From assembly GCF_963921235.1 (NCBI RefSeq), contig NC_086097.1, positions 30,878,001 through 30,942,000 on the forward strand: a stretch of 64,000 nt of DNA, given 5' to 3'. The stretch's first letter is position 1, and the number at the start of each line of letters is the position of its first letter. A program made the position numbers and the translations under genes. Positions 1 through 64,000 of this stretch are shown one piece after another. The DNA comes from Mobula hypostoma (Eukaryota). Under the pieces are notes generated by a model. It saw nothing but the letters and a program-made list of their open reading frames with translations, was not told the origin of the DNA and ran no database searches.

Positions 1-480
1 ATCCTCCTGTCAAATTAGTTTAAACCCTCCCCAACAGCTCTAGTAAACCTGCCCACAAGGATATTGGTCCTTATTAGGTTCAGGTATAACCTGTTTCTTT
101 TATATAAATCATACCTTTCCCAAAAGAGGTCCCAATAATCCAGAAAACTGAACCCCTGCCCCTGTATCAGTTTCTCAGCCACGCATTCATTTGCAAAATC
201 ATCCTATTCTTACCCTCACTGGCACATGGCAGCAATCCAGAGACTACTATCCTGGGGGTCCTGATTTTCAGCTTTCTATCTCGCTCCCTAAAATCTCTCT
301 TCAGGGCCTCCTTACCTTTCCTACCTTTGTCATTGGTGGCAATATGTACCAAGACTCCTGGCTACTCACCCTCCCCCTTTAGAATGCTTATGGACCCAAT
401 CCGAGGCATTCCTGACCCCGGCACCTGGGAGGCAACATATCCTCCAAGTGTCTCTATTGCAGCCACAGAATTTCATCTCT
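1..480 (-). mobile_element. CR1 LINE fragment, ORF1 (SGNH esterase-like)
   Basis: ORF 167-352 (HIATND...IVVSGLLP...MNAWLR) is homologous to the ORF1 segments at 14057-14575 and 26232-26576. Confidence 0.8.
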
Positions 481-524
481 ATTCCTCTAACTATGGAATG
501 TCCGATTTTGCAATCTTGAGTTTA

Positions 525-680
525 TAATGAGGTGCTGGATGTGGGTTTGATTGCAAACTTTAAGAAAAGTTTGGATAAGTACATAAACGGGAGGTGTATG
601 GAGGGCTATAGTCCAGGTACAGGTTGATGGTTCCACATTGACTAGATGGGCCGAAGGGCCTGTTTCTGTGCTGCAGTGAT
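525..680 (+). mobile_element. CR1 3' end fragment
   Basis: Carries the CR1-type tail gatgggccgaagggcctgtttctgtgctg shared with other copies in the window. Confidence 0.7.
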
Positions 681-689
681 TCTGTTAAT

Positions 690-1560
690 GCAAGCAAAAG
701 GAGATCCAGGACCTCAATAAGTGGCTACACAATGGTGGCAAGAAAGGAGTTTCTGATTATGGAGCAATGGCACCAGCTCAGGGGATAGATTGAGTAAGAT
801 GGCGTATGCCTGGAAAGGAAGCAAACTAATAAATTGGAAAAAGCATAAAAGCATAAATATTTGTGCAAGTAAGGAGGAGGAGCAGCTGGTAAAATCAAAG
901 CACTCAGTGGCAAGATAGAAAGGTAGCGATGGATGAGGTCATCCCACATTTTTTCAGAAAATAAAGCAAAATAAGAGGAAATGAGAGGAGGGCAGTTAAC
1001 TTAGCCTTTCATTATAGGAAAGAGCGAGATAAAGGAACGATGTACAATCTGTGATAAAAATAAATCACGACTCAAGAAGTTATGTTAAATACGAACAAAA
1101 AACCTCGAGGTATTACAATGCTTGAAATGTGGGAAAATAAACCATGGAAACTTAAAACAATATCACAGGAAAATATAGATTTAATCACACAGAAACTTGG
1201 CTGCAAACTGTGCGGTGGTAATAAAGTGAACTCATCAGGTTGCAATACTCTTTTAAGAGCCAGAACAGTAAAACAAGACGAATGGTGACACGAGAGACAG
1301 AACCCCTGCTGAAGAGAGGGCAGGTGCACATGACAGGAATTCAGACAATCAGTGTGATTAGAGATCACAGATAAAATGCAGAGATTGCTCCATTAGTGGG
1401 CTTAATGACAGATTCCCTCCTCCAACAAACCACAGGATGGAACCTGTGGACAGATAAGTGAGGCGAGTGCAGATTACAAAATTAGCATTCCTCGAGCTTT
1501 TAATAACCCGTTCCTTGACTGAGAGACAAGTAAAAAGGGCGGGAAATTCTATGGTAGTCT
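690..1560 (+). mobile_element. Highly decayed CR1 ORF1/ORF2 junction
   Basis: Remnants EIQDLNKWL (ORF1) and TETWLQ (APE endonuclease) in broken frames. Confidence 0.45.
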
Positions 1561-1609
1561 CTTCTGTGCAGAAATTTGGAGAAGGGTGTTTGAAAGGTTC
1601 AAAACGCAG

Positions 1610-1747
1610 AAGGGTCCTGATGAAAGGTCTCAGGCCAAAATGCCGACCCTTTATTCTTCTCCATAGATGCTGCGGGACCTGCTGAGTTCCTCCAGCATTT
1701 TGAGTGTGTTGCTCTGGATTTCCAGCAGCTGTACAATCTCCTGTGTT
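1610..1747 (+). mobile_element. Penelope-derived short repeat with degenerate hammerhead motif
   Basis: aagggtc-CTGATGA-aaggtctcaggcc-aaaatgcc-gaccctt, followed by the family body ccatagatgctgc...gctgagttcctccagcattttg. Confidence 0.75.
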
Positions 1748-1800
1748 GAAAATTCAGCAGGCTTGAGTTGAAGATGAATGAGGACAATGAGAACAGTGAC

Positions 1801-2030
1801 AATTAAAGATTAGCTTTATTTATCACACATACATCTAAACATAGAGTGAGATGTGTCGTTTTCATCAATGACTAACAAAGTATGAGGATGTGCTGGGGCA
1901 GCCCGCAAATGTCTCCATGCTTCCGGTGCCAACATAGCATGCCTATGACTTACTAAACCTAACCAGTGCAGGAATTGAAACCTAATTGGTGATCACTGGC
2001 GCTGTAAGGCATTCTGCTATCTGCTATGTG
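1801..2030 (-). mobile_element. SINE-like repeat with LINE-type 3' tail
   Basis: Related copies at about 30500-30670, 33830-34150, 37650-37810 and 63230-63575 (motif gacacttgcgggctgcccc...tgtgataaataaa). Confidence 0.6.
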
Positions 2031-2334
2031 AATAAGGACACTGAACAGGTAAAAACCTGTATCACAAAGTCAAGACAAAATACAGGATATTGGATTAGAA
2101 TAGGGCACATTCCACTTTTTAGAGAGCAGAGTGTGAGTTCAAGGAAGATGGCAGAGATTTAACACTGGAATGTTTTCAGAAGGGGCTGATATATATAGCA
2201 TAGAGTTAGAGAAGATCAAATACTTAAACCACACCTTTTTATGTTACTGGATAGAATGTGTTTTCTGCACTAGCAGTGTATAATCCATTCAAAAAGAGAA
2301 CTGTTAATATAGTGAAATATCAATGCTACATAGA

Positions 2335-2770
2335 GCGATAGGACATATCAGGGTGTGATCTGTGCTGGACTTACAGGCACTGCAGCTTACAATGTCGTGC
2401 CAGCCTTTCAACCTACTCCGTGATCAATCTAATCCTTCCACATAGCCTTCCATTTTTCTTTCATCCATGTCCCTATCCAAGTATCTCCTAAATGTCCTTA
2501 ATTTTTCTGCCTCTACTACCACACTGGCAAGGCATTCCAGGCACTCACCACTCCCTGGGTTAAAAAAAAACTATCCCTAAACTTTCCTCCACTCACATTA
2601 AAAAAATGTCCTCTGGTATTAGCCAGTGAAAAGGCTAATACAAAAAGGCACTGACTGTGTCCTCGATCTATGTCTCTTGTACACTTCTATCAACTCACCT
2701 CTCATCCTTTCGTTCCAAGAGAAAAGGTCACACAATCTTTCCTCAAAAGATATGCTCTCTAATCATGATA
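2335..2770 (-). mobile_element. CR1 3' fragment
   Basis: Reverse complement of the CR1 ORF2 C-terminus and 3' UTR seen in other copies. Confidence 0.65.
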
Positions 2771-2771
2771 A

Positions 2772-5170
2772 TCAAGAGGTGCAGGTATGATATCTGGAAA
2801 GCCATCTCTAGGGCAACCAAGATGGTACATGGCGATTCTCTGTGGGCTGCAGGAATTTGTACCAAAAATTCCTCTTAAATATACTCCTTTCGAACTACTT
2901 TTGCTACAACCTGCGGTACGTAAATTTCCTCTTTACAACGGACTAAGAAATTACATCAATGATCGTCAGATTTCTGTTCAATGGTTAAATGCAGACCCTT
3001 AAAGCGTGGCGCCTTTAAGGGTCAATGCCAAGGCCAAGAACGCAGCAGGAGAGGTGGGATTCAAACCAGACTGCTACCATCTTGTTAGCAAATGCACAAT
3101 CACTTAAAAATAAGATTGACAATCTCTGGGCAAGGCTGCCGTATCAGAGGCAGATTTCAATTGTTTGTTGCATTGAGACTTAGTTAACAGTGAACACGCC
3201 ATCCAGCAAGAAGGTTTTACGATTTTCAGAATGAATCGAACCTCAACTTCTTGTAAGGAAAAAGTTGGTAGCATATATTTTTAGTCAATTCTCGTTAGCG
3301 CAAGGCTGTCGAGTTATGTCAACTTCTTGTTCCCCTGGCTTAGAACAACTAACAATTAAACGTAGACCATTCTATTTGCCTCGAGAGTCCTCACCCGTGA
3401 TCCTGACCGCAGGTTACATATCACTAGCGGCCGATTATAAGCAAGAACTCCTGAAACTGGAAACAAGAAACGCCTTATCCCAATGCATTTCAAATTATAG
3501 TCAGTGACTTCAGACAGGACTATTTGAAGAAAACCTTGCCCAATTAACACCAGCACATAACCTGCCGCACCAGAGGTCCCAACACATTAAACCACTGCTA
3601 TACTACAATAAGGAATGGATATCGTTCCTTCCCAAGACCGCACTTTGGCAAGTTGGACTGTACAGGTCGACCTTCACTAATCCGGCACCATTGGGACCTG
3701 AGGGGTGCCGGATTGGTGAAAATGCCGAATTACAGAAGGACCACATTAAACATAATCAGTGCCGGATTATCGAAGGAACCAGATTACAGGTAGTCAGATT
3801 AGGGAAGGTCGACTGTATTCTTGCTGCCTGCATACAGAAAGAGCCTAAAAAGCAAGGCTCCCGAGATCGAGACAACTAAGAAGTGGTCGCAGGAGGCTGA
3901 GGAGTGGTTACAGGATTGCCTTGAGTCTGTGGACTGGACCTGTTCAAGAACTTATCTGAGGATCTGAGTGACTACACCAGGGTTGTTACAGACTTTATTA
4001 AAACAGCTGTGGATGAATGTGTCCCCACGACATCATTCAGAGTTTTCCCCAATCAAAAGCCCTGGATGAACAATGAAATCCAGAACCTGCTGAGAGCCAG
4101 ATTACAGGCATTCAAGCTGGAGATCGAGAATGCTACAAGAGATGCAGATATGATCTCCAGAAGGCCATTTCTCAGGCAAGTGGAGATTCTGGACTAGAAT
4201 GGAATCAACAAGGGATGCTCGACAGCTGTTGCAGGGTTTGAATGCCATAAGCTCCTACAAAGCTAAATTTTGCAACATAGGGGACAGCAGAGCTTCACTT
4301 CCAGATGAGCTCAATGCCTTCTGTGCTCACTTTGACCACCGGAACAGGGAGGAACCATCACGCACTCCCATGTCTCCTGATGATCCTTTGGTCTCAGTAT
4401 CTGAGGTTGACATGCAGGCTGCCTTCAAGAGAATGAATCTGAGGAGAGCATCTGGTCCAGACGGAGTACCTGGCCGAGTACTGAAGGCCTGGGCCAACCA
4501 ACTGGCGGATGTATTCACGGATATCTTCAACCTCTCGTTCGGCAGTGTGTAGTACCCACCTACTTCAAGCAGGCCTCAGTTGTACTGGAGTCCAAGAAAA
4601 GCATGGTAACCCGTCTAAATGACTATCACCCAGTGGCACTTCCATCCACAGTGATGAAGTGTATTGTCAGGCTGGTGTTGAAGCATATCAGCTCCTGTCT
4701 GAAAGGTGACTTGGATCTGCTGCAACCCACCTACCAAAGCAACAGGTCTACAGCATATGCTATCTTGTTGGCTCTTCACACAACCCTGGAACATCTGGAC
4801 AATAAAGATACATACATCAGGATGCTCTTTATCGATTACAGCTCAGCATTTAACACCATCATCACCTCAAAGCTAATCAGTAAATTCCAAGCTCTGGGCC
4901 TCAATATCCCCTTGTGCAATTGGATCCTAGATTTCCTCACTTGTAAACCCTAGTCAGTTGGGATTGGCAAAAACATCTCCTCCACAATCTCCATCAGCAC
5001 AGGAGCTCCGCAGGGATGTGCATTTAGTCCCCTGCTCTACTTGCTTTACACCTATAACTGTGTGGCTAAGTACCATGTACATGTTTGCTGACGACACCAC
5101 TGTTGTGGGCTGTATCAAAGGGGGTGATGAATTAGCATACAGGAGGAAGACTGAAAACTTGGCTGAGTGT
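2772..5170 (+). mobile_element. Rex1/Babar-type LINE, decayed, 3'-truncated
   Basis: Broken frames with [39 protein letters not shown] and FADDTTVVG. Endonuclease remnants at 3100-3650. Confidence 0.85.
3663..3815. mobile_element. Tigger/pogo-like MITE inserted in the Rex LINE
   Basis: Terminal inverted repeats cag(g)tcgaccttcactaatc / gattagggaaggtcgactg, flanked by TA at 3661-3662 and 3816-3817. Confidence 0.8.
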
Positions 5171-5677
5171 AAGAGTGTACATTACTCTTTCAAACACATC
5201 CAGAGTAGCCACTGCATATTTAATGAGCACCATCACTGAGCTACTGTTCAAAAGGATAAACTGCAAGTTAGACACAAGAAAAAGATTTCTCTCCACAATT
5301 CTCCAAGGACATGCTCAGAGCACCCTCTGCTGTTGTGGCAGAATACTTCTTTACACCCGTCATTCTCATGAGGACTCACAGGCATGCACCAAGGGGATTA
5401 TGCAAATATCAGATGGCACTCCCAAATTCCTCAGAGATGTGACTATCATCCAGTCACACGTAGGAACCACAAGAAGCCACAGAGGCACAGCCTGGGGAAA
5501 CCATGTCATGAAGCTAGTGAATCTTAATTCAAAAATGTTTTGATAACTACGATCTAATGAGAAAATTGACGTCAGTGTCCTTTCTGATGTCAGTACCAAG
5601 ACTTTGTCTGAACATAACAAGATCCAGTGGGTGAATTACATGCATGACACCAGACTTCTGTAGCAAACACTTTACTT

Positions 5678-6827
5678 CAGGGATATAGTGGAAGGCTCAT
5701 TCACTGCATCTATATGGGTAGAACTCAAAAAATAGGAAGGGTGCAATCACTTTGATGGGATTGTATTATGGACCCCTCAGTAGCCACCGGGACATTGAGG
5801 AACAAATATGCAGGCAGATTCAGGAAAGGTGTAAAACCAATACGGCTGTTGTCATGGGGACTTCAACTTCCCTAATATAAACTGGGATATTCTTAGTGCA
5901 AGAGGTTTAGATGAGGCAGAATTCATTAGGTACATCCAGGAGGGTTTCTTAAATCCATAGGTACAATAGATAGTACAACAAGAGGAGGGGATACACTGTA
6001 CCTGGTGTTGGGTAACGAGCCTAGCCAAGTGACTGACCTTTCAGTGACTGAGCAGTCAGGGAACAGTGACCACAACTCCTTATGGTAAGTATGGCCTTGT
6101 GAGAGAGTATTAAATTGGAGCAGAGAAAGTTATGAGAGCTGTTTTTGGGCAAGTCCACATCTGACATGTGGAAGATGTTTAAAGACACAGAGTACAGGAC
6201 AGTGATCTTCCAGTATGAAGGAAGGACAGGGACATCAAGGTAAGAGAACCTTGGATGTTGAATAATGAGGTGAAGTTAGTCAAGGAGAAAAAGGCAAAGT
6301 GTATACAGCTGAGGAAGCTAGAATCAAACAGAGCCCTTGAGGATTATAAAGAAGCCATAAAAGAACTCAAGGAGGGAACTGGGAAAGCCAGGAGGGGCCT
6401 TGAACACCCCTTTGCAAGTAGAATTCAAAAGAACCCTAAGGCATTCAACACTTGCATCAATAGCAAAAGGATAACTAGGGAGAGGGTAGGACCACTCAAG
6501 GTTAAAGAGGGGGGAATTTGCTTGGATGTGGATGATGATGTGGGTGAGGTCATCAATGAGTACTTTACATCAGTATTTACTAAGTCGAAGGACGTGGAGG
6601 ATAGGGATATCAGTGCTAAGTGTATTGATATGCTAGGGCATTTCAAGGTAAAGGAGGAAGTAGTGTTAGGTCTCTTAAAGAGCATTAAAGTGGATAAGTC
6701 CCCAAGGCCTGATGGGATATATTCCAGGTTATTGATAGAGGCAAGAAAGAGATTGCTGAGGCATTAACCAATATCTTCATGTCCTCTCTAGCCATAGATG
6801 AGGTCTGGGAAACTGGCAAGTAGCTAA
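5678..6827 (+). mobile_element. CR1 LINE ORF2 fragment (endonuclease and linker)
   Basis: ORF 6255-6767 contains NPKAF, YFTSVFTK and KSPRPDGIYSRLL. Confidence 0.85.
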
Positions 6828-9800
6828 TTCTTTTTCTTCTTAAGCCTATCACCCCTACTGGGCACAGGCCACAGACAGCAGCTCACGTGTTCTCAGTCCT
6901 TGGCCAAAGATTGATCAACCCCATTTTCACCGCAAGACTTCATTCATCTTTAGGTGAAGATCCTTCCTCTCCCAGGGATGAGGTCTTTGGACCTACTGTT
7001 ATCGTTTCTGTAGCACTTATTTTTGGGGTGTACGGGGTGCCAGGGAGGAGCAGCACCTCTGGTGCAAAGACTGTCATACCTTCCGAGGTAGGTCTTCCAC
7101 CTTTGATCCTCACCGGGCACTCAGTTCTCATGTGTGGCTCCAAGTAAGCTATTTGCATACAACAACAACCACATCCTGGGCAACGTCTTCGACAGGCCAG
7201 CCAAACCAGGTGAGAGTGGCCATTGGGTTTTTTCTGAATGCTCAGTGACTTCAGGTTTGTCTTCCCAAAACATGTGAAGACTGGATTCGGCAGACTGCAC
7301 GGAGGAAACTACCAGCTGGTTCAACAGGCAGGAAGGCATTTCCCAACACACACTGTGGAGCGCGAAGAGCACAGCAAGACACGTAGACTGCCCTGGTCAT
7401 CCACTACATCCTGACCTATCTCCAGTCATCTTGACTCTTGCCTTGCCACTGGATCCAGACAGACTAGTACAAGAGAGTGAGGTTGACAACTTGTGCAACT
7501 CTCCCTCACTTTAATCAAACTCATGCACAAGTCACAACATCCAAATCCAAGCCCTGTGGTGATGGCAAGCAACAAAGCAGCAGTTGAGGATACACTGGAA
7601 GCCATGGCCGCGGACCAGCACACAGGCGGCTCAGGGCAACGTGTCATTTTTCATTGACTGAAATTGTAGCAGAACTCGGCAGCCACGTAAGTGACAGAGC
7701 AGCCCTTTTCAGGACCATACTGTTCACTTCTGTAGTACAAGGAAGGGGCTAGGAAAGGTGCCCTAAACATTGTCTACTTCACTCAACCCTGGTCAGCACA
7801 CTGCAGATGGCAGGGATCCCACTTCAGCAGTCGAAATCAAAGAAATTGAACAAAACTGACAACGCTCAGAATTGGCACATGGAACATGCAAACCTTAATG
7901 GACAATGCCAAGTCTGACAGACCAGAGAGAAGAACTGCTTTGGTGGCAAGAGAACAGGAGAGGTACAAGATTGACATAGCAGCTCTCTCTGACACTCACT
8001 TGGCCAACAAAGGCCAACTGACAGAAACAGGTGGCAGCTACAAATTCTTCTGGAGTGGACGCAGCAGTACCGAACATCGTGAAGCAAGAGTCAGATTTGC
8101 TATCAAGAACCACCATGTCCAAAAGCTTACCAGTCTACTACAAGGATTCAACAATCATCGACTGACCATGCAACTACCCGAGGAACAAATGCAACATCAC
8201 ACCTAAGGCCCGACGATGATCAACCCAGAGGAAGCCAAAGACAAGTTCTATGGAGAGCTTGATTCCCTGATTGCAACTGTACCAAGGTCAGACAAGTTCC
8301 TTGTCCTGGGAGATTTCAACACTCGAGTGGAAAGAGACCACAATAGGATGTAGTCCTATGGCACAATGGGGTAGGCAAATGCAACAGCAATGACTTGCTT
8401 CTTCTGAAAACCTGTGTCATGCATGACCTGATCATCACCAACATGGTCTTCCGCCTGTCACACTGTAACAAGACGTCTTGGATGCATCCTTGCTCTAAGC
8501 ACTGGCATCTAATTGATTACGTCATCTCCAGAAGATTGACAGACACGATGTCAGAGGGACCAAAGCCATATATGCGACACAGAATGCTGGAAAGACCACC
8601 AATTGATCATTTCCAAAATTAATGAGCATATCCAACCCAAACGATGTCCACAGGCAAGGAAATTTGCCAAGAAGCTCAAAGTCAGCAAGCTGAAATCGGG
8701 TGCTACTGCAGACCACCTGGTTAAAAGCCTTCAGTCACAGCTCACCGATGTTCATCTTGGAAGAAATGTTGCAGAGGAGTGGGCTGCTTTCAGAGATCGA
8801 GTTCACTTTGCCTCCTTCGAGGACCTCGGCCGTACAACAAGGAAGAACCACGACTGGTTCAATGAGAATGACGAGGAGATAAAAATTCTTCTAGGGAAAA
8901 GCACAGGCTGCACAGAGCCTATCAGAATGATTCTTCCTCCATCTCCAAGAAGATAGCATTTGCCGATACATGAAGAACAGTTCAAAGCAAACTCAGAAAG
9001 ATACAAGACTCTTAACTCTGCAAAAAGGCTGGAGATTCAGGGCTATGCCGAGAACGTGACTCAAGAGATTCTTTGATGCTACCAAAACCCTGTACAGCCC
9101 TCAGCCTTCTGGGACCTCACCCCTCCTAAGCGCAGATGGCACCACACTCATCACTGAGAAGGCCAAGGTTCTGGTCAGATGGGCAGAGCATTTTGAATCT
9201 GTACTGAACAGACCATCAATCATAAACGAGGAACCAATTGATTGTCTCGAACAAGTAGGCATCAACCATGCAGTGGACTCTCTTCCCCAAGAGGAAGTCA
9301 AGAAAGCAATAGGCCAGTTGTCAAGTGGCCAGGCTCCCAGAGCAGGTGCTGTACCAGCAGAGGTCTACAAAGCAGATGGTCCACATTACCAGCAAACTGA
9401 CAGAGTTCTTCCTGTCCTTCTAGGAGAAGGGTCAGATTCCACAAGAAATGAAAGATGCATCCATTGTACACCCGTACAATAGGAAGAGAAACTGCCAAGC
9501 ATACAACAACTTCAGAGGCATCTCTCAGTGGCTGAGAAAATCTTAGCCAGAGTCCTGCTAGACAGGCTAAACGCTCATCTGGAATGAGGTCATCTCCCAG
9601 AAAGTGCGGCTTCAGGAAAGGAAGAGGAACTATTAACGTGATCTTTGCTCTGAGACACTCCAAGAAAAATGACAGGAGCAGAACTGTCAGCTCTACACCT
9701 CCTTTGTCGATCTTACCAAGGCCTTCAACACAGTGAGCCGAGAGGCATTATGGAAGATCATGGTTTGGTTGCGCTGGCAAATTCATCACCATGGTCAAGC

Positions 9801-10307
9801 AGTTTCATGACAGGATGTCAGTCTGCATGTTTGATGATGGTGACTGTTCCGTTGCTTTCTCATTGACAAATGGGTCAAGCAGAGATGTGTGCAGGCGCCC
9901 ACCCTCTTCACCATGATGTTCAGTGCAATGTTGACTGATGCATTCTGGGACAGCAATCCTGGAATCCACATCAAATAGAGGATGGATGGCAAGCTGTTCA
10001 ACCTGCGTAGGCTTCAAACCATTACTAAGGTCAAAAAGACGGTGCTGAGAGACTTCCTACTCGCTGACAACTGTGCTCTACACAAGCCGTGTCCGACATG
10101 CAGGACGTCAACACATTTTCCACTGCGTGTGACATCTTCAATCTCACCATCATCACCAAGACGATGGAAGTCATGCACCAAGCAGCCCCAGATTAACCCT
10201 AAGAGGAACCATCAGCTCCAGGCAGTCGACAAGTTCATGCATCTTGGCAGCACGCTCTCAAGAGCAGTTAACGTTGACAATGAGGACAACTGCAGGATCG
10301 CCAAGGC
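6828..10307 (+). mobile_element. RTE-clade LINE (BovB/AviRTE-like), long 5' region, decayed, 3'-truncated
   Basis: Frames read IGTWNMQTLMDNAKSDRPERRTALVARE, KTSWMHPCSKHWHLIDYVI, NHDWFNENDEEIK and DGKLFNLRRLQTITKV...LADNCAL, typical of the single APE+RT ORF of RTE elements. Confidence 0.85.
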
Positions 10308-10795
10308 AGAAGAGATTTACCAGGATGTTGCCTAGATTAAACAGCAAATGCTATAACGAGAGGTTGGAGAAACTTGGGTTGTTTTCTTTGGAGTAATAAA
10401 TGCTGATGATATGAGGGGAGAGCTGATAGAGGTTTATAAGAGGGAGAGATAGATTAGATAGACTTTATATTTTTCCCAAGATTGAAATGTCTGGTACCAG
10501 AGGCATGCATTTAAGGTGAGAGGGGGTGAGTTCAGAGGCAATCTGAGGAGTAAGTATTTTGTACAATGTGTGGTGGGTGACTGCAATGCACTGCCTGTGG
10601 TGGTGGTAGAGGAAAATACAGTGGAGATTTTTAAGAGATGCGCAGGTAAGCACATGAATGTGATGGAAGTGGAAGGATATGGACATTATGCAGGCAGAGC
10701 AGATTAGATTAGTTGCCACTTGACTACTAATTTAAATGGTTTGGCACAACACTGTGGGCCAAAGGACCTATCCCTGTGCTGTACTGTTCTATGTT
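10308..10795 (+). mobile_element. CR1 3' end
   Basis: Begins agaagagatttaccaggatgttgcc (RRFTRMLP region) and ends in the CR1 tail gtgctgtactgttctatg. Confidence 0.8.
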
Positions 10796-10841
10796 TGCTC
10801 TGAGCTCCATGAAGTATTGAATGCAATAGGAGTGTTACATT

Positions 10842-13800
10842 CAATAGACAATAGACAATAGGTGCAGGAGTAGGCCATTCGGCCCTTCGAGCCAGCACCG
10901 ACATTCACTGTGATCATGGCTGATCATCCACAATGTGTCCAGATCCTGCCTTATCCGCATAACCTTTGATTCCACTATCTTTAAGAGCTCTATCCATCTC
11001 TTTCTTGAAAGCATCCAGAGACTTGGCCTCTACAGCCTTCTGGAGCAGAGCATTCCAAACATCCACCACTCTCTGGGTGAAAAAGTTTTTCCTCAGCTCC
11101 GTTCTAAATGGCCTACCCCTTATTCTTAAACTGTGGCCTCTGTTTCTGGACTCACCCATCAGCAGGAACATGCTTCCTGCCTCCAGCGTGTCCAATCCCT
11201 TAATAATCTTATATGTTTCAATAAGATCCCCTCTCAGCCTTCTAAATTCCAGAGTATACAAGCCCAGTCGGGCCAATCTTTCGACATATGACAGTCCCGC
11301 CATTCCGGGAATTAACCTTGTGAACCTGCGCTGCACTCCCTCAATAGCAAGAATGTCCTTTCTCAAATTTGGAGACCAAAACTGTACACAGTACTCCAGG
11401 TGTTGTCTCACCAGGGCCCTGTACAGCTGCAGAAGGACCTCTTTGCTCTTATACTCAATTCCCCTTGTTATGAAGGCCAGCATGCCATTAGCTTTCTTCA
11501 CAGCCTGCTGTACTTGCATGCTTGCTTTCAGTGACTGATGTACAAGAATACCTAGATGTCATTGTACTTCCCCTTTTCCTCACTTGACTCCATTTAGATA
11601 ATAATCTGCCTTCCTGTTCTTACCACCGAAGTGGATAACCTCACATTTATCCACATTAAACTGCATCTGCGATGCATCTGCCCACTCACCCAGCCTGTCC
11701 AAGTCACCCTGCATTCTCATAACATCCTCCTCACATTTCACACTGCCACCCAGCTTTGTGTCATCGGCAAATTTGCTAATGTTACTTTTAATTCCCTCAT
11801 CTAAATCATTAAAATATATTGTAAACAGCTGCGGTCCCAGCACTGAACCCTGCGGTACCCTACTGGTCACCGCCTGCCATTCCGAAAGGGACACATTAAT
11901 CGCTACTCTTTGTTTTCTGTCAGCCAGCCAATTTTCAAAACATGTCAGTACTCTACCCCCAATACCATGTGCCCTAATTTTGCCCACTAATCTCCTATGT
12001 GGGACTTTATCAAAGGCTTTCTGAAAGTCCAGGTACACTACATCCACTGGCTCTCCCTTGTCCATTTTCATAGTTACATCCTCAAAAAATTCCAGAAGAT
12101 TAGTCAAGCACAATTTCCCCTTCGTAAATCCATGCTGACTCGGACCGATCCTGTTTCTGCTATCCAGATGTGTCCTAATTTCATCTTCTATAATTGACTC
12201 CAGCATCTTTCCCACCACCGACGTCAGGCTAACCGGTCTATAATTCCCTGTTTTCTCTCTTCCTCCTTTCTTGAAAAGTGGGACAACATTAGCCACCCTC
12301 CAATCCACAGGAACTGATCCTGAATCTATAGAACATTGCAAAATGATTACCAATGCGTCCATGATTTCTAAAGCCACCTCCTTAAGTATCCTGGGATGCA
12401 GACCATCAGGTCCCAGGGACTTATCAGCCTGCAGACCCAAAAGTCTATCCAACACCATTTCCTGCCTAATATAAATTTCCTTCAGTTCATCCATTACTCT
12501 CGGTCCTTTGGCCACTATTATATCTGGGAGATTGTTTGTGTCTTCCCTAGTGAAGACAGAGCCAAAGTACCTGTTCAACTCATCTGCCATTTCCTTGTTC
12601 CCCATAATAAATTCACCCGTTTCTGTCTTCAAGGGCCCAGTTTTGGTCTTAACTATTTTTTCCCTTTTCACATACCTAAAGGAGCTTTTACTATCCTCCT
12701 TTATATTCTTGGCTAGTTTACCTTCGTACCTCATTTTTTCTCCACGTATTGCCTTTTTAGTTACCTTCTGTTGCTCTTTAAAAGTTTCCCAATCCTCCGG
12801 CTTCCCACTCGTCTTTGCTATGTTATACTTCTTCTCCTTTATTTTTATACTGTCCATTACTTCCCTTGTCAGCCACGGCCTCCCCTTAGGATCTTTCTTC
12901 CTCTTAGGAACGAACTGATCCTGCACCTTCCGCATTATTCCCAGAAACACTTGCCTTTGCTGTTCCACTGTCATCCCTGCCAGGGTATTGTTCCATTGAA
13001 CTTTGGCCAGTTCCTCCCTCATAGCACCATAGTTCCCTTTGTTCAACTGTAATACTGACACTTCTGAGTTTCCCTTCTCCCTCTCAAATTGTAGATTAAA
13101 ACTTATCATATTATGGTCACTACCTCCTAATGGCTCCTTTACCTCGAGGTCCCTGATCAAATCCGGTTCATTGCACAACACTAAGTCTAGAATTGCATTC
13201 TCTCTGGTAGGCTCCAGTACAAGTTGTTCTAAGAATCCATCTCGGAAGGACTCCACAAACTCCCTTTCTTGGGGTCCAGTACCAACCTGATTCCTCCAGT
13301 CTACCTGCATGTTGAAATCCCCCATAACAACTGTAGCATTACCTTTGCGACATGCCAATTTTAACTCTTGATTCAACTTACACCCTACATCCAGACTACT
13401 GTTTGGGGGCCTGTAGATAACTCCCATTAGGGTCTTTCTACCCTTAGAATTTCTCAGTTCTATCCATACTGACTCTACGTCTCCTGATTCTCGCAAGGGA
13501 CTGAATATCATTCTTCATCAACACAGCCACCCCACCCCCTCTGCCCATCAGTCTGTCCTTTCGATAGGACGTATATCCTTGAATATTCATTTCCCAGGCC
13601 CTGTCCACTTGAAGCCATGTCTCTGTTATTCCCACATCATACTTACCAATTTCCAACTGTGCCTCAAGCTCATCCACTTTATTTCTTATACTCCGTGCAT
13701 TCATATATAATACTTTTAATTCATTACTCCCCTCACCTCCCATATCAATTCCTATTTCACTTGACCATACTGTACGATCCACTCTTGAGCTTTCTGCTCT

Positions 13801-14657
13801 GTTGATTCTGCTGTCTTTCTTAACTTTTCTTATTCTCACATTCCCTTTATCTCCATTCTTATATTTCCAGTTCGTTCCCTCCCCCCCACTACTTAGTTTA
13901 AACACACCCGTGTTGCAGAGGCAAACCTGCCTGCCAGAATGCTGGTGCCCCACTTATTAAGGTGCAACCGTCCCCTTTGTACAATTCATCCTCACCCTGA
14001 AACATACCCCAATGGTCCAAGAATGTAAATCCTTGCTTCCTGCACCAGTTCCTCAGTCACACATTCAGAATCATTATCTCCCTGTTCTTGCCCACTCCAG
14101 CACGAGGAACTGGAAGCAAACCGGAGATAACCACCCTGGAAGTCCTGCTTTTCAGCCTTCTTCCAAGTTCTCTGAAGTCACACTGTAGGATGCCTTTCCT
14201 CTTCTTCCCCACGTCATTTGTGCCACCATGCACCACCACTTCTGGATGTTCACCTTCACTCTTGAGGATTCCCTGCAATCAGTCCGTGACATCCTGGATC
14301 TTGGCACCAGGGAGGCAACACACCATCCTTAAATCTTGCCTGTTGCCACAGAAACCCCTTTCTGTACCTCTCACTATGGAGTCCCCTACTACCACGGCTC
14401 TGCCTGACATCTGTCTCCTCTGCTTTGCTTCAGCACCAATTGTTGACTCGCAGACCCGTCTGCCTCTCAGGCTGGCATCATCTTCTGTCCCGACAGCTTC
14501 CAAGAGGGTGAACCTGTTTACGAGAGGCACATCTCCTGGGGTCTCCTGTACTTCAAGCATCCTTTCCTTGCTCATCGTCGTCCTCCTTCTCTCTTCCTGT
14601 ATCCTGGGTGTAATGACCTCACTGTAGGTCCTGTCCAGAAAACTCTCGTTCTCCCAG
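10842..14657 (-). mobile_element. Young near-full-length CR1 LINE (ORF1 esterase + ORF2 APE/RT), inactivated by a few stops and a frameshift
   Basis: ORF1 pieces 14575-14057 (VVGDSIVR, GGTNDV). ORF2 pieces 13953-13444, 13511-11580 (643 aa, YLDFQKAFDKVPH, FADDTKL) and 11519-10914. Tail (caatag) repeats at 10842-10861. Confidence 0.95.
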
Positions 14658-14659
14658 AA

Positions 14660-15425
14660 CGGGCAGACTATTATTTAAATGGGGAAAGAATTCAAAGTTC
14701 GGAGATGCAACGGGACTTGGGAGTCCTCGTACAGGATACCCTTAAAGTTAACCTCCAGGTTGAGTCAGTAGTGAAGAAGGCGAATGCAATGTTGGCATTC
14801 ATTTCTAGAGGAATAGAGTATAGGAGCAGGGATGTGATGTTGAGGCTCTATAAGGCACTGGTGAGACCTCACTTGGAGTACTGTGGGCAGTTTTGGTCTC
14901 CTTATTTAAGAAAGGATGTGCTGACGTTGGAGAGGGTACAGAGAAGATTCAACAGAATGATTCCGGGAATGAGAGGGTTAACATATGAGGAACGTTTGTC
15001 CGCTCTTGGTCTGTATTCCTTGGAGTTTAGAAGAATGAGGGGAGACCTCATAGAAACATTTCAAATGTTAAAAGGCATGGACAGAGTGGATGTGGCAAAG
15101 TTATTTCCCATGATGGGGGAGTCTAGTACGAGGGGGCATGACTTAAGGATTGAAGGGCGCCCTTTCAGAACAGAAATGCAAAGAAATTTTTTTAGTCAGA
15201 GGGTGGTGAATCTATGGAATTTGTTGCCACGGGCAGCAGTGGAGGCCAAGTCATTGGGTGTATTTAAGGCAGAGATTGATAGGTATCTGAGTAGTCAGGG
15301 CATCAAAGGTTATGGTGAGAAGGCAGGGGAGTGGGACTAAATAGGAGAAAATGGATCAGCTCATGATAAAATGGCGGAGCAGACTCGATGGGCCGAATGG
15401 CCTACTTCTGCTCCTTTGTCTTATG
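14660..15425 (+). mobile_element. CR1 3' fragment, different subfamily
   Basis: ORF 14705-15340 QRDLGVLV...RPHLEYC...NFFSQRVVNLWN. Confidence 0.9.
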
Positions 15426-15850
15426 GAAAGGCTGAGTGAACTAGGACCTTCCTCTCTGGAGTGAAGGAGAATGAGCAGTGACTCGATAGAGGTGTATAAA
15501 ATGATAAGAGGGATATATAGAGCAGACAACCAGATACTTTTTTCCCAGGACGGAACTAGCTAATAAGAGCAGGCATTACTTTAAAGTAATTGGGGGAAAG
15601 TATCATGGCGGGGGGGAGGTGGATGTCAGAAGTAGCATTTTACACAGCGTGGATAAGTGTATGGAATATACTATCAGGGGTTGGTGGTAGACGCAGATAT
15701 GTTAGGGACATTTAAGAGTCTTAGATAGGCACATGGATGAAAGAAAAAAAATGAAGACTATGTCAGAGGGAAGGGTGAGATTGATCTTGGAGTCAGTTAA
15801 GATGTCGGTACAACATTGTGAGCCATAGCACCTGCATTGCTTCTATGTTC
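15426..15850 (+). mobile_element. Older CR1 3' fragment
   Basis: Decayed LSELGLFSLE...EVYKMIRG region with a CR1 tail. Confidence 0.7.
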
Positions 15851-16764
15851 AACATAAGGTGAATATTTTCCAGAGGAAAGCAATATACAATTCAATTAAT
15901 TTTTCAAACCCTTGAAGTAATGTGCTCACCAATTCATGGGAATCCCTGGCCCATCACCACTCTGACTAGAGGAGGAACATCTGAAGTTTCTAAACCAAGC
16001 ACACAAGAAGGCTAAGTGCAAAGATCAAAGGGAGGGTAGAGATCGTAAATGGATTTTTTGCATCTATATTTACTCATAGATGGACACAAGCTTTTAGAAG
16101 TGAGCCACAGTAGCAATGAGGTCATGGACCATACACAGATTATAGAGGAGGAGCTAATCTTTAAATTTTTCTTTAAACACACAAGAGCCTACCCCACTGA
16201 GAACCAGAAGCCAGCATCCACTGGAGAAACAGTTTGAAGAAATTTTCAACAGTCACTTTCCCCCTGAAATGAGTGTCCTTCACTCCATTCCATAGCACCC
16301 AGCTACAAAGAGGCACTGCCTCAGGAGGCCAACATCCATCATCAAAGATCCCTACCATCTGGACCAAGACATCTTTTCACTGCTACCCTTGGGTAAGAGG
16401 AACAGGAAAGGGTAAGGTTCAGGAACAGCTACTTCTCTTCAACCATTCAGTTCTTGAATCAATAGGCACAACCCGATTCACTGCCATTTAGCAACACTAA
16501 GACCATTTGCTCTAAAATGGACTTTATTTTATTTTTATTCTAAATGTACAAAATTGAACCTATGGACTCTTCAAGGACTTTTCATCTCCTATTCTTGATA
16601 TTTATTGCTTATTTATTATTATTTTTCTCTCTTTTGTACTTGCAGAGTTTGCTGTCTTTGCACATTAGTTGTTTGCCCAGTTGGGCAATCAGTCTTTCAT
16701 TGATTCTATTGTGCTTCTTGGATTTACTGTGTATGCCCACAAGAAGACAAATCCCACAAGGACA

Positions 16765-18203
16765 CATCTAACATGCCAAAGAGAAATGCTATAGATGCAT
16801 TGGGAGGTGAGGACCTCGATACAATAGCTATCACTAAAGAGGTACTGCTCAGCAAACTTGCAGGCCTGAAGACAGACAAGTCCCCTGGTCCTGATGGAAT
16901 GTATCCCAGGACACTGAAAGAAATGGCAGAAGTTATAGTAGAGGCTTTGGTGATAGTTTACCAAAATTCTCTGGACTCTGGGCAAGTCCTGGCAGATTGG
17001 AAAACGGCAAATGTCACGCCACTGTTCAAAAAAGGATGTGGGCAAATGGCAGCCAACTATAGGCCAGTTAGTTTAACATTTGTAGTTGGGAAAATGCTTG
17101 AAGATATCATTAAAGAAACAATAGTGAAGCATCTGGAAAGAAATAGATCCATCAGACAGATGCAGCATGGATACAGCAAAGGCAGGTCCAGTTTGACAAA
17201 ATTACTGGAGTTCTTTGAGGATATAACGAGGGCAGTGGATAGAGAGGAACAGATGGACATTATTTACTTGGATTTCCAGAAGGTGTTCAATAAGGTGCCA
17301 CATAAAAGACTTATCTATAAGACAAGGATTCATGGAGTTGGGGGTGATGTATTAGAGGATTGGTTCACTAATAGAAAGCAGAGAGTTGGGATACATGGGT
17401 ATTACTCTGGTTGGCAATTAGTGGTGAGCGGTGTGCCGCTGGGGTCAGTGCTGGAAGGAAAAGCAAAAGAGCAGATTATTATTTAAATGGTAAAAAAATT
17501 GCAGCATCCTGCTGTGCATGAATCAGAAAAGGTTGGTTTGCAGGAGCAGCAGGCTATTAAGAAGGCAAATGGAATGTCCCTACTCTACAGGGATTGAATT
17601 TAAGAGCAGGGAGGTTCTGCAGCAACTGTACAGAGTACTGGTGAGGCTGCGTCTGGAGTACTGTGTGCAGTTCTGGTCTCCTTACCTGAGGAAGGATATA
17701 CTGGCTTTGGAAGCAGTGCAGAGGAGGTTCACTAGGTTGATCCCAGAGATGAGAGGGTTAGACACGAGGAGAGATTGAGTTGCCTGGGACTGTACTCGCT
17801 GGTATTCTGAAGAATGAGAGGAGATCTTATAGAAATATGTAAAATTATGTAAGGGATAAGATAGAGGCAGGAAAGTTGTTTCCACTGGTAGGTGAGACTA
17901 GAACTAGGGGACATAGCTTCAAGATTTGGGGGAGTAGATTTAGGATGGAGATGGGAGGAACTGCGTTTCCCAGAGAGTGGTGAACCTGGGGAATTCTCAG
18001 CCCAATGGAGCAGTGGAGGCTATCTCAGTACATATATTAAGACAAGATTGGATAGATTGTTGCATAGTAGGGAAATTAAGGGTTATGGAGAAAAGGCAGG
18101 TAGTTGCAGATGAGTCCATGGCCAGATCAGCCATGATCTTATTGAATGGCAGAGCAGGCTTGAGGGGCCAGATGGCCGAATGCTGCTCCAATTTCTTATG
18201 TAA
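16765..18203 (+). mobile_element. CR1 RT fragment
   Basis: ORF 16773-17486 (KSPGPDG, NYRPVSLT, YLDFQKVFNKVPH) plus a C-terminal segment. Confidence 0.9.
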
Positions 18204-18375
18204 CTATCAGGATTGTATATGATGACATATATGTACTTTGATAATAAATTTACTTTGAATTATTTCTTGTAACAATCATGTATAATTTATGTGCTTCCCC
18301 TAATTCTGTTTCTATGATGCTGTGTGCCTATAAAGCTGCTGTAAGTTTTTCTTTGCACCTGTGCATACATACATG

Positions 18376-20270
18376 GTACGAAGATAAACTAGCCAAGAAT
18401 ATAAAGGGGGATAGTAAAAGCTTTTTTAGGTATGTGAAAAGGAAAAAAAATAAGTTAAGATCAAAACTGGGGCCTTGAAGACAGAAATGGGTGAATTTAT
18501 TATGGGGAACAAGGAAATGGCAGACGAGTTGAACAGGTACTTTGGATCTGTCTTCACTAGGGAAGACACAGACAATCTCCCAGATATAATAGTGGCCAAA
18601 GGACCGAGGGTAATGGATGAACTGAAGGAAATTTATATCAGGCAGGAAATGGTGATGGATAGACTGTTGGGTCTGAAGGCTGATAAGTCCCCAGGATCTG
18701 ATGGTCTGCATCCCAGCGTACTTAAAAAGGTGGCTTTAGAAATCGTGGACGCATTGGTAATCATTTTGCAATGTTCTATAGATTCAGGATCAGTTCCTGT
18801 GGATTGGAGGGTGGCTAATGTTGTCCCACTTTTCAAGAAAGGAGGGAGAGAGAAAACAGGGAATTACAGACCGGTTAGCCTGACGTCAGTGGTGAGAAAG
18901 ATGCTGGAGTCAATTAAAAAAGATGAAATTACGACACATCTGGATAGCAGTAACAGGATAGGACCAAGTCAGCATGGATTTACGAAGGGGAAATCGTGCT
19001 TGACTAATCTCCTGGAATTTTTTGAGAATGTAAACTATGAAAATGGACAAGGGAGAGCCAGTGGATGTAGTGTACCTGGACTTTCAGAAAGCCTTTGATA
19101 AAGTCCCACATAGGAGATTAGTGGGCAAAATTAGGGCACATGGTATTGGGGGCAGAATACTGACATGAATTGAAAATTGGCTGGCTGACAGGAAACAAAG
19201 AGTAGCGATTAACGGGTCCCTTTCGGAATGGCAGGCGGTGACGAGTGGGGTACCGCCGGGTTCAGTGCTGGGACCGCAGCTGTTTACAATATACATTAAT
19301 GATTTAGATGAAGGGATTAAAAGCAAATTTGCAGATGACACAAAGCTGGGTGGCAGTGTGAAATGTGAGGAGGATGTTATGAGAATGCAGGGTGACTTGG
19401 ACAGGCTGGGTGAGTGGGCAGATGCATGGCAGATGCAGTTTAATGTGGATTAATGTGAGGTTATCCACTTTGGTGTAAGAACAGGAAGGCAGATTATTAT
19501 CTAAATGGAGTCAAGTCAAGAAAAGGGGAAGTACAACGAGATCTAGGTGTTCTTGTACATCAGTCACTGAAAGCAAGCATGCAGGTACAGCAGGCAGTGA
19601 AGAAAGCTAATGGCATGCTGGCCTTCATAACAAGGGGAATTGAGTATAAGAGCAAAGAGGTCCTTCTGCAGCTGTACAGGGCCCTGGTGAGACCACACCT
19701 GGAGTATTGTGTGCAGTTTTGGTCTCCAAATTTGAGGAAGGACATTCTTGCTGTTGAGGGAGTGCAGCGGAGGTTCACAAGGTTAATTCCCGGGATGGCG
19801 GGACTGTCATATGTTGAAACATTGGAGCGACTGGGCTTGTATACACTGGAATTTAGAAGGATGAGAGGGGATCTGATTGAAACATGTAAGATTATTCATG
19901 GATTGGACACGCTGGAGGCAGGAAGCATGTTCCCGCTGATGGGTGAGTCCAGAACCAGAGGCCACAGTTTAAGAATAAGGGGTAGACCATTTAGAACGTA
20001 GTTAAGGAAAAAACTTTTTCACCTAGAGAGTAGTGGATATGTGGAATGCTCTGCCCCAGAAGGCAGTGGAGGCCTAGTCTCTGGATGCTTTCAAGAAAGA
20101 GATGGATAGGGCTCTTAAAGGTAGCAGAATCAAAGGTTATGGGGATAAGGCAGGAACTGGATACTGATTGTGGATGATCAGCCATGATCACAGTGAATGG
20201 TGGTGATGGCTCGAAGGGCCGAATGGCCTACTCCTGCACCTATTGTCTATTGTTATATTATCTATTGAAT
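18376..20270 (+). mobile_element. 5'-truncated young CR1, same subfamily as 10842-14657
   Basis: ORFs 18475-19098, 19238-19453 and 19579-20001 are near-identical to the minus-strand copy. Same (ctattg) tail. Confidence 0.95.
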
Positions 20271-20479
20271 TGTGCATATGCCAATAAACTCGAATTTTAA
20301 CTTTCCTCTGCATGGAATGGTTGGGCCAAACAACCTGCCTTGGTGCAGTATGACTCTATAACCACACTACTAATGTAGAGATAATCTTGCATTGATATTT
20401 CTTGCACATATTTTGTATCAAAATAATTTATTTTGAACTACTGTATATGAAAATATCATCTCTGCCTCCACAGACGCTG

Positions 20480-21255
20480 ATCTCCGGTTCGTACCGCAGG
20501 TTTCTGAGAGTAGGTCGATGACCCGGGAGAGACAACAGATTCCTCGGCTCCAGCCCATCCACAAACCCTGACCCTGCCGTAACCACAACCGCAATCCCAA
20601 CCTCAACACCTGGGGCCCAAAACTGGGATGCAGCCCTGGCCGGGTCCCAGGACACTCCTCGCGTCAGAGACCCGGACCCGCCACGAATCTGGGCCCCGGA
20701 GGCGGGACTCGGCCACATCCCCTCCACCACGAGCACCCACCTGAGTATAGTGGAGCCGCAGCGGGCGCAAGAAGCGGGAGTTGCGGCAGGGCCCGATTTC
20801 TACTTCACTCACTGACTCCATCTCCGCGTCACCGGCTCTCGGACCCGGCTGTCAGTCAGCGCGGGGGGCGGAGCACATCGGTAATCACTCAACGCTGGAG
20901 GCGGGGCTAACACATCTGTCACTCGACGCCGGTGGGAGGAGAGGTGGAGTGGAGGAACACCTGTCACTCAACACCGTAGGCGGGGATACGCGGTCGGGCG
21001 GGGCAGAGCTCTCGCTCCTGTCAGTCAGCTGGCGAGCCCGGCGTGTCGGTCAGGGCTCGCGATCAGCACAGGGGGCGGGGCTACCCGACCTGTCACTCTA
21101 CGGCGGGCTCGCGCTTCACCACCCGTCGGACAATGCCAGCCTCTCTTGGGCGGGGCTTGGGGCGGAGCTACCCTGACTGTCAGTCAGCTCGGGGGCGTGG
21201 TTATCTCACTTGTCAGTCTTCACTTGGGGGGCGGTGCCAAACTGCACCCCGGTCA
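20480..21255 (-). promoter_or_regulatory. CpG-island promoter of nudt14 with multiple GC boxes and TGASTGACAG motifs
   Basis: Sharp rise in GC and CpG content. Repeated GGGGCGGGGC/GGGCGGAG boxes. CTGTCASTCA at 20849, 20961, 21018 and 21177, plus near-matches. Spans the nudt14 ATG. Confidence 0.85.
20741..20821 (-). CDS. nudt14: nudt14 (UDP-glucose/UDP-sugar diphosphatase, Nudix hydrolase 14), first coding exon
   Basis: Translates to MESVSEVEIGPCRNSRFLRPLRLHYTQ (27 aa), closely resembling the vertebrate NUDT14 N-terminus as I recall it (human [27 protein letters not shown]). Strong Kozak context gagATGG. Ends at a phase-0 donor CAG|GTGGGT. Lies in the only CpG island of the window. Confidence 0.9.
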
Positions 21256-21263
21256 GCATTGTA

Positions 21264-21393
21264 AACGCAAGAAATTCTGCAGATATTGGAAATCAATAGC
21301 AACATACTCAAAGTGCTGGAGGAACTTAACAGGTCAGGCAGCATCTATGGAAATGAATAAACAGTTGACATTTCATGCTGAGACCCTTCTTCA
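21264..21393 (-). mobile_element. Penelope-derived short repeat
   Basis: Family body tgctggaggaactt...gcagcatctatgg...ttgacatttcatgctgagacccttcttcaag with a degenerate hammerhead on the minus strand. Confidence 0.7.
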
Positions 21394-21660
21394 AGCCAAC
21401 TTGTTGGAATTCCAAAGTGAAGAGATGATTGTCACTTATCATTTAATACTTTGCTGGCAACTGTAGGGGCTTTTATGGAAATGTCTTTCTTAGTAGCTAA
21501 CTTGATCACACCAACAGCCACCGTCTCATGTCACAGAGAGCAAGGTGACCAAGAAGTGGATATTCGGAAAAGTTCAGGACACAGACGGGCCTATTGGACA
21601 TCACGTGAACAATTGCTACATCTCCAGACTTAACGAATTTGAGGCCATCTTCCAACATCT

Positions 21661-22160
21661 CAGAATCCAGTTTATTATTGCTAACATATGTAATGATTTT
21701 TTTTGCGGCAGCAGTAGGACGTACATATGTTTAAATAATTAGTGCAAAAATGGTGAGGTAGTGTTCATGAGTTTTTTTGATCATTCAGAAATCTGATTGG
21801 CAGAGTGGAAGTAGATGTTCCTAAACTGTTCATTGTGTACCTCCTCTCCAGTGGTGGTAATGACAGAGGGCATGTCCCGACTGGCGAGGGTCTGTAATGA
21901 TGATTCTGCATTTTTGAGGCATCGGCTTTTGAAGATGTTTTCAGTGCTGGGGAGGCTAGTTCCCATGATGAAGCTGTCTGAGTTTACAACCCTCTGGCTC
22001 TGTGCAATGGCCCCTCCATACCAGACGGTGATGCAACCAGTCAAAATGTTCGCTTCGCGGTACATCTAAGGAAATTTGGTGGAGTTTTTGGTGACATAGT
22101 AAATCTCCTCAAACTCCAAATGAAATACAGCTACTAGCATACCTGCCTCATGATTGCATC
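21661..22160 (-). mobile_element. Rex1/Babar LINE 3' fragment
   Basis: ORF 21781-22065 contains ILTGCITVWYG. Confidence 0.75.
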
Positions 22161-22611
22161 AGCTCTTCGTTCTTGCCAATGAATGGCACATTCCAGGCTA
22201 CGGAAGGACGTGCTGAGCAACACACTGAAGCTCGGTGCAGCCAGTGGAGAGGGACCACAGACTAGGGTCCTGCCACCATGGCATGTTGAAGGGCTGGGCC
22301 CTGTGTAACAGCTCGACAAACACTCCACAGTGCATTGTTTAGGGAGGAAACATAAGTGGTGCTGATATATTAGGACCAAATGTATTGAATTGATGGAACA
22401 ATGAATATAAAGAAAGACATACCAATTTGAATATGTAAGAACAGTACAGCGTAGTACCCTTGATGTCTGTGCCAAACATAATGCCAAATTAAGACTTTAT
22501 TCCCTAGAGCATAGGAGAATGAGGTGAGATTTAATAGACATATGGAAAATCATGAGGGCTATAGATAGGGTAAATTCAAGCAATTTTTTTCCACTGACAT
22601 TGGGTGAGACT

Positions 22612-23693
22612 ATACTTATACTTTATACTTTAATTGATACTAGAATGTACAATCATCATAGTGATATTTGATTCTGCGCTTCCCGCTCCCTGGATTACAA
22701 ATCAATAGTAAATATTAAAAATTTAAATTATAAATCATAAATAGAAAACAGAAAAATTGAAAATAAGGTAGTGCAAAAAAACCGAGATGCAGGTCCGGAT
22801 ATTTGGAGGGTATGGCCCTGATCCAGGTCAGGATCCGTTCAGCAGTCATATCACAGTTGGAAAGAAGCTGTTCCCAAATCTGGCCGTATGAGTCTTCAAG
22901 CTCCTGAGCCTTCTCCCGGAGGGAAGAGGGACGAATAGTGTGTTGGCTGGGTGGGTCGTGTCTTTGATTATCCTGGCAGCACTGCTCCGACAGCGTGCGG
23001 TATAAAGTGAGTCCAAGGACAGAAGATTGGTTTGTGTGATGTGTTGTGCCATGTTCACGATCTTCTGCAGCTCTTTCCGGTCTTGGACAGGACAACTTCC
23101 ATACCAGGTTGTGATGCAGCCTAGAAGAATGCTTTCTACAGTGCATCTATAAAAATTAGTGAGGGTTTTAGGGGACAGGCCAAATTTCTTTAGTTTTCTC
23201 AGGAAGTAAAGGTGCTGGCAGGCCTTCTTGGCAGTGGACTCTGCTTGGTTGGACCAAGTCAGGTCATTTGTGATATTGACCCTGAGGAACTTAAAGCTTT
23301 TGACCTGTTCCACTTGCGCACCACCGACATAAATTGGGTCGTGCGGTCCGCTACTCCTTCTGAAGTCAACAACCAATTCCTTTGTCTTGCTGACGTTGAG
23401 GGATAGGTTATTGTCTTCGCACCATGCCACCAGGTTCTTAATTTCCTCTCTGTACTCAAAGTGATCATTACCTGAGATACGGCCTACAATTGTTGTGTCA
23501 TGAGCAAACTTATATATTGAGTTCGATGGAAACTTGGCTACACAATCATGGGTGTACAGTGAGTACAGCAGGGGGCTGAGTACACAGCCTTGTGGGACAC
23601 CGGTGCTCAAAGTGATTGTAGAGGAGAGCTTGTCCCCTATTTTTACAGCCTGGGTCCTGTCTGTGAGGAAGTTGACGATCCAGCTGCAGATCT
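22612..23693 (-). mobile_element. Young Rex1/Babar LINE, 5'-truncated, inserted in a CR1 3' fragment
   Basis: ORF 22846-23610 ([36 protein letters not shown]). (ATACTTT)n tail. Near-identical to 54059-55495. Confidence 0.9.
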
Positions 23694-23984
23694 ATAGGTC
23701 GTGGGTTAGAGGTAAAAGGTGAATTTTTTAAAGGAACCTGAGGGGGAACTTCTTCAGAGTGTGCAACGAGCTGCCAGCGGAAGTGATGGATGCGGGTTCA
23801 ATTTCAACATTAGAGAGAAGTTTAGATAATTACGAGCATGGTAATGGGAGGTCTATGGTCCAAGTACAGGACAGTGGGACTAGGCAGAATAACAGGTCAG
23901 CACAAACTAGATGGACAAAATGTCCTGTTTCTGTGTTCTCGTTCTTGGACTTGATGACTCTAAACTAAATTAAACCTCTTTCGC

Positions 23985-25290
23985 CTACACATGATCCATA
24001 TCCCTCCATTCTCTGCATATTCATGCCCCTACCTAAAAGCCTCTTAAATGTCTTTATCATATCCGCTTCCACCAACACTCCTAAAGTACATTCCAGACAC
24101 TAACCACTCTCTCTGTAATAAAACTTGCCCTACACATTTCTTATAAATTTTCTCCCTCCCACCTTAAATCAGCAGCTGGAAAAAAGGATACTGGTTGCCT
24201 GCATTATTTATGCCTTTCATAACTTTATAAACTTCTATCAGGTCAGCCCTCACCTTCTGAGGCTCCACAGAAAACAACCCATTCAACAAGTAATACAGTG
24301 GAAAAACTCAATGGGTTGACCCTCTTAGTTCCCACAGCTGATTGTGTGTTGCTCCAGATTCCAGATCTGCAGATCTTGTGCCTCCAATTTGTCTAGCCTC
24401 TGTTTATAGTTCAGATCAGCCAATCCAGGTAGCAATCTGGTCAACCTGCTCTGCACCCTTTGCAAAGCCTCCACATCCTTCTTGTAATACAAGTTGATAG
24501 GGTGGCTAAGAAGGTATATGGTGTGTTGTCCTTCATTAGTTGGGGGGATTGAGTTCAAGAGCCATGATGTAATGTTACAGCTCTATAAGACTTTGGTTAG
24601 ATGACACTTGAACTGAATTGAGTTCAGTTTTCATTGCCTCATAATAGGAAGGATGTGGAATCTTTAGAGAGGGCGCAGAGGAGATTTACCAGGATGCTGC
24701 CTGGATGAGTGAGCTAGGGCTTTTCCCTTTGGAGCAAAAGAGAATGAGAGGTGACTTGATAGAGATGTATAAGATAAAGAGACTTTGATAGGGTGGACAG
24801 TCAGTGCCGTTTTCCCAGGGAAGAAATGACTAATACAAGAGGGCAGAATTTTAAGTTGATTGGAGGAAGGTATGGGGGGGCGGTGGATGAAATGTCAGAA
24901 ATAAGTTGTTTTTTTTAAACACACAGAGTCATGAGTGTGTAAGTTGCTCTGCTTGGGGTGATGGTAGAGGCAGTTACATTACAGACATTTAAGAGACTCT
25001 TAGATAGTCACATGGATGATAGAAAAATGGAGGGTTATGTGGGAGGAAAGGATTAGACTGATTGTGGAGTAGGTTAAAAGGTAAGCACAACATTGTGGGC
25101 TAAAGGGCCTGTGCCGTGCTCTGCTGTTCTATGTTCTAGTATCCCATCCCAGGCAATATCCTGATGAACCTTCTCTGAACTCTCTCCAACAGCATCATAT
25201 CCTTCTTAGAGTATGGCGGCCAGAACCACAGATAAGACCAAAGCAAAAATGTAACATGGCATCCCAGCTCTTATACTATGCTAGTTCATA
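23985..25290. mobile_element. Cluster of CR1 3' fragments in both orientations
   Basis: Minus-strand pieces at about 23985-24490 and 25140-25290 surround a plus-strand piece at about 24490-25138 (KDVEALQRVQ motifs). Confidence 0.7.
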
Positions 25291-26725
25291 ACAGTTTATC
25301 CTCCTCACAACTCCAAATGGAGATGGATTTTAAATTATCGCATGCCTGCTGTTGTTGCCTCCATTCCTCTGAAGATCAATATGTCCTCCTCCTCTGCTAG
25401 TGCTGGGGTTGATTCCAAAGATCAAAATGTGAAAATCGATTGAAGTCTGGAAGTGAAATGTGATGGCTGAAGTCTGGAGACTAGAAGCCCAGATGACTGT
25501 CTGTCCTGGAGTTTGAGATCTGTCTGTGTGCGTGGGCAAGTGGCAGGGAGGGTGGGAGGGGGAAAGAGGCTGGTTTGTTGCTTGTTGTGTTCTGATTTAT
25601 AAACACAAGAGATTCTACAGAGGCTGGAAATTCAGAATAACATGCACAAAATGCTGGAGAAACTCAGCAGGTCAGGCAGCATCTATGGAGAAGAATAAAG
25701 AGTCAACCTTCAAAGGATCTTGCACATGGTGTGTCGAGCTGCAGCTCCTAATGGACCGCGTTAGGGAACTGGAGATGCAGCTCAATGACCTTCATCTGGT
25801 CAGGGAGAACGAAGAGATGATAGAGAGGAGTTATAGGCAGGTGGTCACACCAGGGCCACATGAGACAGAGAAGTGGGTCACGGTCAGGAGAGAGAAGGGG
25901 AAGAGTCAGATACTGGAGAGTACCCCTGTGGCTGTACCCCTTGACAATAAGTACTCCTGTTTGAGTACTGTTGGGGGAGAACAGCCTACCTGGGGGAAGC
26001 AACAGTGGCCGTGTCTCTGGCACAGAGTCTGTCCCTGTGACTCAGAAGGGTAGGGAAAGGAAGAAAATGGCAGCAGTGGTAGGGGACTCTATAGTTAGGG
26101 GGTCAGACAGGCGATTCTGTGGACTCAAGAAAGAAACTCGGATGGTAGCTTGTCTCCTAGGTGCCAGGGTCTAGGACGTTTCAGATTGCATCCAAGATAT
26201 CCTGCAGTGGGAGGAAGAACAGCCAGAGGTCGTGGGACATATTGGTATCTATGACATAGGTAGGAAAAGGGAAGAGGTCCTGAAAAAACACTACAGGGAG
26301 TTAGGAAGGAAGTTGAGAAGCAGGACAGCAAAGGTAGTAATCTCAGGATTACTGCCTGTGCCACACAACAGTGAGTATAGGAATAGAATGAGGTGGAGGA
26401 TAAATGCGTGGCTGAGGGATTGGAGCAGGGGGCAGGGATTCAGATTTCTGGATCATTGGGACCTCTTTTGGGGCAGGTGTGACCTGTACAAAACGGATGG
26501 GTTGCACTTGAATCCCAGGGGGACAAATATCCTGGCAGGGAGGTTTGCTAAGGCTACTGGGGAGGGTCTAAACTAGAATTGTTGGGGGGTGGGAACCAAA
26601 CTGAAGAGACTGGAGAAGAGACAGTTGGCTCACAAATAGAGAAAGCTTGTAGACAGTGTATGAGGAAGGATAGGCAGGCGATAGAGAAGGGACGCGCTCA
26701 GACAGACGCAAGGAGTATTGTGAAC

Positions 26726-27221
26726 AAATGAAGAGTATACTGACCAATACTAAACTAGGCATGACAACCCTCCTCAGAGTACTGAAATGTTACCCTTTAT
26801 CCAGTTATGTTATATGGCTCAGAATGTTGGACAATATCTCGTTACATGAGGAAATGAATTGAAGCAGCAGAGATGTGGTTTTTGAGGAAGATGCAAAGGA
26901 TATCATGGACGAAACGAATATCTAACGAGGATGTCATGAACAGAGCAAACACATAAAGAGAAATAAGGTATGAGATCATGAAAAGGTAACGTAACTTAAT
27001 TGGACATGTGATTAGGAAAGAGGAGTTAGAATGCACGGTAATTATAGGAAAGATTGAAGGGAAGAAAGCAAGAGGAAGACAAATGATGATGGAGACAGCA
27101 GCCAGGGAACTGGAAATGAATACCAATGAATTGATATACTTGACCTGAAACAGGAGTGTGGGGGCCATGGCAGTCAAAGCTCAAACTGGGCACGGCACCT
27201 GATGATGATGAAGATGATGAC
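26726..27221 (+). mobile_element. RTE-type LINE 3' fragment nested in CR1
   Basis: Remnants YGSECWTIS, EAAEMWFLRKMQRISWT and GKIEGKKARGR. (GAT)n tail. Short TSD tgtgaac at 26719 and 27222. Confidence 0.8.
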
Positions 27222-28721
27222 TGTGAACTAAGCGGATGAGCTTAGAGCGTGGATCAGCACTTGGAGCTATGATGTGGTGGCCATTACAGAGACTTGGATG
27301 GCTCAGGGACAGGAATGGTTACTTCAAGTGCTGGGTTTTAGATGTTTCAGGAAGGACAGGGAGGGAGGCAAAAGAGGTGGGGGCATGGCACTGTTGATCA
27401 GAGATAGTGTCACGGCTGTAGAAAAGGTGGACATCATGGAGGAATTGTCTACGGAGTCTCTGTGGGTGGAGGTTAGGAACAGGAAGGGGTCAATAACTTT
27501 ACTGGGTGTTCTTTATAGGCCGCCCAATAGTAACAGGGATATTGAGGAGCAGATAGGGAAACAGATCCTGGAAAGGTGTAATACTAAGAGTTATCGTGAT
27601 GGGAGATTTTAATTTCCCAAATATCGATTGGCATCTCCCTAGAGCAAGGGGTTTAGATGGGGTGGAGTTTGTTAGGTGTGTCCAGGAAGTTTTCTTGACG
27701 CAATATGTAGATAAGCCTACAAGAGGAGAGACTGTACTTGATCTGGTATTGGGAAATGAACCTAGTCAGGTGTCAGATCTCTCAGTGGGAGAGCATTTTG
27801 GAGATAGTGATCATAATTCTATCTCCTTTACAATAGCATTGGAGAGAGACAGGAACAGAGAACTTAGAAAAGCATTTAATTGGAGTAAGGGAAATTATGA
27901 GGCTATCAGGCAGGAAATTGGAAGCTTAAATTGGGAACAGATATTCTCAGGGAAAAGTACGGAAGAAATGTGGCAAATGTTCAGGGGATATTTGTGTGGA
28001 GTTCTGCATAGGTACGTTCCAGTGAGACAGGAAATTTATGTCAGAGTACAGGAACTGTGGTGTACAAAAGCTGTAGTAAATCTAGTCAAGAAGAAAAGAA
28101 AAGCTTACAAAAGGTTTAGAGAGCTAGGTAATGTTAGAGATCTAGAAGATTATAAGGCTAACAGGAAGGAGCTTAAAAAGGAAATTAGGAGAGCCAGAAG
28201 GGGCCATGAGGAGGCCTTGGTGGGCAGGGTTAAGGAAAACCCCAAGGCATTCTACAAGTATGTGACAAGCATGAGGATAAGATGTGAAAGAATAGGACCT
28301 ATCAAGTGTGACAGTGGGAAAGTGTTTATTGAACCGGAGGAAATAGCAGAGGTACTTAATGAATACTTCATTTCAGTATTCACTATGGAAGAGGATCTTG
28401 GTGATTGTAGTGCTGACTTGCGGCGGACTGAAAAGCTTGAGCATGTAGATATTAAGAAAGAGGATGCGCTGGACCTTTTGGAAAGCATCAAGTTGGATAA
28501 GTCGCCGGGACTGAATGAGATATACCCCAAGCTACTGTGAGAGGTGAGGGAGGAGATTGTTGAGCCTTTGGCAATGATCTTTGAATCATCAATGGGGACG
28601 GGAGAGATTCCGGAGGATTGGAGGGTTGCGGATGTTGTTCCTTTATTCAAGAAAGGGAGTAGAGATAGCCCAGGAAATTATAGACCAGTGAGTCTTACTT
28701 CAGTGGTTGATAAGTTGATAG

Positions 28722-29106
28722 AGATGTTGTGGGGATGGAACTGGACTCTCTGACGGTGGTGTCTGAAAAGAGGATGCTGTCTAAGTTGCATGCCATCTTG
28801 GTCAATGTCTCCCATCCACTACATAATGTACTGTTTGGGCACAGGAGTACATTCAGCCAGAGACTCATTCCACCGAGATGCAACACAGAGCGTCATAGGA
28901 AGTCATTCCTGCCTGTGGCCATCAAACGTTACAACTCCTCCCTTGGAGGGTCAGACACCCTGAGCCAATAGGCTGGTCCTGGACTTATTTCCTGGCATAA
29001 TTTACATATTACTATTTAACTATTTATGGTTTTATTTTTATTATTTATGGTGCAACTGTAACAAAAACCAATTTCCCCCAGGATCAATAAAGTATGACTA
29101 TGACTA
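28722..29106 (+). mobile_element. Rex1-type LINE 3' fragment nested in CR1
   Basis: ORF 28729-28971 (SHPLHNVL...RHRKSFLPVAIK). (ATGACT)n tail. Near-identical to 31188-31589. Confidence 0.85.
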
Positions 29107-30819
29107 AAGAAGATCCTGAGAGGCAGGATTTATGAACATTTGGAGAGGTATAATATGATTAGGAATAGTCAGCATGGCTTTGTCAAGGGCAGGTCATGCC
29201 TTACGAGCCTGATTGAAGTTTTTGAGGATGTGACTAAACACATTGATGAAAGAAGAGCTGAAGATGTAGAGTATATGGATTTCAGCAAGGCATTTGATAA
29301 GGTACCCCATGCAAGGCTTATTGAGAAAGTAAGGAGGCATGGGATCCAAGGGGACATTGCTTTGTAGATCCAGAGCTGGCTTGCCCACAGAAGGCAAAGA
29401 GTGGTTGTAGACGGGTCATATTCCGCATGGAGGTTGGTGACCAGTGGTGTGCCCCAGGGATCTGTTCTGGGACCCTTACTCTTCATGATTTTTATAAGTG
29501 ACCTGGATGAGGAAGTGGAGGGATGGGTTAGTAAGTTTGCTGATAACACAAAGGTTGGGGGTATTGTGGATAGTCTGGAGAGTTGTCAGAGGTTACAGTG
29601 GGACATTGATAGGATGCAAAACTGGGCTGAGAAGTGGCAGATGGCATTCAACCCAAATAAGTGTGAGGTGGTTCATTTTGGTAGGTCAAATATAATGGCA
29701 GAATATAGTATTAATGGTTAGTCTCTTGGCAGTGTGGAGGATCAGAGAGATCTTGGGGTCCAAGTTCATAGGACGCTCAAAGCAGCTGCGCAGGTGACTC
29801 TGTGGTTAATTGGCCTTAATTAATCGTGGAATTGAATTTAGGAGCCAAGAGGTAATGTTGCAGCGATATAGGACCCTGGTCAGACCCCACTTGGAGTACT
29901 GTGCTCAGTTTTGGTCGCCTCACTACGGGAAGGATGTGGAAGCCATAGAAAGGGTGCAGAGGAGATTTACAAGGTATGCTCCCCAATCCAGGCAATATCC
30001 TTATGAAAGCAGGTTGAGTGAACTCGGCCTTTTCTCCTTGGAGCGACGGAGGATGAGAGGTGACCTGATAGAGGTGTATAAGATGATGAGAGGCATTGAT
30101 CGTGTGGATAGTCAGAGGCTTTTTCCCAGGGCTGAAATGGTTGCCACAAGAGGGCACAGGTTTAAGGTGCTGGGGAGTAGGTACAGATGAGATGTCAGGG
30201 GGGTAAGGATTTTACTCAGAGTGGTGAGTGCGTGGAATGGGCTGCCGGCAATGGTGGTGAAGGCGGATATGGTAGGGTCTTTTAAGAGACTTTTGGATAG
30301 GTACATGGAGCTTAGGAAAATAGTAAGCCTAGTAATTTCTAAGGTAGGGACATGTTCGGCACAACTTTGTGGGCTGAAGGGCCTGTATTGTGCTGTAGGT
30401 TTTCTATGTTTTCAAACCGTTGACTTTTTATTCCTTTCCATAGATGCTTCCTGACCTACTGAGTTTCTTTAGCATTGTGTGTCTGTTACTTTGTGTTCTG
30501 TTTTGTTCTGTTGAATGTTGTGGACATGGTGTGATGGCTCCAGAGCATGTGGTGACACTTGTGGGCTGCCCCTCGAACATCCCTAAGCATGTTGGTTGTT
30601 AACACAAAATGACACATTACACTGCACACTGTATGTTTTGATGTACATGTGATAAATAAATCTGAATCTGTTGAGCAAGCTGTGGGTCAACAGGAGTAAA
30701 TCCTTATTATGGAGAAGAGCAAAGAGGTAATACTACCTGTAGCCCTGAGCCAGAGCCAATGAAAAGGGGACACAGGCCAGCTATATAAGTGAGAACCAGC
30801 AGAATCGAAGTATAATGGT

Positions 30820-31965
30820 CAGGGAAATGGCAGATGGAGCTTAATCCAGCCAGTGTTGGATGGTGCATTTTGTAATATCAAATATAAAGGGACAGTTAAT
30901 GGTTGGGCTTTTAACAGTGTTGATGTACAGAGGGATCTTGACCTCCAAGTCCACATCTCCCCGAAAGTGGTTGCACAGGCTGACAAAGCAATAAAGGCGG
31001 CATTCGGCACACTTGCCTTTATAGTGAAGACGATGAAGTTCTAGAGTCAGGACATTATGTTGCAGCATTATAAACGTCTGCTTTGGCCACATCTGGAGTA
31101 TTGCATTCCACTCTGGTTGCCCATTACAGGAAGGAGTAGAGGCTTTGGAGAGAGTGCAGAAGAGGTTCACTAGGGTGCTGTCTGGATTAACAACAGAATC
31201 AACAAACTCATTCGTAAGGCCAGTGATGTTGTGGGGATGGAACTGGACTCTCTCACGGTGGTGTCTGAAAAGAGGATGCTGTCTAAGTTGCATGCCATCT
31301 TGGTCAATGTCTCCCATCCACTACATAACGTACTGTTTGGGCACAGGAGTACATTCAGCCAGAGACTCATTCCACCGAGATGCAACACAGAGCGTCATAG
31401 GAAGTCATTCCTGCCTGTGGCCATCAAACTTTACAAATCCTCCCTTGGAGGGTCAGACACCCTGAGCCGATAGGCTGGTCCTGGACTTATTTCCTGGCAT
31501 AATTTACATATTACTATTATTTATGGTGCAACTGTAACAAAGACCAATTTCCCCCAGGATCAATGAAGTATGACTGTGACTATGACTATGGAGTAGAGGG
31601 CATGTGTTATGAGGAGAGCGGGGACAAACTTGGGTTGTTTTCTCTGGAGCAGCAGAGGTTGAAGGGAACCTGACAGATGTTTATAATATCATCATAGACA
31701 TATATAGGGAAGACAGCCAGTATCTTTTCCCCAGGGTCACAATGTCCAAAATCAGAGCGCAGGCATTTAAGGTGAGACAGGTTAAGTCCAAAAGAAATGT
31801 GTGGAGTAGGGTTTCCATACAGAGAGTGGTAGGTGCCTGAAAATGCATTGCCTGGGGTGGAACTGGAGGCAAATATGAAATAGGCCTTTACATCTCTTAT
31901 ATAGGCATGTGGATGTGCAGAGAAAGGATGTATTTGGACACGAGGGATTAGTTTAGTTAAGTGTT
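30820..31965 (+). mobile_element. CR1 3' fragment interrupted by a Rex1-type insert (31188-31589)
   Basis: QRDLDLQVH and ERVQKRFTRVLSGL frames are split by ORF 31231-31473. Confidence 0.8.
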
Positions 31966-31966
31966 T

Positions 31967-32172
31967 AACAAAATGCTGGAGGAACTCCGCAAATCAGGTA
32001 GCATCGTGGGAGGATAATAAACAGTCCACTTTTTGGCCTGAGACCCTTCACAAGGATGGGAAGGGAAGGGGGCATTATTCTAGCCTCTGCCCCCACGCTT
32101 TCCAGTTGAGTTCCTCCAGAATTTTGCGTGTGTTGCTCAAGTTTTCCAGCATCAGCAGAATCTCTTGTGTGT
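31967..32172. mobile_element. Penelope-derived palindromic repeat
   Basis: caaaatgctggaggaactc at the left end and gagttcctccagaattttg near the right end. Confidence 0.7.
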
Positions 32173-32691
32173 ATGAACACTAGCTCAATTTGCTCAGCAC
32201 AATATGATGGGCCAAAGGGCTTGTTCTTGTGTTCTATAATGGGGCAGAGCTGATCAAAAGAGAATAACGATGAAGGATTTTGGATATAGAGCAATGGGAA
32301 CTCTGGATACTATCAGTAGGAAGGAGTAGGGAGAAAAAGGATCATTCATTTGGCCAACGGGAGGTCCCCTATTTCAGTTATAAGTTGGGGTGTGGTCTGA
32401 GTGAGTACTGGTACAGAAAGTACAATACAGTTTCTATCCTGCTGTTACGTTGCTCTAGTACAATAGGATGGACGTTTGGCCTCAGAATTTGCCTCGTTAT
32501 AATGTTATTGCCTGTCTACACTGCACTTTCTCTGTAGCTGTAACATTTTATTCTGCGTTCTGTTATTGTTTTACCTTGTTCTGCCTCATAGTTTTTCACG
32601 ATACACTGTTACACATGACCATACAAAAACAAGTTACCAATGTGACTGTTTAGTTGTGCTCTATAAATACCAATTATTGTTACATTTCTTT

Positions 32692-33133
32692 CACAACCTG
32701 ACAGCATGAACACCGATTCCTCCAACTTCCAATAATTTTTCCCTTCTTTCTTTTTCATTTCCCCATTCTGGCTCCCCTCTTGCCCCCTCCTTTCTCTTTA
32801 CCTGTCCATCACCGGCCTCTGGTTCCCCTCCTCCTTCCTTTCTTCCAAGATCTACTGTCCTTTCCTAGCGGAAATCTTTTTCATCAGCCCTTTACCTCTT
32901 CCACCCATCACCTCCCAGCTTGTCACTTCATTCCACCTTCCCCGTTACCTGGTCTCATCTATCACCTGGCCCAGCTTGTACACTTTGCCCTCCTCCGACC
33001 TTCTTATTCTGGCTTTTCCCCCTTTCCTTTCCAGTCCTGATGAAGGGTCTCGAACTAAAATTTCAACTGTTTATGCCCCTCCATAGATGCTGTCTGACCA
33101 ACTGACTTCCTCCAGCATTTTGCGTGTTGCTCG
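32692..33133 (+). mobile_element. Penelope-like element 3' end (ORF terminus, pyrimidine-rich UTR, hammerhead-bearing terminal repeat)
   Basis: caacctgacagcatgaacaccgattcctccaacttc reads QPDSMNTDSSNF, resembling PLE ORF C-termini (QPDGMNIDFSNF-like, from memory). It runs into cagtcCTGATGAagggtctcg and the family body. Confidence 0.7.
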
Positions 33134-34159
33134 AGTTTTGTGGATATTTACATTGATATAATTAAATGAGAGTTTGAATTAATTAAGATTTATGTGATTA
33201 TTAACATAAGCTAAATCAATTGACTGAGGTAAGGGTCAACACGCTCATAGAGGCTGATTGGAGTTAGGATGCAATGTGTTATTCCCTTTCTCTGTATATC
33301 TGGAATGTAACAAGCCGGGTTTGTGAATTCCCAGAGGCTAGAAAGTATTCCATGTTCTTTTCAGAGAATAATTTCGGATAACAATCCACAGTTGCTATAG
33401 GCAATGGAGCTGGAAGTGGTCACAAAGGGAGACTTTCCTGTGTTGTAAAGTGAGTTCTTAATACAATGAGGGGATACGGGACAAAGGAAGGGAGAATGTA
33501 GCGTTTTCTCACTGCAATTTACAGTGGGTGGGACAGATTCAAAATGCCGATATGACTGGAGTCAGAATTGTCAGGGAGAGATTCCTGAGTGACTCATTCA
33601 TTTCCATATTTCACTTTTAAATCCTATTCTTCCAGTCTGCACAATGGCCTGGTCTGAGAACGACCCCATCAATCTGCTTGTCTCCATGTTAACTGATTGA
33701 AAGCAATTTACAGATTCAGGTCCACAGGGGTGTGTCTGAGGCTGGCAATTACAACACGCAGTGAACTTTGAATATTGGCACACCAGGTAGAGCTGCTGAC
33801 TCACAGCACCAGAGACCCATATTCAGATTCGATTAGATCTGATCAGCTTTATTTGTCACATGTACATCAAAACTTACAGTGAAATGTGCCGTTTACGCCA
33901 ATGACAAACACAGTCCGGGGATTGTACTGGAGGCAGCCCGCAAGTATTGCCATGCTTCCATCACCAACATTGTATGCCCACCATTTACTAACCCTGAACC
34001 GTATCTTCGGAATATCTTACTAACCCTAAACCGTATCTTCAGAATATGGGGGGAAACTAAAGCACTTGGAGGAAACCTACACAGTCACGTGAAAAATGTA
34101 CAAACTCTTTATCAACAGTGGCGAGAGTTGAACCCCAATCATTGGCGCTGTAAGGCATT

Positions 34160-34357
34160 AAAGTTCAAAGTACAAAGTAAACTCATTATCGAAGTATATA
34201 TATATGTCACTATGTGCAACCCTGAGATTCATTTTGATGTGGGCATACTCAAGAAATTCATAATAGAATAATAACCATAATAGAACCAATGTATGACTGC
34301 ACCATCTTGGGTGTAGAACTAGTGTGCAGAAGATGACAAATTGTGTAAATACAAAAA

Positions 34358-34389
<32 letters not shown>

Positions 34390-35295
34390 AATAGTTTGTA
34401 AATAAGAATAAATAGAGAGAACATGAGATGAGGAGTCCTTGAAAGTGAGTCCATAGGTTGTGGGAACATTTCAGTGATGGGGCGAGTGAAGTTGAATGAA
34501 GTCATCCCATTTGGTTCAAGAACCTGATGGTTGAGATGTAATAACTGTTCCTTAACCTGGTGGTGTGAGACCTGAGGCTCCTGTATCTTCTTCCTGATGG
34601 CAGCAGTGAGAAGAGAGCATGACCTGGAAGTCCCTGATGATGAATGCTGCTTTCCTGCGACAACATTTCGTGTAGATGTGCCCAGTGGTGGGGAGGGCTT
34701 TACCCGTGACGGACTGGGCCATATCCACCACTTTTTGTAGGATTTTCTGTTCAAGGCCATTGGTGTTTCCATACCAGGCTGTGATGCAACCAGTCAATAC
34801 ACTTTCCACTACACATCTATTCAAGTTTGTCAAAGTTTTAGATGACATGCTGAATCTTAACAAATTTCTAAGGAAGTAGAGGTGCTGCTGTGTTTTCTCT
34901 GTAATTGTACTTACATGCTGGACCCAGGACAGGTCCTCTGATAACACCGAGGAATTTGAAATTGCTAACCCTCTTCACCTCTGCTGAGGACTGGCTCATG
35001 GACCTCTGGTTTCCGCCCTCCAAAGTCAATAATAAGCTCCCTGGTCTTGCTGAAATTGAGTGAGAGGTTGTTGTGGCACGACTCAACCAGATTTTCAATC
35101 TCCCTCCTATATGCTGATTCATCACCTTTGATTCGGCCAACGACAGTTGGCGAAACGATCAGGAAACTTGAAAATGGCATTGAGGCTGTGCTTAGCCACA
35201 CAGCCATAAGTGTAAAGCGAGTAGAACAGAGGACTAACTACACGGCCTTGTGGTGCACTTGTGTTGATGGGGATTGTGGAGGAGATGTTGACAAC
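34160..35295 (-). mobile_element. Rex1/Babar LINE 3' portion
   Basis: Frames SAPQGRVVSPLFYSLYT, LYFLRNLLRF and ESVLTGCITAWYG. Confidence 0.85.
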
Positions 35296-35310
35296 CTGAA
35301 CTGACTGGAC

Positions 35311-35500
35311 TTGACTGCTGTGCCACCATGCCACCCTATCCTGACCTTGACTGCTGTGCCACCATGCCACCCTATCCTGACCTTGACTGCTGTGCCACCA
35401 TGCCACCCTATCCTGACCTTGACTGCTGTGCCACCATGCCACCCTATCCTGACCTTGACTGCTGTGCCACCATGCCACCCTATCCTGACCTTGACTGCTG
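35311..35500. repeat. 36-bp minisatellite, 5 identical units plus 10 bp
   Basis: Unit ttgactgctgtgccaccatgccaccctatcctgacc at 35311, 35347, 35383, 35419 and 35455. Confidence 0.97.
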
Positions 35501-35650
35501 ACTGCGTGGAGTTGCACATTCTTCCCGTCACTGCTTGGGTTTCCTCTGTGTTCCGGTTTCCTCCCACATCCCAAAAACGTGCCGGTAGATAGATCAATAG
35601 CCGCTGTAATTGGCCGCTAGTGTGAGGGTGAGTGGTAGAATCTGGAGAAT
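35491..35650 (+). mobile_element. V-SINE-like body
   Basis: gtggagttgcacattcttcccgtcactgcttgggtttcctctgtgttccggtttcctcccacatccc resembles the vertebrate V-SINE central domain. Related pieces at about 49290-49380, 56715-56770 and 60325-60450. Confidence 0.7.
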
Positions 35651-36589
35651 GGTTGACAAATTGGTAAATTTGGGAAAACGTTTAATTACTGTCACATGTA
35701 CTGATGTACCATGAAAGCCTTTGTTTTGTATACCATTCATACAGGTAATTTCGCCACGCCAGCGCAATGAGGTAGTAGTACAAGGTAGAACAGTAAGGAT
35801 GCAGAATAAAATGAAACAGCTACAGAGAAAGTGTGGTGCAGCTAGACAATAAGGTACAAGGCCATAACAAGGTAGATTGTGAGGCTAAAAGTCCATCTTA
35901 TCATACTAGGGGACTGTTCTAACAGTTTTATAACAGTGGGGTGGAAGTTATCCTTGAGCCTGGTGGGATGTGCTTTCTGGATTTTGTATCCCTATCTGAT
36001 GGGAGAGGGGAGAAGAGAGAACGTCTATGGTGGGTGGGGCCTTTTGTTATGTCGGCTGCGAGAAGTATAGATACAGTCTATGAAATTCACACATTTCCTC
36101 ATTATAGATGGATGTAGAAGGTTTAGAGAGTGTGCAGGGAAAATATACCAGGAATCTGCCTGGAATGAGAGCATATCCTATGAGGAGAGGTTGAATGAGC
36201 TGGGGTTTTCTCCTAGGAGCAAGGGAGGATGAGAGATGAATTGATGGAGGTCTACAAGGTGATAAGAGACACAGATAGAATGGATAGCTAGAGACTTTTT
36301 CCCAGGGCAGAAATAGGGAATAGGTTTCAATAGGTTTGAAAGGGAGAATATAACTGCAGCTGTGAAGATCCCTGCTGCACCCGGTGACCCTGTGATCTCT
36401 GTCTCGGAGGCTGATAATAGGCTGTCTTTAAAGAGGATGAACCCTCTCAAGGCAGAAGGTCCCGATGGAGTACCTGGTAAGGCTCTGAAAACTTGTGCCA
36501 ACCAACTGGCAGGACATTTTCAACCTCTCACTGCTACGGCGGAAGTTCCCACTTGCTCCAAAAAGGCAACAATTATACCAGTGCCTAAG

Positions 36590-37258
36590 AATCCAGTCAG
36601 AGAGGCAACCATCTACTATCACTCTGTCTTCTCCCTCAAAGCCAATGTCTAATCCAATTTCCAAACTCATCTTGAATGCTGAGCGACTGAACCTTCTTGA
36701 CAAATCTTGTCAAATGCCTTGCTAAAGTCCATGTAGACAGCATCCACTGTCTTGCCTTCATCAACTTTCCTCTTAGCTTCCTCAAAAAACTCTATAAGAT
36801 TGGTTAGACATGACCTACCAATCACTGAGCCAAACTGACTATCCTTAATAAGTCCATGTCTATTCAAGTACTTGTATTTCCAGTACCTCAGAATATCTTC
36901 CAATAACTTTCCCACTACTGATATCACACTCACCAGCCTATAATTTTCTAGTTTAACTTTAGAACCTTTCTTGAACAACGGAACAACATTGGCAATCCTC
37001 CAATCCTCTGATGCCTAACCAATCGCAAAGGATGACTTAATTATCTCTGCTAGGGCTCCAGCAATTTCAGCACTTGCCTCGTGAAGGATCCAAGGGAGCA
37101 CCTTGTCAGGCCCTGGGAATTTATCCACCTTAACTTGCCTCTGGACAGCAAACACCTCCTCTTCTGTAATCTGTATAGGTTGTGTGAAGTTGATGCCGCT
37201 TTGCCTCATTTATATATAGACTCTGTGTCCATCTCCTGAGTAAATACAGATGCAAAAA
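36590..37258 (-). mobile_element. CR1 RT fragment
   Basis: ORFs 36667-36978 (YMDFSKAFDK) and 37015-37209. Confidence 0.85.
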
Positions 37259-38234
37259 AAAAATGACTGGGCCTTCATCTTTTTGACCCAATGTGTAGAC
37301 AGACTAGCAAAGGAAGGAACATTACTGGACCTTATCTTGGAGAATATAGCTGGTCATATTGGGGAGAAGGCCATTGGGGGAGCATTTTGAAGATAGTGAG
37401 TGCAACTCTGAGTAGAGTAAAACTCCAATAATCCAGCAGGTTTGGACTTTGGTGTCAAACTGACTGGTTTTTTCTACTATCAGATGTAGTTTGTATTAAC
37501 ATCCAGCACATGTTTAGTTCACATTTTTTTAGATTTGCATTGCATTGTAATTATCTGTGAGACAGAGGCTTGATGTCTGTGCCAGGGACTGGAGGATGGA
37601 GACCTGCAGGTGACCTGTCCTGCAGGTGGAGGACAGAGACAGAGACAGTTTTACTGTTGTTGTCATGCTGAACAGTGTAGCCACGCTATGTTGGCGACAC
37701 TTGGCGGGCTGCCCCTAGCACATTCTTTGGTTGTGTTGCTTGCTAAAGCAAACACATTTCACTGTATGTTTTGATGTAAAGTACATGTGATAAATAAATG
37801 AGTCTAAAGTGATTGTGGCAGAGGATAGGAGTGGGCCAATTACATAGGACAAGACCTGGCAAGGGAAACCTGGGAGCATCTGAGCATATAAACCTATGTC
37901 TGCACAGTGGAAAGCATTCAAAGGAAGGACAGTGAGAGTTCAGGGCCTGCATGCTCCATAGGGAACCCCAGATGTCAAAAGAGATTGAGGTGTGGATAAA
38001 GAGAGGAAAAAAATGGAATCATTTGGCAGGTGTAAGGAACTAATCATAAGGGGGAAGGGCTATAAAGTGTGGGGAGGCAACTAAAGTGGAAATTAGGATA
38101 GGAAGGGAGGGATCACAAAATATCACACAGACAGGAATAAGGTAAATGGAAATGTGTTTCTGAAGCACATTAAATGCAAAAGGATAATCAGGGAAAGATT
38201 AGAGTCCATTGGGGATAATCACAATCTGATCTAC

Positions 38235-38330
38235 ACATACAAAATACTGGAAGAACTCAGCTGGTCCGGCAGCATCTATGGAGGGGAATAAATAGCCAGC
38301 GTTTCGAGCCAAGACCCTTCATCAGGACTA
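38235..38330 (-). mobile_element. Penelope-derived short repeat with hammerhead-like motif
   Basis: Minus strand reads tagtc-CTGATGA-agggtcttggctc-GAAA-cgct-ggcta. Confidence 0.75.
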
Positions 38331-38774
38331 ATCAAATTTATTAGCACTGATTTACATAGCATGAAAATAGTTGTTTTGCAGCAGCAGTACAGTCCCAAGA
38401 CTTAAATTACTATAAATTACAGAAGTAAATAATGTAAAAAAGTAATAACAAGGTCGTGTTTATGACCATTCAGAAATCTGATGGTGGAGAGGACGAAGTT
38501 GTTCCTAGGTCAATGCACCCAAAGTACCGGAGGAACTCAGCGGGTCAGGCAGAATCGGAAATCGTTTAGTGTGGGCCTTCAGACTCATGTACCACCCCAG
38601 TTCAATGGCAGTCATTAGAAGAGGGCATGTCCTCGATGGTGAGAGTCACCACCTCGTGAAGATGTCCTCAGTGGTGGTGAGGGTGGTACCGGTAATGGAG
38701 CTGGCTGAGTCTACAGCCCTCAGCTGCTCTAGGGCATTGGAGCCTCCTTACCAGACTATGATGCAACAGTCAGA

Positions 38775-39270
38775 AGAGATAGATACTTTATTGACCCCAA
38801 AGAAAATTACAGTGTCACAGTAGCATTACAAGTGCACAGGTATACAAATATTAGAAGAGAAGAAAGAAAGAATAAAAAAAAAAGTTACCTCCAACAGGAG
38901 TGGGGTCATCACTTCCCCGACTATACGTTGACTCATTATAGAGCCTAATGGCCGAGGGTAAGAATGACCTCCTATAGCGCTCTTTGGAGCAGCGCAGTTG
39001 TCTTAGCCTATTACTAAAAGTGCTCCTCTGTTCAGCCAAGGTGGCATGCAGAGGGTGAGAAACATTGTTCAGAATGGCCAGGATTTTCTGTCGGGTCTTT
39101 TGTTCCACCACAGTCTCCAGTGTGTCCAGTTTGACTCCTATAACAGAGCCAGCCTTTCTAATCAGTTTTTTGAGCCTGTTGGCATCACCCATGTTGATAC
39201 CATTGCCCCTGCACACCACCACATAGAAGATGGTATTGGCGACAACAAAGTGACAGAACATGTGAAGGAA
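38775..39270 (-). mobile_element. Rex1-type LINE 3' fragment
   Basis: ORF 38851-39261 (LKKLIRKAGSVIG, SHPLHATL, RSFLPSAIRLYN). Confidence 0.85.
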
Positions 39271-39434
39271 AGGGGAAGGTGAAATTCAAGTGTATTTCTC
39301 TGGAGAAACAAGTACCTTGATGCTTTAGCCAGATTAAAGATGGATAAATCTCCAGGACTGGAGGGGATTTATCCAGGCTGCTAAAGGGTGGCCAAGGGAA
39401 GTCAAAGTAAAGATTTGTTATCCAAGTACATATA

Positions 39435-41617
39435 CAGTGCCTATAAAAGTATTCACCGCCCCCCCCCAGAAGTTTTACAACATTGAATCACAATGGATTT
39501 AATCTGGCTTTACACTCAAAAACTTCTATAGTTGTACTGCGGAGAGCATTCTGACAGGCTGCATCACTGTCTGGTATGGAGGGGCTACTGCACAGGACCG
39601 AAAGAAGCTGCAGAAGGTTGTAAATCTAGTCAACTCCATCTTGGGCACTAGCCTACAAAGTACTCAGGACATCTTCAGGGAGCGGTGTCCCAGAAAGGCA
39701 GCATCCATTATTAAGGACCTCCAGCACCCAGGGCATGCCCTTTTCTCACTGTTACATCAGGCAGGAGGTACAGAAGCCTGAAGGCACACACTCAGTGATT
39801 CAGGAACAGCTTCTTCCCCTCTGCCATCTGGTTCCTAAATGGACATTGAAGCTTCAGACACGACCTCGCTTTATTTTTAAATATATAGGACTTCAGTTTT
39901 GCACATTTAAAAACAATCTATTCAATATACATAATTGATTTACTTGTTTATTTATTATTATGTTTTATTTTTTTCCTCTCCCTCTGCTAGATTATGTATT
40001 GCATTGAACTGCTGCTGCTAAGTTAACAAATTTCACATCACATGCCGGTGATAATAAGCCTGATTCTGACTTTTTGATGCTGATCAACAGAAAAGACTCT
40101 TTCATGTCAAAGTGAAAACAAATTTCTACAAATTGGTCTAAATTTATTGTGATTATTAAACACATAATTGTTTGCATAATTACTCACCCTTTTAAGTCAG
40201 TATTTAGTAGATACACCTTTGGCAGCATTTACAGAGTCTGTGTGAACAGGTCTCTATCAGCTTTGCACATCTGGACACTGCAATTTTCCCCTATTCTTCT
40301 TTACAGAACTGTTCAAGCTCTGTCAGATTGCATGGGGATCGTGAGTGAACAGCCCCTTTCAAGTCCAGCCACAAATTCTCAACTGGACTGAGGTCTGGAC
40401 TCTGACTTGGCCACACTAGGATATTAACTTTATTGTTCTTAAACGATTCCTGTGTAGCTTTGGCTTTATGCTTGGGGTCATTGTCTTGCTGAAAATAGAC
40501 CTTCCCCTAAGTCACAGTTCGCTTGCAAACTGCATTAGGTTTTCCTCCAGGATTTCCCTGTATTTTTGCTACATTCATTTTACCCTCCATCTTCACAAGT
40601 CTTCCAGGGCCAGCTGCAGTGAAGCATCCTCACAGCATGATGCAGCCACCACCATGTTTCACAGTAGGGAAGGTGTGTTTTAGATAATGTGCAGTGTTTG
40701 TCTTATGCCAAACATAGCGTTTAGTCTGATGGCCAAAAAGCTCAATTTTGGTTTCATCAGACCACAAAACCTTCTTCCAGCTGACTTCAGAGTCTCCCAC
40801 ATGCCTTCTGACAAACTCTAGCCAAGATTTCATGTGATTTTTTTTCAACAATGGCTTTCTCTTTGCCACTCTCCCATAAAGTTGTGACTGGTGAAGCACC
40901 CAGGCAACAGTTGTTGTGTGCACAGTCTCTCCCATCTCAGCCACTGAAGCTTGTGACTCCTCCAGACCTGTCATAGGTCTCCTGGTGGCCTCCCTCACTA
41001 GTCCCCTTCTTGCACGGTCACTCAGTTTTTGAGGATGGCCTGCTCTACGCAGATTTACAGCTGTTACCATATTTTTTGCATTTCTTGATAATTGACTTAA
41101 CCACACTCCAAAGGATATTCAGTGACCTGGAAATTTTCTAGTATCCATCTCCTGGCCTGTGCTTTTTAATAACCTTTCCATAGAGTTGCTTGGAGTGTTC
41201 TTTTGTCTTCACAGTGTAGTTTTTGCCAGGATACTGACTCGCCAGTAGTTGGACCTTCCAGACACAGCTGTATCTTTACTATAATCAGTTGAAGCACCTT
41301 GACTGCACACAAGTGATCTCTATTTAACTAATTATGTGACCTCTTAAACCAATTGGCTGCACCAGAGATGATTTGGTTTGTCATATTAAGGGAGGGTAAA
41401 TACTTATGCAATCAATTATTTTTGTGTTCTATATTTGTAATTAATTTAGCTCACTTTGTCAAGATCTCTTTTCACTTTGACACAAAAGAGTCTTTTTCTG
41501 TTGATCAGTGTCATAAAAGCCAAATTAAATCCACTGTGATTCAATGTTGTAAAATAATAAAACATGAAAACTTCCAGGTGGCGGCGGGGGGGGGGGGAAT
41601 ACTTTTTAAGGGAACTG
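39435..41617 (-). mobile_element. Tc1-like DNA transposon with decayed DDE transposase; contains a Rex-type insert at about 39510-40070
   Basis: TA-cagtgcctataaaagtattcac left TIR and gaatactttttaagggaactg-TA right TIR. Transposase frames WKKVLWSDETKIELFG, KHGGGCIML, QQDNDPKH and WPSQSPDLSPVENLW. Confidence 0.9.
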
Positions 41618-41694
41618 TAAAAGCAAGAAGATAAAACTGAGGCTTTATAACACACCAGTCAGGCCGCATTTGGACTATTGTCAACAGTATGTGC

Positions 41695-44600
41695 TATCTT
41701 TCCCATCTCAGCCACTGAAGCTTGAAACTCCTCCAGAATTGTCATAGGTCTCCTGGTGGCCTCCCTCACTAGTCCCCTTCTAGCCTGGTCATTCAGTTTT
41801 GAGGACGGCCTGCTCTAGGCAGATTTACAGCGTGCCATATTCTTTCCTTTTCTTGATGATTGACTTAACTGTACTCCAAGGGATATTCAGTGACTTGGAA
41901 ATTTTCTTATATCCGTCTCCTGACTTGTGCTTTTCACTGAGTTTCTTGGAGTGTTCTTTTGTCTTCAAGGTGTAGTTTTTGCCAGGATACTGGCTCAACA
42001 GCAGTTGGACCTTCTTCTTCTTCTTGTGTTGTTTTATGGCGGTTGGCAAACCAGCTTTAAGGTGCATTACAGCCACCTGCTAGACTGGAGTGTGGATCGT
42101 TGGATAAACAGGAGAAGGGAAAAGAATTGCATTCCTATATTCTGAATAATAAACCAGAGTCTTTCAGATACTTCATGATATAGGTTTGTATTTCCCTTGA
42201 AATCCCAATTAAAGTATCTTCTATACCCACAGCAGTTTATCTTAAGCGCTCCTATCATCTTCACTGTTTCTCGTTGGTACTTCTTACTTTTTAACAATAC
42301 CTGTTCAACTGTTTCTGTTGATTACACTGTTCACACAACCCAGTTGGATGTTTCCCTATTTTATGTGATGTGTAATTAAGACTTGTGTGTCCAATTCTTA
42401 AACAATTGATGATCACTTCTGTCTTTCTATGTCCACTTGACAATCTTTTATATCTGACTTGCCTCTGTATTTTGTACAGTTGACTCCTTGTTTCACTCTC
42501 ATCCCAATGTTTCTGCCATGTCTCCTCAATACACGTTTTAATAATGCTCTTGACTTCCACTTTGCTTAGAGGGATCTGGACCTCTATTATAGACAATTTG
42601 AGTGATCGTTTAGCTATACTGTCCACCTTTTCATTGCCCTCCACTCCACAATGAGCAGGAACCCAAAGAAAGCTTACTTCTACCCCATTTTTGGTCAATG
42701 TATATAACTTGCATAGAATCTCCAATAAAATATCCTGTCTACTTTCTGATTTTCTTGATTTGATAAAGGTTAATGCAGACAAACTGTCTGAACAGGTTAC
42801 AGCCTTTTTGACATTATTTTCTTCTATCCAAGCTAATGCACACAAAATTGCCATTAATTCTGTTGTATACACTGATAAATGGTTTGATGTTCTTTTCTTG
42901 ATACTAGTTTTGCGCTGAGGAATGTAGTTTGCAATACCTGTGTGGCCAGAGCTAGGGTCTTTTGATCCATTCGTAAATATTACAAGTTCGTTTCTAAAGT
43001 ACAGATCTATATATTCTTGTACTATCAGTTTGATTCCATAGTTAGACTTCTTTTTTAAAAGTTGTTGCAGGTTTTTATCCACTGTATGCATTGTAAAGAG
43101 CCATGGAGGAACATCAGATATTGGAACTGTAGGGCTATATTCCATTTTCGTGTAGACCTTATTTTTGTGCTGCTCCATAACCGATCCATCCAAAGCTATT
43201 ATAACTTGACTTATTATGTTCCCAGCAGTCTTTTAATATAGCTTTAGCTGGATGTGAGTAATTATGCCCCATGATGTTAACCCAATAATGTAGCATTGGC
43301 TTTATTCTTCTAAGTCTTAATGGTATTTCCCCCATTTTGACTTGAAGAGCTGATATAGGTGATGTTCTGAATGCACCACTACATATCCTGAGGGCCTGAG
43401 CTTGCTGAACATCCAGCATTTTTAAATTACTGTCTGCAGCTGACATGTAAGCTACACTTCCATCATCCAATGTAGCCCTCATTAGAGCTTGATAAATATT
43501 TAATAGCGATATCCTGCTCGCACCCCAGTCCTGTGCAGCAAGGCCCCTCAATAAGTTGTTTTTTTTACATTTGTTTGTAATTTTCTCAATTTGCTTTTTC
43601 CATGTAAGTTTCTCATCAACTAACAAACCAAGGAACCGAATTACTTTTACCTGCTCTAATTTTTGTTCATATAATTTCACGGAAACTGGTTTGTGATTTC
43701 TTAAGAAACATATCACTTGCGACTTATAGACAATTTGAAACTCCATTTATTTGCCCACTCCTCCACTTTATTTATTGCATCTTGCATTTTCCTTTGTGTA
43801 TAAATTATTTTTCCCCTCACCCATAAAGCCCCATCATCTGCATGTAAGGATTTCCTCACACTATGTTCAGCTTGCACAAATATGTCATTTACCACTATGG
43901 AAAATAGTAATGGACTGCAGACACTACCTTGTGGTGTTCTGTTTTCAACCAAATATGTCCTGGAGTACTCTGTTTCCACCTTGACTTGAATTGTTCGACC
44001 AAAAAGGAAGTCTAGAGCCTAGTTATATAATTTTCCTTCCACCCCTAATTCTTGCAATTTGATTAACACTCCCTCTTTCCAGAGCATGTCATATGCCTTT
44101 TCTATGTCAAAAAATACCGCCAGGACCCAACAAACTTTATTTGTTTGAGCCTTCCTAATTTCAGATTCCAAGCTAAGTATTGAATCTACTGTAGTTCTTC
44201 CTTTATGAAAACCGCTCTGGTAGGGAGAAATAAGACTTATTTTTTTCTAGAAAGTATGTAAGCCTATCAGTTATTATTCGTTCCATAAGTTTACCTAGCT
44301 GTGAAGTTAGTGCAATTGGTCTATAATTTGTTGGGTCTGATAAATCTTTACCAGGTTTTAATATTGGAACAATAACAGAATGTTCCCATGCAGATGGTAT
44401 TTTACCTATTTTCCATATTTTATTAAACAGTCTCTGTAGAACTAGAAGTGCACCTTTTGATAAGTGCTTCAGCATTATACCCCATACTTGATCCTTCCCA
44501 GGAGAAGTTGGCTGCGCATTCATAATAGCTCTTTCTATTTCTGTTATGCTAAAAGGTGTATCCAGCACTTCTTCAGATGTTGTTCTTTTGTCCATAATTC

Positions 44601-44997
44601 CTGAATTTTGCTTAAGCCTCTCCTCCCTTTGCTGTCTAGCCTCAGCTGTCAGCAGTTGGACCTTCCAGATAGAGGTGTATTTTTACTACAATCAGTTGAA
44701 ACACCGTGACTGCACAGGTGATCTCCATTTAACTAATTATGTGACTTCTGAAACCAATAGGCTGCACCAGTGATGATTTGGTGTGCCATGTTAAAGGGGG
44801 TGAATACTTATGCAATCAATCATTTTTTGTTTTATATTTGTAATTAATTTAGATCACATTGTAGACATCTGATTTCACTTTGACGTGAAAGAGTCTTTTT
44901 CTGTTGATCAGTGTCAAAAAAAGCCAAATTAAATCCATTGTAAAACAATAAAGCATCAAAACTTCCAAGGGGGAGTGAACACTTTTTATAGGCACTG
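41695..44997 (-). mobile_element. Second, partial copy of the same Tc1 family (transposase N-terminus and right TIR), split by a LINE
   Basis: KTKEHSKK...GYKKISKSLNIPWSTVKSIIKK. TIR gtgaacactttttataggcactg ends at 44997. Confidence 0.85.
42015..44649 (-). mobile_element. I-group (Nimb-like) LINE with RT and RNase H, 5'-truncated
   Basis: RT frames (NYRPIALTS, TPQGSVCSPLLF, HADDGALW). RNase H motifs (IFTNGSK, ELMAI, SDSLSAL, WVPAHCGVEGNEKVD). (GAA)n tail. 16-bp TSD cagcagttggaccttc at 41999-42014 and 44650-44665. Confidence 0.9.
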
Positions 44998-45011
44998 TTT
45001 GTTGTCACCTA

Positions 45012-45790
45012 CAGGTTCAGTAACCCTTATCCAAAATACTTAAGGCTGGAAGTGTTTCAGATTTTGGAATATATAATGAGAAAGCTTGGGATTGCTGTAA
45101 TTTCCAACTCTGAATTTATGTGCAACTGGTAAGCAGTCTTTGTCTCACACTTGTTGATCACACATATGTAGTTAACAGTAAAAATCATTACATACCATTA
45201 ATATAATGAAAATGTAATGTGTGCAGAGTAACCAAAGCAACACAGGAGCATTGGGACAAAATACCTGAATCAGCTGTTGAACAATCTATGATAGCACATT
45301 TTGATTAAAAGATTACAGCACACTTTATCTGTATTTTCTATATTGTAGTTTATCAGCAAATGCATTACCTTAAATTTTTTTTAATCTTTAAAAATTTAAT
45401 ACCATGCCTTTTCTTAAAATTCTGCAACCAGTCTGCTGAATATTCACCATTACCTTCACTTTTCAGCTTGTCAAGATCGATCTTTGCTTGTTTCATGATC
45501 AGTATACTGTTAAGCACCATATGTTCACTCTGACGCTGATGATACACAGTTGAGATCTTCATTTTTCACTTTATGCAGCATTTTTCTATTTGTCATTAAC
45601 ATCTGTTCACTACATGTGTGAGGTCACTTCTCAGAACTGTCTATGTTGTGCAGAGATCTGCACATTGCCTGGGAAACTACCCAGCGCCTTGTGCAATTTT
45701 CCATTTGTGACATCATGTCAGCACTCAAACAAATTTTGGATTTCAGAGGCTTTCCGATGTTGGATTTTTGGATAAGGGATAGTCAACCTG
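45012..45790 (-). mobile_element. Internally deleted Tigger (pogo-family) transposon, Tigger4/Zombi-like
   Basis: TIRs caggttcagtaacccttatccaaaa / ttttggataagggatagtcaacctg with TA on both sides. ORF 45365-45562 is a CENP-B-type HTH (LIMKQAKI...WLQNFKKRHGIKFLKI). Confidence 0.85.
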
Positions 45791-46139
45791 TACTACTTTG
45801 AGATTCATTTCTGGCAGACATTTACAGGAAAATAAAGAAACATAATTCAATTCAATTCAAGTTAAGTTGTCATTTAACCATAGATGAGTACTCACGAATA
45901 CAGCCAAACGAGACAGCGTTACTACGGGGTCAGAGTTCAAAGACATATTACCAACCGTCACACACAGAAAGCAAACACAAGATCACAATCGCGTAATAAG
46001 AGTCCCAACACCCACCTTCCTCCCCCTCCTCCGCAACGCCGTGGCTTGATGCGTACAAGTCAACAAACCCATATAAAATATCAGTAAAATAGAATGATCC
46101 AGAATGTGTGTGTATATATATCCCAGATCCCTAAGTGAT

Positions 46140-46860
46140 ACAGAACATAGAACACTACAGCACAGTACAAGCCCCTCAGCCCATGATGTTGTGCCGACCT
46201 TTTAACCTACTCTAAGATCACTCTAACCCCTCCCTTCTACATTACCGTCTATTTTTCTATCATCTATGTGTCTACCTAAGAGTTTCTTAAATGTCCCTAC
46301 CTCATATCTCTGCCCCTACCACTATCCCTGGTAGCACGTTCCACACACCCATCGCTTTCTGTGTAAACAACTTACCTCTCACTGGAATTGAGAAGAATGA
46401 GGGGTGACCTAATTGAAAGCTATCGAATGCTGAAAAGCCTCATTAAAGTGGATATGGAGAGGTCGCTTCCTGTGGTGGGAGAGTCTAGGACCAAGGACAC
46501 AACCTCAGAATCAAGGAACGACCTTTTAGAATGGAGATGAGGAGGAATTTCTTTAGCCAGAGGGTAGTGACCATCTGTGGAATTCGTTGTGATGGGTTCT
46601 GTAGAGGCCAAGTCATTGGGTATATTTAAAGCACAGGAGGAGGCAGGAGATTGGGGCTGAGAGGGAAAATGGATCAGCCATGATGGAACACCAGAGCAGA
46701 CTCGATTGGCCAAATGACCTAATTCTGCTCCTGTATCTTATGTTCTATCTATCCTATACTTTCCTCCAATCACCTTAAAATTATGCTCTGTTGTATTTGC
46801 CATTTCTGCCCTGGGAAAAAGTCTCTGGCTATTCACTCTGTCTATCTGTCTATCCTCTAT
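46140..46860. mobile_element. CR1 3' fragments (minus copy with a plus copy nested at about 46380-46745)
   Basis: Opposed CR1 tails and QRLFPRAEMANT / RMRGDLIE motifs. Confidence 0.7.
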
Positions 46861-47421
46861 CCAAACACACCAGTTATCAATGAAAACTGGTGGACACTTG
46901 AAAGTTTGGTCACCATCTCTTGTGCCTTGTGAAAGTTTCATTTCTCAAGCGTGATGGTCAGGCTTCATTGCTTATTTCTGGATGCACTGAAACTCAAAGC
47001 CCTTTCAATTTCATCCCTGACAATCAACACCATTCACGGAATAAGCCTCTACGATTTCCTTCCATGTCAAACAACACAACACAGAATTCAGTACATTGTA
47101 CCCACACGTGCTCTTTGTTCAATCATTCCAACAATCCATGCCCTTTTCCCAGACCTCTGCGTTTCTTTCTTGTTGGGTATTTAACCAACTTCCTTTTCAG
47201 GCAGCACTTTCCAGAGCACAGCAGCTCATTCATTTGCATTACAAAGACCCTCACTTTCTTTTGCCAGTTGTATTGAATCTGTGAGGACTTCATAATGACC
47301 TCAAATGAAAACACATTCTCCATATTATTTATTTACTTATTTATTTATTACTTTTTATTTGCACAGTTTGTCTTTCGGACATTGGTTGTTTGTCAGGCTT
47401 GGTTTCATTAATTCTATTGTA

Positions 47422-47915
47422 CAGTCAGTGGCCGCTTTATTAGGTACACCCGCACATTAATGCAAAATATCTAATCAGCCAATTATGAGGCAGCAACTCA
47501 ATGCATAAAAGCATGTAGGCGTGGTCAAGAGGTTCATTTGTTGTTCAGACCAAACATCAGAATGGGGAAGAAATGTGATCTAAGTGACTTTGACCATGGA
47601 ATGCTTGTTGGTGTCTGTAGAGTTTACAGAGAGTGGTGCGAGAAACGAAAGAATATCCAGTGAGCAGCAGCACCGTGGATGAAAAAGCTTTGTTGATGGG
47701 AAAGATCAGAAGAGAATGGCCTTCAAACTGACAGGAAGGCGACAGTAACTCAAATAACAGACGTTACAACAGCGGTGTACAGAAGAGCATCTCTGAATGC
47801 ACAGCACATCTAATATTGATGGGTACAGCAGCAGAACACTACAAAACGTACGTGATATAATATTATGGCCATAATATTAGGTACAGGAGGTACCAACTAA
47901 AATGGCTGCTGAGTG
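47422..47915 (+). mobile_element. Non-autonomous Tc1-like element
   Basis: TIRs cagtcagtggccgctttattaggtac / gtaccaactaaaatggctgctgagtg with TA flanks. Transposase start MGKKCDLSDFDHGMLVG. Confidence 0.85.
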
Positions 47916-48740
47916 TATTTCTTTGTTCTACTGTGAATGCCAGCAAGAAAGTAAATCTCAGTCGTACTTGGATATTAAATTAATTTTGAACTTTTGATCT
48001 TTGAGCATTTTCCTTATTTACTCGAACAGATCAATAAATTTGAACGTAACTCTTTAGATTTCTGCACCATTTATTCAGATGGGTATTGTTACTTGGACCA
48101 TAGAACAGTGCAGCTCAGGAACAGTCCCCTTGAGCTACAATATGATAGAAGAGCAGGGTTAGGCCATTCAGCCCATCTATGTCTGTGCCAAACACAAAGA
48201 CAATTTTTTAAACTTTGTTCTGCCATTTCCTTCCATTCACAGTCTGTTCATCTGTCTGTCTAATTCTGGCATTGGAAATGGTATTGGTTTAATATTGTCA
48301 CATGTACCAAGATACAGTAAAAAGCTTGCCTTGCATACTGTTCATACAGATCAATTCATTTCAGAGCACATTGAGGTAGAAGAAGATAAAACCAGAACAG
48401 AATGCAGGATAAAGTGTAATAGCTATGGTGAAAGTGCAGTAAGGTGGAAGATCATAATGGATCATAATAAGAGTCCATCTTATCATACAAGCATTCAATA
48501 ATCACACTGGTGAGGTACAGAAGAGAGAATAGCCTCTTAAACACTACTAAACACTGGTCGCAGAGATCTAAGATGCCTAGCATTTGGCCAATGCCATCTT
48601 CTCACACTTAGCGTCAGGCAAAGAGTACAGAAGCCTGAAGTCTCACACCACCAGTTTCAAGAACAGCTACCTATTTAGTTCTTGACACCCATAATCATTA
48701 CACCTTAGCAACACTATAACCACTTTGATCACTTTGCACT

Positions 48741-48850
48741 GAGAGTCTGCAGATGCGGGAAATCTTGAGCAACACACACAAAATGCTGGAGGAACTCAGC
48801 AAGTCAGGCAGCGTCTATGGAGGGGAATAAACAGTCAACGTTTTGGGCCC
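48741..48850 (-). mobile_element. Penelope-derived short repeat
   Basis: caaaatgctggaggaactcagcaagtcaggcagcgtctatgg...cagtcaacgttttgggcc. Confidence 0.75.
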
Positions 48851-50448
48851 CCTTTGTTATTTTTTTGTTCTTCTTTGAGGAAAATTGTGCTTAATTTATT
48901 TTTAAGTTATGTTTTTGACGTGAATGCTGCTGCAAGTAAGTTTTTCATTGCAATTGTGCATACACAGACTTGTGCAAATGACAATAAACTCCATTTTAAC
49001 TTTGACTATTGTATCAATTTCCACCAGCTCCCCTGGCAGCCCATTCCAAACACCCACCACTCTCTGTGCAAAACAAAACCTTGCTCCACACTTCCACTTT
49101 ATGCTTCCCTTTCTCACCTTAGAATATAGAATTTAAAATCTAATTTATTATCATTGACTTATATTCATGAAATTTCTTGTTTGGTGGTAGTACAGTGTAA
49201 TACCTTAAATGTATGTCCTCTGGTATTTGACATTTTAAAAAATACCTTTTTTTCGCAGGCCTTTCCAATCCAATGTTCCCAATTACACCCATGTTTCCAA
49301 TTCACCTACTAACACATATGTCTTTGGAATGTGGGAAAACAATGGAGAAACCGGGAGAGATCCATGTAGTCACAGGGAGAACTAGAGCAATGATGAGTGA
49401 CAATGAACAATCCCGAATCTTGAAAATATAACTTCTCGTAGATTCTATTTTATTTCTTTATTTTCTTGTGAATGCCTGCAAGAAAGTGAATTTCAAGGTA
49501 TGTAGTAACATACACATACATTGATAATAAATTTGACTGATTTTGACTTTCCGTTTCTTAGCCAGCAGGATTGGATGAGGGGAAGTTGGGAGTTAAGTTG
49601 CAGGTCAGGGAGAAGGAGTTCGAGGTGCCAAACGGCTGGGCACTCAATGGAGCGGTGGAGTAACCCGCGGCAATTGTTCAGCAAAGGAATCACTCATCCA
49701 GATGGGAAAACAGAGGATAGGAAACTAGGTTGTTTTAAGCACACACCTCCTCGTCCAGGAAGCATGCTGGTACTTTATACGACTATCAGTGTTGTGGCAC
49801 ATTTCATCCTGGGTGCAATTTATCAGTGCCACAGCTGCAGAAATCTTTCACTAAAGCCTTTCAGGGTTGCAAGTGCTTTCACAATAACATATTGTTCTGT
49901 GCTAAAATGTTTATTTAGAAGTAAATCAATTGTATAAAGTCATTTCCGGCTCTTATGCACAGTTTAGCTTTGGACAGGATGCTGCGGGCAGGAGATTAGA
50001 AAGGGGGTTTCAGTAATGGAATAGTTTGTCACCAATAGGCTATGTTACAGCAAGTTCAATGTTCAAATTACATTTATTAAGTACTTCACAGTCTACCCTG
50101 TCTAAGCCTCACAGTATTTTATAAAACCCTGTCAGGTAAATTTATTAACAAAGTATGTATGCATATATTACCATATACCACTTTGAGATTCATTTTCTTG
50201 CAGACATTTACAGGAAATAACAAAATACAATATAATTTATTTAAAACTATACACAAACAAAGACTGACAAAGAGCAAATGTGCAAAAGAAGACAAATTGT
50301 GCAATATTTTAAAAAAGTAATACTGAGAGCATGAGTTGTAAAGGGTCATTGAAAGTGAGTCTGTAGATTGCAGAATCAGTTCAGCATTGCGGTGAGCAAA
50401 GTTATCCACACCGGTTCAAAGGAGCCTGATGGGTGTTGGGTAATCATA

Positions 50449-50650
50449 GACACAAGAGGTACTGCAGATGCTGAAAATCTAGAGCAATACACGCAATGTA
50501 CTGGAGGAGCTCAGCAGGTCAGGCAGCATCTGTGGATGAGAATAAACACTCGACGTTTCCAGCCAAGACCCTTCATCAGGAGTCGACTGTTTATTCCCAT
50601 CCACAGATGCTGACTGACCTGCTGAGCTCCTCCAGCACATTGTGTGTATG
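50449..50650. mobile_element. Penelope-derived palindromic repeat with a hammerhead core on the minus strand (50548-50583)
   Basis: Inverted arms. Minus strand reads actc-CTGATGA-agggtcttggctg-GAAA-c-GTC-gagt. Confidence 0.8.
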
Positions 50651-50974
50651 GCTGTAGGGTAATAACTGTTCCTGAGCATTACAATCATGAATAGTCAGGA
50701 TAGAAACAGTGGGATGGAGGGGTGGAGGTAGGGGGATATGATAGTGGTAAAATCAGGTTTATTATCCCTAACTTACATGTCAGAGAAGATTTACAAGCAT
50801 GTTGCCAGGACTGGAGGGACTGGGTTACAGGGAGAGATTAGTCAGTATAGGTCTTTCTACATAGAACATAGAACAGCACAGCACAGTACAGGCATTTCAG
50901 CCCACAGTACTGTGCCAATCTTTTAACCCTTCCCTTCCATGTAGCCCTCCATTTGTTTACAAGCATGGGCAGTA

Positions 50975-52485
50975 TGCAGTGAGACTATCAGGAAGGACAG
51001 GCAGATGATAGGGCAGAATTGCACTCAGTTAGATGAGTTGCAGTGTAAAAGGAGTCAAAAGTGAAAAGGGTGACGGGTACAGGACTGAAGGTGTTATACT
51101 TCAATGCACGCAGTATACAGAATAAAGTAGATGAACTTGCAGCACAGTTAGAGATGGAAAGGTATGACAATTGTGGGCATCACTGAGTCGTGGCTGAAAG
51201 AAGATTGGGGGCAACATCCAAGGATACACATTGTATCATAAGGACAGGCAGGTAGACAGAGGGGCTGGTGTGACTCTGTTGGCAAAGAATTAAATCACAT
51301 CCTTAGAAAGAGGTGAGGAAGGATCAGAGAATGTCGAATCACTGAGGGTAGAGTTAAGAATCTACAAGGGTAAAAAGACCCTGATGGGAGTTATATCCAG
51401 GCCTCCGGACAGTAGCCAAGATGTGGGCTACAAACTACAATGGGAGATAGAAAAAGCATGTTAAAAGGGCAATGTTACAATAGTCACAGGGGATTTCAAT
51501 GTGCAGCTAGGTTGGGAAAATCAGATTGGTGCTGGGTCTCAAGAGAGAGAATTTGTAGAATGCCCAAAAGATGGCTTTTTAAAGCAACTTGTGGTTGAGC
51601 CCTCTGAGGGATTATCTATTGTGGATTGGGTGTTGAGTAATGAACTGGATTTGATTAAAGAGCTTAAGGTAAAGGAACCCTTAGGAGGCAGTGATCATAA
51701 TATGATAGCATTCACCCTGTAATTTGAGGGGTCAGAAGAGTCAGTATTTCAGTGGAGTAATTACAGAGACATGAGAGAAGAGATGGCCAAAATTGATTTG
51801 AAAAGGACACCAGCGGTGATGATGGCAAAACAGCAATGGCTGGAGTTTCTGAGAGCAACTTGGAGCTCACAGGATAGATATATCCCAAAGAAGAATAAGT
51901 ATTCTAAATGCAGGATAACACAACTGTGACTGACAAGGGAAGTCAAAGCCAACATAAAAGCCAAAGAGAAGGCATACAATAGAGAAAAAAATTAGTAGGA
52001 AGTTAGAGGATTGGGAAACTTTTAAAATCCAACATAAGGCAACTAAAAAAGCTATAAGGGGACAAATGATGAAATATGAAAGTAAGTTAGCCAATAATGT
52101 TAAAGAGGTTACCAAAGACTTTTTCAGATATATAAAGAGTAAAAGAGAGGCAAGAGTAGCTCTTGAACCACTGGAAAATACTACTGGAGAGATAGAAATG
52201 GGGATCAAGGAAATGGCAGACAAACTGACTAAGTATTTTGCATCAGTTTTCACTGTGGAAGTCACTAGCAGTATGCCAGAAGTTCAAAAGTGAGTGCGGC
52301 TGCTATTATTAGGGAGAAGGTGCTTGGCAAACTGAGAGATCTGAAGGTAGATAAGTCACCTGGACCAAATGGTCTACACTCCAGGGTTCTGAAAGAGGTC
52401 GCTGAAGAGATTGTGGAGGCATTAGTAATGATCTTTCAAGAATCACTAGATTCTGGAATGGTTCCGGAGGACCAGAAAATTGCCT
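50975..52485 (+). mobile_element. CR1 ORF2 5' half, decayed
   Basis: LKVLYFNARSI, KEPLGGSDHNMI and KSPGPNGLHSRVLKE frames. Confidence 0.85.
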
Positions 52486-52499
52486 GACCTCAGTCATTG

Positions 52500-52657
52500 A
52501 AAAGATATTGGAGGAACTCAGCAAATCGGGTAGCTTCCGGCCAAGACCATATCGACTGTTCATTCCCCTTTGCAGATGCTCCCTGACCTGCAGAGTTCCT
52601 CCAGAACTTCTTATGTTTTACTCAAGGTTTCTAACATCTGCACAAACTCTTGTGTTT
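52500..52657. mobile_element. Penelope-derived palindromic repeat, decayed
   Basis: tggaggaactcagc at the left end and gcagagttcctccag toward the right end. Confidence 0.65.
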
Positions 52658-53465
52658 GCAGAAAGGACGTGGAGGCTTTGGGGAGGGTGCAGAAGAGGTT
52701 CACCAGGATGTTGCTTAGACTGGAGTGTATTAACTGGAGGGAGAGTTTAGACAAACTTGGGCTGTTTTCTCTGGAAATCAGGGCTGAGGGAAGACCTGAT
52801 CGAAGTTTATAAAATTATTAGAGGCGTGAATGGGTCGACAGTTAGAGCCACTTTCCAGGGAGGAAACATCAAATACTGGAGTGCACAGCTTTAAGATGAG
52901 AAAGGGAGAGTTTAAAGGAGATGTGCAGGCTGAGAGTTTTACACAGAGAGCGGCGGATGTCTGGTACAGACTGCCGGGGGGAGCGAGGGTGGTGGGGGTG
53001 GTGGAAGCAGGTGCAGCAGAGGTGTTTAAGAGGCTGTCAGTCAGACACATCAACAGGTGGGGAAATGGATCGCCTACTGGCAAAAGAGATCTAGTTTATT
53101 CAGGCCAAATGGCCTGTTTCTATGCTGTACTGTTCTCAGCTGGACAGGACACAGACTCCATCGTGATGTAGGTTAGGAACAAGAAGCAAGGATTTCAGAC
53201 CTCCGGTGTCATGGTCTAACACCTCCCCGCCCTGCCAGACCAGGGGGTATCCATGGCAATGTGCTGCTGCCTCTGTGGGTGGGTCGCCATCTCTACCCTG
53301 GCAATGGACAGGGTGAACAGAAATGCCAGCGTCAACCAGACAACAAGTTTAGAGAGACATGGGTCAGACACAGCCAAATGGCACTAGCTGAGATGGACAC
53401 CTTGGTCAGCCTGGACCAGTTGGGCCAAAGGGTCAGAGGGCACAGTGTCAGACCAGAAGGACATC

Positions 53466-55562
53466 TGAAAAAGGATCTGGTGCTTTTCCGGCATATATGA
53501 TGCATAAGCTCTATTAGATCTTCCCCATATTTTCACAAGGATCACCAGGATCCTGAAGAAATACCAGATTAATACCATCCACAAACCCGTAAGGAAGCTC
53601 AAATCCTGGTTTATATGGGTCAAAGATGATCTGGGACCCAGGTCAGCTGGTGTTTACAGGATTTCCTAAGAACGCAGAGTAGCGTATATCAGCATGGTGG
53701 AAACCTGCATCAAGGAGCACAGGAGGTGTATCTGTTTGGGTTACCCAGATAAATCGCTGGGAGCAGAACATTGCATTCACAATGGCCATAGTATTGACTT
53801 CGACAGCACAAAACTACGTGCCGCACCGATGGCTTTTGGGACCGTCTGGTGAAGGAAGCCATTGAAATAAACTAGAGAAAAAGAATTTTAACGAAGATGA
53901 AGGTAAGAACCGGAATTCAATTGTAAACAGGTAGAACAGCAGAAACCTGATTGGATGAGGACTAACCAATCAGGAGGGACGGACTACAGTGGGTATAACT
54001 GGACTAGAAATGCCTAGGCGTCACCCTTGATGAAGATGGCAGAGTTTGTCATTGAAACTTTATACTTTATTGTCGCCAAACAATTGGTACTAGAACGTAC
54101 AATCATCACAGCAATATTTGATTCTGCGCTTCCCACTCCCTGGATTACAAATATTAAATATTAAAATATTAAAAATAGTTAAAATTAGTAAATATTAAAA
54201 ATTTAAATTATAAATCATAAATAGAAAATAGAAAAATGGAAAGTAAGGTAGTGCAAAAAAACCAAGAGGCAGGTCCGGATATTTGGAGGGTACGGCCCAG
54301 ATCCAGGTCAGGATCCGTTCAGCAGCTTTTTCAACTGTTACACAGTTGGAAAGAAGCTGTTCCCAAATCTGACCATACGAGTCTTCAAGCTCCTGAGCCT
54401 TCTCCAGGAGGGAAGAGGGACGAAAAGTGTGTTGGCTGGGTGGGTCATGTCCTTGATTATCCTGGCAGCACTGCTCTGACAGCGTGCGGTGTAAAGTGAG
54501 TCCACGGACGGAAGATTGGTTTGTGTGATGTGCTGCGCTGTGTTCACGATCTTCTGCAGCTTCTTTTGGTCTTGGACAGGACAACTTCCATACCAGGTTG
54601 TGATGCACCCTAGAAGAATGCTTTCTACAGTGCATCTATAAAAATTAGTGAGGGTTTTAGGGGACAGGCCAAATTTCTTTAGTTTTCTCAGGAAGTAAAG
54701 GTGCTGGCAGGCCTTCTTGGCAGTGGACTCTGCTTGGTTGGACCAAGTCAGGTCATTTGTGATATTGACCCAGAGAAACTTAAAGCTTTTAACCTGTTCC
54801 ACTTGCGCACCACTGATGTAAATTGGGTTGTGTCGTTCGCTACTCCTTCTGAAATCAACAACCAATTCCTTCGTCTTGCTGACGTTGAGGGATAGGTTAT
54901 TGTCTTCGCACCATGCCACCAGGTTCTTAATTTCCTCTGTGTACTCAAACTCATCATTACCCGAGATACGGCCTACAATTGTTGTGTCATCAGCAAACTT
55001 ATATATTGAGTTTGATGGAAATTTGGCTACACAATCATGGGTGTACAGTGAGTACAGCAGGGGGCTGAGTACACAGCCTTGTGGGGCACCGGTGCTCAGA
55101 GTGATTGTAGAGGAGAGCTTGTCCCCTATTTTTACAGCCTGGGTCCTGTCTGTGAGGAAGTTGAAGATCCAGCTGCAGATCTGAGTGCTAAGGCCCAGGT
55201 TCCGGAGCTTAGGAATCAGTTTATTTGGAATGATGGTATTAAAGGCATAGCTGTAGTCAATGAAAAGGAGCCTTATGTATGCGTCTTTACTCTCCAGGTG
55301 TTCTAAGGAGGAACGTAGGGCCAGCGAGGTGGCATCTGCCATTGACCTGTTGCTCCGGTAGGTGAATTGCAAAGTGTCGAGGTTGACCGGTAGGCTGTGG
55401 TTGATGTGTGCCAAAACCAATCTCTCGAAGCACTTCATAGGAATTGATGTCAGAGCCACAGGTCGATAATCATTCACGCGTGCCACCTTGCTCTTTGTTA
55501 AAATTGATGTGGGTTAAAATTGATGTCTGTACTGGCTGGAAGTCTAAGAAGAGTTTATTCAT
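53466..55562 (+). mobile_element. Penelope-like element fragment (GIY-YIG endonuclease region and hammerhead), interrupted by a Rex LINE
   Basis: Decayed frame RILKKYQINTIHKP...SAGVYRI...IKEHRRCI...AEHCIHNGHSIDFD...DRLVKEAIEI. 11-bp TSD agaaggacatc at 53455-53465 and 55563-55573. Confidence 0.85.
54059..55495 (-). mobile_element. Young Rex1/Babar LINE, 5'-truncated, open RT frame
   Basis: ORF 54338-55486 (382 aa; [27 protein letters not shown]). Confidence 0.93.
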
Positions 55563-55839
55563 AGAAGGACATCCCTTTAGAACAACGATGAGGAGGAATT
55601 TCTTTAGCTAGAGAGTGGAAAATCTGTGGAATTTATTGCCACGGATGGCTGTGGAGGTCAAGTCATTGGGAATATTTTGATAGGTTCCAGATCAGTAAGG
55701 GTGTCAAAGGTTACAGGGAGGAGACAGGAGAATGGGGTTGAGAGGGTAATAAATCAGCCATCATGGAATGGTGGAGCAGACTCGATGGGCCAAATGGCCT
55801 AATTTGGCTCCTATTTCTTACGGTCTTATGGTCTTAAGG

Positions 55840-56160
55840 CTCTGTGACCACTCCCGGTGTTCTCACTCGGTCTGAGCTGTGAGCAATTTCCCCACAGTCA
55901 GCATGCAATGAAAGGGTTAACAGACTTCACACCTGTCCACACACTGGCCTTGTTTGTTTGGACTTTGGCCTACACTTTCCATCTGAAAACACGCCAGTTA
56001 AGCAGGCCTGACATCAAAGGGAACCCAAAACTGATATCTGTTCCCCACACATTGTTTAGCTCCTCCCCACCCTGCTCCATCACCAGGTCAGGTCACTAGA
56101 TGTGTGAACAGTTTCCACGTTTCTCTCTCCTGCTCTCTGTAAAATGCAAAGGCCCAACAA
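55840..56160. promoter_or_regulatory. Candidate enhancer (FOX, HNF4, TCF/LEF and nuclear-receptor motifs)
   Basis: Non-repetitive island with TGTTTGTTT at 55951, TGGACTTTGGCC at 55959, ACATCAAAGG at 56011 and AGGTCAGGTCA at 56085. Confidence 0.4.
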
Positions 56161-56894
56161 TGACTTCGTGAGGATAAGTTGAGCAAGCCAGGGGTTTCTT
56201 TTTCTTTTTGGAGCGGTAGAGGACGAGGGCTGATGTGATAGAAATGTACAAGGTGATAAGAAGCATAGGTAGGGTAGACAACCAGTGCCTTTCTCCCGGG
56301 GCAGAAATGGTTAATATAAGGGGGTGTAATTTTAAGGTGATTGGAGGAAGGTATAGGGGGATGTCAGAGGTAGGTGGTGTTACACAGTGTGAGACACGTG
56401 GAACACACTGCCAGAGGTGGTGGTAGAGGCAGATACATCAGGTGCATTTAAGAGATTCTTAGGCAGGCACATGGATGGTTGAGAAAAGGTTAGATGGGTC
56501 TTAGAGTAGGTTAGCTGTTCTATGGTCTACTCTTTATGTTCACCGAGGCTTAAGGCACTTTATGGTGCCTTCGATGCAAGGTTGCATCAAGGGAGTCTGC
56601 CAAAGGCAACAGCAAACTAAAAGAATCCTGAGGACTCTGAACTGGCTGAATATGAAGAGGACGTTTCCCCTTGTGGGGCTTTACACACCTTACATATGTT
56701 TTGTTTGCCTCTATTGATCCGGACTTCCAGTATTGTCTGTGTGGAGTTTGCACGTACTCCCTGTGAACCATCAGGGAGCAGATACAAAAGCCTAAAAGCA
56801 CGTACCACCAGGTTCGAGAACAGCTTGGATCCAGCTGTTATCAGACTCTCGAACCATCATGCATGTGGGCTTCTTTCTCCCACAGGCTGAGACT

Positions 56895-59370
56895 TGATGA
56901 AGGAAATGTGTAAAAATAATCGGGCTGTTGTCATCAGGGATTTCAACTTCCCAAGTATAAACTGGGACCTTCTTAGTGCAAGGGGTTTAGATGGGGCAGA
57001 ATTTCTAATGTGTACCCAGGAGGGTTTATTTAATCAATATGTGGACATTCAAGTGACCAGACCTGGCACTGGGCAATGAGCCCAGTCAGATGACTGACTG
57101 TTCAGTGGGTGAGGAGTTAGGGAAAGGTGACCACAAATCATCGACTTTCAGGAGAGCTCTAGATAAGGATAGGTATGGACCTTGGGTAAAGTTTTAATTT
57201 GGAGTAGGGGAAATTATGAGGGCAATAGGCAGAAGCTAAGAAGAGTTAATTGGGAACACATTTTTTCTGGCAAGTCCACATCAGACATGTGGAGAGTGTT
57301 GAAAGATCAATTGCACAGAGTACAGGAAAGGTGCTCTGTTAGAAGAAAGGACAGGGATGAAAAGATTAGAGAACCTGGGAGGTCCAGAGTGGAACACACA
57401 CAAAATGCTGGAGGAACTCAGCAGGCCGGGCAGCATCTATGGAAAAGAGTACAGTCGATGTTTTGGACCAAAACCCTTCGGCAGGATGGCAGGTCCAGAG
57501 AGGTGATGAAGTTAGTCAAGAAGGAAAAGGAAAAGTATATAAAGCTTCAAAAGTTAGGATCAAATGGAGCACATGAGGAGTAGAAAGAAACCAGAAAAGA
57601 ATTAAAGAAGGGAATTAGGAAAGACAGGAAGGACCTTGAAAAGTCCTTGCATCAACGTGAATCCCAAGGCATTCTGTACATACATGAAGAGCAAGATGAT
57701 AACTAGGGAGAGGGTAGGACCACTCAAGGATAAAGAGGAGAACATTTGCTTGGATGTGGGGAATGTGGGTGAGGTACTTAATGAGTAGTTTGCTTCGGTG
57801 TTTACCAAAGAAAAGGATATGGAGGACCAGGAGACAGTGCTGAGTATATAAATATGTCAGGGCATTTAGAGGTCAAGGAGGAGAGTGTTGGGCCTCCTAA
57901 TGGGTATTAAGGTGGTTAAGTCCCCACGCTTTACCCCGGGTTATTGAAGGAGGCACGAGTCGAGATTGCTGGGCCCTTGGCCAGTATTTCCATGTCCTCT
58001 CTAGCCACAGGCAAGGTCCCAGAAGACAGGCGAGTGGCAAATGTTGTACATTTATTCAAGGAGGGAACAAGACAAAATCCTGGGCATTATATGTAGGGAA
58101 ATTGCTGGAGAAAATTCTTAGGGATAGGATGTATGAGCATTTGGACACCCATGGCCTAATTAGGGAGAGTCAGCATAGCTTTGTGTGGGGCAGGTTGTAC
58201 CTTACCAACATGATTGTTTTTTGACAAGGTGAAGAGAGAGATTGATAAGGGTAGGACAATGGATGTTGTCTACATAGATTCTAGTAAGGTTTTTGTCAAT
58301 GTCTCTCATAGGAGATTAATCCGGAAGATTAAGATACATGGGATCTCCGGCAAATTGGCTGTTTGGATTCAGAACTAGCTTGCACATAGAAGAGACAGGG
58401 TGGTGGTTGAAGGGGCTAATTCAAGCTGGAGGTCTGTAATTAGTGGAGATCCACAGGGATCTGTGCTGGGACATCTGCTGTCTGTGATGTATATAAATCG
58501 CCAGGATGAAAATGTAGTTGGGTGGGTTAGTAGGTTTGTGGATGATACCAAGATTGGTGGAGTTGTGGATTGTGTAGAAGACCGGTAAAGAATACAGCAC
58601 GATATAGATCAGTTGCAGATATGGGTACAGAAATGGAAGATGGAGTTTAGCCCAGTAAAATACGAGGTGTTGCATCTCAGTAGGGCGAATGCAAGGACAC
58701 AGTACACTGTCAAGGGTATGATCCTTATTGTTGTTGCTGAGCAGAGAGATCTCGGGATCCAAGTTCATTGCTCCTTGAAAGTGGCTGTACAGGTGGATAG
58801 AGTGGTTATGAAGGCTTATGGAATGCTCGCTTTTATTAGTCGAGGCAGCAAGTTCAAAAGTCGAGGTTATGTTGGAACTTTATAAAACTCTGGCTAGACA
58901 ACATTTGGAGTATTTAGTACAGTTCTGGCTGCCTCACTGTAGCAAAGATGTTGAGGCTTTGGAGAGGGTGCAGAAGGGGTTTACCAGGATGCTGCCTGGT
59001 TCGGAGGGCATGTACTATCACGAGAGGCTAGTAAACTTGGTTTGTTTTCTTTGGAGTGACGGAGGCTAAGGGGAAATCTGATGGAGGTTTATAAGCTTAT
59101 GAGAGGCATAGTTAGAGTAGGCAGGTGGTATTTTTTTCCCAGAGTTGAAATGTTAAATACCAGGGGGCATGCATTGAAGGTGAGAGGAGGTAGGTTTAAA
59201 GGGGCTGTGAGGGGTAAGTTTTTTTTATGCAGAGTGTGGTGGATGCATGGAGTGCACTGTCTGGTGTGGTGGTAGAGGCAAATGCATTGGAGGTTTTTAA
59301 GAGACATTTAGGTTGGCACATGAATGTGAGGATGTTGGAGAGATATGGACATTGTGCAGGTAGGAGGGAT
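56895..59370 (+). mobile_element. Decayed CR1 ORF2
   Basis: DFNFPSINWD, PQGSVLG, FVDDTKIGG and KDVEALERVQ frames. Confidence 0.88.
57390..57490 (-). mobile_element. Penelope-derived short insert with 10-bp TSD
   Basis: aggtccagag at 57380-57389 and 57491-57500 flanks the family sequence inside a CR1. Confidence 0.85.
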
Positions 59371-60619
59371 TATTTTAGGGGGTTTTTGATTTACTTTCAA
59401 AAAGGTTTAAAGGTTCATTTACTATCAAAGTATGTATCCATATTCAACTCTGAGATTCGTCTTCTCCAGATAGCCAAGAAACAAAGAAAGGACATGAAAG
59501 TCGTTCAGAGAGAAACATCAAACCAACCCCCCCCCGTACAACAGAGAACGGCATCCCGATCATCAACCCCCAAACCTCTTCTCCCCCACAAAAAATGCAA
59601 CAAGAAAGTCAAACCTCAAACCTCCTCCCTTCACACGACAAAACGGAAAAGGAACGGTTGAAAAACACAGAATATAAAAACCATAAGTCTGAAAAATTCC
59701 ACAATCTATAAATGCAACAGTATAGAACTACGGTAACGTCCTCTGACATCACCAGCATCATCGACAGAGAGGGACACCACATGAGGCAGAGAGCCCTACC
59801 CACCTGCCACAGCGAGCCACACAGCGATAGGCCGCTCACAGACCCCATCTCTGGCAGTGATCAAAAAGCGGGCAGCTGGTGCTGAAATCTCACTCGTCTT
59901 CCGCATTCACCTTGATATCTCAATCCTTCCGGACACTTTAATTGGCAAAATGGAGTCAAACATCGGCTCACGTCCTGTCTCTAAGCTCCTTCACCTCGAG
60001 GCCATCCGGAGATCCCATGCACCTTAATCTTCTGGATTAATCTCCTATGAGAGACATCGGCAAAAACCTTACTAGAATCTATGTAGACAACATCCATTGT
60101 CCTACCCTTATCGATCTTACACACTTCCCAAATCGAGCGCGTAAGTGCTAAATCACTCAATCCATCTCCAAACTGTAAACCGCAGGCTCTGGCAGTCCCA
60201 GGAACACATTTATGGTGAAAAACATATGTAAAAGAAGTAAAGGAGACATTTTTGTGAGCTATCTGGAAGACATCAACCAAGGGAGCATTGTACGCTGGCA
60301 ACATCTTGACTAGAAAATTCCAATTTCCTACATGGGTTTCCCCCTTGTGCTTTGATTTCCTCTCACATTCCATAGGTGGGCAGGTTATTTGGATGCTGTA
60401 AATTGTCCCCTATTGTGTGGGTGAGGGGTGGAATCTGTGGGGTGCAGGGGGGAATTGATGGGGTGAGAGTAAAATAGGGGTCACAGAGAAACAGAGGGCA
60501 AGAGAAAATGGGCTTGCTTTGTAGGAGATGGCAGAGCCCAATAGGCTGAGTGGTCTCTCTCTGTCATAAAGTAAGTAAATCTGGAAATGGGGTGGTGGCA
60601 AAGAAAATCAATAAAAGAA

Positions 60620-60822
60620 AACTGCAAATGCAGAAAACCTGAATAAAAACAGAAAATGCTGGAAACACTCAGCAGGTCAGACAGCACCCGTGGGGAGAGA
60701 AACAAAGTGAATGATTCAGAGCAAAGAATGAGTCTGCAGCCCGGAACACTAATCTGTTTCCCTTCCCACTGATGTGGTCTGTCTTGTGAAATATTTCCAG
60801 CAATATAGGCTTTTATTTTCAA
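60620..60822. mobile_element. Old Penelope-derived palindromic repeat
   Basis: gaaaatgctggaaacactcagcaggtcag at the left and aatatttccagcaat at the right. Confidence 0.55.
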
Positions 60823-61264
60823 AAAGGGCGCGTGGAAGTGGCCACGGTTTAAAAGTGTAGGTTCACCAACAAGGCAGGTGAAATGAGTGAGTATTTTTCT
60901 TCCAGAAGGTGGTGAGTCTTTGGAACTTTCTTCCTTGGGGAGTGGTGGATGCGGAAGTTTTTAATGCAGGGTAGATAGCCTTGGTAAACAATGGGTTGGG
61001 AGGTCAGGAGTGTGGAGTTGAGTTTATAATCTGATCAGTCACGATCTTGTCGAGTGGTGGTGAAGACCTAAAATGGCTCCTGCTCCTAATTGACTGTTTA
61101 TAAACCTGTCACTCAACCACATGCTGGGTATTGGTATTGGTTTTGGTATTTGGAATACTTATTGTCTGCCATTCTGGTCACCTACCTAGGAAAGGTATCA
61201 ATAAAATTGTAATACAGAAAAAATTTACAAGTTTGTTGCCGGGACTTGAGTTAGAGAAGGGTTG

Positions 61265-61482
61265 CAACACACATCAAAGTTGCTGGTGAACGCAGCAGGC
61301 CAGGCAGCATCTCTAGGAAGAGGTACAGTCGACGTTTCAGGCCGAGTCAGTTAGTCCTGACGAAGGGTCTCGGCCTGAAACGTTGATTGTACCTCTTCCT
61401 AGAGATGCTGCCTGGCCTGCTGCGTTCACCAGCAACTTTGATGTGTGTTGCTTGAATTTTCAGCATCTGCAGAATTCCTTAT
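61265..61482 (+). mobile_element. Young Penelope-derived hairpin insert with 15-bp TSD
   Basis: 83-bp inverted arms (61264-61346 and 61369-61451). TSD gttagagaagggttg at 61250-61264 and 61483-61497. Confidence 0.9.
61352..61389 (+). ncRNA. Minimal type-I hammerhead ribozyme motif
   Basis: UAGUC-CUGACGA-A-GGG-UCUCGG-CCU-GAAA-C-GUU-GAUUG. The core is intact, stems I and II can pair, and a palindromic ACGU replaces stem III. Confidence 0.7.
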
Positions 61483-61939
61483 GTTAGAGAAGGGTTGAGT
61501 AGGTTAGGATTTTATTCCCTGGAGCATAGGAGGATGAAGCGAGATTTGATAGAGGAATACAAAATTATGGTGGGTTTTCCCACTGAGAACTGAGAACTAG
61601 AACTAGAGGTGATGGGTTAAGCGTGAAAGGTGAAATGTTACTGGGGAACATGAGGTGGGATCATCTTCATTCAGGGAGTGATGAGGGTAAGGAATAAGCA
61701 GCCAGCAGATGTGCTGGATTGGGTTTGATTTCTACATTAAAGAGAAATTTGGATAAGTACGTGAATGGGAGGGATATGGAGGGCTATGATCTGGGTGCAG
61801 TTTGATGGGACTCGGCAAAGTAACAGTTCAGCATGGACTAGATGGGCAGAAAGGCCTTCTTCTGTGCTATAGTGCTTAATGACTTTATTGTCAGATACAG
61901 TGAAAAGCTTGCATTGCATGCTGTTCATATGCAGTGCAT

Positions 61940-62570
61940 ATGAACAGGAATGGGAGGAGAGAGAGCAGCGCGCTGCGCGTGCACAGCTCTCCGGTGAAAA
62001 CTGATAATGTATCCACTAAATAGGGGCCGTGGACAATTCTGATTTGATGGAGACAGACGTGAAAGCACAGAGGAACATCTGGAGAAATTTCTGAAACGCC
62101 TGTTTGCTTCTTTCGTTACCGCGCGATCGTGAATCTTCCCGAGGGAAGGCCTCAAAATCCTCAGCTTTGCCTGCTGTTGGCGACCGAGATTGAGGTTGAA
62201 TTGCTCGGATAGAGATGGTGCTCAGTACTCGGTGTCGGAGAGCTGATCGGAGCTCGAAGTTTTCGGACGACTCAGAGTCGGACTGTGGTCGGGTATGGCA
62301 GGGAGAGTTTTTCTTCCTTCTCCCTTCTGCGTGAGATGTGGGACATTTGACAGACTTTGAACTTTTTACTGTGCTCACGGACTTCTTCATCAAGTTATGG
62401 TATTGTTGCACTGTTGTAACTATATGTTACAATTATGTGGTTTTGTCAGTTTTTTCAGTCTTGGTCTGTCCTGTGTTTTGTGATATCACACCGGAGGAAT
62501 ATCGTATCATTTCTTAATGCATGCATTACTAAATGACAATAAAAGAGGACTGCGTGTCATCATAATCTAA
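61940..62570 (+). mobile_element. CpG-rich non-coding SINE-like element with LINE-type tail, inserted in a Rex fragment
   Basis: No recognisable coding content. Ends aatgacaataaaagaggactg...ataatctaat. Followed by minus-strand Rex sequence (ORF 62573-62962). Confidence 0.55.
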
Positions 62571-63398
62571 TGTCAGGTAAAATAGGGTAAAACGACAACC
62601 ATGCAGAGTAAAGTGTAAAGGCTACTGTAAAGGTGCAGTGCGGGTAGACGACAAAGTGCAAGATCATTACGAGGCAGATTGTGAGGCCGAGTCCAACTTT
62701 TAGTACAAGAAGGGCCATTCAAGTGACTGATAACAACAGGATAGGAAACGTCCTTGAGCCCGGTGGTACGTGCTTTCAGGCTTTCAGGTCTTCTGCCCGA
62801 CGGGAGAGGGGAGAAGAGAGAATGTCTGGGATGGGTGGGGTCTCTGATTACGTCGGCTGCTTTACTGAGACAGTGGGAAGTGTAGACAGAGGCCATGGAG
62901 GGCAGGCTGGTTCCCGGGATGTGCTGAGCTGTGACTACAACACTGTATTTTCTTGCAGTCACGCGCAGAGCAGTTGCCGTACCAAGCCATGGTACATCCA
63001 GACAGAATGCTTTCCACAGTGCTTCAGTAAAAATTGGTAAGAGCTGACGGGGGGACGTGCCGAATTTCTTTAGCCCGTAGACCCTGAGGATGAGGACTAG
63101 TGACGCCGCCCCCCCCCCACCCCCAGTTCAGCATGTGTGTGAGTCTGAGAGCCCAGGGCCAAGGACTGGAGGTGGCCTGGCCTAGGATTAGAGGCCTCTC
63201 TGTGTCTGTGTGTGTGAGTGGGTGGACGGGCTGCTCTTTCTGTATTGTTTTATTGTTGTTCTTACTTGTGTTGTTCTGCTGAATATTGTGGACGTGCTAC
63301 ATTGGCGCTGGAATGTGTGGTGACACTTGTGGGCTGTCCCCCGCACATCTCTAGATTTTGTTGGTTGTTAATGCAAACAACACGTTTCACTGCATGTA

Positions 63399-63535
63399 AC
63401 ACACATAAAAGGGTCTCGGCCTGAAACGTCGACTGCACCTCTTCCTAGAGATGCTGCCTGGCCTGCTGCGTTCACCAGCAACTTTGATGTGTGTTGCTTG
63501 AATTTCCAGCATCTGCAGAATTCCTGTTGTTTGCA
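63399..63535 (+). mobile_element. Young Penelope-derived insert with 14-bp TSD
   Basis: Near-identical to the right arm of 61265-61482. TSD tttcactgcatgta at 63385-63398 and 63536-63549. Confidence 0.88.
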
Positions 63536-63804
63536 TTTCACTGCATGTACTTGTGATAAATAAATCTGATCATGCGCTGTACTGTTCCACATTCTGTGTT
63601 CTCTGTGTGGTTGACAGCCAGAGCACACAGAACTGTAGCAGACAGCCGGTGTGTCTGTCTGTCTGTTGTCTCTCAGCCCGGGATGCCGGAGCAGTGAACA
63701 AGGGCATTCCCGGGAGCGTGTGGTCCCGTGGCTCCCTCTGCTGGGCCTCCATACAAACTGCAGGCAGGTCTTCCAGTGGGGAAATCATGCGTCCTGCCTC
63801 CCAG

Positions 63805-64000
63805 GAGAGGAGGGAGGGGAGTAGGGGAAGGAGGAGGAGAGGAAAGTGCGGTAAGGAGGAAGGGAGGGGAGTGGGAAGCTGGAGAGAAGGGAGAAAAGGG
63901 GAGAGGAGAGGAGAAGAGAAGGGGAGGAGAGGGAGGGAAAGGGGACAGGAGTGAGCGGGTAGGAGCAGGAAGGGGTAGGGAGAAGAGGGACAGCGGGAAG
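63805..64000 (+). repeat. Polypurine (G/A-rich) low-complexity tract
   Basis: About 200 bp almost entirely G and A, running to the window end. Confidence 0.85.

Follow-up and report, generated by a model that had tools for sequence, protein, structure and literature searches.

Short inserts in a 64-kb window of the Mobula hypostoma genome: likely tail fragments of one abundant Penelope-like element

The stretch of Mobula hypostoma DNA analysed here (64 kb in length, hereafter the window) carries 20 segments of one repeat, which were resolved by a profile search into 15 insertions. These 15 short inserts are real, and it is likely that they are the broken-off tail ends of one abundant Penelope-like element (PLE). 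The explanation that accounts best for them, to which a probability of roughly 0.85 is given, is that they are 5'-truncated and often inverted retrotransposition products of a single abundant, endonuclease-bearing PLE, probably of the Neptune type, whose pseudo-LTR (pLTR) contains the known minimal hammerhead ribozyme. The feature is an ordinary one, since the motif has been described before, nearly all the copies in the window have lost it, and none begins at the predicted cut. The motif, the dimer model and the anatomy of the insertions are all already described (PMC4209133, PMC8557442, PMC11167929), and the discovery value is little; the value of the family is its size, which makes it an extensive natural archive of PLE integration. 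The family could be used to test, in a second clade, the paired use of two RT start sites in inverted inserts, and also to test why 5' ends crowd at the ribozyme.

Extent of the family and form of its inserts

The original prediction, made from the DNA letters, had named 14 places for the family, and all were recovered by model-free self-BLAST and the profile. The source of the profile was 11 window copies; these 11 seeds match by construction, and the other nine segments do not. There were 21 matches at E<=10, 20 of them with E<0.01 and one weak (60737-60804, E 0.22), and the reversed-window control gave three, the best with E 5.4. The fifteenth insertion, insert P (24317..24375, + strand; E 0.0011), absent from the earlier prediction, is an old fragment downstream of the ribozyme. 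The family totals 1,916 bp, or 3.0% of the window, at a density of about one insertion per 4.3 kb, with insert sizes of about 50-450 bp and a median pairwise identity between segments of 72% (150 pairs). A very large number of copies had been foreseen for the genome as a whole, and 31,791 contigs do match the family in one public DNA run. In two runs whose content is guessed to be RNA, 3,039 and 2,065 contigs match; these are assembled contigs and not evidence of transcription, strand or ends. Pattern scans for the family gave 0 and 0 matches in viral contigs, 0 and 0 in metagenome contigs, and 0 and 3 in prokaryote genomes; the three actinobacterial loci, where only 23-25 profile positions around the pattern match, were taken as chance. 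This particular family is undescribed among the literature matches listed, and may be catalogued in Repbase or Dfam.

By alignment column, the 3' end lies at 122-134 in 11 of the 20 segments, at 101-109 in seven and at 88-91 in two. The ends form two classes, long and short, about 35 nt apart (33-36), and the stretch between them is the ‘tail’ of PLEs. These ends lie ~70 and ~103 nt downstream of the predicted cut; in pair N, where they are anchored by TSDs, they fall at about positions 99-100 and 132-135 of the alignment. Insert A (1614..1757, +) starts at the 5' edge of the hammerhead and has the long, tail-bearing end, with a core broken at G12 and U16.1. Insert B (21258..21394, -) extends from profile position 4 to the long end and has lost C3, and insert I (48741..48854, -) extends from profile position 10 to the same end. 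Insert G (38223..38330, -) has kept both boxes, lost U16.1 and finishes at the short end, as do insert H (38506..38556, -), a fragment downstream of the cut, and insert L (57390..57486, -), which covers 97 bp from the hammerhead 5' edge and is flanked by a 14-bp TSD with one mismatch (57376/57487).

Head-to-head pairs are clear in five insertions (C/D, E, J, K and N), and in all five the tail is present on exactly one arm; by our own arithmetic, one long and one short arm in 5/5 pairs would occur with a probability of about 0.03 if the arms were independent. Arms are adjacent in pairs E, J, K and N, and are separated by a LINE in C/D. Arm C (25599..25710, -; long end) and arm D (30413..30490, +; short end) are identical at 63/77 positions and are split by a CR1-like LINE nested at their junction (25711..30412, +), which encodes an SGNH ORF1, an AP endonuclease and an RT (Pfam matches at 26175, 27232, 27557, 29104 and 29368); the TG-rich TSD of this pair has 14 bp and one mismatch (left copy 25585..25598, right copy 30491..30504, both +). 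Pair E is formed by a left arm (31968..32073, -) with a UTR end, a decayed hammerhead and the short end, and by a right arm (32074..32177, +; aligned to copy F) with a UTR end, the hammerhead region deleted (67 nt) and the long end. In pair J, the left arm (50444..50581, -; long end) keeps 11/11 core letters and has the first stem II pair broken, the right arm (50582..50652, +; short end) starts 3 nt upstream of the predicted cut, and the TSD has 11 bp with one mismatch (50434/50653). Pair K has the short end on the left arm (52502..52540, -) and the long end on the right (52541..52660, +). Pair N joins a left arm that starts near profile position 16 and has the short end (61265..61342, -) to a right arm with the long end (61343..61482, +), between the copies of an exact 15-bp TSD (61250-61264 and 61483-61497). 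In pairs E (19/26 identical) and K (26/39), the two arms resemble each other no more than unrelated copies do, and the short arms of these two pairs end at 88-91, not 100. Two tentative pairs agree with the one-long-one-short layout: insert M (60621..60817), an older and diverged head-to-head pair with a left arm at 60621-60699 (-) and a weak right arm (+), and insert O (63399..63533, +), whose main arm runs from profile position 10 to the long end, whose putative inverted mini-arm of 10 nt lies at 63399-63408, and whose TSD is an exact 14 bp (63385/63536).

TSDs of 11-15 bp stand above background in five of the 15 insertions (C/D, J, L, N and O; <=1 of 400 random placements), and in the other ten they are no better than chance by the same random-placement test, which is post hoc, since its search windows were placed after the first TSD results had been seen. 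The TSDs of 10-15 bp originally attributed to several copies are clear in those five.

State of the hammerhead motif

A minimal type-I hammerhead, in which a palindromic ACGU replaces helix III, had been proposed for the family and is borne out by the sole complete example in the window (61352..61389, +), located in the right arm of pair N. It comprises a stem I of 5 bp, CUGACGA, a bulged A, a stem II of 4 bp, GAAA, CG and UU, with the predicted cut after 61384; an extra nucleotide after A9 is present, as in PLE minimal hammerheads. Motifs of this kind have been described in the pLTRs of metazoan PLEs, including fish Xena, Poseidon and Neptune (Cervera and De la Pena 2014, PMC4209133). The family resembles them in its type-I core without helix III, in the extra nucleotide between 9 and 10.1, in the palindromic 15.2-16.2, and in being present in thousands of copies that are mostly solo and linked to truncated PLEs, with some of them in close opposite-strand pairs. 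It differs from the schistosome motifs of the same paper, with a stem II of 7-8 bp, in a stem II of 4 bp, and from PLE minimal hammerheads in the G10.1-U11.1 of its young subfamily. Two supplementary files of PMC4209133 contain no shark or skate term.

The family carries the motif, but the statement that several copies contain it in full was generous. Among the eight segments that cover the whole core, CUGANGA is kept in five, all 11 core letters in two (50450-50581 and 61354-61484), and the 11 letters together with all four stem II pairs in one (61354-61484). The exact CTGANGA...GAAA pattern occurs nine times in the window, three inside the family and six outside. Among the matches listed, the loose-end majority letters of three contig rows (434, 455 and 73 contigs) keep GAAAC and GUC/GUU-GACUG. 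An Rfam search of the window at E<=10 yielded ten matches, none of them a hammerhead and none at the gathering score; the best, mir-3926 (61292-61423), is the hairpin of inverted pair N and lies far below that score. The MFE fold of 61352-61389 has both stems, with a stability against shuffles of z 0.02, while two other copies fold otherwise and one barely folds. When drawn as a swapped dimer, the motif has a 4-bp ACGU helix and an energy of -6.3 kcal/mol, versus -22.5 for the inactive duplex, in a calculation that ignores the core tertiary fold. Dimeric PLE hammerheads are reportedly the subject of a study by Lunse et al.

Decay of the core is CpG-biased. At the four CpG sites, 35/104 letters differ versus 119/801 downstream (p 1e-5), and G12 has become A in 6/12 arms. 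Conservation of the whole core is not measurably above that of the downstream sequence (13/116 vs 119/801 differing, p 0.33), and for the non-CpG core alone 7/104 letters differ (p 0.023); in both comparisons the arms are not independent of each other. The solo inserts of the window are likely inert fossils, and whatever activity the ribozyme may have would be that of a dimer, or would involve the protein of the element, in tandem source copies.

Insert F and the link to Penelope-like elements

Insert F, on the + strand, joins the repeat to probable coding sequence. Its ORF end (32694..32735) holds the last 13 codons and the stop (32733-32735) of a probable PLE GIY-YIG endonuclease, QPDSMNTDSSNFQ*; there follow 296 nt of UTR (32736..33031), a pyrimidine-rich 3' UTR part of the pLTR, and the repeat part (33032..33139), where the hammerhead motif begins at 33032, decayed (G12 lost), and the short end is reached. 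A hammerhead-bearing pLTR is found downstream of an ORF stop. The Penelope ORF end that had been proposed for the copy at 32692-33133 stands as far as the joining of the repeat to a UTR and a short ORF end is concerned, but it amounts to just 13 codons and a stop, with no Pfam match. By eye, its P-D-S-M-N has the same spacing as P-x-G-L-N at the Neptune C-termini aligned in Fig. S2 of PMC8557442, and the element is probably of the Neptune type, a clade assignment that rests on five residues; the defining features of that clade are RT phylogeny and a Zn-finger-like linker between RT and EN. The origin from a PLE is supported; the link rests on the 13 codons and the architecture, as no autonomous partner with RT and GIY-YIG was reached.

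Contig depth is 12-21 before insert F, 3,340 from its start (bin 32688-32709) and 34 after it, which indicates that the ORF end, too, is repetitive; public contigs under two species labels contain the entire stretch in multiple copies. Within the window, the UTR of insert F is single copy except for its last 20-30 nt, and the arms that continue into the UTR are three, F and both arms of pair E. Joints in other contigs connect UTR pieces to the ribozyme side, and from a deep UTR block in the contig depth at 32886-32929 it follows that many genomic copies extend further upstream.

By Pfam, no GIY-YIG was present in 153 ORFs of the window (three at insert F and 150 of the 225 that reach 75 aa; the other 75 lie mostly in LINE repeats), and the domains matched were RT, AP endonuclease, SGNH, RNase H and Tc1. 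In 447 window ORFs, PLE protein motifs gave just unspecific histidine-pattern matches. The in-frame reading of the UTR at 32736-33083, used as a protein query against lengths of 63-203, gave 38 candidates, none with E<=0.01. The window holds no partial tandem (direct pLTR) copies, the form expected of source elements. Two possible ORF starts within the repeat were discarded. From the ATG at profile position 54, the majority reading stays open as far as the long end, and this start was rejected because a stop occurs there in the young subfamily; the frame of the ATG within CUGAUGA is just 21 codons long. In Poseidon of Anolis carolinensis the ORF starts at ribozyme stem II (Frangieh et al. 2024, PMC11167929), whereas no conserved open frame was found here, and the family probably belongs to a different clade from the anole element.

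Insert ends, integration and alternative explanations

PLE insertions have been described as having an inverted 5'-truncated copy, a tail of 30-40 bp at one end and TSDs of 8-10 bp (Craig et al. 2021, PMC8557442; Arkhipova et al. 2013, PMC3846280). With such canonical EN+ PLEs the inserts share the 5' truncation, the inverted 5'-truncated arm, the head-to-head junction, the tail at one end and the TSDs; unlike the rotifer EN+ cases, with TSDs of 8-10 bp, they are very short and have TSDs of 11-15 bp. As in anole Poseidon (PMC11167929), there are two 3'-end sites downstream of the hammerhead, which correspond to the RT start sites of that study, and no sign of cleavage setting the insert ends. 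By analogy with the anole element, the RT/GIY-YIG protein would bind the RNA downstream of the hammerhead and nick the target, and reverse transcription would start at either of two internal sites (PMC11167929). Synthesis of cDNA on uncut RNA would usually stop after 100-140 nt, and both nicked strands may prime, one per site, so that the two cDNAs become joined head to head.

Heavy 5' truncation had been anticipated and is plain in the window, where 5' ends are scattered from -342 to 62. Their spread is uneven: 13/20 arms start between -8 and 29, and 7/20 between -8 and 4. Per nucleotide at risk, 13/361 ends fall in -8..29 versus 3/534 in 30..60 (p 0.001), and p is 0.028 without the profile-edge starts. 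Such crowding in the upstream part of the ribozyme is not predicted by plain truncation. Tentatively, and with more doubt than confidence, the folded uncut hammerhead may be a stop or template-switch signal for the PLE RT, giving standard inserts of 100-140 bp that start at the upstream part of the ribozyme. If true, the hammerhead would influence the form of the integrated copies without any cleavage, and the genome would become filled with mini-inserts tipped by a ribozyme.

The seven starts at -8..4 and the enrichment upstream of position 30 would also suit a separate, non-autonomous, SINE-like mini-element that starts at the 5' edge of the ribozyme, has its own transcript and uses the PLE protein in trans, and pLTR sequence alone is described as mobilisable in trans (PMC3846280). 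This is unlikely, however, given that the 5' ends are not fixed: inserts N and O are 95-99% alike and start at -8, about 16 and 10, so that near-identical copies have different 5' ends. Insert F and both arms of E reach the UTR, the deep UTR block points to many longer genomic copies, the clustering weakens once profile-edge starts are set aside, and the insert flanks show neither a tRNA-like head nor a fixed leader upstream. Similarly improbable is a model put forward in the discussion of PMC4209133 and restated in PMC6765202, in which tandem transcripts are cut, the monomer is re-ligated to a circle and RT passes across the sealed junction. Inserts made in this way would look like those from uncut linear RNA and would likewise contain sequence upstream of the cut, but nothing here requires the model, and uncut RNA is the dominant in vitro template for the anole element (PMC11167929). 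The circle model concerns the template alone and is compatible with a PLE origin.

The mechanism of the original prediction, in which the ribozyme cut sets the transcript end and the inserts are copies of retrozyme-like units, is already contradicted in this window and is judged very improbable. Sequence upstream of the predicted cut is retained in 16/21 arms, no arm (0/21) starts within 2 nt of it (positions 30-34), and no 3' end of the window arms lies there. In its favour, the majority motif of the family is intact in contig loose ends, the arm at 50582 begins 3 nt from the predicted cut, three arms no shorter than 39 nt have their starts downstream of the cut, at 42-53, with insert P at 62, and dimeric PLE hammerheads cleave weakly in vitro (PMC4209133); on the other hand, anole ribozyme mutants insert normally, and no RNA-seq reads ended at the cut (PMC11167929). 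Retrozymes consist of tandem units arranged head to tail, every unit with its own ribozyme, and are expressed as circles (PMC7229834; bioRxiv 10.64898/2026.07.22.740005), and have been reported in the one chondrichthyan sampled (bioRxiv 10.64898/2026.07.22.740005). Like non-LTR retrozymes (PMC7229834; bioRxiv 10.64898/2026.07.22.740005), the inserts are small and non-coding, with a type-I hammerhead, and related to PLE pLTRs; unlike them, they are solo or head to head and mostly without an intact core. The name ‘retrozyme’ is unsupported, since it is defined by tandem units and none of the family occur here: a tandem-repeat scan of the window gave eight rows, none in the family, and neighbouring arms lie head to head.

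The 5'-truncated PLE reading leaves least room for the idea that the repeat is the tail of some other LINE or SINE with a hammerhead match by chance, which can practically be dismissed: CR1-like and other LINEs are abundant in the window, Rfam returned no hammerhead, the monomer folds no more stably than shuffles, and the two-box pattern recurs outside the family, but a 38-nt motif without helix III presumably need not reach Rfam models or beat shuffles, the family is found inserted in CR1 copies and is itself interrupted by one, without any constant association with CR1, its tail is one-sided and its arms inverted, and it presents, one after the other, stem I, CUGANGA, the extra nucleotide, stem II, GAAA, the palindromic CG, UH and the stem I partner, the features given for PLE minimal hammerheads (PMC4209133).

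The repeat family and its hammerhead motif

The window has a GC content of 44% and is rich in repeats, including numerous LINE fragments, CR1-like and others, as well as pieces of Tc1. Self-BLAST of the window recovered the short repeat at every site of the original prediction, and a profile built from 11 copies found 20 segments at E<0.01 plus one weak segment, the reversed window serving as control (best E 5.4). These segments group into 15 insertions, or one per 4.3 kb in the 64-kb window, and pairwise identity among copies has a median of 72%. They constitute one family with the marks of retro-insertion, two classes of 3' end and one-sided tails; a real, ordinary feature. By the features tested, the family probably belongs with, and would work like, the hammerhead-bearing pseudo-LTRs (pLTRs) of endonuclease-bearing Penelope-like elements (PLEs).

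The motif runs in the order stem I, CUGANGA, an extra A, a 4-bp stem II, GAAA, CG, UH and the stem I partner, which matches the minimal type-I hammerhead that PMC4209133 reports from PLEs. Position 1 is the stem I nucleotide (G) that directly precedes CUGANGA, with the predicted cut after 31. Several copies had been reported to contain the motif, and CUGANGA is indeed present in 5/8 core-spanning segments and both boxes in 3/8, but the full core is rarer: all 11 core letters are kept in 2/8, and stem II with the full core only in 61352-61389 (1/8). Judged by these letters, the motif appears mostly dead within the window. Its decay follows CpG sites, where the proportion of differing letters is 35 of 104, against 119 of 801 in downstream sequence (p 1e-5), and 6 of 12 arms (one-orientation stretches of the family) have A in place of the catalytic G12; the whole core is no better preserved than downstream sequence (13/116 differ, p 0.33) and its non-CpG part slightly better (7/104, p 0.023), all counts depending on reference letters at 23-24 chosen by the analyst and on arms that are not independent. 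The intact copy is predicted to fold with both stems, in a structure no more stable than those of shuffles, and a hammerhead dimer can be drawn via ACGU, which is predicted not to be the energy minimum. Rfam gave no hammerhead matches in the window. The majority letters of public-run contigs retain the 3' half of the motif, and source elements therefore carried it.

Two independent insertions 2 kb apart (61262-61485 and 63399-63533), whose target-site duplications (TSDs) differ, belong to a single young subfamily: they are 95-99% alike, lack 2 nt that insert L (57390-57486, minus strand) lacks too, and close stem II with a G-U pair. Also altered in this subfamily is a splice-acceptor-like stretch at profile 37-56 (e.g. 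1650-1669), a pyrimidine run then ATAG and ATG, 20 nt downstream of the cut. Introns are present in some PLE pLTRs.

Paired arms, 3' ends and target sites

The 3' ends lie at alignment positions 122-134 (11 segments), 101-109 (7) and 88-91 (2), and pair N, in which both are anchored by an exact TSD of 15 bp, has them at about 99-100 and 132-135. Each of the adjacent head-to-head pairs E, J, K and N is formed by one long and one short arm, with and without a tail of about 35 nt, and so is C/D (25599-25710 and 30413-30490), whose arms are separated by one nested CR1-like LINE. Pair M, which is older, and insert O, with its mini-arm of 10 nt (10/12 letters match), tentatively agree with this pattern. 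Arm-to-arm identity is above nearly all other comparisons in N (82/87), J (68/75) and C/D (63/77), and is not raised over them in E (19/26) and K (26/39). The TSDs originally reported exceed background, in a post hoc test, at 5 of 15 insertions but not at the other 10. The inserts share the inverted 5'-truncated arm and one-sided tail typical of PLEs, which carry a 30-40 bp tail at one end only (PMC8557442, PMC3846280).

A PLE protein with reverse transcriptase (RT) and GIY-YIG domains may use nicks to prime cDNA at two internal sites of the RNA and usually extend it only a short way, and double priming would then yield head-to-head inserts; in anole Poseidon, the two 3' ends were shown to mark RT start sites within the RNA (PMC11167929). 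Alternatively, inverted arms could arise by self-priming on an antisense template (PMC3846280).

At J (50429-50444 / 50648-50663) and N (61245-61264 / 61478-61497) the TSD match reaches about 5 nt into one element end, which suggests that the target and that end of the element are homologous over a short stretch. In pair E, the UTR end of the right arm (32074-32177) is joined straight to about position 70, the whole hammerhead (67 nt) being deleted, with short imperfect homology at the joint. The LINE at 25711-30412, near full length (SGNH ORF1, AP endonuclease, RT), lies exactly at the C/D inverted-pair junction and contains a 387-bp insert (28720-29106) that is 91% like 31222-31582.

Ribozyme cleavage and the 5' ends

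Cleavage had been proposed to define the RNA end; however, 16 of 21 arms start upstream of the cut, none of the 21 starts at 30-34, and 3' ends are likewise absent from that site (the starts of 6/21 arms were set by eye). Cleavage does not appear to set insert ends in the window. For the start nearest the predicted cut, that of the right arm of J at 29, the simplest reading is a fold-back junction. Because most arms start upstream of the cut and none at it, the templates were likely uncut or re-sealed RNA, which are indistinguishable by sequence; any role of the ribozyme would be confined to tandem source copies. In anole Poseidon, ribozyme mutants insert normally and no RNA reads end at the cut (PMC11167929).

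The 5' ends are uneven, with 13 of 20 within -8 to 29; per nucleotide at risk, there are 13 in 361 nt versus 3 in 534 nt just downstream (p 0.001, or p 0.028 without starts at the profile edge), in a small sample whose upstream UTR is compared with just one full copy. A deep UTR block at 32886-32929 in contig depth counts against over-reading this clustering. The label 'retrozyme-like' does not hold: whereas retrozymes are tandem units with cleavage-set ends, the window family shows neither. Paper searches listed no account of this particular family; repeat databases, a supplementary file of PMC4209133 or the supplements of a retrozyme preprint may list it.

Insert F and neighbouring elements

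Insert F (32694-33139, plus strand), beginning near 32690, contains QPDSMNTDSSNFQ* as the end of a probable PLE ORF, a 296-nt pyrimidine-rich UTR, a decayed motif and a short end. In run X1, contig depth is 12-21 in the flanking DNA, climbs to 3,340 in the first bin of the insert and to 244,000-580,000 across the ribozyme and downstream part, and is down to 34 behind the insert, and a second species label (X5) gives a profile of the same shape (31,791 and 28,381 contigs mapped, respectively; summed contig depth is not copy number). The family is very abundant, and the ORF end is far rarer than the tip. The spacing P-D-S-M-N, five residues compared by eye, equals that of the Neptune endings HPQGLNE, EPGGLNR and TPRGLNE and differs from the Poseidon ending KPSLNR (Fig. 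S2 of PMC8557442). The 22-aa frame of insert F has no Pfam matches. Pattern scans of viral, metagenome and prokaryote collections and a protein search did not reach the full element, so PLE membership is shown by architecture and motif and not by the enzyme.

Directly adjoining insert B (21258-21394, minus strand) is a GC-rich stretch (20420-21257) whose open frames are long and overlap; it has no Pfam matches and almost no self-match within the window. The stretch 40633-44998 comprises a LINE encoding an RNase H domain (42294-44682) amid duplicated Tc1/Sleeping Beauty-type pieces (40633-42079), with repeats at 40926-41258/41697-42014 and 41243-41576/44650-44967. A perfect 36-bp tandem repeat of 5.3 copies (35310-35500) is found within a LINE fragment. 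Two young LINE pairs are 94% (10848-12730 / 18375-20253) and 91% (22632-23693 / 54082-55182) identical, and a 644-aa open frame is retained at 11580-13514.
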